Source: an uncultured Acidobacteriota bacterium (lineage in GTDB: Bacteria > Acidobacteriota > Blastocatellia > RBC074). Taken from it: DNA of 64,000 nucleotides. The translations under genes and the position numbers were made by a program. Below, piece by piece: positions 1 to 64,000 of this stretch. The notes beneath the pieces were generated by a model. That model worked only from the letters and a program-made list of their open reading frames with translations, did not search any database and was not told where the DNA came from. The stretch spans positions 2,080,001-2,144,000 of the forward strand of contig CAWCKY010000006.1 in assembly GCA_963796275.1 (NCBI GenBank), in the 5' to 3' direction. How positions within the stretch are numbered: position 1 is the stretch's first letter; each line of letters starts with the position of its first letter.

Positions 1-1091
1 CTGTAAACCTCAATGAAGCTGATCTGCTCGATTTCGCTGAGGTTTAAAGTCTGTTTGTTTACCTCCGCCGCGACTTCCTGCGCCACCAGCCATTGCCCGT
101 TGACGGCGATCCGTAACTCCTTCGGATCGTGTTCATAGACCAATCTCACGCGGTGGCGCAACCGCTTCAAGGCTCCTTTACTATCATTACCGCGATGGCC
201 ATTGTTGCCCCCGCCTTTCTTCAAACCATTCTCTCCCATACCATCTTTCGATCCCGGATCAGGACGGTTGAAATCGGTTGGGTTGCGATCTGCGAGCAGC
301 AGCAGTCCCAGCGTTCTATTGACTTCGTCCAGACAGCGGCGGCAACTTGTCAGATGCGCGAGCACTTCACGTTCGACCGGCCGACGTTCTGCGTTCTGAT
401 AGCGCTCCCGTAGTTCCCTGTGCGGCGGGCATGCGCCGCTGCACGCGCCAAAAATTTGATCCCACAACGCCGTCAACAGGTCATCAGTGGAGAGTCGAGT
501 GTGCATCCATCTCGGTTCCGGCGTTGAACATTGCACGACGAATCCTAGACGATGCGGGTCCTGCACGATGAGTCGCGCCTCGGCCCGCGCGACGCGCAGC
601 GATTCGGCGGCCGCTTGCCGCTCGATCTGCAATATCTTGGCAATCTCGCCGGGGAAATAGCCCAGAAAATAGCGCAGGATCAAAACACTCGCCGCCTTCG
701 AGGTCTCCTTGCGCCAACAGGCGTAGCGGCAGATCAAAAATAACTCATCCTGGACATTAATGAGATGCCGTGATTCGACAAAACGCAGTCCCAATTCTAC
801 CGAGTCGTAATCGAGCAGGCTGAGCTGTTGCATCGAGCCCCGCCCGGCGCGCCGGATCTGCGAACGGTAAGTGTTGCGCAGCGATATGTAGAGATAACCG
901 TCCAGATTCTCGATCTTTTGCAGGTCCGGCTGGGTAAGGGCAAATTTAACAAAGACATCGTGAACCAAATCCTCCGCCTGATGCAGGTCGTGATCGGTCA
1001 GCTGCATGGCAAACGCCAGTAGCCGATCATAGCGATCCATGAATAAGTCTTCATAAGTGCAGGCAGTCCGCTGTTGAAATAGCATGATCAT
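1..1091 (-). CDS. ECF sigma-70 factor with long C-terminal extension containing a ZAS-like HxxxCxxC motif (3' partial, runs off the window)
   Basis: Manual translation from ATG 1091 is open to base 1 (363 codons). Sigma2-like: YDRLLAFAMQLTDHDLHQAEDLVHDVFVKF...GYLYISLRN. Sigma4-like: VLILRYFLGYFPGEIAKILQI. Then VLAHLTSCRRCLDEV. Absent from the ORF track because there is no stop in the window. Confidence 0.8.
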   Translation of the reverse strand, partial: MIMLFQQRTACTYEDLFMDRYDRLLAFAMQLTDHDLHQAEDLVHDVFVKFALTQPDLQKIENLDGYLYISLRNTYRSQIRRAGRGSMQQLSLLDYDSVELGLRFVESRHLINVQDELFLICRYACWRKETSKAASVLILRYFLGYFPGEIAKILQIERQAAAESLRVARAEARLIVQDPHRLGFVVQCSTPEPRWMHTRLSTDDLLTALWDQIFGACSGACPPHRELRERYQNAERRPVEREVLAHLTSCRRCLDEVNRTLGLLLLADRNPTDFNRPDPGSKDGMGENGLKKGGGNNGHRGNDSKGALKRLRHRVRLVYEHDPKELRIAVNGQWLVAQEVAAEVNKQTLNLSEIEQISFIEVY

Positions 1092-1262
1092 TACACTCAA
1101 TCAGACTCCCCAGAACCGGCTGGCATCAGGTGGCTGGGCAAAAAAGTTACCGAATACAGTTTAGCAATGGAGCAATTTCGGTCAATTTCAATTGGCTTAT
1201 ATAGTTGCACTGTGTGGGCTATTCCAGTCCATCCCGAATTTCCTTCTTCCAGTAAGGGGACA

Positions 1263-2532
1263 TCAAATCGTCGGCAGACCCAGCAATCGCGCGGCATTGT
1301 TGTGGTAAACCTTTTTCAGTATCTGATCGGGCAGCCCGATGCCGTATATCTTCCAGCGCCCCTGCGGCGGGGTGGGGCTGGGGGCATAATCGAAGTATTC
1401 ATCGAGCGTCTCCAAAAATCGAAAATAGGCTTGGAACATGGCTGGTTTCAGATACCTGCTGCGGAACCTCCGTGCCATTCGGCGTGGCGTCGGTGCCGAA
1501 CATAATGCGATCTTGATAATCCTCGAAGAACTTGCGCGCCCGGCGCGGTTGGCGGCCCAGTTCGCCGAGCCGAGCGCCGATCTCCACGCGCAGATTGGGA
1601 TATCGGTTGAGCCAGTTCGATACTTCATCGAGGTTCTCCGGATGATTGGCGACGTGCAATCCGACGAAGGTGGTCCGGGCGTGACGCTCGATCACGCGAT
1701 TGCGCGAGATCAGTAGTTCTGCCTTCGGGGGAAAATCTTTCCCGTAAAAAGACCAGTTTGGGTGATTGCGGAGCTCTTCCCATCGTTCATTGAAACGATC
1801 GGTTGGCGTGAAGAAGGCGTCGGGATCTGCGGTGTGTATGAAGACGGGCAGGTTTAACTTTCCCGCTGCCTCCCACATCGGGTCAAAACGCGGATCGTCA
1901 ATCTTGACCAACGGCCCGTCCAAGCCGTTTTCGCGTAAGTAGACTCCCAGAGTCTTAGTTATTTTCAGGCCGATGGCGCCCGCATCCTTGGCGCGCCGCA
2001 ATTCTTCGGCCTGCCATGCCGGATAGTTCGGTTCCCTGAACTTGTCGTAAGCGGGCACAACACAGTTAAGGAATCGGCCTTTGTATCTTCCTTGCAGGTC
2101 GCTCACGTTCCGTTTCAGAGTCTCTCCGTAGCCCCCAGTGAGGTTATTCAGCGTCTTGATATTCAACTGATCCATCCAGTTCACGATCTGATCCAACTGC
2201 TTGAAGGCGGAGTCCGCGACCGTGGCTCTTGAATCGGTCGCCCGTTGTTGCCCGAAGACGCCGGAGATATGAGTATGGACGTCAATGACCGGGTAGCGCG
2301 CCCGGAGAGTCGGATGCTCCGGGACTACGAGCATGCTCTTGGGCTGAAAGTCATCGAGGGCTAGTTTTGCGGGTTGATCCTGCGTGCTCATCGCGCCGTC
2401 CCCGACACGTTCAGCGGTGCCAGGGCTGCTCCTGGAGATCAGGACCGAGGCGGCGACGCTACCTAGAAAACGGCGCCGTGGATTGGGTTTTGATTCCATG
2501 CAATTCTTCACAGTGTTTTTCCTCCTGAACAA
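1263..2532 (-). CDS. Amidohydrolase_2 family metallohydrolase with Tat-like signal, split by a +1 frameshift near 1454
   Basis: RRRFLG signal, IDVHTH, FIHTADP and MFGTD in ORF 1399-2532. The family C-terminus (YFRFLET...GRWKIYGIGLPDQILKKVYHNNA) lies in ORF 1263-1628. Confidence 0.85.
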
Positions 2533-2705
2533 TGCATTATAGAAAGGAGGACGGAAATTGTGTAACTTCTTCGCTCGTTGAATGGCGCAAATTCGCTGCC
2601 TCTCGCCTACTGATACGTCAGCAATATCTCGAAAGTGCTCAATCCGAAAATCCGTATAATATTCAGAAATATGGAGATACAGTATTGAACGTTTCCATAT
2701 AAGCG

Positions 2706-2728
2706 ACTGTAAATAGAATGTTTACAGT
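2706..2728. promoter_or_regulatory. Palindromic candidate operator between the divergent amidohydrolase and TonB receptor
   Basis: ACTGTAAA-N7-TTTACAGT, perfect 8-bp inverted repeat in an AT-rich divergent intergenic region. Confidence 0.35.
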
Positions 2729-2917
2729 GAGTAGGCTGGCCTGTTACCCCCGGCATAATATTTGACTGCCACAAATTGTGTCGGTGTTAACCTTTTAGTC
2801 CCAAGTTCCATATCTAGTTAGGCATTACCTTCGACATTTCTACTGGGGGAGGCGGTCATTCGTACCGCAGCTCCCGATCAAATACCTGCGTCGTAAGCGG
2901 GCGAATAGGGGGGAGCT

Positions 2918-5900
2918 ATGAAACGAGAAGATAGATTTGCGCGAGCTATAGTCGTTATTTCATGTTTGGCCATCAGTCTCGTATACCTGGGTGCTGGAGC
3001 GCCTGGGGCGTCGGCCCAGGTGCTTTATGGCTCGATCGTGGGGACCGTAACCGATCAAACGAGCGCCGTGGTGCCCAACGCAACTGTGAAGGTTACGAAC
3101 ATATCGACCGGCCTGTCGCGTCAGGTTACCGCGGACAGCGCTGGCAGCTATTCAATTCCGAACCTGCTCGAGGGTGAGTACGACCTTTCGGTCAGCGCCG
3201 GCGGATTCAAACCACTCACCCAAAAGGGAGTGAGCGTCCGGATCAATAACGTCGCACACGTGGATGTCAGGTTGGAGGTAGGCGGGGTCGCCGATTTCGT
3301 TACGGTCGATGCAAGCGGTGCGCTTCTGCAGACTACAAAGGCGGATGTCAATTCAAACCTGGAATCGAAGGCGATCGAGAATCTGCCGCTTTCCGGCTAT
3401 CGCAACTTTCAAAGTCTGGTGAACCTGGTCCCCGGTGCCACTCCGGGGCGATTTCAGAACGCAGTGATCGATACACCACAGCGCGACCTGACCACGAATG
3501 TTAATGGACAGGAACGCGGCGCAAACAATACGCGGGTGGACGGTGCAGCTAATATTCTCGTGACGATGCCGCACCATATGGTTTATGTTCCGCCGGTAGA
3601 AAGCATTCAGGAAGTCAATATCTCCACTAATAACTTCGATGCGGAACAGGGCATTACCGGAGGCGCCGCTGTTACTGTGTCGACGAAATCCGGGACAAAC
3701 GAATTCCATGGGAGCGCATTCGCCTACCACGCCAATAACGCCACGCGCGCCTTTCTGTGGGATGAGAATCGCGCCGGCCTAACGAAGAAACCGAAAGGGA
3801 TTCGCAACTTCGACGGGGCTAGCATCGGCGGACCTATCAAGAAAAATAAACTCTTCTTCTTCGCTGATTGGGAGGGCACGTTTGAGCGGGTAGGCCGCTC
3901 AAGGTTGTACTCCGTGCCGACGGGCGACTTCCGCATGGGGGATTTCAGCCGAACCTTGGGATCGCAAATTTTGGATGCCAATGGAGACACGATTCCAGTA
4001 CCGACCACAGAGGGCGGCTCCGTACCGCTCCAGGGAGGGATGATTTTCGATCCATTCACCGGTAACGAGGACGGCACCGGCCGTTCGGTCTTCTCCAGTG
4101 GTGGGCGGCTCAACGTGATTCCTGCTGCGCGACTGAACAGCCGCATGATGCAACTGCTGGGGCTGGTTCCTCTCCCCAACCAACCCGGGGATCTGAACAA
4201 CTTCTTCAACATCGGCACGCAGCGTTTAAATCGTAACAATGTAGACGCGAAGGTGAACTGGAACCGGAATGAAAAGAACCAAGTCTGGTTCAAGTACAGT
4301 GTCATGAGTGCGCTGGTTAACGGCGATTTCGGCCTGGGCGAAGCCGGAGGCGAGTGTTTATGCGATGGCGGGGTCGGCGCCGGCCAAACACTAGTGCAAT
4401 TGGCGACCATCGGGCAGACCTATACTGTCTCACCCAACCTTGTGATCGACGGTACATTCGGCTGGACCCGATTTGGGCAGAACGTGCAGTCCCCCGATCT
4501 CGGTACCAATTTCGGAAGCGATGTGCTCGGCATTCCGGGAACGAACGGTCCCGATCCCCGGGAGAGCGGTATGCCCGCCTTCAACTTTTCCGACTATTCG
4601 AGCCTCGGCAACACCGAAGGGTGGAACCCGCTGTTCCGCAATGACCAATCCTTCACTTTCAATACAAATGCAAGCTGGGTAAAGGGCAAACACGAGATCA
4701 GATTTGGCTTCGACTATCTACACCATTTGATGAATCACTGGCAGCCGGAACTTGGAAGCGGCCCCCGAGGCGCGTTCACGTTCGATCCGGGTGTGACAGC
4801 CCTCAACCCGACAGCATTTGGGGACACAGTCGGATTCCAGGGAGATACCCCATCATTTGAGAACAGTTGGAACAGCCTGGCCGGTTTTCTGCTCGGCACG
4901 CCCACTGTATCGGGGAAGAGCAGCCAGTACATCAAGATGGATAGCAAGGAGAATGTGTTTGCATTCTACGTGCGCGATCGCTGGCGAGTCACGCCCAAGC
5001 TAACGCTTAGCCTGGGATTGCGATGGGAGCTTTATCCCAACCGCACGCGCTCTGCCGGCCTGGGCATTGAATCCTATGATCCCGCAACCAACGAGGTCCT
5101 GATTGGCGGGCGTGGTGACCTTTCTCGAGACAACGGAGTTGGATACAGCAAGAAACTCTTCGCGCCCCGAATCGGGTTTGCCTATCAGTTAGGGAATTCG
5201 ACCGTCATCCGGAGCGGTTATGGTATTACCTATCACTCGCACCCATGGGGCGCTCAGGCATTGCGCGGCTGGTTCCCGCTCACGATTGCCGCGGAGTTTT
5301 CCGGCGTCAATGGCTTCCAACCGGTAACCACTGATCCCAATTACATCGCAGCCGGTGTTCCCAATCAACCACTCGGCACCGATGTCGGTATTCTGCCGAT
5401 TTGCTGCCCTGATATCAGCACCGGAAGGGTTCCGCTGCCTTCGGCGAATGAGATGGGGTATCCCGTCGCCAACAGACAATTAAACCGCGGCTATATCCAA
5501 TCGTGGAACTTCATTGTCGAGACCAAGCTCCCCGGCGAGTTTGTCACATCGGTAGGATACGTCGGGACGGCATCTGTTAACGGATTCGCCTTCCTAGACA
5601 TCAATGCTTCACAAATACCTGGCTCCGGCAACGATGGGCGCCCGCTTTTCGCCCGATTTGGTCGAACCGCAACGACCAGAGAGTGGGACGGACGCACGCA
5701 CAGCAATTATCACTCGCTGCAAACCACCGTCAATCGGCGGCTGACCGGCGGCCTATTTCTTAAGGCCGCTTATACATACTCGCATGCAATCGATTTGGCC
5801 GATTACAGCGATTGGACGGAATTTCTTTGGAACGCGCCGAGTGTGTTTGGTCGCAACCGGGCCACATCATCGAGCAACATCCCCCACGTATTCCAGTTCG

Positions 5901-6442
5901 GCACTGTATATGATCTCCCCTTGGGTCCCGACAAGAGATGGGCGAAAAGCGGCGTGCTCAGCGCGCTGGTAGGCGGCTGGCAGCTCAACGGCATTTTCAG
6001 CGCCTACACGGGGCGGCCCTACACACTTACCGCTTCCGGGTCGACGTTGAACATGCCGGGTAACCAGCAGACGCCGGACCAGATAAAGCCGGAGGTTGAA
6101 AAGCTGGGCAAGGTTGGTGACGATGGCACCTGGTTCGATACCAGCGCATTTGCGCGCCCCACTGGCGTCGCATTCGGTAATGTTGGCCGAAACACGATGA
6201 GTGGACCAGGTGTGGTGAACCTCGATCTGAGTCTGTTCCGAAACTTCAAACTCACAGAGCGCTTCAATCTTCAGTTTCGGGCCGAGTCATTCAATGTCAG
6301 CAATACGCCGCATTTCTCGACCCCGGTCGACGATACTGCCGATATTAATAGCTCGAACTTTGGGAGGATATTGTCAACGCAGTCCGCAGATGCGATGGGG
6401 CGATCTCGGGAATTCCGTTTCGGCTTACGTCTGAGCTTTTAG
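2918..6442 (+). CDS. TonB-dependent receptor (Oar-like, N-terminal carboxypeptidase-regulatory-like domain)
   Basis: Signal peptide, GSIVGTVTD...VPNATVKV, KSGTNEFHGS, LGLRWE, FAPRIGFAY, C-terminal GLRLSF; 1174 aa. Confidence 0.92.
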   Translation: MKREDRFARAIVVISCLAISLVYLGAGAPGASAQVLYGSIVGTVTDQTSAVVPNATVKVTNISTGLSRQVTADSAGSYSIPNLLEGEYDLSVSAGGFKPLTQKGVSVRINNVAHVDVRLEVGGVADFVTVDASGALLQTTKADVNSNLESKAIENLPLSGYRNFQSLVNLVPGATPGRFQNAVIDTPQRDLTTNVNGQERGANNTRVDGAANILVTMPHHMVYVPPVESIQEVNISTNNFDAEQGITGGAAVTVSTKSGTNEFHGSAFAYHANNATRAFLWDENRAGLTKKPKGIRNFDGASIGGPIKKNKLFFFADWEGTFERVGRSRLYSVPTGDFRMGDFSRTLGSQILDANGDTIPVPTTEGGSVPLQGGMIFDPFTGNEDGTGRSVFSSGGRLNVIPAARLNSRMMQLLGLVPLPNQPGDLNNFFNIGTQRLNRNNVDAKVNWNRNEKNQVWFKYSVMSALVNGDFGLGEAGGECLCDGGVGAGQTLVQLATIGQTYTVSPNLVIDGTFGWTRFGQNVQSPDLGTNFGSDVLGIPGTNGPDPRESGMPAFNFSDYSSLGNTEGWNPLFRNDQSFTFNTNASWVKGKHEIRFGFDYLHHLMNHWQPELGSGPRGAFTFDPGVTALNPTAFGDTVGFQGDTPSFENSWNSLAGFLLGTPTVSGKSSQYIKMDSKENVFAFYVRDRWRVTPKLTLSLGLRWELYPNRTRSAGLGIESYDPATNEVLIGGRGDLSRDNGVGYSKKLFAPRIGFAYQLGNSTVIRSGYGITYHSHPWGAQALRGWFPLTIAAEFSGVNGFQPVTTDPNYIAAGVPNQPLGTDVGILPICCPDISTGRVPLPSANEMGYPVANRQLNRGYIQSWNFIVETKLPGEFVTSVGYVGTASVNGFAFLDINASQIPGSGNDGRPLFARFGRTATTREWDGRTHSNYHSLQTTVNRRLTGGLFLKAAYTYSHAIDLADYSDWTEFLWNAPSVFGRNRATSSSNIPHVFQFGTVYDLPLGPDKRWAKSGVLSALVGGWQLNGIFSAYTGRPYTLTASGSTLNMPGNQQTPDQIKPEVEKLGKVGDDGTWFDTSAFARPTGVAFGNVGRNTMSGPGVVNLDLSLFRNFKLTERFNLQFRAESFNVSNTPHFSTPVDDTADINSSNFGRILSTQSADAMGRSREFRFGLRLSF

Positions 6443-6507
6443 TCGTCATCATTACCATGGTGATATGCACAGAAAGCCGGGGTTCACTTGTTCCGATCTC
6501 AATCGAT

Positions 6508-6996
6508 TCAGGGACGGGAACTGAGCGCGATCGCGAAGAGCAATGCCGCCAGAAGTGAGGCTGCCGTTCGCACGTGATTCCAGGCTGTCCAGCTTGAGAG
6601 GTATTCGGCCCAGAGCCTGGCGGCATTCGAGCCTCCCGGCTCAATTGCCGCCATTGCGTTGTTTCGCGGCACGTTGAACGCCCCCGTAACCAGAATTGTC
6701 CCGATCAAATAGAGCAAGCCGCCGGTCAGCCAATATATGGCGCGCTGATCGTGCCATCTGAGGACTGAGGCTGCGATCGCGAACAGGCACATCGCTGCCG
6801 TGCCGAAAAAGGCCGTCAGAAACCAGGGATTGATGACCACCACATTTATCGATTGCATGGCGGCAACGCCATGCGCCGGCGGAAGATTCCCAAGGGCCCT
6901 CATCACACATTTCGAAAAAGCAAAGAAGAAGCCGGAAATGAGGCCGCAGCCGAGCACTGACGCCAGAGTCATAACGAAGAGCAACCGTTCGAGCAC
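6508..6996 (-). CDS. DUF1772 / anthrone oxygenase family membrane protein
   Basis: GFFFAFS..VMRAL, AMQSINV, NVPRNN, WTAWNHVRT motifs; about four hydrophobic segments. Confidence 0.85.
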   Translation of the reverse strand: MLERLLFVMTLASVLGCGLISGFFFAFSKCVMRALGNLPPAHGVAAMQSINVVVINPWFLTAFFGTAAMCLFAIAASVLRWHDQRAIYWLTGGLLYLIGTILVTGAFNVPRNNAMAAIEPGGSNAARLWAEYLSSWTAWNHVRTAASLLAALLFAIALSSRP

Positions 6997-7199
6997 CGGA
7001 TAATCCTTTCGTTTCGTGTTGGTGCTACTGTGACGTAGCCATCGCCCATTATCATTCCGGTGCAGGGAATTGACAATTACCGCCGCTCACTCGAGCAATC
7101 GATAGAACGCAATCTCAGGCTTCTAAAGATTATCTCTTCACAGTTTGATCGTTATGCTTATGTCCTCCGTTGCCGGATTCTAAATCAGGTCACATATGC

Positions 7200-9860
7200 T
7201 TATTCGAATCGCAGCAATGCGGCAGGATCGGACCGCGCAGCGCGGCGCGCGGGCAAGCCGCAGGCGAGCGCGGCCGCAATCGCCAATACTGCAACCACGA
7301 TCAAATAAGTGACCGGATCGCCGGGAGAGATACCTACCAGCATAAACCTGAGAACACCACCCAAGGCGAAGGACAAGGGCAATCCGATCAAGAGCCCGAT
7401 CATGAACTGCCGCATACCCTGAAAGAAGATGTACCACCAAAGGCGAGATCCGATCGCACCCATTGCCGCACGGATAGCCATCTCGCGGGTCCGCTGGTTG
7501 ACGGACTGAGAAATCACGGCATACAGACCCGTGGATGCGAGCACCAGCGCGATAATCGCCAGGATGCTGAAAACGAAGCTGATGAAGCGAATGTCGATAT
7601 GTGTAGACGCGACATGATCGTCGAGAGAACGCAGATTGGATACGGGAAGGTTCGCATTCAATTCTTTCACGCTTTGCCGGAAGCCGAGAGCGAGGTTCAG
7701 CGGGTCGACACTTGTCCGCGCGACGACGGTCATATAACTACTAGGATTTTGCCGGTACGGCAGATATACGCGGGGAAGCCCCTTGCTGAAGCGGGTCTGA
7801 ACGATATCCGCTGTAACGCCGACGACTGTCGACCAGGCTTTGTTTTCCATGTCATCAAGGCGAATGCGTTTCCCGATCGGATTCTGGCCGGGCCAGTGTC
7901 TGTCGGCCAGGCTCTGATTGATGATCGCCGCTTCACGGCCAACGTCTCCGTCAAGCTCGGTGAATTCCCGTCCTCGTAATATCCGCCCCTGCATACAGTG
8001 AAAATATCCGGGGCCGATGGTCAAAAGCGTTGTCCGAGGCCGCTTGTTCTCATCGGCGACCGGCGATCCTTCGATCTGAAAAGGGTTCATCCGTTCCAGC
8101 CCGGACCAGTGGCCGGGCAACGCGGATGCGATCGTAGCCGATTCAATACCGGGCACCGCGGCGATGCGGGTGCGCAGCTCCTGAAAAAACGTTATCTGTT
8201 GCTGTGGCTTCTCGTATTTATGATGCGGCAAAGCTACCTGCATGGTCAGCACATTGGCGGTGTTTACGCCCAAATTCACGCTCCCGGCGCTAATCGTGCT
8301 TCGAATCATCAGCACCGCGCCCATCAAAAGAACCACGCAGAGAGCCACCTCGGCCCCGACCAGAATATGCGTTAACAACCGCCGCCGTACGCCGCCGCTT
8401 ATTGCCTGGCCGCCATCTTTCAATACGCTGCTCAGATCGATCTTGGATATTCGTAATGCAGGCGCGAGGCCGAAGACGATACCCGTTCCGATCGTGATCG
8501 CCGCCAGGTACAGCAGCACCGTTCTATCCACCGATAGTACGACCCAGCTGGGCAGCCTTCCCCCTATTGACCCGTTAGCCGCATCGAATGCCCTCACACC
8601 CCAATAGGCGAGAAATATTCCCAGCACGCCCGCCATAACTGACAACAGAACGCTCTCCGTGAGCAGTTGCCGGATGACTCGCGCTCGCCCAGCCCCCATG
8701 GCCGCGCGGATCGACATTTCGCGAGTCCGGATCAACCCTCGCCCGAGGAGCAGGTTTGCTGCATTCGCGCAGGCGATAAGAAGCACAAAGGCTACGCCGC
8801 CCCATAGAGTTTGCATGATTTGGCGGAATTGAAGTCTGAACATGTGTTGGTTTATGTTCCGGACTTCCGCCCTGACGGTCTTGTTGGTTGCGGGATAATC
8901 GACCGCTAGTTGACGCGCGACAGCGCCGACTTCAGCACTCGCTTGACCGATGCTGACTCCATCGGCGAGGCGGCCGAATACGAAGATGTTGCGTTGTTCC
9001 CTTGTTGACTGGGCCGGTTGAGTTATAAATGGAAGCCAGAGCTTGTTATCGGCAGGCAACGCTATGCCGGGAGCTGTCACGCCGATGATGGTAGCGGGCG
9101 TTTCGTCGATGCTTACGGTCTTCCCGACCACCGACTCGTCTTTGTTGTAACGAGTTTCCCAGACGCCGTAAGTCAGGAGCACGACGGGCGGCGCTCCGGG
9201 CTGAGTATCCGCTGGTTCCAGATCGCGCCCGAGCAGCGGTTTCTGGCCGAGAACTGACAAAGTGTTCGACGTTATCCGTGAGATAAAGTATCCCTCCGGA
9301 AAGTTTGCATCATCGCTCAAGTTGACGCCCCCGTACTGAAAAGCGGCGAGTTCGTCGAACGACTTCATCCGCTCTTTGAGATCACGATATTCGGCGTACG
9401 AGAAGACCTCGAGCGGCTCGGCCTCGCCGTGCGCCGTGTCAAAGCTGAAGAGGTAGGCGAGCCGCTCGCTGCCAGGGAATGACATATTACTGAATAGAAC
9501 CGCGTTCACAATCGTGAAGACGGCGGTGTTGGCCCCGATTGCGAGCGCCAGCCCGCAAACGGTGAACAACGTGAAACCTTTGTGCTTGAGCATCATCCGC
9601 AGCCCGTAGCGTAGATCCTGGAGCGTCGTTTCCACCAAAGCGATGCCTCTGCGTTCGCGATAGACCTCTTTGACCTGCTCGACTCCGCCGAATTTGCGTA
9701 AAGCCGCATGCCGCGCTTCTTCAGGGCTCATCCCTTGCCGCCGGTTATCCTCTATCTGTAACTCGAGATGAGAGCGGATTTCATCTTCCATATCTCGCTC
9801 GAGCCTGCGCTTCAGAAATAACCCCCGTAAACGGTGGATGAAGACTCGTAACCATGTCAT
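7200..9860 (-). CDS. ADOP-family duplicated orphan ABC permease (MacB-PCD/FtsX x2)
   Basis: Permease-prefix N-terminus (EDEIRSHLE...KFGGVEQVKE), QDLRYGLR, LLIACANAANLLL, REMAIRAAMGA, DPAALLRFE. Confidence 0.92.
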   Translation of the reverse strand: MTWLRVFIHRLRGLFLKRRLERDMEDEIRSHLELQIEDNRRQGMSPEEARHAALRKFGGVEQVKEVYRERRGIALVETTLQDLRYGLRMMLKHKGFTLFTVCGLALAIGANTAVFTIVNAVLFSNMSFPGSERLAYLFSFDTAHGEAEPLEVFSYAEYRDLKERMKSFDELAAFQYGGVNLSDDANFPEGYFISRITSNTLSVLGQKPLLGRDLEPADTQPGAPPVVLLTYGVWETRYNKDESVVGKTVSIDETPATIIGVTAPGIALPADNKLWLPFITQPAQSTREQRNIFVFGRLADGVSIGQASAEVGAVARQLAVDYPATNKTVRAEVRNINQHMFRLQFRQIMQTLWGGVAFVLLIACANAANLLLGRGLIRTREMSIRAAMGAGRARVIRQLLTESVLLSVMAGVLGIFLAYWGVRAFDAANGSIGGRLPSWVVLSVDRTVLLYLAAITIGTGIVFGLAPALRISKIDLSSVLKDGGQAISGGVRRRLLTHILVGAEVALCVVLLMGAVLMIRSTISAGSVNLGVNTANVLTMQVALPHHKYEKPQQQITFFQELRTRIAAVPGIESATIASALPGHWSGLERMNPFQIEGSPVADENKRPRTTLLTIGPGYFHCMQGRILRGREFTELDGDVGREAAIINQSLADRHWPGQNPIGKRIRLDDMENKAWSTVVGVTADIVQTRFSKGLPRVYLPYRQNPSSYMTVVARTSVDPLNLALGFRQSVKELNANLPVSNLRSLDDHVASTHIDIRFISFVFSILAIIALVLASTGLYAVISQSVNQRTREMAIRAAMGAIGSRLWWYIFFQGMRQFMIGLLIGLPLSFALGGVLRFMLVGISPGDPVTYLIVVAVLAIAAALACGLPARRAARSDPAALLRFE

Positions 9861-10093
9861 AAGGTTTCTCCTGAGGTTTGTTGAGTCGGGTCAGCAACTG
9901 TCTCCTGTTGGTGAACAAACGGAGACTATCTCATGTTCTGTAGGTAGTCAACATAATCGGAAGCCGGCCGAGATTCGACAAAATGACGCCATAAAAAGAA
10001 GGGCACAAAAAGGGAGTAGGGAGAGTGGCGCGTTATTTCCACACCCCGATTCCTGATGTATGCCCTTTGGACTTTGTGATTTATTCGGTGAAT

Positions 10094-10978
10094 TTATCCT
10101 CGTCTTGCCGCTTCTTCCAACTTCGCTATATCAATTTTTTTCATTTGCAGGAATGCTTCCGTGACGCGCGCGATCTTCTTTTCATCCTTTTGTCGGAATA
10201 CTTCATCCATACCGGTGTGCGTGATTTGCCAGGAGAACCCGAATTTGTCTTTGAGCCATCCGCATTGTTCCGCCTCGGGCACTGCTGTGAGTTTGTCCCA
10301 ATAGTAATCGATCTCTTCTTGTGTATCGCAGTGCACCATCAATGAAATTGCCTCATTGAATGCAAAATTGTGTCCGTAAGCGCTGTCCATGGCTGCAAAT
10401 GCCTGTCCTTCCAGGACGAACGCGGCGTGTTTAACGGTGCCGGCTTTATTGGGCGCATCGCCAGAGTCATATCTGTGCATGCCATCGACTCGCGCATTGC
10501 GGAAGATCGAAACGTAATGATTTATCGCCTCTTCGGCTTTTCCGCACTGCTTACCCACAAACATCAGGGTGGGGGTGATTGCTTGTTCGATTGGCTGGCC
10601 AACTTGATACATCAATTGCCACGACAGACCATACTTGTCTTGCGTCCACGCGTATCTTTCACTGAAAGGATAGGGCCCGAGTTCCATGAGCACATCACCG
10701 CCTTTCGATATCTTGTCAAATGCCGCATCTACAGCTTTCTCGGAGTCGAACGCCACCAGGAAAGAGACGGAAGGGTTGAACTTGAAAAGCGGGCCTGCGC
10801 TGATGAGAGTGAATTCTTGTTCCGCCAGTTCAATGGTTACAATGTCCACCGAACCCGAGGGAGTGTTGTGTATCGTGGTCGTGTCCTTATGTTTTGACTC
10901 CTTGAAGATCGAGACATAGAAGTTCGCGGCTTCTATCGCCTCTTTGTCGTACCACAGATGTGGAGTTATTTTGTGCAC
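10094..10978 (-). CDS. Two-domain VOC/PhnB-like (3-demethylubiquinone-9 methyltransferase domain) protein
   Basis: KITPHLWYD, FKFNPSVSF, DKYGLSWQ, FNEAISL, CGWLKDKFGFSWQ. Confidence 0.88.
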   Translation of the reverse strand: MHKITPHLWYDKEAIEAANFYVSIFKESKHKDTTTIHNTPSGSVDIVTIELAEQEFTLISAGPLFKFNPSVSFLVAFDSEKAVDAAFDKISKGGDVLMELGPYPFSERYAWTQDKYGLSWQLMYQVGQPIEQAITPTLMFVGKQCGKAEEAINHYVSIFRNARVDGMHRYDSGDAPNKAGTVKHAAFVLEGQAFAAMDSAYGHNFAFNEAISLMVHCDTQEEIDYYWDKLTAVPEAEQCGWLKDKFGFSWQITHTGMDEVFRQKDEKKIARVTEAFLQMKKIDIAKLEEAARRG

Positions 10979-11333
10979 GATTATTTCCTTTCTCCGGCAT
11001 AAAATGCAGGTTTGGCAGGGATTGATTTAAGACGCTGAGCACTTAGCGATGCTCTTACCATTTTTTGAATTTGTAAGCATGCCTGCATACCCAAAGCTTG
11101 CGTGGCTCCTGGGCTGATTTTTCTGGCTCAAATGGCTCAGTGATTCTAACGCCTTATGAAACTTGGGTAAACTCCGTGTTCAACCGCCTTCACTCTGCAG
11201 CCGAGTAATAACGATAGAAAGAAGCAGATTCCTACCGAGCCCCGAACGAGAGTAACAAATACGATCATGTCGAATTATGGCCAGAAAATTTTCTGAAGCG
11301 AATTGGATCATCGTGCGCCTCAATGAATGAGGG

Positions 11334-11368
11334 AAAAAGGGGAGGGGATGCGCTCACATCTCCTCCCC
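11334..11368 (-). terminator. Rho-independent terminator after the di-heme protein gene
   Basis: Minus strand GGGGAGGAGATG-TGAGCG-CATCCCCTCCCC followed by TTTTT. Confidence 0.6.
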
Positions 11369-11433
11369 ATGTCGAGACACCGGGCAGCGGGCATGTTCGT
11401 CCCGCTTATAAACTGCCCATGATGCTGTAGCTG

Positions 11434-12891
11434 TTATAGTGATTTAAGGTACTCCACGAGAGCACGCTTATCCTCTTCAGACAATCCGAGGTTGAATTGA
11501 ATATTGTAATGATTGACTACGTCCAGCAGCGTCACAAACCGCCCGTCATGATAAAACCGCCCTTTGTTTTCCGGACTCATGAACAGGCCGCGCTCGCGGA
11601 CGAAGAGAGCCGCCAGGTTCTGTGTTTTATATACGTGATCCGGCCCGCGATCAGCCTGGAAACTGTCAATGCCGATCTCTTCGGCTTTGTGCAGATTCCA
11701 GCCAGGCTCAGTCCAGAGCGGAGTCACATGGCATTCGTTGCATCGCGCTTTGCCGATAAATAACGCCTCTCCACGCTTGGCCGCCGAGGTATCAAAGTCC
11801 TTTCCCGGTTTCGGTTTCGGCGAAGGAATGGCCAGTTGATAAAAATGAAGCGCGGGGAGCTTCGATGTGATCCTGTCTTCTTCTGGAGGCGTTCTTATAT
11901 GTCCTAGGCGGTTTCTGGCCGCAACCGGATATTGTTCTGCGTTATCCAATCGCGGGTCGTAGAAATTCCCCACCCCGCGTAGTTCCAGGTTGGCGACGAA
12001 AGCATTCCAATAAGAGACGGTGCCCCACGCACCGGTCCAGGTATGCTGGTTGAAGCCGGCCAGTCCAAAAGCGTTGGGGATCATCGTGGCTCCCGAGACG
12101 TTCGTCCCAGTCACGACGCCGTGAGACACCTGCTGGGGGTTGAACGCCTTACCGTCCAGGAAGAGTTCTGCGTCGAATTTTCCCGGCCCCCAACTGTTGA
12201 GCACCAAACGGACGGTCGGCACATCTACACCCAGCAGGTCAGCAACGGGTTGGAGATTGGGAGCCAGCGCCGCGATCGCACCGATATTTAGGTCACGATT
12301 GGCCCACCCATCCAGCCGATGGCCGATGCCGAAAGCCAGTGAGTTATCCACCGTCGAATGACAGATGGCGCACTGCAGGCCGATTGAACGGAGCGTCCCC
12401 CGCTCGTTGAAGAAACCGGTCACGCCCACGACCGAGTTAAGTTTCAGCAGCGCGAGCGTCGTGGCCGGATCATCCAGATTTACCTGGCCCGCCTTCAGTT
12501 GATTGACGAGCGATTTCGGCAGCGCATCCACATCAACTTTCAATCCGACGGTAAGCGCAGTCCTCGGGCTGACGCCGGGTCCGACCCCGCCCAGTTTCTC
12601 GCCTTCAATGGCCTCATGCAGCCTGAGAGCGTCGCCCCAGAATGCCTCATCGCCAAAAGTGTCGAAGCGGAATGTACGTCTGCCCTCGCTGATCAACCGT
12701 GAGGCATTGATGAAAATCTGAGCATCAGATACACCACCGTTCTGCGTCATGGTTCGATTGAGTTGTTCCTCGATAGCCTGTTCCTGAGTTTGCCCCTGCT
12801 GAGCCTGGCTTTTATCAAACAATATCAGCGCGGCTGCTAACGCCACTACCAGCGTTATAGTCAGAGAGACAAATCGTTTTCTGTCCGTCAT
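11434..12891 (-). CDS. Exported di-heme c-type cytochrome of unknown function (C-terminus CcP/MauG-like)
   Basis: Signal/anchor helix; two CxxCH motifs (CAICH, CNECH); RGEALF before heme 2; FYHDGRF.TL.DVV.HY tail. Confidence 0.75.
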   Translation of the reverse strand: MTDRKRFVSLTITLVVALAAALILFDKSQAQQGQTQEQAIEEQLNRTMTQNGGVSDAQIFINASRLISEGRRTFRFDTFGDEAFWGDALRLHEAIEGEKLGGVGPGVSPRTALTVGLKVDVDALPKSLVNQLKAGQVNLDDPATTLALLKLNSVVGVTGFFNERGTLRSIGLQCAICHSTVDNSLAFGIGHRLDGWANRDLNIGAIAALAPNLQPVADLLGVDVPTVRLVLNSWGPGKFDAELFLDGKAFNPQQVSHGVVTGTNVSGATMIPNAFGLAGFNQHTWTGAWGTVSYWNAFVANLELRGVGNFYDPRLDNAEQYPVAARNRLGHIRTPPEEDRITSKLPALHFYQLAIPSPKPKPGKDFDTSAAKRGEALFIGKARCNECHVTPLWTEPGWNLHKAEEIGIDSFQADRGPDHVYKTQNLAALFVRERGLFMSPENKGRFYHDGRFVTLLDVVNHYNIQFNLGLSEEDKRALVEYLKSL

Positions 12892-13431
12892 AATTTATTT
12901 TACCTCCTGTTTTCATTCGCATACTTAATTCGTTTATTACTAGCGCTCAAAGAACGGTTCCGTACGTAGTCAGGAGGGCGAGACTCTCTGGCAGCGCACA
13001 GCTTCGCCGCAAGACTGCAGCGTCATACCTACCGTCCATGCGTTGGTCAGGTCCGATTCAGACAAAATGCCGTCGTCGTCCTGTCCGTCAGGAGAATTTG
13101 TGTTTTTTCTGTATCGGGAGTTCCAAATCTAGCGAAGCGCCCTAAAGCTGAGTCTTAGGTTACACCTTAAATTTGGACCTGTAAATAAGCGGATACTTAT
13201 TTCAGGTAGATTTCTAGGTGAGTCAACAGATAAACCTTCGATGAGCGCGCCGGATGCCCGCTCACGGCGGATATGCCAACATCGCCCATGTGTTGAAGAA
13301 TTTGCGATCTACGATCCATTCAATGCATGATGAAGACATCGCCCATAAAAAGTGTCGTGTCAAACATTTCCAACACGCGAATCTGTTTTTACAACCCCCA
13401 TCGATTCAGGAGTGAACGTAGTCAAAATTTT

Positions 13432-14061
13432 ATGCAGAGTTACATAAACTGGATTGTATTCGACCTCGGCGGAGTGGTGGTGAAGCTCAACATCCACGGG
13501 GTACTGGATGAACTCGCACGCCGCAGTGATACGGACAGAAGTTCGATCGAAACTTTTATAGGCGCGCGCGACGAGTCGGGGTTGTCGCCGGATGAGAGGC
13601 TGCAGCTGGGCCTGCTCGAAATTGACGAGTACGTTGACCTGCTGAATCGGGCGCTCAACCGCAGGTTGGAGCGCGAGGAGATCATCGATCTGCGGCTGCA
13701 GGTGATTCAGGGCGAGGACGAGGGCGTACTGGAACTAATTCGCGCCTTATCAATCCGGCGGAAGGTCGCCTGCTTTTCCAATACGCACGCCATCCATTGG
13801 GATCACATGCTGGCCAATTACCAATCATTCAAACTCTTTCACCATACGGTCGCCTCACACCTAATTCACGCTGCCAAGCCCGATTCAAAAGCATTTGATC
13901 TCGCATGCCGTGAACTTAAAGCCGCCCCCGCCGATTGTCTGCTGGTCGATGACATATCAGCCAACGTAGACGCCGCACGCGGAGCCGGGTGGAGCGCAAT
14001 TCACTTCAAGGGAGTCGTATCATTGCGCGAGGAATTAAAAGATTACGGCATCTGCCTCTGA
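13432..14061 (+). CDS. HAD-family phosphatase (YihX-like)
   Basis: FDLGGVV, SNT, KPD, DD motifs. ATG 13432 preferred over the ORF-track start 13327 because motif I follows closely. Confidence 0.85.
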   Translation: MQSYINWIVFDLGGVVVKLNIHGVLDELARRSDTDRSSIETFIGARDESGLSPDERLQLGLLEIDEYVDLLNRALNRRLEREEIIDLRLQVIQGEDEGVLELIRALSIRRKVACFSNTHAIHWDHMLANYQSFKLFHHTVASHLIHAAKPDSKAFDLACRELKAAPADCLLVDDISANVDAARGAGWSAIHFKGVVSLREELKDYGICL

Positions 14062-14224
14062 CGCGCAGCCGGATTTTTTTTGGAAAAAATCGTCTCCCGC
14101 GCCATTCTCGGCAAAACCAAGCGCGGCAAACCTCTCGGCGTTTGGTCAATTTCGACGCATATAATCGACGCATTTAGCGGCTGCGACTCGCAGAGATTTC
14201 GAGCGAATGCGATTTTTATCCCCC

Positions 14225-14259
14225 TTGACAAGAAAAGTTGTCAAGGGTAGATTGAATTT
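14225..14259 (+). promoter_or_regulatory. Sigma70 promoter with overlapping palindromic operator; probably leaderless
   Basis: TTGACA (14225) - 17 nt - TAGATT (14248) - 6 nt - ATG (14260). TTGACAA-N6-TTGTCAA covers the -35. No SD. Confidence 0.7.
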
Positions 14260-14850
14260 ATGCTTGAAGTGGAAGTCATCGATGATCCTGCGACTGCGAC
14301 GGTGGCCCTAGACCCGGTGAGGAGCCGGATACTGTCGGAGTTATCTGAACCTGCCTCGGCCGCGGCACTCGCGATCCGACTAGGGATTGCGCGGCAGAAA
14401 ATCAACTATCACCTGCGAGCGCTTGAGGCGCATCGTCTGGTGCGAGTGGCAGAGAAGCGCCAATGGGGCGGACTGACGGAACGCTTGCTGGTCGCGACCG
14501 CGGCTTCCTACGTAGTCTCACCGGGCGCGCTGGGCCCGGCCGCGGCGGATCCGGGTCGTGATGCGGACCGTCTTTCCGCAAGCTATCTCATTGCCCTGGC
14601 CGCCCGCATTATTCGTGAGGTCGGCACACTCCTGCGTCGTTCCAGGGAAATCGGCAAACGCCTGCCGACCCTGTCACTGGACACCGAGATACGATTCCGG
14701 TCCGCGGCAGATCGCGCGGCGTTCAGTCACGAACTCGCCGAAGCCATTACAAAACTTGTGTCGCATTATCACGATGCATCGGCCACTGGCGGCCGCTCGC
14801 ATCGACTGGTGATCGTGGCGCATCCTTTGCCACAAACATCCAATTCCTAG
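14260..14850 (+). CDS. ArsR-like winged-HTH transcriptional regulator
   Basis: LDPVRSRILSEL.EP.SAA.LA..LG..RQKINYHLR.LE. Confidence 0.85.
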   Translation: MLEVEVIDDPATATVALDPVRSRILSELSEPASAAALAIRLGIARQKINYHLRALEAHRLVRVAEKRQWGGLTERLLVATAASYVVSPGALGPAAADPGRDADRLSASYLIALAARIIREVGTLLRRSREIGKRLPTLSLDTEIRFRSAADRAAFSHELAEAITKLVSHYHDASATGGRSHRLVIVAHPLPQTSNS

Positions 14851-14865
14851 GAGATATCATCGAGC

Positions 14866-15702
14866 GTGAAGAAAGACCCATCCGGTCGCCGATCAGTCCA
14901 AGCTGAAGTTGAAGTCCCTGGTACGCCGGAGGAAGTCTGGCAGGCCATCGCAACCGGACCCGGAGTCTCCGCTTGGTTCGTCCCGACCGAGGTCGACGAG
15001 CAAGGTGGAGTGCCCAGCGCGGTACGTTCCGATTTTGGCCCGGGCATGGAATCACGAGCAACCGTGACCGCTTGGGAGCCTCCCCACCGGTTCGCTACAG
15101 AGAGCCAGGACTTGGGACCGAACGCTCCTGCGGTCGCCACAGAATGGATCGTTGAAGCGCGGTCTGGCGGCACCTGCGTCGTGCGGGTGGTTCACAGCCT
15201 CTTTGCCAGCGGCGACGATTGGGACAATCAGCTCGAAGGTTGGGAATATGGTTGGCCTGGTTTCTTCCGCATTCTGCGGCAGTACCTCTCTCACTTTCGC
15301 GGTCAATTTGGGTCGGCCATGCAACTCGCTGGCGTTGCAACGGAGCCCAGGTCCGAGGCTTGGGCAAGGCTGACCGGATTGCTCGGCTTGGCCGGAACGA
15401 CAAAGGGAAAGCGTGTTAGCGCGCCCGCCGGCGCTCCGCAACTCGCGGGGTCGGTCGAACATGTGGGCGAAGCGGCGTTCCCCGAAGAAATTCTTCTTAA
15501 ACTGGACGACCCGGCGCCCGGCCTCGCCCACCTTTTTGCTATGGATATGGGAGGCCAGGTTTTCCTCTCAATCCGCTTTTATCTTTATGGTGACCGGGCG
15601 GCAGCCACAATCGCACGCGACGAATCGGTGTGGCGGGACTGGATGACCGAGCATTTCCCATTTGTTGGCGTAGGTATTGATCAACAGAACGCGTGCGGTT
15701 AG
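14866..15702 (+). CDS. SRPBCC/AHSA1-domain protein (paralog 1)
   Basis: EVPGTPEEVWQAIATGPGVSAWF, WEPPHRF, VVRVVHSLF. Confidence 0.85.
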   Translation: MKKDPSGRRSVQAEVEVPGTPEEVWQAIATGPGVSAWFVPTEVDEQGGVPSAVRSDFGPGMESRATVTAWEPPHRFATESQDLGPNAPAVATEWIVEARSGGTCVVRVVHSLFASGDDWDNQLEGWEYGWPGFFRILRQYLSHFRGQFGSAMQLAGVATEPRSEAWARLTGLLGLAGTTKGKRVSAPAGAPQLAGSVEHVGEAAFPEEILLKLDDPAPGLAHLFAMDMGGQVFLSIRFYLYGDRAAATIARDESVWRDWMTEHFPFVGVGIDQQNACG

Positions 15703-15768
15703 GTATCGAGGCGAGGATGAATGACGTGATCCATTATCAAGATCGATCGGCACCAGTTAAGGAGACAT

Positions 15769-16584
15769 ATGAGTACGAAGGAAGCCAAACGGCGATCGGT
15801 TCAACTGGAGTTTGAAGTCCCCGGGACCCCTGAGCAAGTATGGCAGGCCATCGCTACCGGGCCTGGCATCTCGTCATGGTTGTTTCCGACCGATGTTGAA
15901 GAGCGCGAAGGGGGAGCCGTCGCTTTCCACATAGCCCCGGGATGGGAGTCCTCCGGAAACGTGACTGGCTGGGAACCGCCTCGACGGTTCGCATACGAAG
16001 AGCCGGACTGGGCTCCGAATGCACCTCCGCTCGCCACTGAGTTCATTATCGAGCCCCGAACAGGTGACGTTTGCATTGTGCGCCTGGTCCACAGCCTGTT
16101 CGCGAGCGGCGACGAATGGGACGATCAGCTCGAGGGGTTCGAAACCGGCTGGCGTTCATTTTTCAATATATTAAGGTTATACCTGCTTCATTTCAGCGGC
16201 CAGAGAGTCGCGTCCTTCCGCGTGATGGGCACAGCTCCCGTTCCGGAATCGAATGCCTGGGAGGCTTTGACCGGTGCGCTCGGGCTTGCGCGTGCAAGCG
16301 AGGGGCAGCGGTGGAGCGCTCCCGCCTCAGGGCCGCCACCGCTTGCCGGCATAATTGAGCGGGCGGGAGATAGCCTTCACGTTCACGAATTAAAGCTGCT
16401 GCTCGACAAGCCGGCGCCCGGAATCGCGCTGTTCGGCGTCTATACCTTGGGCGGTAAAGTTCATGCTGCGATCAGCTTCTTCTTGTTTGGCGATCAGGCG
16501 CCAGCCGTCGTCGCACGCGACGAACCGTTGTGGCGCGCGTGGATGCTCGAACAATACCCATCCGATCAGTACCGCGAGCAGTAG
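15769..16584 (+). CDS. SRPBCC/AHSA1-domain protein (paralog 2)
   Basis: EVPGTPEQVWQAIATGPGISSWL; colinear similarity with 14866-15702. Confidence 0.85.
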   Translation: MSTKEAKRRSVQLEFEVPGTPEQVWQAIATGPGISSWLFPTDVEEREGGAVAFHIAPGWESSGNVTGWEPPRRFAYEEPDWAPNAPPLATEFIIEPRTGDVCIVRLVHSLFASGDEWDDQLEGFETGWRSFFNILRLYLLHFSGQRVASFRVMGTAPVPESNAWEALTGALGLARASEGQRWSAPASGPPPLAGIIERAGDSLHVHELKLLLDKPAPGIALFGVYTLGGKVHAAISFFLFGDQAPAVVARDEPLWRAWMLEQYPSDQYREQ

Positions 16585-16643
16585 CGAGCGTGTCTCAATC
16601 AACTGGCTCGGGTACAACGCTCGCTACCGCTCGCGGTATTGAT
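16565..16643. repeat. REP-like inverted-repeat element, family B (overlaps the 3' end of SRPBCC gene 2)
   Basis: ATCAGTACCGCGAGCAGTAGCGAGCG...CGCTCGCTACCGCTCGCGGTATTGAT; near-identical arms at 46641-46726. Confidence 0.8.
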
Positions 16644-16750
16644 TCGTCGATTATCAAGAAACTTAGTCTTAGTTAACAGTGTTTTTATGAACGGCTGGAG
16701 GAAGTTTTCCGGCCAGTTATGCTCATCAATCTGCTCATCACCCTGTCTCG

Positions 16751-18070
16751 TTATTTAAGCAGAACAGCTCTGGCTGTGTTCTGGTTGCCATCGTTTTTGG
16801 CTGGTTTCAGTCCGAGCACACCGGCCATAATGTTGTAAACATCCACATTCTCAAATGGCTCAACCACTATCGCTTTTTTGAATGCCGGACCGCGCGCGAT
16901 AAAGATCGCCCGCATCGATTCGAGGCGATTGTCGAAGCCGTGCGCTCCGCCATGGGTTATGTCGCCATTTGCCGAAGGCGCTGGTGGTCGATATCTCTCC
17001 CGATTAACGATCGACCATCCTTCGTCTGGCATCACCACAATATCGCCGATCCGCCTGTTCTCGCTGTAGTGGAAATGAGCCGGCACCTCATTCTTTCGAT
17101 AGACCGTTACGTGCGGTGGCGCTTTGGATTTCAGCGTTGAATAGATCGTTTGCTCCTTGCCCGGCATGGCGAAGATGTTTACCGGCCCGCCGTACCATAC
17201 TATCGTCTCCGCCTGTTTGGGATCGAAGTAATCGTCGAGAAACACTATCTCGCTGGGATCGGTTCGCACCATCCCGTGATCGGAGACGATAATGATGTTG
17301 ACCTGCTCGAAGATTTCGCGCGACATCAAGCCCTCCACCAGCCTGCGGAGCGCATTATCGACCTCGGCCACGGCTTTTCTGACGCCGTCGGAATCGGGCC
17401 CCGACTCGTGACCGGCGTGATCGACATCGCCGAAGTAGGTCAGGATCATCGTCGGGCGTTCTGGACCTGGAATATCTAGCCAGGAGAGAACCCCGTCGAC
17501 CCGCTCGGAGTTCGGAATCTTCCCATCATAAGTCTTCCAATAACTGGGCCGTTTCCCTCCGATCTCCGCCTCGGTTCCCGGGAAGAAGAAGGCGGCTGCT
17601 CGCTGACTCTGTTTTTCAGCCGTCACCCAAATAGGCTCACCCAGCCACCAACGTCCATTCTGCACTTCATCGCGCTTGTCCAGGCTGAAAATTTGTTTGA
17701 ACTCCGGATCATAAATCGTATTGCCGATGATCCCGTGTTTATCCGGGTAAAGACCGGTGGCGATGGTGTAATGGTTTGTGAATGTCACTGAAGGAAAGAC
17801 CGGGGTCATCCATCTGGCACGCACGCCTTGTTTGGCCAGCAATCTCAGCGTCGCGGCTGGATACCTGTCAAGGTAGTCCGGACGGAATCCGTCGATCGAA
17901 ATGAGGATGACTGTCGGCTTTAGTTTTTTATCTGCCTCGCTGCGTTCCTGGGCGGGCGCGAACCGCGTAATTAGCAGCGCCGTTATAGCGATGGCTAAAC
18001 CCATCAGCAAAGTGATCTTTTTTCTCACGCAATTCATCCTTTGTTGGTTATTAAGGAACACTTTATACAT
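16751..18070 (-). CDS. Ectonucleotide pyrophosphatase/phosphodiesterase (alkaline phosphatase superfamily), exported
   Basis: ILISIDGFR, FPSVTFTNHYTIATG, DHAGH, VSDHGM, GAHGFDN. True start may be slightly downstream. Confidence 0.9.
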   Translation of the reverse strand: MYKVFLNNQQRMNCVRKKITLLMGLAIAITALLITRFAPAQERSEADKKLKPTVILISIDGFRPDYLDRYPAATLRLLAKQGVRARWMTPVFPSVTFTNHYTIATGLYPDKHGIIGNTIYDPEFKQIFSLDKRDEVQNGRWWLGEPIWVTAEKQSQRAAAFFFPGTEAEIGGKRPSYWKTYDGKIPNSERVDGVLSWLDIPGPERPTMILTYFGDVDHAGHESGPDSDGVRKAVAEVDNALRRLVEGLMSREIFEQVNIIIVSDHGMVRTDPSEIVFLDDYFDPKQAETIVWYGGPVNIFAMPGKEQTIYSTLKSKAPPHVTVYRKNEVPAHFHYSENRRIGDIVVMPDEGWSIVNRERYRPPAPSANGDITHGGAHGFDNRLESMRAIFIARGPAFKKAIVVEPFENVDVYNIMAGVLGLKPAKNDGNQNTARAVLLK

Positions 18071-18289
18071 TGATCCATTCAGCCTGACGATGAATATCTC
18101 CGAGATGGAACGGTCATAATTCCATGAAAATCATGAAAAAAGGAAAGGTTTTCTGAGAAAGATGGGGCGGCTGGGCAGTTGAGCGAAGTGAGCGGACCAT
18201 CTCTTGCATAAATCAGATGCCGGGATCAAAATACCCCGCCGCATCAAAGTGTCCATATCAACTTCTTCACCAATCAGAAAGGATCGGAT

Positions 18290-19585
<1,296 letters not shown>

Positions 19586-19854
19586 TTGAAATACGCTCGA
19601 CTTACGGAACTTCCACCGGGTCCTGTATCGGCAAGAGAAGAGCGCCCGATGGGACTGAAAATTAATGCCACGATAAAATCAAAAACTGATATTAGTCTGA
19701 TGACGGAATCACTCGCGTCCACTTCACTTCATCCGCCAATCTACTAAATCACCCCGCCTACGAGATTTCAGATATTATTTCCAAAATTTTGAACGTGGCT
19801 TGAGGCTAACGAGATTGCTATCTTCTAACTCCTTACTTCTCAATACGTCCAAAC

Positions 19855-19870
19855 CGGCACATCAATTGCC
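19855..19870 (+). promoter_or_regulatory. Candidate sigma54 (-24/-12) promoter for the TonB receptor
   Basis: CGGCAC-ATCAA-TTGC gives GG-N10-GC spacing, ~90 bp upstream of ATG 19962. Confidence 0.45.
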
Positions 19871-19961
19871 CGGTTCCTGACAACCATCGTTTTACGAGGA
19901 GACGAATGTTTCCTCGACCGACATTAACAACACAAATTACCAACAATAACGGAGACCGGGG

Positions 19962-22931
19962 ATGCTGAAAAAAAATCTGGTTTACCGGCTAATTCTCAGG
20001 CCGATGATGTTGTGCATCTATTTGGGGATCGTCGCAGCGCCACACTTCGCACAGGAGGGCACGTCAACGCTGCGGGGAACGGTTGTGGATCAGAACGGCG
20101 CCGTGACGCCTGGCGCTACTGTCTCGGTTGCGAATCAAGCGACCGGGCTCAACCGGCGGTCCGTGACGACCAGCGGTAACGGTGATTACGTCTTCACCTC
20201 ACTCATTCCCGGCTCCTACCGGATTACGGTCGAAGCGCCGGGCTTCAAGAAGGTTGTGCAGGAAGATATTAAGCTTGCGGTGGGCGAAACGATCGAGTTG
20301 AGAATCGCACTGCCGGCGGGCGAGCTGAGTGAGACGGTCAATATCACGACGGACTCGCCGATCATCTCGACCACCTCGAAGGAGATCGGCGGTCACATCG
20401 ATCAGCGCACGATGGTCGAATTGCCCTCGGTCAACCGCAACTTCATCGGTTTTGTCGGGCTGCTGCCGGGCGTGGTGCCCAACATCAGCACCGAATCGTT
20501 CGGCTCGGATTCGGTAAGCGTCAACGGACAGGACCCGCGCAACAACAACTTCCTGCTCGACGGATCCAACAACAACGACGACGTGATCGGCCAGCGGGCG
20601 GGCGGTCAGACGCGGACCGCGCTCGAAACCGTGCAGGAGTTTCAGGTCCTGACCAATCAGTTCGACGCGCAATACGGCCGCACATCCGGCGCCATCATCA
20701 ACGCCATCACGAAGTCGGGAACGAATCAGTTCCACGGCAGCGCCATCGGCTTCTTCCAGGATGATCTGTTCAACGCCACCAACCCCTTCACCATCTTGAA
20801 TAATAATGCGGAAGCCGATACGAGCTTTAAGCAATATGGCGGGACCATCGGCGGCCCGATCAAACGGGATTTCGCGCACTTCTTCTTCGGCATCGAGCGC
20901 ACGACTATCGCCGAGGGAGTGGCCATCACCATCCCGGTGCGCCCGGAATTCAACACCACGACTACCGAAGACACCAAAGCGCTGAATACCTCGCTTCGCT
21001 TCGACATGCAACCCGCGCAGAACCATCAGATCGCCGCGCGCTGGCTGCGCGAGCATTCGCCCCAATTCAATCAGATCATCGGGGCCGTGACGCTCGATGC
21101 CAGGCGCGAAGAGGAAGATGTGGATCAGACTTTGGTCGGAAGTTGGACGGCCGTCATTAATCCGACCCTGCTCAATGACATGCGCGTCAACTTCACGCGG
21201 GAGGACGTGATCTTCGCCAATCCCGGGTTCAACTCCGGTATGTCGATGGCCGAGTTGCCGCCGACGCTCGACTTCGCCTCGTACACGGCGCAGCAGAGCG
21301 AAGTCGCGCAATCCCGCATCAACAACTCCTACCGGTTGGCCGACACCGTCAACTGGACGCGCGGCAACCATTCGTACAAATTCGGTTTCGAATACAACTA
21401 CGTCACCGCCGACAACCGCTCTGAAGACTCGCTGAACGGCGTGTTCTCTTTCAGGGGCGACCTTCCTTTCGTTTCGACCGACCCATTTACATACCCCGAA
21501 CGCCTTCAGATTCGAGTGCCGGGGCCGCAGAAATTCGTGGTCATTGCGCACAACCCGAGCGTTTTCGCGCAGGACGACTGGAAAGTTAATAAAAGGCTGA
21601 CGCTCAATCTGGGTTTGCGGTACGACGACGAGAGCATCTCGCAGGACAACGACAATTTCTCGCCGCGCGTTGGCTTCGCTTACGACATCGGCGGAGCGGG
21701 CAAGACGGTGGTTCGCGGGGGGTTCGGTTACTTCTACCAAAACACGCCGTTCGAGCTGATCACGGCTTTCCGCACGGCGCGTCCGTTCTCCGATTCGTTC
21801 GTCCGCGCGTTCCCGCTCATCACAGTCGATCCGGGGCCAAGCAACGGCAGATTCCCTACCGATCCGACGCTGGTAAACGGGCCCGTGGTCGATCGCGCGT
21901 TGATTCAGTCATTGGTTGGTGGATCTGGTACGCTGGCTCCCAATCCGAATCCGATCGTCGACCAGCATGACCGCCGGATGCCTTACACTCGTTCGCTGAC
22001 CATCGGGTTCCAGCGCGAGCTGTTGCCGAACCTGGCGCTGACCGTCGATTACCTGCATCAGGACGGCATTGATCAGTTGATTTCGGCGTCTCTCAATGCC
22101 GGCAGGAGGGCCAACCCTGATCTGGACACCGAGATCAACCCAATCACGCGCCGCTACAACACGCTAGGCGAAGTCATCGACAATGCCTTCGTACCGGTCG
22201 ATACCCAATTCTTCAGGGATCAACCCTTCTCGACCTCCGTGGTGAACAATGTCACCACACAGCTCAACCTGGGGCGCACCAAATACGACGCGATGCAGGT
22301 CTCGCTCGAGCGACGCTTCAGCCGCGGCTTGCAATTCAGAGCCTCTTACACGTTAGCCAATGGGCGCGGCAATACCAGCGGCAATGGAGTTGCCGCGGCC
22401 AACTTCCAACAGCTCGATGATCTGAACATGGCTTTGAACGCAGGGCCGACTGATTTCGACCGGCGTCACAATTTCGTATTCAGCGGCTTCTATGAAATTC
22501 CGCGCACGCGCGGGCTGATCGTGAGCACGGTGCTTCGTGGGTTGTCCGGCAGTGCGTTCACGATCTTCGATTCGCGCTTCGACGCCGACCAGAACGCCAT
22601 CAACGCCGACCCGCTGCCGGCCGGCAATTATACGGGAAGCTTCACCTTCGATAACGGCGAGACCATGACGTTCGATTTCGCGAATAAAGGCGGGCGCAAT
22701 GGGGCGCGCAGCCCCGGGTTCTTCCTGGCGGACTTGCGGCTCGCCTACAAATACAAGCTCACCGAGCGCATCAACACCGGCTTCACGTTCGAGATATTCA
22801 ATATCACCAACCGGACAAACTTTGCCGGTCCGAGCGGCGATCTCAACAACGCAAGCTTTCTCGTGCCGACCAGCATAAGTGCGAGCTCTATGCCGCGAAC
22901 GCTGCAACTCGGGTTCCGCGTGAGCTTTTGA
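19962..22931 (+). CDS. TonB-dependent receptor (Oar-like)
   Basis: LRGTVVDQNGAV, KSGTNQFHGS, FAQDDWK, NLGLRYD, FSPRVGFAYD, C-terminal LGFRVSF. Confidence 0.92.
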   Translation: MLKKNLVYRLILRPMMLCIYLGIVAAPHFAQEGTSTLRGTVVDQNGAVTPGATVSVANQATGLNRRSVTTSGNGDYVFTSLIPGSYRITVEAPGFKKVVQEDIKLAVGETIELRIALPAGELSETVNITTDSPIISTTSKEIGGHIDQRTMVELPSVNRNFIGFVGLLPGVVPNISTESFGSDSVSVNGQDPRNNNFLLDGSNNNDDVIGQRAGGQTRTALETVQEFQVLTNQFDAQYGRTSGAIINAITKSGTNQFHGSAIGFFQDDLFNATNPFTILNNNAEADTSFKQYGGTIGGPIKRDFAHFFFGIERTTIAEGVAITIPVRPEFNTTTTEDTKALNTSLRFDMQPAQNHQIAARWLREHSPQFNQIIGAVTLDARREEEDVDQTLVGSWTAVINPTLLNDMRVNFTREDVIFANPGFNSGMSMAELPPTLDFASYTAQQSEVAQSRINNSYRLADTVNWTRGNHSYKFGFEYNYVTADNRSEDSLNGVFSFRGDLPFVSTDPFTYPERLQIRVPGPQKFVVIAHNPSVFAQDDWKVNKRLTLNLGLRYDDESISQDNDNFSPRVGFAYDIGGAGKTVVRGGFGYFYQNTPFELITAFRTARPFSDSFVRAFPLITVDPGPSNGRFPTDPTLVNGPVVDRALIQSLVGGSGTLAPNPNPIVDQHDRRMPYTRSLTIGFQRELLPNLALTVDYLHQDGIDQLISASLNAGRRANPDLDTEINPITRRYNTLGEVIDNAFVPVDTQFFRDQPFSTSVVNNVTTQLNLGRTKYDAMQVSLERRFSRGLQFRASYTLANGRGNTSGNGVAAANFQQLDDLNMALNAGPTDFDRRHNFVFSGFYEIPRTRGLIVSTVLRGLSGSAFTIFDSRFDADQNAINADPLPAGNYTGSFTFDNGETMTFDFANKGGRNGARSPGFFLADLRLAYKYKLTERINTGFTFEIFNITNRTNFAGPSGDLNNASFLVPTSISASSMPRTLQLGFRVSF

Positions 22932-22952
22932 GAAAAAAGCATCAGGCTTCGA

Positions 22953-22987
22953 GCGTCGCGTCTATTTCAAGGGAAAAGACGCGACGC
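22953..22987. terminator. Hairpin between convergent genes (probable terminator)
   Basis: GCGTCGCGTCT-N13-AGACGCGACGC, 11-bp perfect stem. Confidence 0.5.
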
Positions 22988-23005
22988 CTATCTACGTCCC
23001 GCAGC

Positions 23006-24076
23006 CTAGGTTTTCTTAGCGGGCGGTTGGCGGAATGCGCGCTCCACCATGTCGTTCGGGTCCGTAGACACCGGGCCATCGCGCCACAACCAGCGCATCA
23101 TCTCCGGCATGATCGCCCCGCCGAACTTCTGTCCGTGCAGATTCATGCCCCACGAATAGTTCACGTCATAACCCTTCTGCGAGAGAGCTTTCATCAGCCG
23201 CACGTTCTGGTGGAACCAATCACGTTTCTCGTCGTAAACGCCATTGCGGATGCCACGATTGTCATTGCGCCCGTCGCACAAAAAGATTCGGATCGGTTTC
23301 TTCTCGCTCGCTAGTACCTTTTCGGGATAGACGTGTCCGCCTCGAAGATTTACGAAACTGCCCACATTGCTCAACACCTTTCGGAAATGGTTGGGTCGCT
23401 CCCATGCGACCGTGAATGCGGCGATCGCGCCTGAACTCGAGCCGCCGATTCCGTGCATCTCAGGGTCCTTCGAAATGTTGTATTCCTTGTACAGCACCGG
23501 CATGAGTTCTTCGGTGATGACCCGCGCGTACTTATCATCGAGCGAGTTGTATTCGGTGGGACGGTTAGTCGTGCGATCCCCCCAGTTCTGCAGATTGGGT
23601 TCGGGTTGCTCGGGGGTGCGCCCCGGATTGATGAACACTCCGATCATCACCGGAATCTCGCGCCGATAGATCAAATTATCCATCACGTGCTGCGCCCGCA
23701 TATCCCCGTTCTCGTCTTTGAAGGCCTGACCATCCTGATAAATCATCAGGGCAGCCGGTACCGCCGGATCGTATTGCGCCGGCACGTAGACCCAATACGT
23801 GTGCTGAGTCCCGGAGTAGACCTCGCTGGGAATCGTGTACGGTCCGCGTATCTCGCCTTTCGGGACGCCCTCCTGCGGCAACGAGTCGGGTCCCAGCCGG
23901 TATTGCGAATTCGGATTCGCACCCGGCGGCATCGGTTGCTGGCCACCGCCTCTTGTCCCTTGCTGTCCCGGGCTCTGTTGTCCGGGAGTTGTTTGCGGCG
24001 CGGGGACCTGCGCGAAAACCATAGCCGCTGCTACCGCAATCACTAAACTTATGGCGTAAATTGACGTTTTTCTCAT
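23006..24076 (-). CDS. Exported alpha/beta-hydrolase esterase (enterochelin esterase-like)
   Basis: [13 protein letters not shown], nucleophile elbow GGSSSG, signal peptide plus Q/P/G-rich linker. Confidence 0.85.
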
Positions 24077-24187
24077 ATGAAAACCTCATTCTGGAGATAT
24101 GCCTTGGCGGCTGACTGAGTAATGCGTACGTCCGGCGAATTCAGCCCGACGGAATGTTTGCATGAACTCGAAAAACTTTGGTCGAAA

Positions 24188-24214
24188 TGTCGAAATTGCT
24201 CCTCGATGCGCGTC
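24188..24214 (+). promoter_or_regulatory. Candidate ECF42/ECF41-type promoter upstream of a YciI/DGPF remnant
   Basis: TGTCGA-N17-CGTC. Confidence 0.45.
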
Positions 24215-24278
24215 ATAATTGTGAGGCCATCCTGATGTCAGGACATTTAAAATCAGGTCTCGTAAAGCAGGTGAGACG

Positions 24279-24378
24279 GAAACAAAAAGGCAAAAGGCGG
24301 CACAAAGAGAGCAAAATTTAGGAATTTTACCTATTTGCCAATTTATCTTTTTCTTTTTCTATTTGCCTTTTTTGTCTC
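24279..24378. repeat. A/T-rich imperfect inverted-repeat element
   Basis: GAAACAAAAAGGCAAAA...TTTGCCTTTTTTGTCTC arms. Confidence 0.5.
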
Positions 24379-24402
24379 CCAGAATGAAAAGACACAAAAC
24401 AT

Positions 24403-24583
24403 TATGAAATACGCATTGCTGGTTTACCAGTCACAGGAAGCCATCGACAACCGGGATAATGCCGCCTCGGTGGCAGCTGGGAAAGCCTACGGTGAGGCGC
24501 TTCAAGCAGCGGGGGACTCTGCTTCTTGGCTTCTTGCCATATTTCCTGGATGCCTTCATCTCACGTTTCCCTATGAGACTTGA
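24403..24583 (+). pseudogene. Truncated YciI/DGPF-family gene (N-terminus only)
   Basis: MKYALLVYQSQE...AYGEALQAAG is a typical YciI start. Similarity is then lost and the DGPF motif is absent. Confidence 0.6.
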
Positions 24584-25607
24584 CCTTCAGCAACCCGAGC
24601 CGAACCAGGCTTTCAGCGGAGGCGACGATTGCCTCCTCGTTCGAACGAGGCGACCAGCCCAGCACGCGCCTGGCCTTTTCGTTGGTCGCATTCTTCATCT
24701 TGCCGAGTTCGGGCAGGATCTGCCGAACTGCCGGATCACGCAATGCGGCGAGGCGAACCAGCCAGTCGGGCAGTTGTAAGGTAGGCACTTTTTTGGCCAA
24801 TGCGCCCATGCGGCGATGCAGCACCCCGGCGATGTCGCGAATCAACATGAAGTCGCCGGCGACAGCGAGGAAACGTTCGCCCTTCGCGGCCGGGTGAGTC
24901 ATGGCTCTGATATGAAGGTCGGCAACGTCTCGCACATCTACGACGCCGAAATAGAGCCGCGGGCAGCCGGGCATGGCGCCATCCATCAGCCGCTGCACGA
25001 TGAGTATAGATGTCGAATAATCGGGATCCAGAACCGGGCCAAAAACTCCCACCGGATTGACGACGGAAAGCTCGAGGCCGCCGCCTTCGTTGGTTATAAA
25101 GTCCCAGGCGGCTCGTTCAGCCAAAGTTTTGGATTTCACGTAAGGAAGCACGTCATCGCCGTTGGGGTCTGTCCAACTCGTCTCGTCGAATGGCATTTTC
25201 TGCGGCTTCTTGCCATAGCCGATCGCTGCGAAAGAGGAGGTCAGCACCACTCGCTTGATGCCGGCTTCACGCGACGCGCGCAGCACGCGGAGCGTCCCTT
25301 CGCGGGCGGGCACGATCAGCTCGTCCTCGTGTCTGGGGATATTCGGGGGAAATGGCGATGCCACGTGAAGCACGTAGTCGCAACCGGCGACAGCTTCCGA
25401 CCAGCCTGCGTCGTTTTCAAGATCGGCAGCGATAAAGGACAAGCGGTCGCCCGCCTCGGCGCCGCCCTCCTTCAGCATTGCGCGCACGTCGCGCTCGCGC
25501 TTCAAGCTCCGAACCGTAGTGCGCACCCGATGGCCTGCAGCCAGGAGCTGCAGAATTGAATGGCTGCCGATGAAACCGGAGCCGCCAGTTACCAGAATTG
25601 TGCTCAT
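24561..25607 (-). CDS. NAD(P)-dependent epimerase/aldehyde reductase (extended SDR)
   Basis: LVTGGSGFIG, VLHVASP, VVLTSS, YVKSK, VDVRDVA. Confidence 0.92.
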   Translation of the reverse strand: MSTILVTGGSGFIGSHSILQLLAAGHRVRTTVRSLKRERDVRAMLKEGGAEAGDRLSFIAADLENDAGWSEAVAGCDYVLHVASPFPPNIPRHEDELIVPAREGTLRVLRASREAGIKRVVLTSSFAAIGYGKKPQKMPFDETSWTDPNGDDVLPYVKSKTLAERAAWDFITNEGGGLELSVVNPVGVFGPVLDPDYSTSILIVQRLMDGAMPGCPRLYFGVVDVRDVADLHIRAMTHPAAKGERFLAVAGDFMLIRDIAGVLHRRMGALAKKVPTLQLPDWLVRLAALRDPAVRQILPELGKMKNATNEKARRVLGWSPRSNEEAIVASAESLVRLGLLKVKSHRET

Positions 25608-25643
25608 CGCCTCCTCCTCATTATTCAGTCGTATTTTGAGGAA

Positions 25644-26018
25644 ATGCTACCAGTAAATCTAAATTCAAAGAAACGGAAATCTGCTTGTTTGCGGAGTTGA
25701 ACAATTACTAAGCAGACGTCATGGGCATCCGATGCTGTGTGGAAGTTGATCTATTATCGCGACCCGGAACGCTTATGGAAGATAACTAAGGCGTTAGTGA
25801 TAGCTGCACCAGACGAACGGACCCTCGCCTATATTGGGGTTGGTGCGCTTGAAGACCTGTTATCGAGGCACGGAGAGCAGTTCATTGAGCTGATCGAGCA
25901 GCAAGCAGCCGTTGATGCGAAGTTCAGGTTTTGCCTGGCAGGGGTCTGGCGATCGAGAATGAGCGAGGAATTATGGCAACGTGTGACTGCAGCTCTCGGT
26001 AGTCAAGAGAGATATTAA
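25644..26018 (+). pseudogene. DUF6869-like small protein with an in-frame TGA at codon 19 (intact part 25737-26018)
   Basis: DPERLW...LAYIGVGALEDLLSRHG..FI.LIE..A..D..FR..L.GVW motif. GAGGA-preceded ATG 25644 is in frame but interrupted by TGA. Confidence 0.5.
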
Positions 26019-26040
26019 TTCGACAATGTCACATTATCAC

Positions 26041-26922
26041 TCATTTACTTCCCTGCCGATCCCGGCGCTCAAGTAGGATAAGACCAGCCGCAATAATAAA
26101 TCCGGCTCCGACTATCGTAGCTGCCCCCGGAATTTCATCGAAGACAAGGTAGCCGATGAGCGTGGTGCCGATCAGTTCTATATAAACGAGCGGGGCAAGC
26201 GTCGATGCATCCGCAAGACGGAAAGCGGCGATCGAAAGAATATGACCGATGGAGGAGAACAAGCCCAACCCGACGAAAAAGAACAGATCATCCCATGACG
26301 GTGCGGACCAATATGCAAAGGCTTGTGGCGTCAGTAGCGCCATGCCGACGACGCACTGAAATGCCAGAGTTTTTACGGGATCGCTTTCCCGCGCGGCTTC
26401 CCGGGTGGCGATTAAATAAAACGCAAAAGAAACGCCTGCCCCTAGCGCCAGCAGAACTCCCATATTCATCGAACCGCCGGGTCGGAGAATGACAATGGAA
26501 CCGACAAACCCCAAGACGAGACTGAGAGCTTTCCGAAATGTCATGCGCTCCTTGAGCAGGGTAACCGAGAGCACAATTGCTATGATTGGTCCGACAAAAG
26601 AGGTGCTGGCCGCTGTAGCAAGCGGTATGCGTACGATGGAGAGGAAGTAGAGCGTCATCGCCGTAACCAAGAACACGGTTCGGAGGACATGCATGGTCCG
26701 CCGTTCCGCCGGAAATAAGCGAGGTCCGTGAATGGCTGCCGCGAATGGTAGAACGATAATGCAAGCGACCGCATATCTCGCCCAGCTAATAAAAAGCGGA
26801 GAATAACTGACGCTTAGATACTTAGCCAATCCGTCCACGAGTGGGATGGCAAGCATTGCGACGGTCATTAGCAAGACACCCTGCGTCTGGCGCGAAGAGT
26901 TAATCGAATTCGTTGGTGCCAT
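26041..26922 (-). CDS. DMT/EamA family transporter
   Basis: About ten TM segments, KYLS..YSPLFISWARY, LLKER, ILRPG, AS.LAP..Y, GYLVFDEIP. Confidence 0.9.
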   Translation of the reverse strand: MAPTNSINSSRQTQGVLLMTVAMLAIPLVDGLAKYLSVSYSPLFISWARYAVACIIVLPFAAAIHGPRLFPAERRTMHVLRTVFLVTAMTLYFLSIVRIPLATAASTSFVGPIIAIVLSVTLLKERMTFRKALSLVLGFVGSIVILRPGGSMNMGVLLALGAGVSFAFYLIATREAARESDPVKTLAFQCVVGMALLTPQAFAYWSAPSWDDLFFFVGLGLFSSIGHILSIAAFRLADASTLAPLVYIELIGTTLIGYLVFDEIPGAATIVGAGFIIAAGLILLERRDRQGSK

Positions 26923-27286
26923 TATCAGAGTTCCATCAGTCTGCCGCAGGCTTCAGCGATAGCTGGTTTACGTCGGCGGGCTTGCCTCAGTTTCAGCAAT
27001 GCTCGGGGAATTATGAAAGACGAAAACAAGTAGGGTTTCATTTCATTGGGGGTAAATCATCGAAGGTGATCCGATTTTGGATTATGTAGATGCGCATCGC
27101 ATATCCGGCTTGTCGCCCAAAAAAGCGGACGGCTGTTTGTATTACAGAATTGGCGCTTGCACAAGACTACCTGAGTCGAATTAGGTGGCCGCATCAAGGA
27201 TTACAAAAGTCAGCGTTATCAGAAAATTTTCGACACTTATTGAGCTTCAGGCATTCAGTTTTACAAAGATTGCCTGCTTCGCTTCC

Positions 27287-27440
27287 GCCGCGTCGCGACG
27301 CTAGGGATGTAGCCACGTTTCAACGCCTTGTCATTGCCCAAACTTTCGCACGAAATGAACCCTCTTCGTCGCTACGCGACGATGGATGCCGGTGCCGGCG
27401 TTGAAACGCCGGATTAGACTCATCCCTGCCGCTACGCGGC
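27287..27440. repeat. Degenerate composite palindromic (REP-like) element, family C
   Basis: GCCGCGTCGCGAC..CGTTTCAACGCC...CGTCGCTACGCGACG...GGCGTTGAAACG..GCCGCTACGCGGC nested inverted repeats. Confidence 0.6.
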
Positions 27441-27621
27441 AATTCGGCATGGGCGTTAAACGACCAATCTGAATGTCAATAACTGAAATGGAACTAGTCG
27501 CAGACTTGCCATCTTTTATATAGTGAGCAGAATATCAAGAGTATCGAATAGTTGTTCCATGAAGCGCGCGGGGCAATGCGCGCTTTGTTTGCAGAAATTA
27601 TTTTTAAATCAGCGGGAATAG

Positions 27622-28221
27622 TTGGCAACGCGCTCCCGCGGATTCCAGAGGAGGGTGCCCGTGAGAAGAGAAACGGATGAAGAACTTCAAGGTCGGAATG
27701 TGTTGAGCATTCTGCGCAAGCGCGCGGTAATCATCATTGCATTACTGATCCTCGTCGTAGCCGGCGCCGCGGGCCTCTGGCTTCTACGCGGCTTTCCGCG
27801 CGCTGAAAGTTCGAACCTCAACGCGCCGCCACTGATTGCCGGGCAACCTCCCGGGCAAACTTCATCCGCGGGGCAAGTTTCAGGTGAAGTTAAAAATGGG
27901 CAGAAAAATCCGGCCGTCTCGAGATCTCGGCTATCATCTAAATCCAATCAGGTTAGCGTGCAATCGGTAACGATCACTCTCAGCAATAGAGGTTACCAGC
28001 CTGACAACTTCACCTTACAAAAAGGCGTTCCGGCGCGCGTCACGTTCGTTCGCACCGACGACAATATTTGCGGAGCCGAGATCGTAATATCTGAATACAA
28101 CATAAAGCGCGAACTACCGCTAAACCAGCCCGTAGTCGTCGAGTTTACACCTGCGAAAACCGGCGATTTCAAATTTGCCTGCGGGATGGACATGATGAGT
28201 GGCAAAATTATTGTGCAGTAA
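27622..28221 (+). CDS. Membrane-anchored cupredoxin-domain protein (CupA/EfeO-like)
   Basis: TM helix, linker, GYQP..FTLQKGVP, CG.EIV, FACGMDMMSG. Start uncertain (GTG 27661 or 27700 possible). Confidence 0.8.
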   Translation: MATRSRGFQRRVPVRRETDEELQGRNVLSILRKRAVIIIALLILVVAGAAGLWLLRGFPRAESSNLNAPPLIAGQPPGQTSSAGQVSGEVKNGQKNPAVSRSRLSSKSNQVSVQSVTITLSNRGYQPDNFTLQKGVPARVTFVRTDDNICGAEIVISEYNIKRELPLNQPVVVEFTPAKTGDFKFACGMDMMSGKIIVQ

Positions 28222-28250
28222 TGTTGCGTCACTGGCGCTCACAATTCTGC

Positions 28251-28847
28251 TCAACTGTTTTGTAATTCACGCCAACCGACTTTCCGCAACCATTGCTGAT
28301 ATTCATGCTCTCGTCTGGCCCGCGTCTCAGGGGCAGGCGGCTCGCTCCAGCCTGCTTGATTCAGCTGTTCGGCGAGTGACTCGAGGCCGACAGCCTGGCG
28401 TCTTTCGTCTAGCTTCTCGGGCTCTTCTATCTCGCAAGGGGTGGGCCAACCATCTTCCCCGATCTCAAACTGCGTGGCGTACCGCTGGGGCTTTCCTTCG
28501 AAAACTCTGATACGGTCTTCGAGATATGCGGCCTGCCATGCCGGGACATCACCGGCAGCGGCTGCATTTTGCAACAACACAAGACACATGCGCTGAAAGG
28601 GCGGTTCACCGATAGCGTGCTGAGCGATGAGCCATGCGGCCTTTGCGCCATCCGCTCCGGCCAGATGATGTCCCGGCCACCCGTGCGCATCTATGATCGC
28701 GCGCAACCGTGCGGCGTTGCGACGATGAACTTCTTCCATTCGGGGATGATAGCCATCGAATAGAGATCCATCGGCAGCCAGTTCGGCTCGCACGCGAAGG
28801 TCTTCTTCTTCCATAAACAAAAGCTCATCTCGGAGCTGTTTGGTCAT
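28251..28847 (-). CDS. DUF6624-family protein
   Basis: [46 protein letters not shown]. Confidence 0.75.
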
Positions 28848-28870
28848 TTTCTTCCTCAGGTCATTCCTCG

Positions 28871-28905
28871 GTGCCCCGTGCCCCGTGCCCCGTGCCCCGT
28901 GCCCC
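28871..28905. repeat. Perfect heptamer tandem repeat (GTGCCCC)x5
   Basis: Directly visible between the ECF stop and the DUF6624 start. Confidence 0.95.
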
Positions 28906-28910
28906 GGGTT

Positions 28911-29489
28911 TCAGCTGGTGCCGGCATCTTTGCTCAACTCGCGCCGCAACCAGGCTTTTGCCAGCGTCCATTCGCGCCTCACGGTGGTCGGTGAAATCCC
29001 CAGCAATTCGGCGGTCTCTTCGATGCTCAGCCCGCCGAAATACCGCAGCTCTACGATTCGGCTTTTGCGCGCGTCTAGTTCGGCCAGCGTACTTAGCGCC
29101 TCATCCAGTTCGACCAGGCCCGAATCGCTCGGATGAGTCAATATGAGTGCTTCATCGAGAGCAACCTTTGTTTGTCCGCCTCCGCGTTTATCCCGCCGTT
29201 TGGCGCGTGCGTGATCGACCAGTATGTGGCGCATGACCTGGGCGGCCAGCGCGAAAAAGTGCGCCTTATTTTGCCAATCGACTGGATTTTGACCGGCCAG
29301 CTTCAAGTAGGCTTCGTGAACGAGCGCAGTGGGTTGCAAGGTATGCCCGGTGCGTTCGGTTTGAAGCTGCCACGCGGCGAGCCGCCGCAGATCATCATAA
29401 ACCAGCTCCATCAACCTCTCGAACGCTTCTGCTCGCCCGTCGCGGTACTGATCGAGCAGCAGGCTGATCTCAGATGAGTTTGTTGACAT
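28911..29489 (-). CDS. ECF sigma factor, TIGR02999-type (kinase-associated)
   Basis: [69 protein letters not shown]. Confidence 0.92.
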
Positions 29490-29520
29490 AACTCCTCAAA
29501 AATCGCTTGGAGTTCCTCGT

Positions 29521-30230
29521 TTGGAGTTCCGCGTTTACGCGGTCCTCCTTTCCGCATATGTTTCTGACCGCCTGAAGGCGGAACTCCAAACATCGCGCTT
29601 GAGAATTCGCTTGTAGTTCCGCGTTTACGCGGTCTTTTCATTCCGCACATGATGTTCTGACCGCCTGAAGGCGGAACTCCAAACATCGCGCTTGAGAATT
29701 CGCTTGGAGTTCCGCGTTTACGCGGTCCTCCTTTCCGCATATGTTTCTGACCGCCTGAAGGCGGAACTCCAAACATCGCGCTTGAGAATTCGCTTGTAGT
29801 TCCGCGTTTACGCGGTCTTTTCATTCCGCACATGATGTTCTGACCGCCTGAAGGCGGAACTCCAAACATCGCGCTTGAGAATTCGCTTGGAGTTCCGCGT
29901 TTACGCGGTCCTCCTTTCCGCATATGTTTCTGACCGCCTGAAGGCGGAACTCCAAACATCGCGCTTGAGAATTCGCTTGGAGTTCCGCGTTTACGCGGTC
30001 TTTTCATTCCGCACATGACGTTCTGACCGCCTGAAGGCGGAACTCCAAACATCGCGCTTGAGAATTCGCTTGGAGTTCCGCGTTTACGCGGTCCTCCTTT
30101 CCGCATATGTTTCTGACCGCCTGAAGGCGGAACTCCAAACATCGCGCTTGAGAATTCGTTTGGAGTTCCGCGTTTATGCGGTCTTTTCATTCCGTACATG
30201 ATGTTCTGATCGCCTGAAGGCGGAACTCCA
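29521..30230. repeat. BIME/REPIN-like tandem array: 8 REP-doublet units alternating 90/93 bp (183-bp dimer x4), family A
   Basis: Each unit is TTG(G/T)AGTTCCGCGTTTACGCGGTC-linker-GACCGCCTGAAGGCGGAACTCCAAA. Unit starts at 29521, 29611, 29704, 29794, 29887, 29977, 30070, 30160. Confidence 0.92.
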
Positions 30231-30341
30231 GGCGTTATCGCGTTTACTGAATGAATAATTTTCGTGGCAGAAAACCGCGGATTGAAGGTCTGCGCATAAA
30301 CGGCGCAGCCTATGCATTCCGCCGTTGACTGGCGAATTACC

Positions 30342-30419
30342 GGTCAACGGCGGAGCAGTATAAGCCGCAAGTAACACGTTGTCGAAGCCGGCGATCGCAA
30401 CATCTTCGGGAATACTCAA
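30342..30419 (-). pseudogene. Remnant of a LacI-family regulator C-terminus
   Basis: IPEDVAIAGFDNVLLAAYTAPPLT matches the LacI sensor-domain signature; no HTH upstream. Confidence 0.65.
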
Positions 30420-30444
30420 TCATCCATGTAATGTGCCGGGTATC

Positions 30445-30690
30445 CGTCCGATCTTACCCCAGATTGCTGACGACCTCGGCTACGCCGACAAAGGCTCTCG
30501 TAACGCGCCATTACGTGGGTTCAAAGCGCAGACCTGGGAGAGCGGCGTCCGAGTTCATTTATCGTTCAATGGAAAGGAAAAATTCCGGAAGAAAGGTCCA
30601 GGCTGACCCGGTTATTCAGCTCGATGTTTGCCAACCGCATTGGCAGCGGCAGGATCCGAGATCAAATCGGAATGGAACTCGACGGGTCAA
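30445..30690 (+). pseudogene. Internally deleted, frameshifted arylsulfatase remnant
   Basis: IADDLGYAD joined directly to GSRNAPLRGFKAQTWESGVRV. FIVQWKGKIP and DPVIQLDV follow in other frames. Catalytic CxPxR missing. Confidence 0.7.
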
Positions 30691-30763
30691 CAATAAGTTC
30701 ATTTGAAATTGGTGGGGGAGGGAAGCTGATGAACATGCTAATACTAATGCAGGCTCATAAATC

Positions 30764-30872
30764 GCAGAGGCGCAGAGAACGCTGAGGAAACGCAAAGGGG
30801 GAGTGAGAGAAGAGCGACATTGTGGGCTTCCTCTTCGTCTCAGCGTTTTCTCAACGTTCTCTGCGCCTATGC
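30764..30872. repeat. Imperfect long inverted-repeat element, family D
   Basis: GCAGAGGCGCAGAGAACGCTGAGGAAACGC...GCGTTTTCTCAACGTTCTCTGCGCCTATGC. Confidence 0.65.
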
Positions 30873-30877
30873 AACTA

Positions 30878-30916
30878 GGGCACTGGGGGCACAGGGGGCA
30901 TTGGGCACTGGGGCAC
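30878..30916. repeat. Degenerate GGGGCAC repeat (five G-tracts)
   Basis: GGGCACT GGGGGCACA GGGGGCATT GGGCACT GGGGCAC; reverse-complement sense of 28871-28905. Confidence 0.6.
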
Positions 30917-31525
30917 TTTTATCGCCGATGCCACCCTCTTCTTATTTGGAGAATGTGCATCGGATTGAGCGATTAAGAAGGTTCACTGCTTTCAACGGCT
31001 ATTGGAATATATTTGAATCAGCAACTGCTGTTTTGACACGCAGCTCCTCGACCGGCGAGGGCACTATACGCCGGCCGTTGACGTTTAACTCCATTCAAAG
31101 TGCAATATTGGGACACGTTATTCATGATTTTTCGAACGCCTGAAAGCTCTCGCGAGCGGCAAGCATTCGCTCTTTCGATACTTTGATAAGCAAAGAGCGT
31201 GCCCAACCTAAATGCTGGATTTATGGCAGAGACGGATAAGCGAGTGGGTCGAATTACTCACTGGGTGGGGAAATTTGCTCACTCAGATGGATCCCAGCCG
31301 AGCACGATGCGATGCCCTGCGATGACCGGTTCCTAATGATCAGGGATCACCTGTTGGCCAGAGTCATCAGAACATTAACCGCGTGCTTAGTATTGCTCAG
31401 ATTGACAAGCCGGGCTCAATCGGCAGGTAGGAATATTTTGCATGACTTGCGGAAATTTCCTCATGATGGCGATCACGGACATTGTATAGCCATCAATCTC
31501 GCCAGACACAATGCCCTTCAGCGTT

Positions 31526-33460
31526 TCAGTCAGCTTCGGGCCGGTCGTCAAGCCGCAGCACCTCGTGTGGCAGGAGCGAGAACCTCAGATTCCCATTCTC
31601 GGGGGATATCTCATCGCTTTCTTTGGCGCGGAAAGCTTCCGGCGTCAACATCGCTTCCCTGAGATTCCCATGGTTCAATCGTTTCACCCACACGCGCTCA
31701 CCGGCAATGGCTAATCGCGCCACCTGATGGTCCGCCGTCAGATTCGCGATCAGCGTCCGCGTGCGTCTTGCATCACGCAATGTCAAACCGATGACTTTGA
31801 GAGCCTCACTCGACGGTGTGCGCAAAACCTCGCGATTTGCAAATTCTCCCACCTCGGCCAGTACGTGCCAGAGTGGAAAGACGGCGCCGGGAAGGGACGG
31901 AAATTTATCTGGAAGCGGCGAGCCGGTCTCATATTCCATTACGCCGCGCCATCCGGCCGTTTCGTAATAGGTGATGCTGCTCACCCCGCTCTCGGCCAGA
32001 TACTTGATGCTGCCGAGCGTCCAGGCGGCGGCAAAGAGCGACGCTTGACGCGCATCCACCTGCGGCGGCAGTTCGTCTGGCTCCGGTTGAATCTCGGGCC
32101 CGGTTGCGCCGGAGCTGAAGCGCGGTCTGAGTGTCACCGGTGTGATTGACAGTGGCTTGCCGCCGGATAAATGCTTCGCTTTCTGCACGGTAGCCCCTTG
32201 CGCTTCGAGATTTTCCACCAGCGTGAGATGGTCGCTGGCATGCACCTGCGGGCTGACCGCATAACAAAGCAGCTCGGCCTCTTCGGAGGGCAGCGGGCTG
32301 CGGTTGATCTCGGTGAACCAAAGATTAGTCCCCGCGCCGACAGGAACGTCGGGGTCATACTGCCGTAGAGTTTCGCGGGCGAGGCTCACCCAGCGCGCGC
32401 TCGTGACTTTCTCAGCGACATGGAAGATCAGCCACGAAGCGATACGCGGCTTGACGCGGCGCACTCCCGCGAGCAATCGCTGCAGTTCCGCGGGGGCCAT
32501 GTCGGAAAGAAAGAGAGCCGCTTCGAGTTGGGCGTCTAGAGCGAGAGCCTCAGCCGCAGCGCGTTCAAGCTTAGACTCGAAATCGTCCTGTGAAATGTGC
32601 AGATCCACACGCAGATGCGACAGGCCGAGCGCACGCAGCCGCGCCAGCTCAAGTTCGGTCAACGCCCGTCCGTTACTGGCAACCCCCAGCCCGATGCGCG
32701 GCAACTTCCGCGGCGTATGCGCTTCAATGAAAAGCTCGATTTCGTTTGACTCTGAATATGAAATCGAAGCGGGCTCCCGCGCGTTGTCCATGAGCGTTAG
32801 CGTGACGCGCTGCGAAAACCGCTCGCCTTTCATCACTTCGACCGGGAAAGGCAGTTCGAGCGGCGTGCCGTAAGTTTTGAATGACGAGTCCGTCCAGTTA
32901 CGCTGGTCTTCCATCTCGAATGTTTCGCCTTCCATGCGCACTGTGGCATAAATACCAGGCAGAATTTCGTGGGTGATTGCGCGGATATCCTTGAAGGGCT
33001 GGTGCGGCGCAATCTCAGCGGGGAAGATTCCCGGCTCTATCTCCCCGTTCGTATGAATGACTTCACACGACTGCCCGGCACACTCGGTGATCGGATGCAG
33101 AATGCAGAAGCCGATCCGATTGTAATGAAACGTCGAGCGCGCAACCCCGTCGAAACTGAAGACCACCGTGCCATCGGGCTCGCCCGTAATCGTCCCGCGC
33201 CAGTGAAAATCAATCTCGCCTTCCTGGTGCTCGCAGTCGAATTCAATCCGAAACGAATCGCGCTCAATCTCCGATGCGAGATGCGAAACGCGTGACGGCA
33301 TCGTTCCCCAGTTGCGGTCGCGCACGCCTATGTATACGCGGCGCAGCACTTCATAGCGGCCCAGGCGTATATAGCGCAGCCCGCCACTTTCAAACCGCAT
33401 GGAGAGCGGCCCGGCTCGCAATTCAAATTCCTGCCCTGTTGCATGCGTTTCGACGTCCAT
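31526..33460 (-). CDS. apnL: D-apionate lactonase-like protein
   Basis: LRYIR...EVLRR...VRDRNWGT, NRIGFCILHP, FEMEDQRNWTDSSFKTY..PL, FTEINR, QVHASD; size and apiose-gene context agree. Confidence 0.75.
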   Translation of the reverse strand: MDVETHATGQEFELRAGPLSMRFESGGLRYIRLGRYEVLRRVYIGVRDRNWGTMPSRVSHLASEIERDSFRIEFDCEHQEGEIDFHWRGTITGEPDGTVVFSFDGVARSTFHYNRIGFCILHPITECAGQSCEVIHTNGEIEPGIFPAEIAPHQPFKDIRAITHEILPGIYATVRMEGETFEMEDQRNWTDSSFKTYGTPLELPFPVEVMKGERFSQRVTLTLMDNAREPASISYSESNEIELFIEAHTPRKLPRIGLGVASNGRALTELELARLRALGLSHLRVDLHISQDDFESKLERAAAEALALDAQLEAALFLSDMAPAELQRLLAGVRRVKPRIASWLIFHVAEKVTSARWVSLARETLRQYDPDVPVGAGTNLWFTEINRSPLPSEEAELLCYAVSPQVHASDHLTLVENLEAQGATVQKAKHLSGGKPLSITPVTLRPRFSSGATGPEIQPEPDELPPQVDARQASLFAAAWTLGSIKYLAESGVSSITYYETAGWRGVMEYETGSPLPDKFPSLPGAVFPLWHVLAEVGEFANREVLRTPSSEALKVIGLTLRDARRTRTLIANLTADHQVARLAIAGERVWVKRLNHGNLREAMLTPEAFRAKESDEISPENGNLRFSLLPHEVLRLDDRPEAD

Positions 33461-33751
33461 CTCTCGACTCCTCTCCAGCAGTGTTCTACGCCTGTTGCTT
33501 TTCAGTGATATTATTATCTTGTTAGTCTATTCTTCAAGACGACGATGGGTTGTATGAACAACCTAGCCAATTTCAATCAAAGAAGGGCAATCAGTGACGC
33601 TTTGGACACTCGACAAACCTGTGGAGCACGTTTGCGGTCGCCCAAACAAGATCAGGGCCGTCAAATCGAATGGCTCGGCGGGGCGGTTCAACAGATCGCC
33701 GAGCCGAAGGCCGATCGGATTATGCGGGTAGAAGAGAAAGTGGGAAAGCGA

Positions 33752-34780
33752 TCAGCGAACACCGTACTGTCGCTTGTATTGCAGTGGCGTCATCTGCGCC
33801 AGCTTGCGAAATGTGAGGCCGAAGTAGCTCTGGTCGCAAAAGCCTACCTCCTGACTGATCTCCGCCACTGGCTTATCGGTGGTCGCCAGCAGCGCCTGCG
33901 CCTTGGCAATGCGAAAATGGTTGAGATAACTGATGAATGACTGTCCGGTCACCTGTTTGAAGAGCCGCATAAAGTGCGACTCGCTCATGCCCATCACGCC
34001 GGCGGCTGTCACCACCGAGAGCGGCTCGCGGTAATTGGCTTCCAGATAATCGAAGAGCGGCCGCAGTTGCTCGATCGCGCGCTGCCGGCGGTTGAACGTC
34101 TCCACTGCGCCGCGGTGGCCGGCGAAATGGTTTACCAGCAACACCAGGATCATCTTCAGATAAGTTCTGACCGCGAGCCGCGCGCGCGTAGTTGAGGCCG
34201 GCAGCTCGTCGTGGATGCGATTGATCATGCCGAAGACTTCCGCCGGCACGCCCGCTCGCCCAGGGATGACGTGAGGGAATGTGGCGTCCTGCATCAGAAA
34301 AGGCGTCAAATACTCGACGTCTTCGCCACCTGGATCGTTGGCGCGGATGATCTCCGGCAGGAAGTAAAGCGCCGCCGCTTTAACCTTGCCCGGCTTGCTG
34401 CATTGCGGGGGCAGATACATTGTGTGGTATTGCGTGCTGCTGATCACGACCAGGTCACCCGCGCGCATCGTAAAGACCCGATCCTGAACCCGGCATATCA
34501 GTTCGCCCGCCAGCAGGTAGAATATCTCGAAGTAATCATGGCGGTTCATTCGAATGTGACGCCGCTTGTCGTAGATGTAAAAGCGCGCGTCAATCGGACA
34601 CGCGTGGTCGAAAAGCCAGAGGTGTATCCCTTCCGCGTTGATCTGTGGATCGATGAGGGAGAAGGCGTTCTCCCAATGCAGCCTGTTAGCAGCCATAATC
34701 GAGAAAGATAGTTCTCTTATAAATTTAGATGCTATCTTTATAGAAGTCCATCCCGCGCTGTCATTATTCTGCGCCTGCAT
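33752..34780 (-). CDS. AraC-family transcriptional regulator (cupin + HTH); likely start 34696
   Basis: HDYFEIFY cupin; MSESHFMRLFKQVTG, GFCDQSYFGLTFRK..TP.QY. Divergent from the apiose operon. Confidence 0.9.
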   Translation of the reverse strand: MQAQNNDSAGWTSIKIASKFIRELSFSIMAANRLHWENAFSLIDPQINAEGIHLWLFDHACPIDARFYIYDKRRHIRMNRHDYFEIFYLLAGELICRVQDRVFTMRAGDLVVISSTQYHTMYLPPQCSKPGKVKAAALYFLPEIIRANDPGGEDVEYLTPFLMQDATFPHVIPGRAGVPAEVFGMINRIHDELPASTTRARLAVRTYLKMILVLLVNHFAGHRGAVETFNRRQRAIEQLRPLFDYLEANYREPLSVVTAAGVMGMSESHFMRLFKQVTGQSFISYLNHFRIAKAQALLATTDKPVAEISQEVGFCDQSYFGLTFRKLAQMTPLQYKRQYGVR

Positions 34781-34831
34781 TCATTACCATACCGGAATTT
34801 TAGCGATCGCTGACAATCAGGCGATACCTCT

Positions 34832-34878
34832 CCATCCACCCCAGGCACGCGATCCGTTCGCATAACTGGGGTGGACGG
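34832..34878 (+). promoter_or_regulatory. Stem-loop in the leader of the apiose operon
   Basis: CCATCCACCCCAG...CTGGGGTGGACGG, 13-bp stem with one mismatch, ~30 nt upstream of the AGGAGG SD. Confidence 0.45.
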
Positions 34879-34916
34879 CATCTCATCAGCTCCGTCCTGG
34901 GTCCGAAGGAGGACAT

Positions 34917-37900
34917 ATGAATAGCCATCAGCTTCGTCGAACTAACATAGTGCTAGTGTTCCTATCGCTCCTGTTATGCGGAGAATCGCAGGCGCAACTC
35001 GTCACGGGAAGCATCAGCGGAAGCGTGACCGATGCGTCTGGCGGTGCGGTCGCCGGCGCGAAGGTCACGGTCATCAACGAGCGTACGGGGGAAGCGCGTG
35101 CCGCGCAGTCGAACGACGCGGGCGCATTCAACTTTCCGGCACTGCAGCCCGGCGCATATACGATCAAGGTCGAACGCCAGGGCTTCCGCGGCTTGGAGCG
35201 AAAGAACCTGATCCTGACCGCAAACGACAAAATCTCGATCGGCGAGCTTGAGTTGCAGGTCGGGCAGGTTTCAGAGACCGTGCAGGTCACCGCCGAAGGC
35301 TCGATCGTGAAGACCGCCAGTTCGGAGAACTCGGCGCTGCTTTCGGCCACGCAGCTTGATCTGACGCAGGCAAAAGGGCGCGACGTGGTTTCGCTGCTGC
35401 GCGTGCTGCCGGGCGTCTCCTACCAGGCGGGGCAGACCGGCGGCACGTTCGACAGCGATTCGCTGGGCGGTACCTTCGGCACCTTCACGCCCAATATCTC
35501 CGGCACTCGATCGCGCTGGAACACCTTCACGCTCGATGGACAGACCGGGTCGGACGCCGACATCGTCGAGGCCTTCAACGGCTCGACCAGCATGGATGCC
35601 ATCGAGGAGGTCAAAGTCCTGTTCAACAATTATCAGGCCGAGTTCGGGCGCAACACGGGCGGAACTGTGAACATCGTGTCAAAGTCGGGCACGCGCGATT
35701 TTCACGGCAGTCTCTATTGGTACAAACGTCACGAGCAGTTCAACGCCAACGACTTCTTTAACAACCGCACAGGGCTGGCCAAACCGCTCTACCGATACAA
35801 CACGCTCGGCGGCACCATCGGCGGCCCGATTTTCATCCCTAACAAGTTCAACAAGAACCGCGACAGGCTGTTCTTCTTCTACTCGCGCGAAGATTGGCGC
35901 GTGCGCGAGCCGCGCATCCCGAGGCAGGTGACGATGCCGACTGAGGCGGAGCGCAACGGCGATTTCTCGCAGACGGTTGATTTGGGCAATCAGCGAATCT
36001 GGGTGCGCGACCCGCTGCTGAGCGGACTGTGCCAGGGGACACCCGCTAATCCAGCTGCTGGAGTGAACTACCAGGCGGCTTGCTTTCCCCGTAATGTCGT
36101 CCCGGCCGATCGCATCAACAAAAACGGCCAGGCGATCTTAAACCTGTTCCCGCTGCCCAACCGGCTCGACCGCGGCTTGACCCTGGGCAACTACAATTAC
36201 GTCTTCCAGGAGATCACTGAACTGCCCAAGAAGCAGAACCTGCTCAAGGTGGACTATAAGCCAACCGATAAAGACACTATCTCGGTTCGCGGGAGGACGT
36301 GGTGGGCTGACCGGCGCGGCTACGAAGGACTGGCGGCATTCAACTCGAATTGGGATCAACTGCTCCACCACTACCTTTTCACAGAAGACAGCTTGCAGGG
36401 CAGTTACACGCGGATCATCAGCCCCACGCTGGTCAACGAATTTGCCGCCACCTACCGCCTGCTGGGCGAGATCGGCGCGGCGCGCGGCGACAGTGACTTC
36501 GATCCGGTGGTTCGCGCCAAACGCGGGATCACCCTGAGCCAGTTCGATCCAAGTTTGAACCCGCTGGGCTTCATCCCCAACGCGTTCTTCGACGGCGTGC
36601 CTGGCACGGCTCCGACGATCACCTACGACGGGCGCACTCCGATAGACGCGGGCGACACCCGGTTCACATTCGTCAACAACCTGAGTTGGACGAAGGGCAG
36701 TCACGCTTTCAAGTTCGGCACGTACATCGAACGCAACCTGGCCAGCGAAGGCCCGCGCTCGAACTTCGGCGGGAGCTTCAATTTCGGGCGCGATATCAAC
36801 AACCCCCTCGAATCGGGGTATGCCTTTGCCAATGCTCTGCTCGGCAACTTCCAGTCCTACACCGAGTCGAGCGCGCGGACGGCCGGGCGGGGCAAGAATT
36901 ACCTCTTCGACTTTTTCGCCCAGGACACGTGGAAGCTCGGGCGTTTGACGCTCGATTACGGTATGCGCTTCTCGTATTTCTCGCCGTGGCGGCTGCGCGA
37001 CAAGGAGGGTGCGGTGTTCGCGCTCGATCGCTACGACAGATCGAAAGCGCCGGTACTTTACCTGCCCGGCTGTAACGTCGATACGACACCTTGCCCGAAC
37101 GCCGAATTACGGGCGCGCAACCCGCTCAATAACGAACTGCTGCCGCGCTACTTCATCGGCGCGTATGTGCCGAACACGGGCGACGTGATCAACGGAATGG
37201 TGCTGGCGACAGACGAGAGTTATCCGGACGGATTCATCAAGCAAGAGCCTCTTCAATTGGGACCACGCTTCGGTTTCGCCTACGACATGTTCGGAGACGG
37301 CAAGACCGCCATTCGCGGCGGTTTTGGAGTTACGAAGCAGACTATCCCTTCATCGGGCAACTTCCTTGGCGGGTTGAACAGTAATCCGCCGCTGCAGTTC
37401 AATCCGCAGGTTTTCTACAGAAATCTCGACACTTTCTTGGATTCGGCCACGGTGCGCTTCCCCGGCGGTGTGCTCGCACACGAATTGGACAACAAAACAC
37501 CGAGCGTCTACAACTACTCGCTCAGCATCCAGCGCGACATCGGCTTCAATACGGTAGTCGAGGTCTCTTACGTCGGCAACGTCGGGCGGCATTTGATCAT
37601 GCAGCGGAACCTCAACGCCGTGCCTTACGGAGCGCGCTTCCTGCGGCAGAACGCCGACCAAACCGCACAGGGGCGTGCGCTGAACGACAATTTCTTCCGC
37701 CCGTTCCCGGGCTTTGGAGACATCACTTACGTCGAGAATTCCGGCACTTCCAATTACAATGCGCTACAAACGTCATTGAACCGCCGCTTCTCGCGCGGGT
37801 TCCAGTTTGGCCTGGCCTATACGTGGTCGAAGACGATGGATTACGGCAGCACCGACCGCAGTGGGTTGCCGATGTATCGGCCTTACGGCGTGTGGTCTTA

Positions 37901-38483
37901 CGGCGAGGCGTCGTTTGATCAGACGCACGTCTTCATCTTCAACTACACGTGGGATTTGCCGAAGGCGAGCAGGGTTTTGGACAATCGGTTCACGCGCGTC
38001 ATTTTCGATAATTGGCAGCTATCGGGCGTGACGGCGTTCGTGAGTGGGACGCCGCTGGGCGTGGGCTTCTCGACAACCGACAACGCCGACATCACGGGCG
38101 GCGGCGACGGCGCGCGCCCCAACATGATCGCAAAGGCACCACTCGACGGCGGCGAACGCAGCTTCGACAAGTGGTTTAACACAGCAGCGTTTGCCCGTCC
38201 GGCTCGGGGCGACTTCGGCAATGCTCCGCGAAACCTTGTGCGAGGACCGGGGTCGAACAACTGGGATGTGTCGGTGTTCAAAAACGTGCCGGTCAAAGGC
38301 GAGGCGCGATACTTCCAATTCCGCTGGGAGATATACAATCTGTTCAACCACACCCAATTTCAGAGCGTGGACACGGGAGCGCGGTTCGATCCGGCGGGCA
38401 ATCAGGTCAACACGCGATTCGGGCAGGTGACGGCGACGCGGCCTCCGCGCGTCATGCAGTTCGCGCTCAGTTTCAAGTTCTGA
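34917..38483 (+). CDS. TonB-dependent receptor (Oar-like), first gene of the apiose operon
   Basis: GSISGSVTDASG, KSGTRDFHGS, FAQDTWK, GPRFGFAYD, C-terminal FALSFKF; SD AGGAGG. Confidence 0.92.
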   Translation: MNSHQLRRTNIVLVFLSLLLCGESQAQLVTGSISGSVTDASGGAVAGAKVTVINERTGEARAAQSNDAGAFNFPALQPGAYTIKVERQGFRGLERKNLILTANDKISIGELELQVGQVSETVQVTAEGSIVKTASSENSALLSATQLDLTQAKGRDVVSLLRVLPGVSYQAGQTGGTFDSDSLGGTFGTFTPNISGTRSRWNTFTLDGQTGSDADIVEAFNGSTSMDAIEEVKVLFNNYQAEFGRNTGGTVNIVSKSGTRDFHGSLYWYKRHEQFNANDFFNNRTGLAKPLYRYNTLGGTIGGPIFIPNKFNKNRDRLFFFYSREDWRVREPRIPRQVTMPTEAERNGDFSQTVDLGNQRIWVRDPLLSGLCQGTPANPAAGVNYQAACFPRNVVPADRINKNGQAILNLFPLPNRLDRGLTLGNYNYVFQEITELPKKQNLLKVDYKPTDKDTISVRGRTWWADRRGYEGLAAFNSNWDQLLHHYLFTEDSLQGSYTRIISPTLVNEFAATYRLLGEIGAARGDSDFDPVVRAKRGITLSQFDPSLNPLGFIPNAFFDGVPGTAPTITYDGRTPIDAGDTRFTFVNNLSWTKGSHAFKFGTYIERNLASEGPRSNFGGSFNFGRDINNPLESGYAFANALLGNFQSYTESSARTAGRGKNYLFDFFAQDTWKLGRLTLDYGMRFSYFSPWRLRDKEGAVFALDRYDRSKAPVLYLPGCNVDTTPCPNAELRARNPLNNELLPRYFIGAYVPNTGDVINGMVLATDESYPDGFIKQEPLQLGPRFGFAYDMFGDGKTAIRGGFGVTKQTIPSSGNFLGGLNSNPPLQFNPQVFYRNLDTFLDSATVRFPGGVLAHELDNKTPSVYNYSLSIQRDIGFNTVVEVSYVGNVGRHLIMQRNLNAVPYGARFLRQNADQTAQGRALNDNFFRPFPGFGDITYVENSGTSNYNALQTSLNRRFSRGFQFGLAYTWSKTMDYGSTDRSGLPMYRPYGVWSYGEASFDQTHVFIFNYTWDLPKASRVLDNRFTRVIFDNWQLSGVTAFVSGTPLGVGFSTTDNADITGGGDGARPNMIAKAPLDGGERSFDKWFNTAAFARPARGDFGNAPRNLVRGPGSNNWDVSVFKNVPVKGEARYFQFRWEIYNLFNHTQFQSVDTGARFDPAGNQVNTRFGQVTATRPPRVMQFALSFKF

Positions 38484-38549
38484 TCTGTCATCATCCGTCA
38501 AATCCGTGTACCATCGCGTATTCGAATTATGCATCCAGAGTAAATCTCA

Positions 38550-39815
38550 ATGCTCAATGACCGAGTCATCGCTACTTATCGAATCGAGACTGCGCACTCG
38601 CTCGATTTCGCCGCAGAAGTAATGGCGGGCGAGCAATCTTGCGGCACGTTCGTGCGCGTGCCGGGAGAGACAGTCGAGTTGCGCCGGCGCCACGCCGCGC
38701 GCGTCGAACGCATCACCGAACTCGAAGAGGTTGATGAGCCGGCGCTTCCTTTTTCAAAGCCGCCGAAAGATCACACCGGCAGATTCAAGCGCGCCGAGGT
38801 CGTCCTCTCGTTCCCTCTGGAAAACATGGGCGCGTCGCTGCCGAACTTGCTGGCGACAGTCTCCGGCAACCTCTACGAGTTGCGCGAATTTTCCGGTCTG
38901 AAGCTGATCGACCTGGAACTGCCTGTCGCGTTCGGCCAGAAGTATCAAGGCCCGCAATTCGGGATCGCAGGCACACGTCAATTGTCGGGAGTGGAAGGCC
39001 GCCCGCTCATCGGCACGATCATCAAACCGAGCGTCGGCCTTTCCCCCGAACAAACGGCCGAACTGGTAAGAACGCTGATCGAAGCAGGACTCGATTTCAT
39101 CAAGGATGACGAGTTGATGGCCGACCCGCCGCATTCGCCTTTTGGGAAACGAGTCGCCGCCGTGATGCGCGTCATCAATAATCACGCGGACAGGACGGGC
39201 AGGAAAGCGATGTACGCCTTCAACGTGACGGATGAAATTGACGCGATGTTGCGGCATCACGACCAGGTCCTCGAATCGGGCGGGACGTGCGTTATGGTGA
39301 GTTTGAACCACACGGGCGCACCGGCTGTCGCTCATCTGCGCAGATACTCCCAATTGCCGATTCACGGCCACCGTAACGGCTGGGGGATGCTGACGCGCTC
39401 GCCCTACCTCGGCCTGGAATTTAAGGCTTATCAGAAGATCTGGCGGTTGGCTGGAGTTGATCATCTGCACTGCAACGGCCTGCGCAACAAATTCTGGGAG
39501 CCGGATGACTCGGTCATCGCGAGCGCGCGCGCCTGTCTGATGCCGTTGTTTGAAGCGAACCCTTACGTCGCGATGCCCGTGCTCGCGTCGGCGCAGTGGG
39601 CGGGGCAGACGGTGGATTCATACCGGGCGCTCGGTACGGTGGATGTGATGTACGTCTGCGGCGGCGGCATCGTCGCGCATCCGGCGGGCATCGCGGCGGG
39701 CGTCGCCAGCGTCAGGCAAGGCTGGGAGGCGGCGCTGGCCGGGAAGACTTTGGAAGAGTTCGCTACAGATCATGTTGAGTTGCGCCAGGCATTAGAGAAG
39801 TTCGGCGGCAGCTAA
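38550..39815 (+). CDS. RuBisCO-like protein (form IV); probable 3-oxo-isoapionate-4-phosphate transcarboxylase/hydrolase (OiaT) or decarboxylase (OiaX)
   Basis: [55 protein letters not shown]; clustered with oiaK and apnO. Confidence 0.85.
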
Positions 39816-39849
39816 AAACCTAATCTACAACCTATTGAGAGAGAGGGGC

Positions 39850-41286
39850 ATGCTAACCATCATTCGAGCTCTGCTTCTGATTGCAGTCGTCGCGACCGCG
39901 TCAATAACTGTTTTCAGTCAGCAGCAAAAACCTCAACGGTTGAAGGTCAGCGAAAATAAACGTTTCATCGTCAAAGCCGACAACTCGCAGTTCTTCTACC
40001 TCGGCGACACGGCGTGGGAACTCTTTCACCGCCTCAACCGCGAAGAGGCTGATCGTTATTTGAAGAACCGCGCCGACAAGGGCTTCACAGTCATTCAAGC
40101 GGTCGCGCTAGCAGAACTTGACGGGCTGAACACGCCGAACCCGTTCGGCCATCGCCCGTTCTCGGACAACGACCCGACCAGGCCGGATGTGAAGGACGGC
40201 GCGGCGAACGATTACTGGGATCACGTGGATTACATCGTCAGGAAGGCTGAATCGCTGGGTCTTTACATCGGATTCCTGCCGACCTGGGGCGACAAGTGGA
40301 ACCGCGGTCGGGGAGCCGGGCCGGAGTTGTTCAATGTGCAGAATGCTGAAAGCTATGGCGAATGGCTCGGGCAGCGTTATCGTGAAGCGCCGAACATCAT
40401 CTGGATTCTGGGCGGCGATCGTTCGCTCGAAACCGAGACGCACAAAGAAATGATGCGCGCGATGGCTCGCGGTTTGCGCAAAGGCGACGGCGGCGCGCAC
40501 CTGCAGACGCTGCACCCGCGCGGCGGCGAGGGGTCGTCGGCGCATTTTCACAACGACGACTGGCTCGATTTCGACATGCGGCAGAACGGCCACGTTACCG
40601 AATTCAACCCGCGCTACGAGCAGACGCGGGTCGATTACGACCGCACGCCGATCAAGCCTGTAATTGACGGTGAGCCGATTTACGAGGATCATCCGATCTC
40701 GTTCCGCGCGAAAGAGCTCGGGCATTCGGTGGCGGCTGACGTGCGAAGGCCGATGTACTGGAACCTTTTCACCGGCGCGTTCGGCCACACTTATGGCCAC
40801 CACTCGGTCTGGCAGATGTGGCAGCCGGGGCGACAACCGATCAACAACCCGCTGATGCCGTGGTACGAAGCGATCGACCAGCCGGGCGCGGCGCAGATGC
40901 AGTACGGGCGTCGTCTAATGGAATCGCGGCCGTTTCTGACGCGCGTGCCCGACGATTCGGTCATCGTCGCGGCCGACCCCCCAAGTTCGGTTCCCGGCGC
41001 GGGCTTGAAACGCTACGTCGCCACGCGTGATTCCGAAGGCAGCTACGCAATGGTATACGTTCCAGCGGGGCGGCCGTTCAAAGTGAGGATGGACAAGATC
41101 AACGGCGCACAGGTGAAGGCGTGGTGGTTCAACCCGCGCGACGGCAAGGCGACCTTAATCGGCGAATTCCCGAACTCCGGCGAACGCGAATTCGCCCCGC
41201 CGACAAAGGGCGAGAATCTCGACTGGGTGCTCGTGCTGGACAACGCGGCAAAGAACTTCCCGCCGCCGGGCGTGGCCAAGAGATGA
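39850..41286 (+). CDS. Secreted GH140/DUF4038 apiosidase-like glycoside hydrolase with C-terminal collagen-binding-like domain
   Basis: [64 protein letters not shown]; signal peptide after SD GAGAGGGG. Confidence 0.85.
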
Positions 41287-42656
41287 TCAGTGAAAGATTG
41301 CTTCTCAGTTTTTACGGTGACGACCTCACCGGCTCGTGCGACGCGATGGAGGCGCTGGCGCTTGGCGGTGTGCGCACGGCTCTGTTTCTGGAGCCACCGA
41401 CCCGGGAGTTGTTGCGCGAAGGCTTCCCCGACTTGCAGGCCGTGGGCGTCGCGGGGGTGAGCCGGATAATGACCCCCGCGCAAATGGATGAGGCACTGCC
41501 TGATCTCTTCACGCGGATGAAGCGCCTGGACGCAGGCGTCTTTCACTATAAAGTCTGCTCGACATTCGACTCTTCGCCAAAGGTCGGCAGCATCGGTCGC
41601 GCGATTGACATCGGGCGGCGAGTCTTCAATTCGCGCTTCACGCCGCTGCTGGTGGGCGCGCCCGCGCTCAAGCGCTATTGCCTGTTCGGCAATCTGTTCG
41701 CGACTGTCGGAGACGAAATCTTTCGCCTGGATCGCCATCCGACGATGAATCGCCATCCGGTGACGCCGATGCTTGAGAGCGACCTGCGGCTTCACCTGTC
41801 GCGGCAGACCGAAAAGTCGATTGCGCTGCTCGACATCCTCAATCTCACCGGTTCGCAGGCCGAGGTTGATCGAAACATCTCTCGCGTGCTGGAAAGCCGG
41901 CCCGAGATCGTGATCTTCGACACACTGGACGATGCGCGATTGGAGGAGGCGGGTCGCCTCATCTGGTCGCAGTGCGGCGATGCGACGCTCTTCGTCGCTG
42001 GATCGTCGGGAGTCGAATATGCACTCGTCGCTTACTGGCAAACGGCAGGCGTGCTCCCCGGGAGCATCGACTTGAACCACGCAGCCACTGTGGCGAAGCA
42101 GATCATCGTTATGTCAGGCAGTTGCTCGCCCGTGACCGGATGGCAGATCGAGTGGGCAGTTGAAAATGGTTTTGGCGGTATCGAACTCAACGCCGCCCGG
42201 TTGGCAAACTATGATCTTTGCGCAGCGGAGCGCGCAGACGTAAAGCGAAAGGCGTTGGACGTTCTGGCGAGCGGCCGCAGCGTCGTTCTCTTCTCAGCGC
42301 TCGGCCCCGACGACCCGAAGATCGAGGCCACGGTTCGTGAGATGTGCGCGGCGGGATGCGACCCGCAAGTCGCGCGTGAACGGCTGGCCGAGCAGCAAGG
42401 GATAATTTTGCGCGAACTGCTCGAAATGACAGGATTGCGACGAGCCGTGATCGCGGGTGGTGACACGTCCGGCCACGCGGCACGGCAATTGGGCATTTAC
42501 GCGCTCGAACTGCTCGCGCCGATTGCGCCCGGCTCGCCGCTTTGCCGCGCGTTGTCGAGCGACTCGCGCTTCGACGGTCTTGAGATCGCGCTCAAAGGCG
42601 GGCAGGGCGGCAAGGCGGATTACTTCGGAAGAATTCTGACTGGGGTTGGACACTGA
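41283..42656 (+). CDS. oiaK: DUF1537 four-carbon acid sugar kinase; probable 3-oxo-isoapionate kinase
   Basis: [51 protein letters not shown] 41283 overlaps the upstream TGA (ATGA). Confidence 0.82.
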
Positions 42657-43700
42657 ATGGCAGACCTTCGTTTCGCAATCATCGGCACGGGCTTCTGGTC
42701 GCAGTTTCAGCTCGCCGCGTGGCGCGAGCTCGATGGCGTGGAGTGCGTTGCGCTATGCAATCGGACGCGCTCCCGGTCTGAAGAACTGGCCCGCCGCTTC
42801 GGAGTCCCGGCGGTCTATGAAGACGCGCGAGAGATGCTCCGCCGCGAAAAGCTCGATTTCGTCGACATCATCACGGACGTGGATACGCACAGCCGGTTCG
42901 TTCATCTCGCCGCCGAACACAAGCTGCCGGTGATTTGCCAGAAACCGATGGCGCCGTCTCTGGCCGAAGCCGCGGCTATGACAAAAGTCTGCCGCGAGGC
43001 CGGCGTCGGATTCTTCATCCACGAGAACTGGCGCTGGCAGGCGCCGATTCGCGAGTTGAAGAAGCTGTTGGACAGCGGCGCGATCGGCACCGTCTTCCGC
43101 GCGCGCATCCACTTCTGTTCGAGCTTTCCGGTCTTTGACAATCAACCCTTTCTCAAAGACCTTGGGCAGTTCATCCTGACCGACATCGGCAGCCACATCC
43201 TGGACACGGCGCGATTTCTCCTGGGCGAGGCAGAAACGCTGGCATGCCAGGTGCACCGCGTTCATCCTGATATTAAAGGCGAGGACGTGGCCACCGTGAT
43301 GATGAAGATGGAGAGCGGCGCGACGGTGGTCTGCGAGATGAGCTACGCGAGCCGTCTCGAACACGAACGCTTCCCCGAAACCTATGTTTACGTCGAAGGC
43401 GAAGAGGGGTCGATCGAGCTGGGGCCGGATTACTGGGTTCGCATGACCACGGCTGTTGGCACGCACGCGCGGCGCTACCCGCCACCGCGCTATGGGTGGG
43501 CCGATCCGGCTTACGACCTGGTGCAGGCGAGCATCGTCCCGTGCAACGCCGACCTGCTGCTGGCCTTGCAGGGGAAAACGATCGCCGAGACGACCGGCGA
43601 AGATAACTTGAAGACCATCCGACTCGTCTTCGCCTGCTACGATGCGGCGCGAAACCAACAGATCATTGATTTAAAGAGCGGGCCGAGGGAGAAAGAATGA
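42657..43700 (+). CDS. apsD: Gfo/Idh/MocA oxidoreductase; probable D-apiose dehydrogenase
   Basis: IIGTGFWS..QL.AW, ICQKPMAP, HENWRWQ, DIGSHILD, GEDVAT; operon context. Confidence 0.75.
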   Translation: MADLRFAIIGTGFWSQFQLAAWRELDGVECVALCNRTRSRSEELARRFGVPAVYEDAREMLRREKLDFVDIITDVDTHSRFVHLAAEHKLPVICQKPMAPSLAEAAAMTKVCREAGVGFFIHENWRWQAPIRELKKLLDSGAIGTVFRARIHFCSSFPVFDNQPFLKDLGQFILTDIGSHILDTARFLLGEAETLACQVHRVHPDIKGEDVATVMMKMESGATVVCEMSYASRLEHERFPETYVYVEGEEGSIELGPDYWVRMTTAVGTHARRYPPPRYGWADPAYDLVQASIVPCNADLLLALQGKTIAETTGEDNLKTIRLVFACYDAARNQQIIDLKSGPREKE

Positions 43701-44551
43701 TTTCAATTGCCTTGATGGGCGCGGGCGGCAAGATGGGTTGCCGCATCACCGACAGGTTGAAGGATTCGGAATACCGGATGTTTTACGTAGAAGTCGGCGG
43801 GGTTGGAATTGCGAATTTGGCCGAGCGTGGAATTGCGCCCACGCCGCAGGATCAGGCGCTGGTCAAGGCCGACGCAGTGATCCTCGCTCTGCCCGACAAC
43901 CTGATCGAACACATCTCTGCCGAGATCGTGCCTAAGCTGAAGGGCGGCGCGCTGGTCATTTGCCTCGATCCCGCCGCACCGCTGGCGGGCAAAGTGCGAC
44001 ACCGCGACGACCTGGCTTACTTCGTCACACATCCGTGTCACCCCTCCGTCTTCAACTATGATGCGACGCCCGAGGAGCGCCGCGATTTCTTCGGCGGCAT
44101 TGCGGCAAAGCAGAACATCGTGTGCGCGCTGATGCTCGGCGACGAAGACGATTATGTGCGTGGCGAGGAGATCGCGAAGAAGATGTACTCACCCGTCATC
44201 AGATCGCACCGCGTGACGGTTGAGCAGATGGCGATCCTCGAACCGGCGTTATCGGAGACGACGGCGCAGACCTGTTTGCAGGTCGTGCGAGAAGCGATGG
44301 ACGAGGCGATCCGGCGCGGCGTGCCAGCCGAAGCTGCGCGCGACTTCATCCTCGGACACATCAACATCCAACTGGCGATCTTCTTCGGCGAATTGAACAT
44401 TCAATTTTCAGACGGGGCGAAGAAGGCTATGGCGCGTGCCCGCGACCAGATCATCAAACCGGATTGGAAAAGAGTCTTCGAGCCTGAGAACATCCGCGAG
44501 TGTCTGGAAGCGATCACCCGCTCACCTCAATCATCGAAAGGAGATCAATAA
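43697..44551 (+). CDS. apnO: D-apionate oxidoisomerase
   Basis: IALMGAGGKMG.R, LALPD, LDPAAP, THPCHP, CALM.G, QMAILEP.LSE, FILGH, FSD; ATGA coupling to the upstream gene. Confidence 0.85.
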   Translation: MISIALMGAGGKMGCRITDRLKDSEYRMFYVEVGGVGIANLAERGIAPTPQDQALVKADAVILALPDNLIEHISAEIVPKLKGGALVICLDPAAPLAGKVRHRDDLAYFVTHPCHPSVFNYDATPEERRDFFGGIAAKQNIVCALMLGDEDDYVRGEEIAKKMYSPVIRSHRVTVEQMAILEPALSETTAQTCLQVVREAMDEAIRRGVPAEAARDFILGHINIQLAIFFGELNIQFSDGAKKAMARARDQIIKPDWKRVFEPENIRECLEAITRSPQSSKGDQ

Positions 44552-45565
44552 ATGAACCGCCTGATCATAACCGCGGCGGGGCTCGTCATTGCCGCTATCT
44601 TCTCGTCCTGCAATTCCGCGCCGTCAGGACCGAAGCAGATTACCGTCGGCGTCTCGTTCGAGACTTTGCAGACCGAATATTGGGTTGCGGGGTTCGAGGC
44701 GATTAAGTCCGAGCTCAAAGAACGCAACATTCAGGTGCTCGAAGCCATCGCCGACGGGGACGCCAACCGTCAGCTCGAACAGATCAACAACTTCATCGTG
44801 CGCAAGGTTGACGGCATCATCGCCGTGCCCAAAGACGCGAAGACGATCATCCCGATGATCAAGGCGGCCAATGCCGCCAACATCCCGATCGTGCTCTACA
44901 ACCGCCCCGCCGACCAGACCGAGGCGAAGTCGGTCGCCGTAGTTGCCGACAACTACGCGATCACGAAGGCAACTGTCGAATATATGTGCGAGCAGGCGAA
45001 GCGGTCGAGCAAGAGGTACAAGGCCGCTATCCTGATCGGCGATCTCGGCGACATCAATGCAGTCGGGCGGCGCGACGGGTTTGAGAACGCAGTGAAAGCC
45101 TACGGGGACGTAATTGAAGTCGTCGCGCGCATCCCGACGGAATGGAATGGCGAGAAGGCGCGCGCCGGCGTAACCAACGCGCTGCAAGCCAATCCCGACA
45201 TCAACTTCATCTTCACCTCGTCGGACTTCATGCTGCCGCCGATCATCCAGGCGCTCAAAGAAGCGGGCAAATACAAGAAGATCGGCGAGGAAGGACACGT
45301 CCTGCTAGGCGGTTTCGACGGCGACGCTACCGCGTACCAGATGCTCGTTGACGGCTACCTCGACGCCGATGGCGTGCAGGACGTCTATTTCGAGAGCGAG
45401 GCGGCGGTGCAGGCGGTGCTGGACATGAGTGCCGGCAAAGAGGTGCCTGCGAAAATACTCGACCAGGGCTTTGTGATTCATCAAAGCAATTTGAAGGAGA
45501 TGGCTGGCAAGATGTGGGGCGCGCAGGCGAAGAAGCAGGTGGCCGGAAACGCCGGAAACAATTGA
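44552..45565 (+). CDS. Sugar ABC transporter substrate-binding lipoprotein (RbsB-like)
   Basis: Lipobox-like FSSC, QLEQINNFI.RKVDGII, IPIVLYNR, GGFDG. Confidence 0.88.
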   Translation: MNRLIITAAGLVIAAIFSSCNSAPSGPKQITVGVSFETLQTEYWVAGFEAIKSELKERNIQVLEAIADGDANRQLEQINNFIVRKVDGIIAVPKDAKTIIPMIKAANAANIPIVLYNRPADQTEAKSVAVVADNYAITKATVEYMCEQAKRSSKRYKAAILIGDLGDINAVGRRDGFENAVKAYGDVIEVVARIPTEWNGEKARAGVTNALQANPDINFIFTSSDFMLPPIIQALKEAGKYKKIGEEGHVLLGGFDGDATAYQMLVDGYLDADGVQDVYFESEAAVQAVLDMSAGKEVPAKILDQGFVIHQSNLKEMAGKMWGAQAKKQVAGNAGNN

Positions 45566-46587
45566 TGGAAGATTCCGCGAAACAACGACGAGATGGTTGG
45601 GCGTTCGTCTTTGAAGCAAAGGGGATGCGCAATCCGTTTGTGTCCGAATTATCCGTCTTCTACCTGGCGATTCTTTACTTTCTAGCGCTCACGCCGTTCA
45701 CGCCCGGGCTAGCCTCGGCGGAGAACGCGGCCAACATCTTTTCGAATCTGCTGCCGCTGCTTATTGTCGCCCTCGGACAGACGGTTGTGCTGATCGCCGG
45801 CGGGATCGATCTGTCTGTGACTTCAACTATCGCTCTGTCGAGCGTGATTGGCGCGATGGTGATGAGCGGCGACCAGGGCTGGATGGGAGGAAGCCGCTGG
45901 GCGACGCCTGCGGCTATCGTCGCGATGCTGCTGGCGGGCGCCGTGATCGGGTTACTCAATGGAGCGGCGATCACGCTTCTCCGAATGCCGGCGTTCATCG
46001 TCACGCTGACGACGATGATGTTCGCAAGCGGGCTGGCCGTCTGGCTGACGAAATCGAAGACGATCTACAACCTACCGCCGACATTTAATGCCATCGGGAA
46101 AGGCTCGTTCTTCATCGTCCCGTACGCGTTCGTCGTAGCGACGCTCGTCGCACTGTCTTTGCATGTTGCGCTGAGGCAGACACTGTTCGGGAGGTGGCTT
46201 TACGCGATCGGGCACAACGCAAAAGCGGCGGAGGTTTCCGGCGTGCCGGTCGGGCGGACAACCCGGTTGGCATACGTCATCAGTGGTCTGTGCGCGGCGG
46301 TGACTTCGATTCTCTACACCGGACGAATAGAGACCGGTTCGCCAATCTTGGGGCAGCGCATTCTGCTGGACGTGATCGGCGCGGCTGTCATCGGCGGGAC
46401 GTCGTTGTTCGGCGGCAAGGGCAAAGTCATCTGGACGGTCTCAGGCGTGCTCTTCATCACACTGATTGACAACAGCCTGAACATGCTCGGTCTCTCGTAC
46501 TTTTTCATCATGATGGTCAAGGGCGCGGTGATCCTGCTGGCTGCGCTGCTCGATGCGTGGAGGAACCGATTGCTCGCGGGGCGTTAA
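45565..46587 (+). CDS. Sugar ABC transporter permease (RbsC-like)
   Basis: GGIDLSV, PAFIVTL, GRWLYAIG.N..AA..SG, AAVIGGTSLFGG.G; TGATG overlap start. Confidence 0.9.
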   Translation: MEDSAKQRRDGWAFVFEAKGMRNPFVSELSVFYLAILYFLALTPFTPGLASAENAANIFSNLLPLLIVALGQTVVLIAGGIDLSVTSTIALSSVIGAMVMSGDQGWMGGSRWATPAAIVAMLLAGAVIGLLNGAAITLLRMPAFIVTLTTMMFASGLAVWLTKSKTIYNLPPTFNAIGKGSFFIVPYAFVVATLVALSLHVALRQTLFGRWLYAIGHNAKAAEVSGVPVGRTTRLAYVISGLCAAVTSILYTGRIETGSPILGQRILLDVIGAAVIGGTSLFGGKGKVIWTVSGVLFITLIDNSLNMLGLSYFFIMMVKGAVILLAALLDAWRNRLLAGR

Positions 46588-46640
46588 GCCGTGGGGCGGG
46601 ATTGCATCTGATGCCGCTGGTGAATTCGTTTTGGACAGCA

Positions 46641-46726
46641 AATCAGTACCGCGAGCGGTAGCGAGCGTGGCTCTCGCAAAGGATTTACGCCGGAAGTCAC
46701 GCTCGCTACCGCTCGCGGTACTGATT
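46641..46726. repeat. REP-like element, family B, perfect 29-bp inverted arms inside the ABC operon
   Basis: AATCAGTACCGCGAGCGGTAGCGAGCGTG ... CACGCTCGCTACCGCTCGCGGTACTGATT. Confidence 0.85.
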
Positions 46727-46770
46727 CGTATCGCATCTCGCCCTATCTCAATAAGCGATTCGACAAGGTC

Positions 46771-48315
46771 ATGGGCGGAACGATCCTCGAATACGATAAG
46801 ATCGAAAAGAGTTTCTTTGGTGTGCGTGTGCTGCGCGGCGTGAGTTTCACCCTCGCGGAAGGCCACATTCTCGGACTGGTGGGAGAGAACGGCGCAGGCA
46901 AATCCACGCTGATGAACATTCTCGGCGGAGTGATCCCGCTCGATGCTGGGCGAATGCTGCTGGGCGGAGAAGAGTATTCACCCCGCGCCGGCCCCGCGGA
47001 GGCGCGCGCACGTGGCGTCGCCTTCATCCATCAGGAATTGAATTTGTTCACGAATCTGAGCGTCGCCGAGAACATCTTCATCACCGATTTTCCAAAGCAT
47101 CGGAAGTGGCTGATCAATCGCCGCGAAATGAAGGCCAGAACTCGGTCGCTCCTGGAATCGCTCGACCTGAGCGTCGCGCCGGAGGCGTTGGTCGAAAATC
47201 TCTCGCCCGGCGAACGACAACTGGTCGAGATCGCCAAGGCAATGAGCAGTTCGCCGAAGATCATCATCCTCGACGAGCCGACGACTTCGCTCACCGCGCG
47301 CGAGACCGAGCGGTTGTTCACGATACTTGAACGGCTACGGGCGCAGGGCGTCTCGATGATCTATATCTCGCACAACCTCGGCGACGTGCTGCGGGTGTGC
47401 GACGACGTGGTCGTGCTGCGCGACGGCGAGGTAGTCGGGGCGGGACGCAAAAGCGAATTCACGGAGGAGCGGATGATCGCGCTGATGGTCGGGCGGACGC
47501 TCGATCAGCTTTTCCCGGAGCGAGCGGGCGCTGTTTCGCGAGAAATCGCGCTTGAGGTCAACGGTCTCACGCAGACCGGCGTAATCGAAGACATCAGCTT
47601 TCGTTTGCATAAAGGCGAGGTGGTGGGCGTCGCGGGATTGATGGGCGCGGGGCGCACGGAGTTGGCGCGGGTGCTGTTCGGACTTGTGCCCGCGGAGCAC
47701 GGCGAGGTATTTATCGACGGCAAACCGGCGCCGCCCACGCCGCGCGGCAGAATTCAAAGCGGCATGGCCTTCCTCACCGAAGACCGGCGGGCAGAGGGGC
47801 TGATGATGGAGGCGGGCATCGCCGACAACATCGCGCTCGCATCGCTGCCATCATTCCAGCATCAAGGCGTGCGCGCGATCACAGGTTTGCTCAACCAGAC
47901 GGAGATTGCGAGCGCAGTCGGCCGCGTCGCACAAAAGGTGCAAATCAAGGGAGCGTCGAACATGCGCCAGGCGGTGAAGACCTTGAGCGGCGGCAACCAG
48001 CAGAAGGTCGTGCTGTCGCGGTGGCTGCTCGGTAAACCTTCCGTCTTCATCCTCGATGAACCGACGCGCGGGGTTGACGTCGGCGCCAGGTCGGAGATTT
48101 ACCGGATCATCAATGATCTGGCGGCGAAGGGGGCGGGCGTGCTTCTGATCTCTTCGGAGATCGAAGAATTGATCGGCCTCTGCGATCGCATTTTGGTGAT
48201 GGCCTGGGGCAGGATCGCCGACTGCGTCGAGCGCGCCGATTTCGACCGTGAACGGATTTTGCGCTCGGCGCTCGGCAAAGCTGACCAGACAAAAAATTGT
48301 GGGACGGAAATATAG
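46771..48315 (+). CDS. Sugar ABC transporter ATP-binding protein (RbsA-like, two NBDs)
   Basis: GENGAGKST, ILDEPT, LSGGNQQK, ILDEPTRGVDVG. Confidence 0.95.
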   Translation: MGGTILEYDKIEKSFFGVRVLRGVSFTLAEGHILGLVGENGAGKSTLMNILGGVIPLDAGRMLLGGEEYSPRAGPAEARARGVAFIHQELNLFTNLSVAENIFITDFPKHRKWLINRREMKARTRSLLESLDLSVAPEALVENLSPGERQLVEIAKAMSSSPKIIILDEPTTSLTARETERLFTILERLRAQGVSMIYISHNLGDVLRVCDDVVVLRDGEVVGAGRKSEFTEERMIALMVGRTLDQLFPERAGAVSREIALEVNGLTQTGVIEDISFRLHKGEVVGVAGLMGAGRTELARVLFGLVPAEHGEVFIDGKPAPPTPRGRIQSGMAFLTEDRRAEGLMMEAGIADNIALASLPSFQHQGVRAITGLLNQTEIASAVGRVAQKVQIKGASNMRQAVKTLSGGNQQKVVLSRWLLGKPSVFILDEPTRGVDVGARSEIYRIINDLAAKGAGVLLISSEIEELIGLCDRILVMAWGRIADCVERADFDRERILRSALGKADQTKNCGTEI

Positions 48316-48346
48316 AAATCCGCCATCGTGCGGTATAGAGGGGCTC

Positions 48347-49318
48347 GTGACTAAAGCGCGTGACATCATTGAAATGTTTCTGCTCCCGCGGGCGTCGCTG
48401 ATACTCTTTGCCGCGGTCTTCGCGGCGTTCGGCCTTCTGTCCCCGAAATTCCTCGAGGCGCCGAATCTGGTCAATCTTCTGATCCAGTCATCTTCAATCG
48501 CCATTACCGCCATCGGGATGACGTTCGTGCTGCTGACAGCGGGAATCGATCTTTCAGTCGGTTCGGTCATGTTCATCACGGCGATCGTGGCGGGGAAAAT
48601 GGTTTTGAGCGGGCAGCCGCTCCCATTGGCTATCGCGGTTGTCCTGCTCGCCGGCATCGCCTGTGGCGCGGTCAATGGCCTGCTCGTTACGCGGCTCGCA
48701 ATCCCGGCCTTCATCGTGACGCTGGGTACGCTTTATCTGGGCCGTGGATTCGGGCTGTGGATGACCGAGACGCGGGCAATGAATCTGCCGGAGAACCTGC
48801 TCCAGATCGGAGCGGCGCGCGTCTTCGGGGCGCCGATTCCGATTCTCATATTCCTGGTCGTGTTGGTGGTCGCACACGTCGTGCTGGCCGAGACGCCGTT
48901 CGGACGGCAGATTTACGCGACCGGCAATGACCGCGAGGCTGCCCAAAAGGCGGGGATTAACACAACGCGCATCATTTTTCTGGTATATGTCGTGAGCGGT
49001 GTGTGTGCGGCCATCGGCGGTTTGGTCTCTGTGGCGCAACTTGGCGCGGTCTCGCCGACATTCGGCAATAGCCGAGAGTTCGCGGCGGTGGCGGCAGCGG
49101 TGCTCGGCGGGACGAGCCTGTTCGGAGGAAGGGGTAAAGTCTTTCCCGGCACGGTCCTGGGCGCGATTCTGCTACAGACGGTCGATAACGGACTGGTCAT
49201 CATCAACGCCGACCCGTACCTCTACCCGATGGTATTGAGTTCGATCATATTTCTGGCAGTGCTCACCGACAGTTTGCGTCATGGTTTGTGGCGGAAGCCT
49301 CGCCGTCAGCCTCGGTGA
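48347..49318 (+). CDS. Sugar ABC transporter permease (second RbsC-like)
   Basis: AGIDLSVG, PAFIVTLG, AAVLGGTSLFGG.G; GTG 48347 follows AGAGGGG. Confidence 0.88.
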   Translation: MTKARDIIEMFLLPRASLILFAAVFAAFGLLSPKFLEAPNLVNLLIQSSSIAITAIGMTFVLLTAGIDLSVGSVMFITAIVAGKMVLSGQPLPLAIAVVLLAGIACGAVNGLLVTRLAIPAFIVTLGTLYLGRGFGLWMTETRAMNLPENLLQIGAARVFGAPIPILIFLVVLVVAHVVLAETPFGRQIYATGNDREAAQKAGINTTRIIFLVYVVSGVCAAIGGLVSVAQLGAVSPTFGNSREFAAVAAAVLGGTSLFGGRGKVFPGTVLGAILLQTVDNGLVIINADPYLYPMVLSSIIFLAVLTDSLRHGLWRKPRRQPR

Positions 49319-49357
49319 CCAGACTCGGTGAAATGCTGAAAGGAGCTATGCTTCGTT

Positions 49358-51958
49358 ATGGTTCACCTAAACATCCGGCTCTTCAAATTAACGCTTGTTC
49401 TGACCGCGGTCGGGTTGGTCGGAACGGTCGCGACTCATTCGTCAGTTTCCTCTGCAAATGGTACTCAGGCCCCGGCTCTGGCTCCCGCGCAAGAAGGCAT
49501 CGAATTTTTTGAGAAGAAGATTCGGCCGGTACTGACCGACAATTGCTATCAATGTCACAGCGCACAAGCCGGAACGCCGCAAGGTGGGTTGTTGCTCGAT
49601 TCGCGCGAAGCGATGCGCAAAGGCGGCGTTTCGGGTCAGGCCGCAATTATCCCGGGCGATCCGGATAACAGTTTGCTCATCCGCGCTATTCGCTACACCG
49701 ACCCGAATCTGCAGATGCCGCCCGGTGGCAAGCTGCCTGACCGGGTCATCCGGGATTTCGAAGAGTGGGTGAAGATGGGCGCGCCCGATCCGCGCGGCGC
49801 GAACGCTCCGAACGCTATGTGGCAGGCTTATGACTTCGACGAGGCGAAGAAGTTCTGGTCGTTCCAGCCCGTCAAAGACCGCCAGCCGCCACGGGTTGAA
49901 AACGAAGCCTGGGTCAGAACACCGGTTGATCGCTTCATCCGCGCTAAACTGGAAGAGAAAAAATTGAAGCCCGTGGCCGATGCCGACCGCCGCACGCTGA
50001 TTCGCCGCGCGACGTTCGATTTGACCGGCCTGCCGCCGACGCCGCGCGAGATCGATGGCTTCCTGACCGATCAGTCGCCGAACGCTTTTGAGAAAGTGGT
50101 TGACCGACTGCTCGCCTCGTCCGCCTACGGCGAACGTTGGGGCCGTCATTGGCTGGACCTGGTGCGCTATGCCGACACCGCCGGCTGTAATTCTGATTTC
50201 CCCGTGCCGCAGGCTTACAAGTACCGCAACTACGTCATCAGGGCATTCAACGAAGACAAGCCCTACGACGAGTTCATCCGCGAGCAGATCGCCGGCGATC
50301 TGCTGCCGCACAAAGACGAGGCTGACAGATTCGAGAAGATCGTCGCTACCGGCTACATTGCCATCTCGCGTCGCTTCGGGTCGCGTGACACCGATCACAA
50401 CCTGGCGATTGACGATACGATTGACAATGTCGGCAAAGCCTTCCTGGGTTTGACGACAAGCTGCGCGCGCTGCCACGACCACAAGTTCGACCCGATTCCG
50501 ACCAAAGACTATTACGCGCTCTATGGCATCTTCGCCAGCACGCGCTACCCGTTCCCCGGCACCGAGATATACCCGCATCCGCATAGCCTCGTCCCGCTCA
50601 CTAACGGCAATGGATCCGAGCGTCTCGAAAAGTACCAGAAAGAGGCCGGCGAACTTGAATTGAAGAAGGAAGCTTTGCAGGTTGAACGCGGCTACGCGCG
50701 CGGCAGACAGCGACAGAAGGAGACCGGGCCCGAAGTCGTGACTAAAGCGGCGGGCAAGACCGTTAAGACCGATCAGATCGGACGCATCATCGCAATCGGC
50801 AAGCTGATCGAGGAAGACCACGACGACCGCAACCTGAAGATCGCCGAGGCTTCCACACGCACCGTCGAACAGATCGAGGAGGAACTCAAGCTAATCAAGC
50901 TGCGGCTGGCTGAATTGGGTGAAGCTCCAAAGCTCGACAAAGCTTATGCCGTCGCCGAAGGCGCACCTGCCGACGCGCGCATCCATCGCAAAGGCGACAA
51001 CAAGAACCTGGGCGAGATTGCGCCGCGCGGATTCCTGACGATTCTCGGCGGCCAGCATCTGCCCGATGGTTACAAGGGCAGCGGACGGCTTGAATTGGCG
51101 AAATGGCTTAGCAGCGCCGAGAACCCGCTTACCAGCCGCGTGATAGTCAATCGCGTCTGGCTTTATCATTTCGGCAAAGGTCTCGTGCAGACGCCGAACG
51201 ACTGGGGCAAGCGGGGAGCAGCTCCAACTCATGCGGAACTTCTGGATTACCTCGCCGCACGCTTCGTCGCCGGAGGCTGGTCAATCAAGCGTCTGCACCG
51301 CGAGTTGATGCTCTCGCGCGTCTATCAATTGGGCAGCGGCGAGAACGCGGCGAACGCCGGGCTGGACGCGGCCAACAATTACCTCTGGCGCTTCAACCGG
51401 CGCCGGCTCGACGCCGAAGAGATTCGAGACGCTATGCTCGCGGTGAGCGGCGCGCTCGAACAGGACGCCGGCGGCCCGCACCCGTTCCCGCCCGAAAGCC
51501 TCTGGCGCTATAGCCAACACAACCCGTTCGTCGCCGTATACGAGCACAATGGGCGCGGCATTTATCTGATGCAGCAGCGCATCCGCGCGCACCCTCAGCT
51601 TTCAATCTTCGACGGAGCCGACACCAATACTCCCACAGGCGAACGTGTCTTGAGCACCACGCCTTTGCAAGCCCTGTTCATGATGAACAACCCATTTGCG
51701 CATAAACAAGCCGACAACTTGGCGGTCCGCGTGGGACTGGCTTTTGCCGATGACACCAGGCGCATTGATTACGCTTACCGTCTGGCTCTCGGTCGCCCGC
51801 CCACGCCAGCGGAGAGCAAGAGAGGGTTGGAATACTTGCGCGACATCCGCCCCGATCTGACGGCGATTGGGGTCGAGGAAGAGGCGCAGACGCGAGCGGC
51901 TCTGGCGAGCTATTTGCGGGTGTTAGTCAGCAGCAGTGAGTTCATCTTTGTGGATTGA
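49358..51958 (+). CDS. PSD1 / planctomycete cytochrome c protein (PSCyt1 + DUF1549 + DUF1553)
   Basis: FFEKKIRPVL..NCYQCH, YGERWGRHWLDLVRYADT, CARCHDHKFDPI, SGRLELA.W, VNRVW..HFG.G, TTPLQALF.MN. Confidence 0.92.
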   Translation: MVHLNIRLFKLTLVLTAVGLVGTVATHSSVSSANGTQAPALAPAQEGIEFFEKKIRPVLTDNCYQCHSAQAGTPQGGLLLDSREAMRKGGVSGQAAIIPGDPDNSLLIRAIRYTDPNLQMPPGGKLPDRVIRDFEEWVKMGAPDPRGANAPNAMWQAYDFDEAKKFWSFQPVKDRQPPRVENEAWVRTPVDRFIRAKLEEKKLKPVADADRRTLIRRATFDLTGLPPTPREIDGFLTDQSPNAFEKVVDRLLASSAYGERWGRHWLDLVRYADTAGCNSDFPVPQAYKYRNYVIRAFNEDKPYDEFIREQIAGDLLPHKDEADRFEKIVATGYIAISRRFGSRDTDHNLAIDDTIDNVGKAFLGLTTSCARCHDHKFDPIPTKDYYALYGIFASTRYPFPGTEIYPHPHSLVPLTNGNGSERLEKYQKEAGELELKKEALQVERGYARGRQRQKETGPEVVTKAAGKTVKTDQIGRIIAIGKLIEEDHDDRNLKIAEASTRTVEQIEEELKLIKLRLAELGEAPKLDKAYAVAEGAPADARIHRKGDNKNLGEIAPRGFLTILGGQHLPDGYKGSGRLELAKWLSSAENPLTSRVIVNRVWLYHFGKGLVQTPNDWGKRGAAPTHAELLDYLAARFVAGGWSIKRLHRELMLSRVYQLGSGENAANAGLDAANNYLWRFNRRRLDAEEIRDAMLAVSGALEQDAGGPHPFPPESLWRYSQHNPFVAVYEHNGRGIYLMQQRIRAHPQLSIFDGADTNTPTGERVLSTTPLQALFMMNNPFAHKQADNLAVRVGLAFADDTRRIDYAYRLALGRPPTPAESKRGLEYLRDIRPDLTAIGVEEEAQTRAALASYLRVLVSSSEFIFVD

Positions 51959-51967
51959 GAGGTCTAT

Positions 51968-53326
51968 ATGACGCAGACCAATGTTTCACGTCGTCAAATG
52001 GTGCGCTCGCTTGTGGGCGGCTCGCTCCTGCTACCCGGCATTCTTTCAGAATTGATAGCGCAGGACGCCAACCCGCTTGCGCCGCAGGCACCGCACTTTC
52101 CGGGCAAGGCCAGGCGTGTGATCTTCATGCCGATGTCCGGCGCGGTTTCGCAGATGGACACCTTCGACCCGAAGCCGAAGCTGGTTGAAGCGGCAGAGAA
52201 GAAGGCCTTGGGCGCAAATAACCGCCCGCTGCTCCGACCGCTGTGGGACTTCAAGCCGAACCGTAAATGCGGCACCGAAGTCAGCGACCTCTTCCCGCAC
52301 ATGCGCGATGTGATGGATGAGGTCTGTCTGATCCGCTCGATGAAGTGCGATCACAACGAACATTTCCAGGCGACGCTCGGCGTCCACACCGGCTCAATCA
52401 CCTTCAAGCGTCCCAGCATTGGCTCGTGGGTGAGTTACGGGTTGGGGACTGAGAATCAAAACTTACCTTCGTTCATCGTCCTCGCGCCTTACCTGCCTTA
52501 TGCGGGCGGGCAGGTGTGGAGCTCCGACTTCCTGCCGGCTGTGCATCAGGGCGTGCGCGTCATCCCCGGCGCCGAGCCGATCCAGGATTTAATGCGCCGC
52601 TCGCCATCGGATCACATTCAACAGCGCGAGTTGGGGTTGCTGGCCGACCTCAATCGACAACACCTGATCAATCGTGAGAACGAATCGGTGCTCGCCGCGC
52701 GGATCAAATCCTTCGAGACGGCTTACGGGATGCAGCGCGAGATGCCCGAAGCGCTCGACCTGTCGAAAGAGACCGATGCGACCCTCAAGCTTTATGGATT
52801 GGAGCGCGGGAGCAGTAAGGGATTCGCGTGGCAGTGCCTGGTGGCGCGGCGCCTGGCCGAACGCGGCGTGCGATTCATCGAGCTGATCGATACCGGCTCA
52901 TCGAATAACTGGGACGCGCACGGCAATCTGAAATCTTATGAAGGGCTGGCGCGCAATGTGGATCAGCCGATGGCCGGTTTGTTGAAAGATTTGAAGTCAC
53001 GCGGTCTGCTCGAAGACACATTAGTAGTGTGGACGACCGAGTACGGTCGCACGCCATGGATTGACCAACCGGACGGGCGCGGCCATCATAACTTCGTTTA
53101 TTCATCGTGGATGGCTGGCGGGGGCGTCAAACCCGGGATCGTCTACGGCCGGTCAGATGAATACGGCGACCAGGTGGCCGAAAACGAAGTCCACGTCCAC
53201 GACTTTCATGCGACGATCCTGCATTTGCTCGGCTTCGACCACACGCGGCTGACCTATCGCTACGGCGGGCGCGATTTCCGCCTGACCGACGTTCACGGCA
53301 ACATCGTCAACGGCATTTTGGCCTGA
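51968..53326 (+). CDS. DUF1501 protein (Tat-type signal, sulfatase-like fold)
   Basis: SRRQMV, SQMDTFDPKP, RPSIGSWVSYGLG, CLVARRL.ERGVRF, WDAH, TEYGRTP, GRDFRLTDV.G. Confidence 0.92.
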   Translation: MTQTNVSRRQMVRSLVGGSLLLPGILSELIAQDANPLAPQAPHFPGKARRVIFMPMSGAVSQMDTFDPKPKLVEAAEKKALGANNRPLLRPLWDFKPNRKCGTEVSDLFPHMRDVMDEVCLIRSMKCDHNEHFQATLGVHTGSITFKRPSIGSWVSYGLGTENQNLPSFIVLAPYLPYAGGQVWSSDFLPAVHQGVRVIPGAEPIQDLMRRSPSDHIQQRELGLLADLNRQHLINRENESVLAARIKSFETAYGMQREMPEALDLSKETDATLKLYGLERGSSKGFAWQCLVARRLAERGVRFIELIDTGSSNNWDAHGNLKSYEGLARNVDQPMAGLLKDLKSRGLLEDTLVVWTTEYGRTPWIDQPDGRGHHNFVYSSWMAGGGVKPGIVYGRSDEYGDQVAENEVHVHDFHATILHLLGFDHTRLTYRYGGRDFRLTDVHGNIVNGILA

Positions 53327-53338
53327 AAGGAGCCTCCT

Positions 53339-54268
53339 ATGTCATCTCACCTATCACGACGCGAGTTCCTGCAATCAGCGACGCTGGCCACAGCGTCTTT
53401 CAGCTCAAGCAAAGCCGGCGATGGGCCGGGCGATGGGCCGGCCGGTCCAGTTGTTATTGATACCCACCTGCATTGCTTTGCGGGCGTAGACGACGCGCGC
53501 TTTCCTTATCATCCGCGCGCGCCATACCGTCCGCCCGCCGCGGCTACGCCGGAGCATCTGTTGAAATGCATGGACGGCGCGGGCGTCAATCATGCCATCG
53601 TCGTGCACCCGGAGCCGTATCAGGACGATCACCGGTACCTCGAGCATTGCCTGCAAGTCGGCAAAGGCCGTTTGAAAGGAACCTGTCTGGTCTTCGCCGA
53701 TCAGCCTATGTCAGTCAAGCAACTGGATGGCCTCGCGAAGCGCGGCGATATCGTGGCGGCGCGGATTCACGCGTACGCGCCCGACCGATTGCCGCCGTTC
53801 GGCAAGCCGGAGCTGCGCGCGCTGTGGAAGAAAGCGAGCGATCTGGGAATGGCCGTGCAGCTTCATTTCGAGCCGCGCTATGCGCCGGGTTTCGAACCTT
53901 ACATCCGCGAATTTGCGCATACCAAAGTGATCATCGATCACCTCGGGCGACCGTTTCAGGGAACGCCCGAAGAGCATGCGGTCGTCGTGCGCTGGTCGCG
54001 CTTCGACAATACGGTGATGAAGCTCGCCGCCCTGCCGCGACCGACCGAATACCCGCATCGTGATCCAGGCTCGGTCATCAAACTGTTGTGTGACGCATAT
54101 GGAGCCGACCGGATGATCTACGGCGGGGGCTTTGGCCCGACAGCCTCGCCCGCTACCTACCGCGCCGCGCGCGAACGTGTACAGTCATATTTATCGCACA
54201 TGAAGCAGGAAGAGCAGGCCAAGGTCCTGGGTCAAACCGCCGTCAGACTCTTCGGGTTTTCGCGTTGA
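53339..54268 (+). CDS. Amidohydrolase_2 family protein (lactonase-like) with Tat signal
   Basis: SRREFL, IDTHLH, IIDHLGR, YGADRM. Confidence 0.82.
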   Translation: MSSHLSRREFLQSATLATASFSSSKAGDGPGDGPAGPVVIDTHLHCFAGVDDARFPYHPRAPYRPPAAATPEHLLKCMDGAGVNHAIVVHPEPYQDDHRYLEHCLQVGKGRLKGTCLVFADQPMSVKQLDGLAKRGDIVAARIHAYAPDRLPPFGKPELRALWKKASDLGMAVQLHFEPRYAPGFEPYIREFAHTKVIIDHLGRPFQGTPEEHAVVVRWSRFDNTVMKLAALPRPTEYPHRDPGSVIKLLCDAYGADRMIYGGGFGPTASPATYRAARERVQSYLSHMKQEEQAKVLGQTAVRLFGFSR

Positions 54269-54567
54269 GAGCTTTGGTTCTACACCCCTCGATCGTTTCA
54301 AGAAAAGATGACGCTCTTCTGGCATCGCCATTTCGCCACCAACCTGAAGAAAGTTCGTGCCTTTTATCGCTCTTCCAGCGTGGCGGAATAGGGCGTATAG
54401 TATGCAGCCATAAATCAGAACGAAATATTCTGGCGCGTCTTTTTGTAACACCGTGAGCTCGTCTCATTGATTTCCGTGCGAGCTTTTCACGTCGCACTCT
54501 TAGGGAGAGTGCGCCAATTCCATCAAGGTAGTTTAGAAGCAAATTACGTCTGACCATTGGAGGTGAT

Positions 54568-57500
54568 ATGCGATTGACTATTGCATCGCTTTTGCTGCTG
54601 GCATGTCCGTCAACTGTATGGCCGCAAGCAGTATCCGCAACGCTGCTGGGCGCCGTCACCGACGCGACCGGCGCCGCGATTCCCAAGGCCGAGATCATGG
54701 TGACGGAAACGGCCACCGGGGTGACTCGCAACGCGCAGACCAACGAACAGGGAATCTACACAATTCCTTATCTAGCTCCGGGGATTTACCGGGTAGAGAT
54801 CGAGGCCAAAAGTTTCAAGAAATTCGTGCTCGAGGGCCTCGAGCTGCGGGCGACCACCTCGACGCGCGCGGATGCGAAGCTCGAGCCGGGACAGGTGGCG
54901 GAAGTTATGGAAATTCGCTCCGGGAGTCCGTTGCTGCAGACCGACCGTTCGGAAGTTTCGCGAAGTTTCAATCGCAAGGCCGTTACCGAACTGCCGCTGG
55001 TGGATCGTAGCTTTCAGTCGCTGGTAGGCCTGATGCCCGGCGTGGCGCCGCCTAGCGTGGACTTTACGCGCGCCGAAGATCCGCAGGGCACCACTTTCTT
55101 CCGGGCCAACGGACAGGGGAATTCGGCGAACAATACGCAGGTGGACGGCGTCGACAATACGAATCCTACCCTGGGGTTGAGCATCTACATCCCGTCGGCC
55201 GAGGTAGTCCAGGAGGTGAATGTCACGACGTCAAACTACAACGCCGAATTCGGTAGAGCGGGCGGCGCCATGCTTAACGTCATCACGCGCGGGGGAACCA
55301 ACGATTTGCATGGTTCGCTGTTTGAATTTCATCGCAACCGATCCTTGCGCGCGCGCAATATGTTCAATGTGTCGCCGCAGCCGAAGCCGAATTTTGTGCG
55401 GAACGAGTTCGGCGGCGTGCTCGGCGGCCCCATCATTCGCAACAAAACGTTCTTTTTCGGCGGATTTCAGGGCCGAACGCTGCGACAGTCCAACACCGTC
55501 ACGACGACGGTTCCGGTGGAAGCCTGGCGGCGCGGGAATTTCAGCGGCGTCCCTGAGCTTGCGATCTATGACCCGGCGACGGGAACGGAGAACGGAGTCG
55601 GCCGCCAACCGTTCGCCGATAACCAAATTCCTGAGGAGCGCATTCACCCGATTGCAAACAAGCTGCTTCCCTTGATTCCGCTGCCGAACCAGCCAGGATT
55701 CCGGGACAACTTGATCGTGAATGTTCCGTTCCGTTATAACGGGTACTCCTACGACGGCCGCGTCGATCACATCTTCGGCGAACGCACTCGCGGATTCGTC
55801 AAATTCAACTACTCCGATTACCGCGTCGAAACCGAAGCCGCGTTTCCCGCGGCGATCGGAGAGGGGACGAAGAGCACGCCATATACAGTAACGACGGTCT
55901 TGAATTTGACCCACAGTTTCAGCCCGACCCTGGTCGCCGAATTCCGCGGCGGTTATAACCGTTACTTCGCCGAGGTGAACGGTCTCAATATGACCGATGT
56001 GACAAATCAGACGCTCGGGATTCAGAACCCGAATCCGGTATCCCATATCGTCGCAAGGGATGGCTCGCATCAACATTGCGGGTGGAATGCAAGGCATGGG
56101 GACCCCGGTCTTCTATCCGTTGATCAACGCCGACAACCTGTTCAATTTCGTCAACACCTGGAACAAACAGGCCGGCAGGCACGCGATCAAATGGGGCATT
56201 GACCTTCATCGCAACCGAATGGACCGCTTTCAGCCGCAGGGTCTGAATTTCGGCCCGCGCGGGTTGTTTGTCTTCAATCCGGGCGTGACGGCGTTGAACG
56301 GCGGGCCGGAGTTGGGCCAGTTCGGCTCCTTTGGAAATTCCTTCGCCGCCTTTCTGCTCGGCGCGCCGGATCAAACCAGCCGAACGTTCATGCCGATCAC
56401 GCCGACAAACCGGCAGACGCAGTTCTTCACGTTTTTCCATGACTCTTTCCAGGTCTCGCGCAAATTGACCTTGGATCTGGGGCTCCGCTGGGAGCTGTAC
56501 ACGACGGTCAAACCGCGTTACCGGGGCGGCGCGTCCAACTACGATCCGTCGACCGACAGCCTGTTGATCGCCGGCTATGGCGAGAACGATCTGGGAAATA
56601 ACGTCAAGACGGACTGGAACAACTTCGCTCCCAGGTTCGGTTTCTCTTATCGGATCGGCGACCGCAGCGTTATTCGTGGCGGTTACGGCCTCAGCTACTA
56701 CACCGGCCGGTTCGGGTTTACGGGCGGAACGCTCTCAACCCAGTTTCCGGTGATTTACAACATCCAGGACGGTGTGGAGAACGACTTTATGAAGAACGGG
56801 AATTTCGAAGCGCTCCCGCCCGTGCCCGATATTCCACTGCCTGAAAACGGCGTTATTACTCCTGACCCGAACCAGGCATTCTTCACGATCCCGAGAGACA
56901 ACCCCATTCCCTTCGTGCACAGTTATAACCTGACTTACCAGCGCGAGGTAGGCTGGAACATGGCCTGGGACATCGGGTATGTCGGTTCCCTGGGTCGCAG
57001 GCTGCCCTTTCAGCAGCAGCTGAACGCGGCGCCGCCGGGGGCCGGCGCCGCGGGACGCCCGTTCAACGTGTTGTTCGAGCGCACCGCCAACGTGGATATG
57101 CGGGCCCACGGCTTGAACAACAACTACAACTCGCTCCAGACCAACATCACAAAGCGCTTTTCGCAAGGGCTGCAGTTCACCGCCGCATATACCTTCAGCA
57201 AAACCATGGGAACGGGAGACGATCAGGGCGGATTCATTGTTCAGACAGACATCCGCCGCAACTACGGCCCAACGGGGTATGACCGAACCCATATGTTCGT
57301 CGCCAGCCATACCTTTGAACTGCCCTTCGGAGCGGGGAAACCGTTACTGCGGTCCGGGCCTGGTCGCCACATACTCGGCGGTTGGCAGTTGAACGGCGTC
57401 TTCCGGTGGGTGAGCGGTGCGCCGTTTACACCGATAGCGGACGCGACAGCCTGCAACTGTCCGGGCAACGGAAACTATGCCACGGTGGTCGCCCCCGCGC

Positions 57501-57817
57501 GATATCTTCGTGGGACCGGGCGCGGGGAGCTCTGGGTCGATCGAAGTTCTTTCCAAGCGCCGGCCGCCAACACCTTCGGTACAGCGGGCCGCAACAGTTT
57601 GCGAGGCCCAGGGTTCAAAAATTATGACCTGTCATTGTTCCGCAACTTGCGCCTCAGCGAGCGCATACGTCTCGAATTGCGCGGCGAAGTCTATAACCTC
57701 ACCAATTCGCCGCGGTGGGGAAATCCAGTGAGTAGCATCAATGACGCAAACTTCGGCCAAATCCTAAGCGCCGGCGGCGAACGCGAACTGCAAGTGGCTG
57801 TGCGGCTGACATTTTAG
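54568..57817 (+). CDS. TonB-dependent receptor (Oar-like), split by a +1 frameshift near 56039
   Basis: N-half in ORF 54568-56202 (LLGAVTDATG, RGGTNDLHGS); C-half in ORF 56060-57817 (LGLRWE, FAPRFGF, VRLTF). Removing one base restores ...NPNPDPISSQGMARI. Confidence 0.88.
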
Positions 57818-57848
57818 AGTGGGCAACAAAATCATCCAGGGACAGAAG

Positions 57849-57883
57849 GCCGGTAGACACGTTCAATTTTGCGTCTCTACCGG
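57849..57883 (+). terminator. Hairpin after the TonB receptor
   Basis: GCCGGTAGACACG...CGTCTCTACCGGC; weak U-tract. Confidence 0.45.
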
Positions 57884-57903
57884 CTCTGAAATACGAATAT
57901 GGG

Positions 57904-58295
57904 CACGCGGTCTTCCTTTCCACATGCGATTTTTGACCCCCTTAAGGCGTAGCTCCGAACATGGATATCTCGTTTGGAGTTCCGCGTTTACGCGGTCTTC
58001 AGCTTTTCGATCGATTTTCAGACCGCCTGAAGGCGGAACTCCAAACAGGATTTCGTTTGGAGTTCCGCGTTTACGCGGTCTTTTTCTTTTCGCATGATTC
58101 CCTGAACGCCTGAATGCGGAACGCCGAACATGGATATCTCGTTTGGAGTTCCGCGTTTACGCGGTCTTCAGCTTTTCGATCGATTTTCAGACCGCCTGAA
58201 GGCGGAACTCCAAACAGGATTTCGCTTGGAGTTCGGCGTTTACGCGGTCTTCCTTTTCGCATGCGATTTTTGACCGCCCCGAGGGCGGAACTCCA
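57904..58295. repeat. Second family-A REP-doublet array (4 clear units, 83/86-bp alternation, plus one degenerate unit)
   Basis: Same TTGGAGTTCCGCGTTTACGCGGTC / GACCGCCTGAAGGCGGAACTCCAAAC arms, different linkers. Unit starts at 57974, 58057, 58143, 58226. Confidence 0.9.
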
Positions 58296-58445
58296 TGTAT
58301 TTTCTCCGAACGAACAGCATCAACTTTTTTTTCGTCAGCCTTGGCGGATTCGCTTCGCTTTGTCGCTATTTGATGTGACGGAGGGTTGCTTGAACCTTAT
58401 GCATATTAAACAATCACAGACCCGGCAAGACAACGGAGGCGAGCG

Positions 58446-61400
58446 ATGAACAAAGATTGGGAAAATATCGATCAGCTTTTTCATCAGGCGCTGGAGTATC
58501 CGAATGAAGCGCGCGCGGAGTTCATAACGCGCGCCACGCAGAACGACACGGCGTTGCGCGGCGAACTGCAGGCTCTGCTCGATGCCCACGAAGCGAATCG
58601 CAGTTTCCTCGAGACGCCCGTGATGCGTGTCGATCTCTCACCCCAGTTTGGCCGCTGGCAGACGCAGATTGTAGAAGCGGTGGCTCCTCCATTCGATAAT
58701 CGGAATGCCGGGCAGATGATCGGGCGCTTGCTAGATGGGAAATACCGTTTAGAGGAATTATGCGGCCGTGGCGGGATGGGGGCCGTATACCGCGCGCTGC
58801 ACGTCGGGACGGGGCGCCGGGTGGCCGTCAAGGTGATCGCCCCGGAATTGGCGGGGAACCCTGAATTCATCGAGCGGTTCCGGCGCGAGGCCAAGACAAT
58901 CGGCCGGTTGCGGCATCCCAATATCGTCAATGTGACCGACTTCGGCATCACGGGCGAGAATGAGCAAACCCTGGCCTATCTGGTGATGGAACACCTGGAA
59001 GGCTGTACGCTGGCGGCCAAGCTCAAAGACAAACGCCCGCTGCCTCTCGCTGATGCGTTGGATATTCTAAACCAGACCTGTGCTGCTATTGATGAAGCGC
59101 ATCGATTGGGGATTCTGCATCGCGATCTCAAACCGGAGAACATATGGCTCGAACCGGTGGGAGCCGGCGGCTGTAACGTGAAGGTGCTGGATTTCGGCAT
59201 CGCCCAGTTGCACGACCTGCTCGCGCTCGAAGAACCGGAGCCATTGCCGGTAATCAGCACAACGAGCCAGAGGGCGACGCCACAATTACAGCCATCCTCC
59301 ATCACCGAAGACGAGACGCTGCGGCTCAACCTGACTTTGCCGCAATTGACGCGATTAGGCACGGTGCTGGGCACGCCGAAATATATGTCGCCCGAACAAT
59401 GCCGGGGCGAAGAACTCGACAACGCCTCGGACATCTACAGCCTGGGCGTGATCGCATATCAGATGCTGTGCGGGGAGGTACCCTTCGCCGGAACCGCTGC
59501 GGAATTGCTGCGACAGCATCGTGAAGTTGCGCCCGTCCCTTTGAGGAAAAAGCGGGGCAATCTGCCCGCCACGCTCGATGCCGTCGTTTGTCAAGCGCTG
59601 GCCAAAGACCCTTCAGCCCGGCCTGCGACGGCAGGCGCGTTCGCCTTCCTGTTGAGCTTGCAGCCTACTGGCAATGACTGGCTGCGCCGGCAGGCCGATG
59701 CCATCACCCGGCAGCACAGATTCAAACTGGCCGAGTTGGCCGTGCGCATACAATGGCGGAGCTGGTTGGTGATCGGCTTGCTCCTGATGGCTACGGTGAA
59801 ATTGCCGGGGCTGCGCCCGCTACAGGCTGGTTTGGTCTTTGGATCTCTCTGGGTGCTGATTTCCGCCATTACGTTATGGAAGCAGAGCTCAATCACAGCG
59901 GCATACACGCTCTTCCTTGAAGAGACGCGGAAAATGGCTGATACGGAGATCAGCACTCGCAACATCGTCGGTGCTATAAGGCAACGCAGGGGAGCTCTGG
60001 CCCGGGCGACATGGGTCGAATTGGCTGGCCTCGCGCGCAAACTAAGTTCGTTCAAGCCGGCTGAAATCAGACGCTGGGCTGATTCTCTGCTGATCGTTCC
60101 GCCTTTGATGCAGGAAGAGCTGAGCGTTGATGAGGCAACGCGGCGGTCGGCCAAACTGATCGCGCCGCTGCGCCAAAAGCTGGTTTATCCTTTCTTCAGG
60201 CGCTTGGTGGCTTTCGCGCTCGTATTGACCACAGGGCAGGTGATGTTGGTGATTTGGGGCAACACGCTTGATGGCGGGAGAAGGGAATTGGAAGAGACGG
60301 TCATCATCAGGCTTCCGTTGATGCTGGCACTCTGCTTCACCGCTTTTAACTTCGCCCTGAAAAGTTCTATCGAGCAAGCCGTACTTTACCTCACCGCCCG
60401 GCAAGCATTAGGCGAGATCACGGCGGAGGCGGCCGGGCTACCTCTCCGCCAGGACACGGAAGTCGGAACTCATGGTTGGTGGCTCGCTTTCAAGACCTAT
60501 GCGCCGACCTGCGCATTATTGCTGCTGCTTATCCACTTGCACCTCCTGAAATTTTCCACGATGAGCGTTGCCATCAATTCAGGCCAGATCTACACCGTCA
60601 AAGCATTGCAAGCAGCTGGTGTTCCGCTCCCATTCTGGTCGCTGCCGGGCACTCCGCCCACAGGCGTTCGACGCTGGGTGCGGAGAGCCTTGCTCCCGTT
60701 TGGGCGGCACAGATTCCAACCTTACGGCCCGCATATCATCGAATCTTGGGCGATGAGCAAATTCCTGCTTGAAAAAGGTGTGAACGTCAATACCCGGCTA
60801 TTACTGGGTGGAAGCTGGACGCCGCCGAGGGTTGGCGATGTCACTATGACACCTTTGCATTTTGCATTGACGTATGGTCGGGTTGAGATCGCTCGCAGGA
60901 TGCTTGCGCACGGCGCTGACATACGCGCGCAGGATTCCATTGGACGCAGCCCATTGACCATCGCCATTACGTATTGCCCGGCCGCCATCGAACTGCTGCT
61001 CGATTCCGGTGCAGAGATCAATGAGCAGACCCGCTTCGGTGCGCCATTGCTGGCAGCGGCGCGATATCAATGGCTTTATCCTTCTCGGGGGATGAGGAGA
61101 ACTATGCAGGAGAGCGAGAACGCCGTCAAAATCCTGATGGAAAAGGGCGCTGATCCGAATACGCGCGATAGCGAAGGGCGCAATGCATTGATGGTCATGT
61201 CAATGGAAAATCGGTCTGATACCAGGTTTGGGATCCCGCCGGGGGAAATAAAAGTAAATCTAGTTTGGGTTAGCGGCATGCCCGAATTTAGGCGAGTAGT
61301 GCCAGGTGGTGTGCCAGATCTGCCCCCTGACAAGGTCTTACAGTTGATCGGCGAAGCATTGTTACAGGCCGGGTGTGACGTCAACGCAGCCGATAGCAAT

Positions 61401-61592
61401 GGGCGTACGCCGCTGATGTATGCTGCGGGTTACAATAGGCTTACCGCAGTCCGCCTGTTGATGGAAGCGGGCGCCAACATCAAGGCCAAGGATAAAAGCG
61501 GAATGACCGCGCTGGACCTGGCAAAGCAGTTAGGGAACCAAGATGTCATCAGGCTGCTTCAGCCAGCTCAGCGTTCAGCCGGAAACCGTTAA
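58446..61592 (+). CDS. Hanks-type Ser/Thr protein kinase with TM region and C-terminal ankyrin repeats
   Basis: GRGGMGAVY, VAVK, HRDLKPEN, DFG, GTPKYMSPE; ankyrin TPLHFA..G, GRTPLMYAA, GMTALDLA; N-terminal W..I..LF..AL domain. Confidence 0.92.
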   Translation: MNKDWENIDQLFHQALEYPNEARAEFITRATQNDTALRGELQALLDAHEANRSFLETPVMRVDLSPQFGRWQTQIVEAVAPPFDNRNAGQMIGRLLDGKYRLEELCGRGGMGAVYRALHVGTGRRVAVKVIAPELAGNPEFIERFRREAKTIGRLRHPNIVNVTDFGITGENEQTLAYLVMEHLEGCTLAAKLKDKRPLPLADALDILNQTCAAIDEAHRLGILHRDLKPENIWLEPVGAGGCNVKVLDFGIAQLHDLLALEEPEPLPVISTTSQRATPQLQPSSITEDETLRLNLTLPQLTRLGTVLGTPKYMSPEQCRGEELDNASDIYSLGVIAYQMLCGEVPFAGTAAELLRQHREVAPVPLRKKRGNLPATLDAVVCQALAKDPSARPATAGAFAFLLSLQPTGNDWLRRQADAITRQHRFKLAELAVRIQWRSWLVIGLLLMATVKLPGLRPLQAGLVFGSLWVLISAITLWKQSSITAAYTLFLEETRKMADTEISTRNIVGAIRQRRGALARATWVELAGLARKLSSFKPAEIRRWADSLLIVPPLMQEELSVDEATRRSAKLIAPLRQKLVYPFFRRLVAFALVLTTGQVMLVIWGNTLDGGRRELEETVIIRLPLMLALCFTAFNFALKSSIEQAVLYLTARQALGEITAEAAGLPLRQDTEVGTHGWWLAFKTYAPTCALLLLLIHLHLLKFSTMSVAINSGQIYTVKALQAAGVPLPFWSLPGTPPTGVRRWVRRALLPFGRHRFQPYGPHIIESWAMSKFLLEKGVNVNTRLLLGGSWTPPRVGDVTMTPLHFALTYGRVEIARRMLAHGADIRAQDSIGRSPLTIAITYCPAAIELLLDSGAEINEQTRFGAPLLAAARYQWLYPSRGMRRTMQESENAVKILMEKGADPNTRDSEGRNALMVMSMENRSDTRFGIPPGEIKVNLVWVSGMPEFRRVVPGGVPDLPPDKVLQLIGEALLQAGCDVNAADSNGRTPLMYAAGYNRLTAVRLLMEAGANIKAKDKSGMTALDLAKQLGNQDVIRLLQPAQRSAGNR

Positions 61593-61671
61593 AAAGCAAA
61601 GACGTCGTCATCTTCTCGGTTGTAAGCAGCACAGGCAAAACACACTCACACTCGGGCCACAACAGATCGAG

Positions 61672-62583
61672 TTACTTGATCGTCAATATCGAAATCTCGG
61701 GTGGAACACCGAAACGAACGGGCATGATGCTCGTGCCGATGCCTGGCGTCACGAACAAATGGCGCCCACCTTCAATGATATGGCCAATGGCATAAGAGCG
61801 ATCTGAAATCACAGGTCGCCCGATAAATGGCAGCCATATCTGTCCACCGTGCGTATGTCCCGCAATCGTCAGCGCGATTCGCTTGGGAATTGCCGGAAAT
61901 AGATCGGGGTTGTGCGTAAACGCGATGGCCGGAGCGTCATCGGTAATTTGCTTCAACGTCGCCGCAATCTTCGGACGGCCCGTCCATTGATCAGCGAATC
62001 CTACCAGCCAAAATGAGCTTCCCTGGTGTTCAATTTTAACCGCCTGATCATCGAGAACTCGGATACCTTCTTTTTCAAAAGATTGCCGGACGCGTCCGTA
62101 GTCATACCAAGAGTCGTGATTTCCTAAAGTGGCGAACACGCCGGCTCTGGCCCTCAGCCTTTTTAATTCAGTGGCAATCTCTTCCGGCTCCGCAATTTGC
62201 CAGCCCAGCGCGGTTTCAACGAAGTCACCGGGCATTAGAATCAAATCGGCTTCAGTAGAATTGGCTTGCTCAACAATTCGGCGCAACCTGCCGAGCGTGA
62301 TATGCGGCGGGCCGACGTGCAGGTCTGAAAACACCGTCACACGCAGATCGCGGAACTCGCCGGGCCAGGCGGGCAATGAGATAGCTGTCGTTCGTACCAC
62401 CAGGCGCATCGGTTCAATGACGAACCCGTAGAGCAACACACCGTTTATCAACGAAGAGAAAATAATGATGCTGCGCTACTGTCGCCATTTGGTGAGCCAT
62501 TGACGCCATCTGCTTATCGGTCGATCTGTCGGCCCCAGTACTAACGGAGAAATTTGCCTGATTGCGCGAGTTGTAACTGACAT
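61672..62583 (-). pseudogene. YkuE-like metallophosphoesterase with an in-frame TAG at 62476-62478 (catalytic domain intact from TTG 62451)
   Basis: SDLH, GDFV, GNHD, THNP, GHTHGGQ. Upstream ATG 62583 is in frame: ...WLTKWRQ*RSIIIFSSLINGVLLYGF. Confidence 0.7.
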
Positions 62584-62590
62584 CAGCCGC

Positions 62591-62677
62591 GAACCACGGA
62601 GATCGCTGAGCTTTGATCGGAAATATCCAGTAATCATTGCTACCCTCTTTAATAAATGTCCGCGATCTCAGTGGTTC
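62591..62677. repeat. Imperfect inverted-repeat element
   Basis: GAACCACGGAGATCGC...GCGATCTCAGTGGTTC. Confidence 0.5.
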
Positions 62678-62729
62678 ATTCCGAGTCTCAATCTTGGAAA
62701 CGCTTTTTAATTCCTTCCGATCCGGACAA

Positions 62730-64000
62730 TTATTCGTACCGAAGCGAGATCATTGGGTCAACCTTCGTCGCCCGCTGCGCCGGAATCCAGCAGGCCAGCA
62801 GGGCAACTAAGATCAACAACAGAGCAATCGCCATGAACGTCAGCGGGTCTGTCGCGCTTACTCCGAACAACAGCTCGGTCATCAGGCGTGTCAAGCCAAT
62901 CGCTCCCGCCAGGCCGATGGCGACACCGGCCACCGTCAATTTCAGTCCTTGGGTCACGATCAGCCACAACACATCGCGCCTTTGTGCGCCCAGCGCCATG
63001 CGAATGCCGAATTCGCGTGTGCGTTGTGTAACGCTGTATGACATCACGCCGTAAATGCCGACCGCGGCCAGCAACAGCGCAACGGTTGCAAAGAGGCTGA
63101 ATAGCATGGCGATCAAACGCGGCTGCCAGACGGAGCGTGAGACTATCTCCTCCATCGTCAATACCTGCGTCAACGGAAGGCTGGGATCGAGTGCCTTGAG
63201 TTCGCGGCGCAAGGCGGCGGTCAGATCGGCAGAACTTATCGTGCTGCGCAACGCGAGTGTCAGATCGTCAAGTGTTATCTCGCTGTGTGGCAGGTAGACG
63301 CTCGATCGCCTTACCAAATCGAGCCGCTCCTGTTTCACGCCGGCCGCTACGCCGATGATGGTATGCCAGGGCTCGTTTTGTTCGGGTGGGCCAAAGCGAA
63401 CGCGCTTGCCGAGCGGGCTTTCATTCGGCCAGTATTCACGCGCCAGTCGCTCGTCGATGATGGTCACCTTCTGTGAATTGCGCGTGTCCCCGTCAGTGAA
63501 ATCGCGCCCCGCCCGCAGCGGGATGCCCATGGCGCGTAGATAATTGGGCGTGATTACATTGTGAAATATCATCGGCGCCTGCCCCACGGAAAGGACCGAA
63601 TGGCCTTCGACCGTCAGGCTTCTCCCCCACCAATTCTGCAAGGGCAGATTTGATGTTGCGCCCACAGCCTGTACGCCAGGCAACGCACCGGCGCGCTCGA
63701 GCAGTCGCTTGTAAAAGGCCTCAACCTTCTCCGGCGTGTCATAGCGCGCGCTCGGCAAGTCTACGCGGGCCGTCAGGAGGTGCTCCGGATTAAAGCCGGG
63801 ATCAATCCGTTGCAATTGTATGAAGCTGCGCATCATCAATCCCGCGCCGATCAGTAGCACCAGCGAGAGCGCCACTTCTGCCACTACAAGCAGACTGCGC
63901 AGGTTCTGGCGCCCGGCACCTGATCCGCTGCGGCCTCCTTCCTTGAGCGTTCCGTTGAGATCGACCTGCGACGCTTGCAACGCGGGAGCCATGCCGAAAG
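62730..64000 (-). CDS. ADOP-family ABC permease (5' partial)
   Basis: [55 protein letters not shown]. Confidence 0.92.

Follow-up and report, generated by a model that had tools for sequence, protein, structure and literature searches.

We identified a gene cluster, at positions 31526–49318 of the window (the whole 64,000-nucleotide stretch of DNA analyzed here), that with a probability of roughly 75% constitutes one regulon for the harvest and degradation of D-apiose. Homology and gene order predict the following steps. An apiose-bearing oligosaccharide or glycoside would enter the periplasm through a TonB-dependent receptor, a GH140 enzyme with a signal peptide would cut D-apiose off, and a lipoprotein binding protein, two permeases and a double ATPase would import the apiose. 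In the cytoplasm, a Gfo/Idh/MocA enzyme (GFO) would convert apiose to apionolactone, ApnL would open the lactone to D-apionate, ApnO would turn D-apionate into 3-oxo-isoapionate, and OiaK would convert this to 3-oxo-isoapionate-4-phosphate. The phosphate would then be split by a RuBisCO-like protein (RLP), more probably in the OiaT mode than as a decarboxylase. The AraC protein is the likely sugar-responsive activator.

The oxidative D-apiose/D-apionate pathway was reportedly described by Carter et al. in Nat Chem Biol in 2018. The parts of the locus are all of known kinds, and it is the pairing of GH140 with this pathway that seems unreported: the original prediction had supposed the combination undescribed, and no account of the GH140 link was found in the literature searchable here, a scope outside which Carter et al. 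2018 and all supplements lie. The core of that prediction, a unit joining apiose release, uptake and oxidative catabolism, is supported by homology and by conserved gene order.

Organization of the locus

All of the genes previously listed turned out to be real ORFs lying where they had been placed, with strong domain or family matches:

31526..33460, − strand: ApnL-like D-apionolactonase candidate, 644 aa, without signal peptide (NCBIfam NF049900)
33752..34780, − strand: AraC-family regulator with cupin sensor domain, pointing away from the operon (HTH_18 2e-22, Cupin_2, AraC_binding)
34917..38483, + strand: TonB-dependent outer-membrane receptor of acidobacterial type, N-terminal signal (OMP_b-brl_4 4.1e-190, CarboxypepD_reg 3.7e-18)
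38550..39815, + strand: RLP, probably OiaT-type (RuBisCO_large 2.7e-67)
39850..41286, + strand: GH140 beta-D-apiofuranosidase candidate, Sec signal peptide (PF13204 1.9e-116, PF12904 2.7e-28)
41283..42656, + strand: DUF1537 kinase, OiaK-like (3-oxo-isoapionate kinase) (SBD_N 5.7e-49, NBD_C 1.9e-30)
42657..43700, + strand: Gfo/Idh/MocA oxidoreductase, candidate D-apiose dehydrogenase (ApsD) (GFO_IDH_MocA and C3 domain)
43697..44551, + strand: ApnO-like D-apionate oxidoisomerase candidate (PGDH_C 1.2e-65)
44552..45565, + strand: periplasmic sugar-binding protein (SBP), CUT2 type, lipoprotein-like N-terminus (Peripla_BP_4 1.2e-48)
45564..46587, + strand: ABC permease 1 (BPD_transp_2 3.9e-36)
46641..46726, no strand: palindromic repeat element between permease 1 and the ATPase (32-nt arms, 97% complementary)
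46771..48315, + strand: ABC ATPase, two nucleotide-binding domains (ABC_tran 5.1e-55, two stretches)
48248..49318, + strand: ABC permease 2 (BPD_transp_2 1.1e-44)

The overlaps noted earlier could be read at the GH140/kinase and GFO/ApnO junctions (both ATGA) and at the SBP stop/permease 1 junction (TGATG); kinase and GFO meet at TGAATG, and ApnO and SBP at TAAATG. Because of its overlap with GH140, the kinase start was set at 41283 in an ORF that opens at 41121, and permease 1, whose ORF opens at 45514, was likewise started at 45564 because of its overlap with the SBP stop. The GH140 ORF opens with TTG at 39835, ATG at 39850 being the likelier start, and the start of permease 2 is uncertain, at either 48248 or GTG 48299. 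The description of a tightly packed run holds at several junctions and breaks down between permease 1 and the ATPase, where a 183-nt gap contains the palindromic element. This element has 82 matches in its own genome, counting both strands, and the same junction has short gaps in relatives; an insert among the transporter genes could disturb their expression. Past 49318, three further genes follow on the same strand, with gaps of 39, 9 and 12 nt.

The N-termini show signal peptides in the receptor, the GH140 enzyme and the SBP only. The catabolic genes are intact and present in one copy each in the genome, and the CUT2 importer set is complete, comprising a Peripla_BP_4 binding protein, two BPD_transp_2 permeases and a tandem ABC ATPase. 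In its domain makeup, the receptor combines CarboxypepD_reg with OMP_b-brl_4. As had been claimed, the locus lacks SusD: no SusD-family match was found among the ORFs scanned (31.5–54.3 kb), and hence no SusC/SusD pair of the Bacteroidota type.

GH140 enzyme and apiose source

The GH140 protein matches the PF13204 Apiosidase profile with 389.6 bits (cut-off 26.5) over positions 1–319 of 320, and its C-terminal beta-sandwich, as in the solved members, matches PF12904, Collagen_bind_2, with 98.1 bits over the full profile (1–92 of 92). The best solved match is PDB 8t9w, named “Apiosidase” (E = 1.4e-148, residues 36–478), for which a text search with the code returned unrelated papers only. Alignments to 8t9w and to 3kzs both cover the two domains.

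Ndeh et al. reportedly described BT1012 in 2017 as the GH140 beta-D-apiosidase of the RG-II PUL of Bacteroides thetaiotaomicron. The window enzyme shares the family and two-domain build of BT1012, matches its solved structure (3kzs/5msy) with E = 2.1e-84 and is, like it, periplasmic. BT1012, however, belongs to a PUL that has SusC/SusD and numerous enzymes for RG-II, whereas the window enzyme is the sole glycosidase at its locus, where no other pectin enzyme was found. Given this lack, together with a genome-wide count of one match to GH28 and three to PF13204, RG-II may not be the substrate, and its earlier proposal as the apiose source is doubtful. The two systems also appear to differ in the fate of the sugar: B. 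thetaiotaomicron does not consume the D-apiose but gives it off to the medium (bioRxiv 10.64898/2026.03.13.711244), while the window GH140 is wired to apiose catabolism.

Subtype of the RuBisCO-like protein

The RLP matches the OiaX model NF042437 over its full length with 516.5 bits (E = 4.4e-155; next family, 233 bits) and PDB 3nwr with E = 1.7e-129. With a cut-off of 700 bits, its identification as an OiaX equivalog was rejected. Of the earlier assignment to OiaT/OiaX, it is the OiaT part that probably stands. In a tree built without any characterized OiaT sequence, the window RLP falls in a 24-member clade (SH-aLRT 97) together with both database-named OiaT entries; these names are automatic and belong to two of the 120 homologs listed, and a second homolog search gave generic names only. 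On the basis of this shared clade, 3-phosphoglycerate and glycolate are the likelier end products, and we somewhat favor an OiaT-type protein, a 3-oxo-isoapionate-4-phosphate transcarboxylase/hydrolase, that would split its substrate into these two compounds.

Alternatively, the RLP could be a diverged OiaX-type decarboxylase (route 1) within the apiose unit, the resulting L-erythrulose-1-phosphate being finished by isomerases encoded elsewhere. No NCBIfam RLP model other than OiaX matches the protein well, and the true OiaX proteins are nested inside the wider RLP family rather than forming a distant sister. However, ten relatives of the RLP, including P0118, which NCBI names OiaT, also score below the OiaX cut-off (438–526 bits), and P0118 itself, with 514 bits, is practically equal to the window protein. 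The RLP is 47% identical to true OiaX, compared to 53–80% within its own group, and in two genomes a true OiaX (783 and 761 bits) coexists with an RLP of the window clade. The motifs K-D-D-E, H-x-H-R and D-H-L-H...K are all kept in the window RLP, whereas true OiaX has D-Q-F-Q in place of D-H-L-H, replacing the His pair. A decarboxylase must also be followed by a TIM-like L-erythrulose-1-phosphate isomerase; the genome has a single TIM-family gene, so an extra enzyme of this kind was not found, although any of three RpiB-family loci could serve as the second isomerase. Taken together, a decarboxylase is unlikely.

Other catabolic enzymes and substrate

For the kinase, the RLP and the lactonase, an apiose model was the best or the only strong NCBIfam match, in agreement with the oxidative D-apiose pathway, but all three miss the equivalog cut-offs (518/700, 516.5/700 and 325/750 bits, respectively). 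The ApnL-like protein has no Pfam family, and NF049900 is its only match (E = 9.4e-97; residues 9–580 on profile positions 13–590 of 595); a true member of that family scores 823 bits. The kinase has the two-domain DUF1537 build, and its best family is OiaK (NF042436), by 346 bits. The GFO matched no apiose model (best NCBIfam match, iolG, 101.8 bits) and is 42% identical to the GFO gene in the canonical ApnL/OiaX/OiaK cluster of Shinella pollutisoli (L092); gene context makes it a candidate D-apiose dehydrogenase.

The ApnO-like protein matches PDB 5t57 (E = 2.5e-86), and the HPCHP motif reported earlier is indeed located in this PGDH_C protein, at residues 112–116. Of the 15 residues mutagenized in AaApnO, 12 recur unchanged with a uniform numbering offset of −1 (D67, D91, H112, H115, F132, E182, S186, E187, F217, H221, F237 and S238), among them all eight that are essential in AaApnO (D68, D92, H113, H116, E183, E188, F218 and S239). 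This mapping relied on the offset and the motif rather than on alignment to AaApnO itself, and the 5t57 alignment is consistent with it. The other three positions, V225, L226 and C242 of the AaApnO substrate pocket, are I, Q and A in the window protein.

These pocket differences bear on a rival reading in which the catabolic genes act on a different sugar acid or branched sugar (e.g., D-erythronate, D-ribonate or L-lyxonate); a furanose other than apiose would then be freed by the GH140-family enzyme, and apiose would be a side substrate at most. The best PDB match of the SBP is a ribose-binding protein (3.3e-29), and 5ibq, which we take to be the apiose-bound entry, gave only 2e-16. ApnO is absent from a 33-member sister clade of RLP–kinase pairs, whose gene context differs, so the RLP family has other substrates. 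ApnO is itself promiscuous, acting on D-erythronate, D-ribonate and other sugar acids, with similar efficiencies for AaApnO (PMC13753588, Table 1), so ApnO alone does not fix the substrate. Against this, the ApnL-like lactonase, GH140 and the aldose dehydrogenase jointly point to apiose specifically, and GH140 co-occurs only with ApnO-bearing loci (see below). The kinase is also far nearer to OiaK (518 bits) than to 3-oxo-tetronate kinase (172) or threonate kinase (51); with OiaK so far ahead, grouping with the threonate/erythronate subfamilies, which would have counted against the original prediction, is not borne out. We therefore consider another main substrate improbable.

Comparison with known apiose systems

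The locus resembles route 2 (ApnO–OiaK–OiaT), as outlined in PMC13753588, in that ApnO-like, OiaK-like and RLP genes adjoin, an ABC transporter and binding protein are common to both, and the predicted chemistry is identical. It differs in host phylum, in proteins that fall under the NCBIfam equivalog cut-offs, in having ApnL and a GFO dehydrogenase in the apiose unit, and in the GH140 and TonB receptor added in front. The original authors did not come across any route 2 or 3 cluster that holds ApnL together with a putative dehydrogenase (PMC13753588, section 21). The S. pollutisoli cluster, a route 1 system with true OiaX, shares ApnO, SBP, ATPase, permease, GFO, ApnL, RLP and OiaK with the window. 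Unlike those of the window, its ApnL (823 bits) and OiaX (783 bits) pass the cut-offs; the RLPs are 47% and the SBPs 28% identical, and neither GH140 nor receptor, both present in the window, was found in its 20-kb stretch.

Conserved neighborhoods and distribution

Among 80 related RLP loci, OiaK adjoins the RLP in 69, and ApnO is present in 30. Homologs of ApnL (31–48% identity) are present in 19, of GFO (≥40%) in 20 and of the SBP (≥50%) in 14, all of the latter with ApnO. An AraC protein 49% identical to that of the window lies directly upstream of the RLP in one locus (L009). Of the 30 loci with ApnO, 10 have a close GH140 (within 10 kb, at least 45% identity); of the 50 without ApnO, none does. 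The sample includes related genomes and truncated contigs, so this count should not be read as a statistical test. The ten loci are labeled Acidobacteriota, Myxococcota, Armatimonadota, Planctomycetota and Bacteroidota and have at least four gene orders or positions. This restriction to ApnO loci across five phyla and varied orders argues that the functional link is real. Two of the ten (L003 and L005) carry the label Heliomicrobium (Bacillota), which we judged to be a mislabel.

That GH140 and the receptor are chance neighbors with no part in the apiose operon is very improbable: the receptor has 99 tblastn matches in the genome, so one beside any operon would not be unusual, and similar receptors (49–51% identity) are kept upstream of the RLP in only 5 of the 80 loci, but these five are acidobacterial relatives, and GH140 lies inside the operon, overlaps the kinase start and shows the ApnO-linked distribution just described.

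More tentatively, GH140 and the oxidative-apiose cassette might form a “release and consume” module, repeatedly assembled and spread horizontally over at least five phyla. The GH140 clade would then act generally, as a periplasmic exo-apiosidase, on small apiosides, and the hosts would be apiose scavengers on the leftovers of primary RG-II degraders; free apiose is released by Bacteroides and by most of five tested Flavobacterium strains. If so, no TonB-dependent transporter would have been assigned to apiosides before the receptor of the Acidobacteriota version.

The host had been predicted to be Acidobacteria-like, and the closest relatives are indeed MAGs labeled Blastocatellia or Acidobacteriota. 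Within Acidobacteriota the apiose module is rare: of 301 sampled genomes, 6 have a close RLP, and the complete architecture was seen in no family but that of the window.

Organization of the locus

The window (G000:C6:2080001–2144000) belongs to a 9.46-Mb genome assembled in seven contigs. All of the genes named in the original prediction at 31526–49318 were found to be intact ORFs with strong domain or family matches:

31526–33460 (−), ApnL-like protein, 644 aa, without a Pfam family; sole NCBIfam match the D-apionate lactonase model ApnL (E = 9.4e-97, profile positions 13–590 of 595)
33752–34780 (−), AraC regulator with a cupin domain
34917–38483 (+), TonB-type receptor (CarboxypepD_reg and OMP_b-brl_4), divergent from AraC and ApnL
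38550–39815 (+), RuBisCO-like protein (RLP)
39850–41286 (+), GH140 protein (Pfam 'Apiosidase', E = 1.9e-116)
41283–42656 (+), DUF1537 kinase
42657–43700 (+), Gfo/Idh/MocA oxidoreductase (GFO), candidate ApsD
43697–44551 (+), ApnO-like protein (PGDH_C, with the HPCHP motif)
44552–45565 (+), Peripla_BP_4 periplasmic binding protein (SBP)
45564–46587 (+), permease 1
46771–48315 (+), double ABC ATPase
48248–49318 (+), permease 2

The overlaps described earlier were also present, with ATGA at the GH140/kinase and GFO/ApnO junctions and TGATG between the SBP and permease 1, and they fix the starts of the kinase at 41283 and of permease 1 at 45564. Further tight junctions in the plus-strand run read TGAATG and TAAATG, and GH140 most likely starts at the ATG at 39850. 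Only the junction ahead of the ATPase gene is loose, with a gap of 183 nt. Promoter and terminator sites were no commoner than in shuffled sequences; no tRNA genes were found in the window and no Rfam matches between 29000 and 50000.

Conservation in related loci

A scan of named genome contigs for the RLP yielded 174 confirmed relatives, the best 80 of which were kept. The window proteins were compared with these 80 loci by tblastn, with at least half of the query covered and E < 1e-10.

Table. Matches to window proteins among the best 80 of 174 RLP-bearing loci.
Protein (identity threshold): loci with a match
OiaK: 69/80
ApnO: 30/80
ApnL: 19/80
GFO (at least 40%): 20/80
SBP (at least 50%): 14/80
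Receptor (at least 45%): 5/80
GH140 (at least 45%): 10/80

GH140 at this level occurred in 10 of the 30 loci with ApnO, compared with 0 of the 50 without it, counts that are lower bounds rather than a statistical test, given the truncation of several contigs and the relatedness among the genomes. Four more loci had GH140-like matches at 25–28% identity only. The 10 loci are labelled as Acidobacteriota (Blastocatellia-type and Bryobacteraceae), Myxococcales, Chthonomonadales, Pirellulales, Cytophagales and, for L003 and L005, Heliomicrobium. The GH140 gene follows the RLP, the transporter or ApnO, or lies upstream, adjoining ApnL. This repeated recruitment at different positions is good evidence for a functional link between GH140 and apiose catabolism.

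L003 and L005 come from MAGs, and their label, that of a Firmicutes genus, is probably wrong; both carry an acidobacterial-type cluster including the TonB receptor, with RLP identities of 79–80%.

Within the Acidobacteriota, a close RLP (E < 1e-60) was found in 6 of 301 evenly sampled genomes: that of the window, the two further members of its family and three genomes from a single other genus. Those three have the RLP and kinase only. Both family members share the order RLP-GH140-OiaK-ApnO-SBP-permease-ATPase-permease. In one of them, G021 (L096 and its continuation L101), the receptor precedes this run and ApnL closes it; neither was found in the other (L095), where the contig ends inside permease 2. 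In relatives where a GFO was found, it lies upstream of the RLP, whereas in the window it is inside the operon. The clusters of acidobacterial relatives also contain a distant second GH140-like gene (23–28% identity):

L096:8369–9541, L003:8622–9827 and L005:4375–5547, between receptor and RLP
L027:329–1627 and L006:1070–2320, upstream of the receptor
L009:7609–8886, upstream of AraC

The window has no such gene, and its receptor and RLP are separated by just 66 nt. With this gene absent and the GFO inside the operon, the window thus holds a rare module, probably acquired horizontally, in compacted and rearranged form. The same genome carries another GH140-family gene, 30% identical, some 220 kb away (C6:2341074–2342324).

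Catabolic enzymes

The NCBIfam scores of the kinase were 518 bits for the OiaK model, far above those for 3-oxo-tetronate kinase (172) and D-threonate kinase (51). The RLP scored 516.5 bits with the OiaX model, compared with 233 for the next, and the lactonase 325 bits with ApnL. All three fell short of the NCBI equivalog cut-offs (OiaK 700, OiaX 700, ApnL 750), so these proteins are diverged relatives rather than certified equivalogs. The ApnO-like protein matched PDB 5t57 (E = 2.5e-86). At a constant offset of −1, 12 of the 15 residues mutagenized in AaApnO, as given in PMC13753588, are identical, including all of those reported there as essential (D68, D92, H113, H116, E183, E188, F218 and S239); three pocket residues differ. 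No specific model matched the GFO, which is 42% identical to the GFO of L092, a canonical ApnL/OiaX/OiaK cluster of Shinella pollutisoli, where that gene has the transporter on one side and an ApnL that passes its cut-off on the other. ApnL, the RLP, OiaK and ApnO are each present as one copy in the genome.

The RLP could act as the decarboxylase OiaX (route 1), the model that it matches best, or as an OiaT-type enzyme yielding 3-phosphoglycerate and glycolate (route 2). Scores on the OiaX model were similar (438–526 bits) for ten relatives from other phyla, among them P0118, a homologue named OiaT by NCBI. In two genomes a true OiaX (783 and 761 bits) coexists with an RLP of the window type (438 and 475 bits), so the two must be separate paralogues. 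In an RLP tree of 88 rows, obtained by a quick IQ-TREE search with SH-aLRT support only and with one of two outgroup rows misplaced on a long branch, the window RLP fell in a 24-row clade (SH-aLRT 97) that also held the two rows named OiaT in databases and 9 of the 11 rows from GH140 contexts. The OiaT rows in this tree are automatically named ones rather than the characterized enzyme, and such names are borne by 2 of the 120 homologues among the matches listed. True OiaX formed another group on a long branch. Alignment with a true RuBisCO encoded by one of these genomes showed that the window RLP keeps the K-D-D-E metal/carbamate motif, H-x-H-R and D-H-L-H...K; true OiaX has D-Q-F-Q in place of D-H-L-H. 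The decarboxylase route requires an additional TIM-like isomerase, and the genome has a single TIM-family gene. Taken together, the clade shared with named OiaT, the kept motifs, the paralogue split and the single TIM-family gene favor OiaT, and we put the probability that the RLP is of this type, with 3-phosphoglycerate and glycolate as its predicted products, at roughly 0.6. A homologue search with a betaproteobacterial RLP returned generic names only and did not locate a characterized OiaT; a protein-cluster search gave generic RuBisCO-family names only.

The genomes with both types are those of S. pollutisoli (G001, L079/L092) and a Lichenihabitans MAG (G003, L076/L093). After the RLP, L079 carries a second ApnO-like gene (46% identity); the locus yielded no kinase. 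A separate 33-row clade (L028–L081, SH-aLRT 100) from Verrucomicrobiota, Planctomycetota and Bacteroidota consists of RLP and DUF1537 kinase pairs with no ApnO within 10 kb. After the pair, two of these loci (L059:10001–14529 and L075:9986–14608) have an Asp/Glu-racemase-family gene and an SBF-family transporter, with SASA esterase, DUF5703 and GH88-like neighbors in one and altronate dehydratase, SDR and MR_MLE neighbors in the other. These pairs may form a pathway for another acid sugar.

Predicted apioside recognition, uptake and substrate

The GH140 protein matched the solved 'Apiosidase' 8t9w (E = 1.4e-148) more closely than the Bacteroides structure 3kzs/5msy (E = 2.1e-84); a literature text search by the code 8T9W found no related paper. 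Judged by eye, GH140, the receptor and the SBP have signal-peptide-like N-termini and the five catabolic enzymes have none. The best structural match of the SBP was a ribose binder (3.3e-29), with just 2e-16 for 5ibq, which we take to be an apiose-bound binding protein. Homologues of the SBP with at least 50% identity accompanied ApnO in 14 loci among the best 80 of 174. The locus offers a candidate apioside receptor and a candidate apiose-binding protein unlike the crystallized one.

Apiose joins side chains A and B of RG-II to the pectin backbone and bears its borate cross-links, and it also decorates many plant glycosides. Bacterial apiose pathways were discovered via transporters, mostly in Proteobacteria; the oxidative pathway itself is already known, reportedly from Carter et al. 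2018, and our understanding of it is unchanged by the locus. The original prediction named RG-II or apiosyl glycosides as the source of the sugar. Whole RG-II is doubtful as a substrate: across the genome, PF13204 matched three times and GH28 once. No glycosidase other than GH140 was found at the locus. Scavenging of small apiosides, or of apiose already set free, would fit better than primary degradation of RG-II. According to bioRxiv 10.64898/2026.03.13.711244, D-apiose is released and not used by B. thetaiotaomicron and most tested Flavobacterium strains. The apiose freed by the known apiosidase of gut Bacteroides is not consumed by its host, according to the same preprint; the window locus joins GH140 to candidate apiose catabolism genes.

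According to PMC13753588, the original authors did not see route 2/3 clusters that include ApnL and a putative dehydrogenase. Judged from listings, abstracts and text passages, none of the papers found in the searched literature connects GH140 or a TonB receptor with these apiose genes; whether the link is new may also depend on supplemental table 3 of the RG-II preprint and on the genome-neighborhood supplements to Carter et al. 2018. Isoapionate was mentioned in four papers of that literature, and the passages of two of them deal with other subjects. The locus provides a testable route from plant apiosides to central metabolites in Acidobacteriota, and a context-based functional label for one GH140 clade and for RLPs outside Proteobacteria.

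Flanking genes and repeats

Permease 2 is followed on the same strand (49358–54268) by genes for a PSCyt1/PSCyt2/PSD1 protein, a DUF1501 protein and an Amidohydro_2 protein, the last two with Tat signals, at gaps of 39, 9 and 12 nt. They were left out of the unit, since ApnL instead follows permease 2 in three relatives; the own-genome tblastn matches of DUF1501 (27) and PSCyt (5) also counted against membership. In L016 (Chthonomonadales), PSCyt and DUF1501 genes lie directly upstream of a GFO-RLP-OiaK-ApnO-GH140 run. Their proximity could be coincidence, or they could be periplasmic accessories. Further on, a frameshift, which may be genuine or a sequencing error, divides a TonB-type receptor gene into the overlapping ORFs 54568–56202 (profile 1–251) and 56060–57817 (profile 262–838).

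The 183-nt gap before the ATPase gene holds a palindrome with 32-nt arms (46641–46726), a local insertion, since relatives show short gaps at the permease 1/ATPase junction. Its repeat unit of about 89 bp gives 82 matches when both strands of the genome are counted; sequence identical across 89 bases recurs at five other places, and a further copy maps to 16565–16647 in the window. The family looks like REP- or MITE-like elements. A tandem array at 29517–30230 (93-bp period, 7.8 copies; 183-bp super-period with 98% matches; internal palindromes) gives rise to a spurious repetitive 262-aa ORF at 29411–30199 (−). A short ORF at 30174–30419 (−) may be the remnant of a gene in the non-coding stretch of about 1.3 kb behind ApnL: by eye only, its translation resembles the C-terminal region of a LacI-type regulator.
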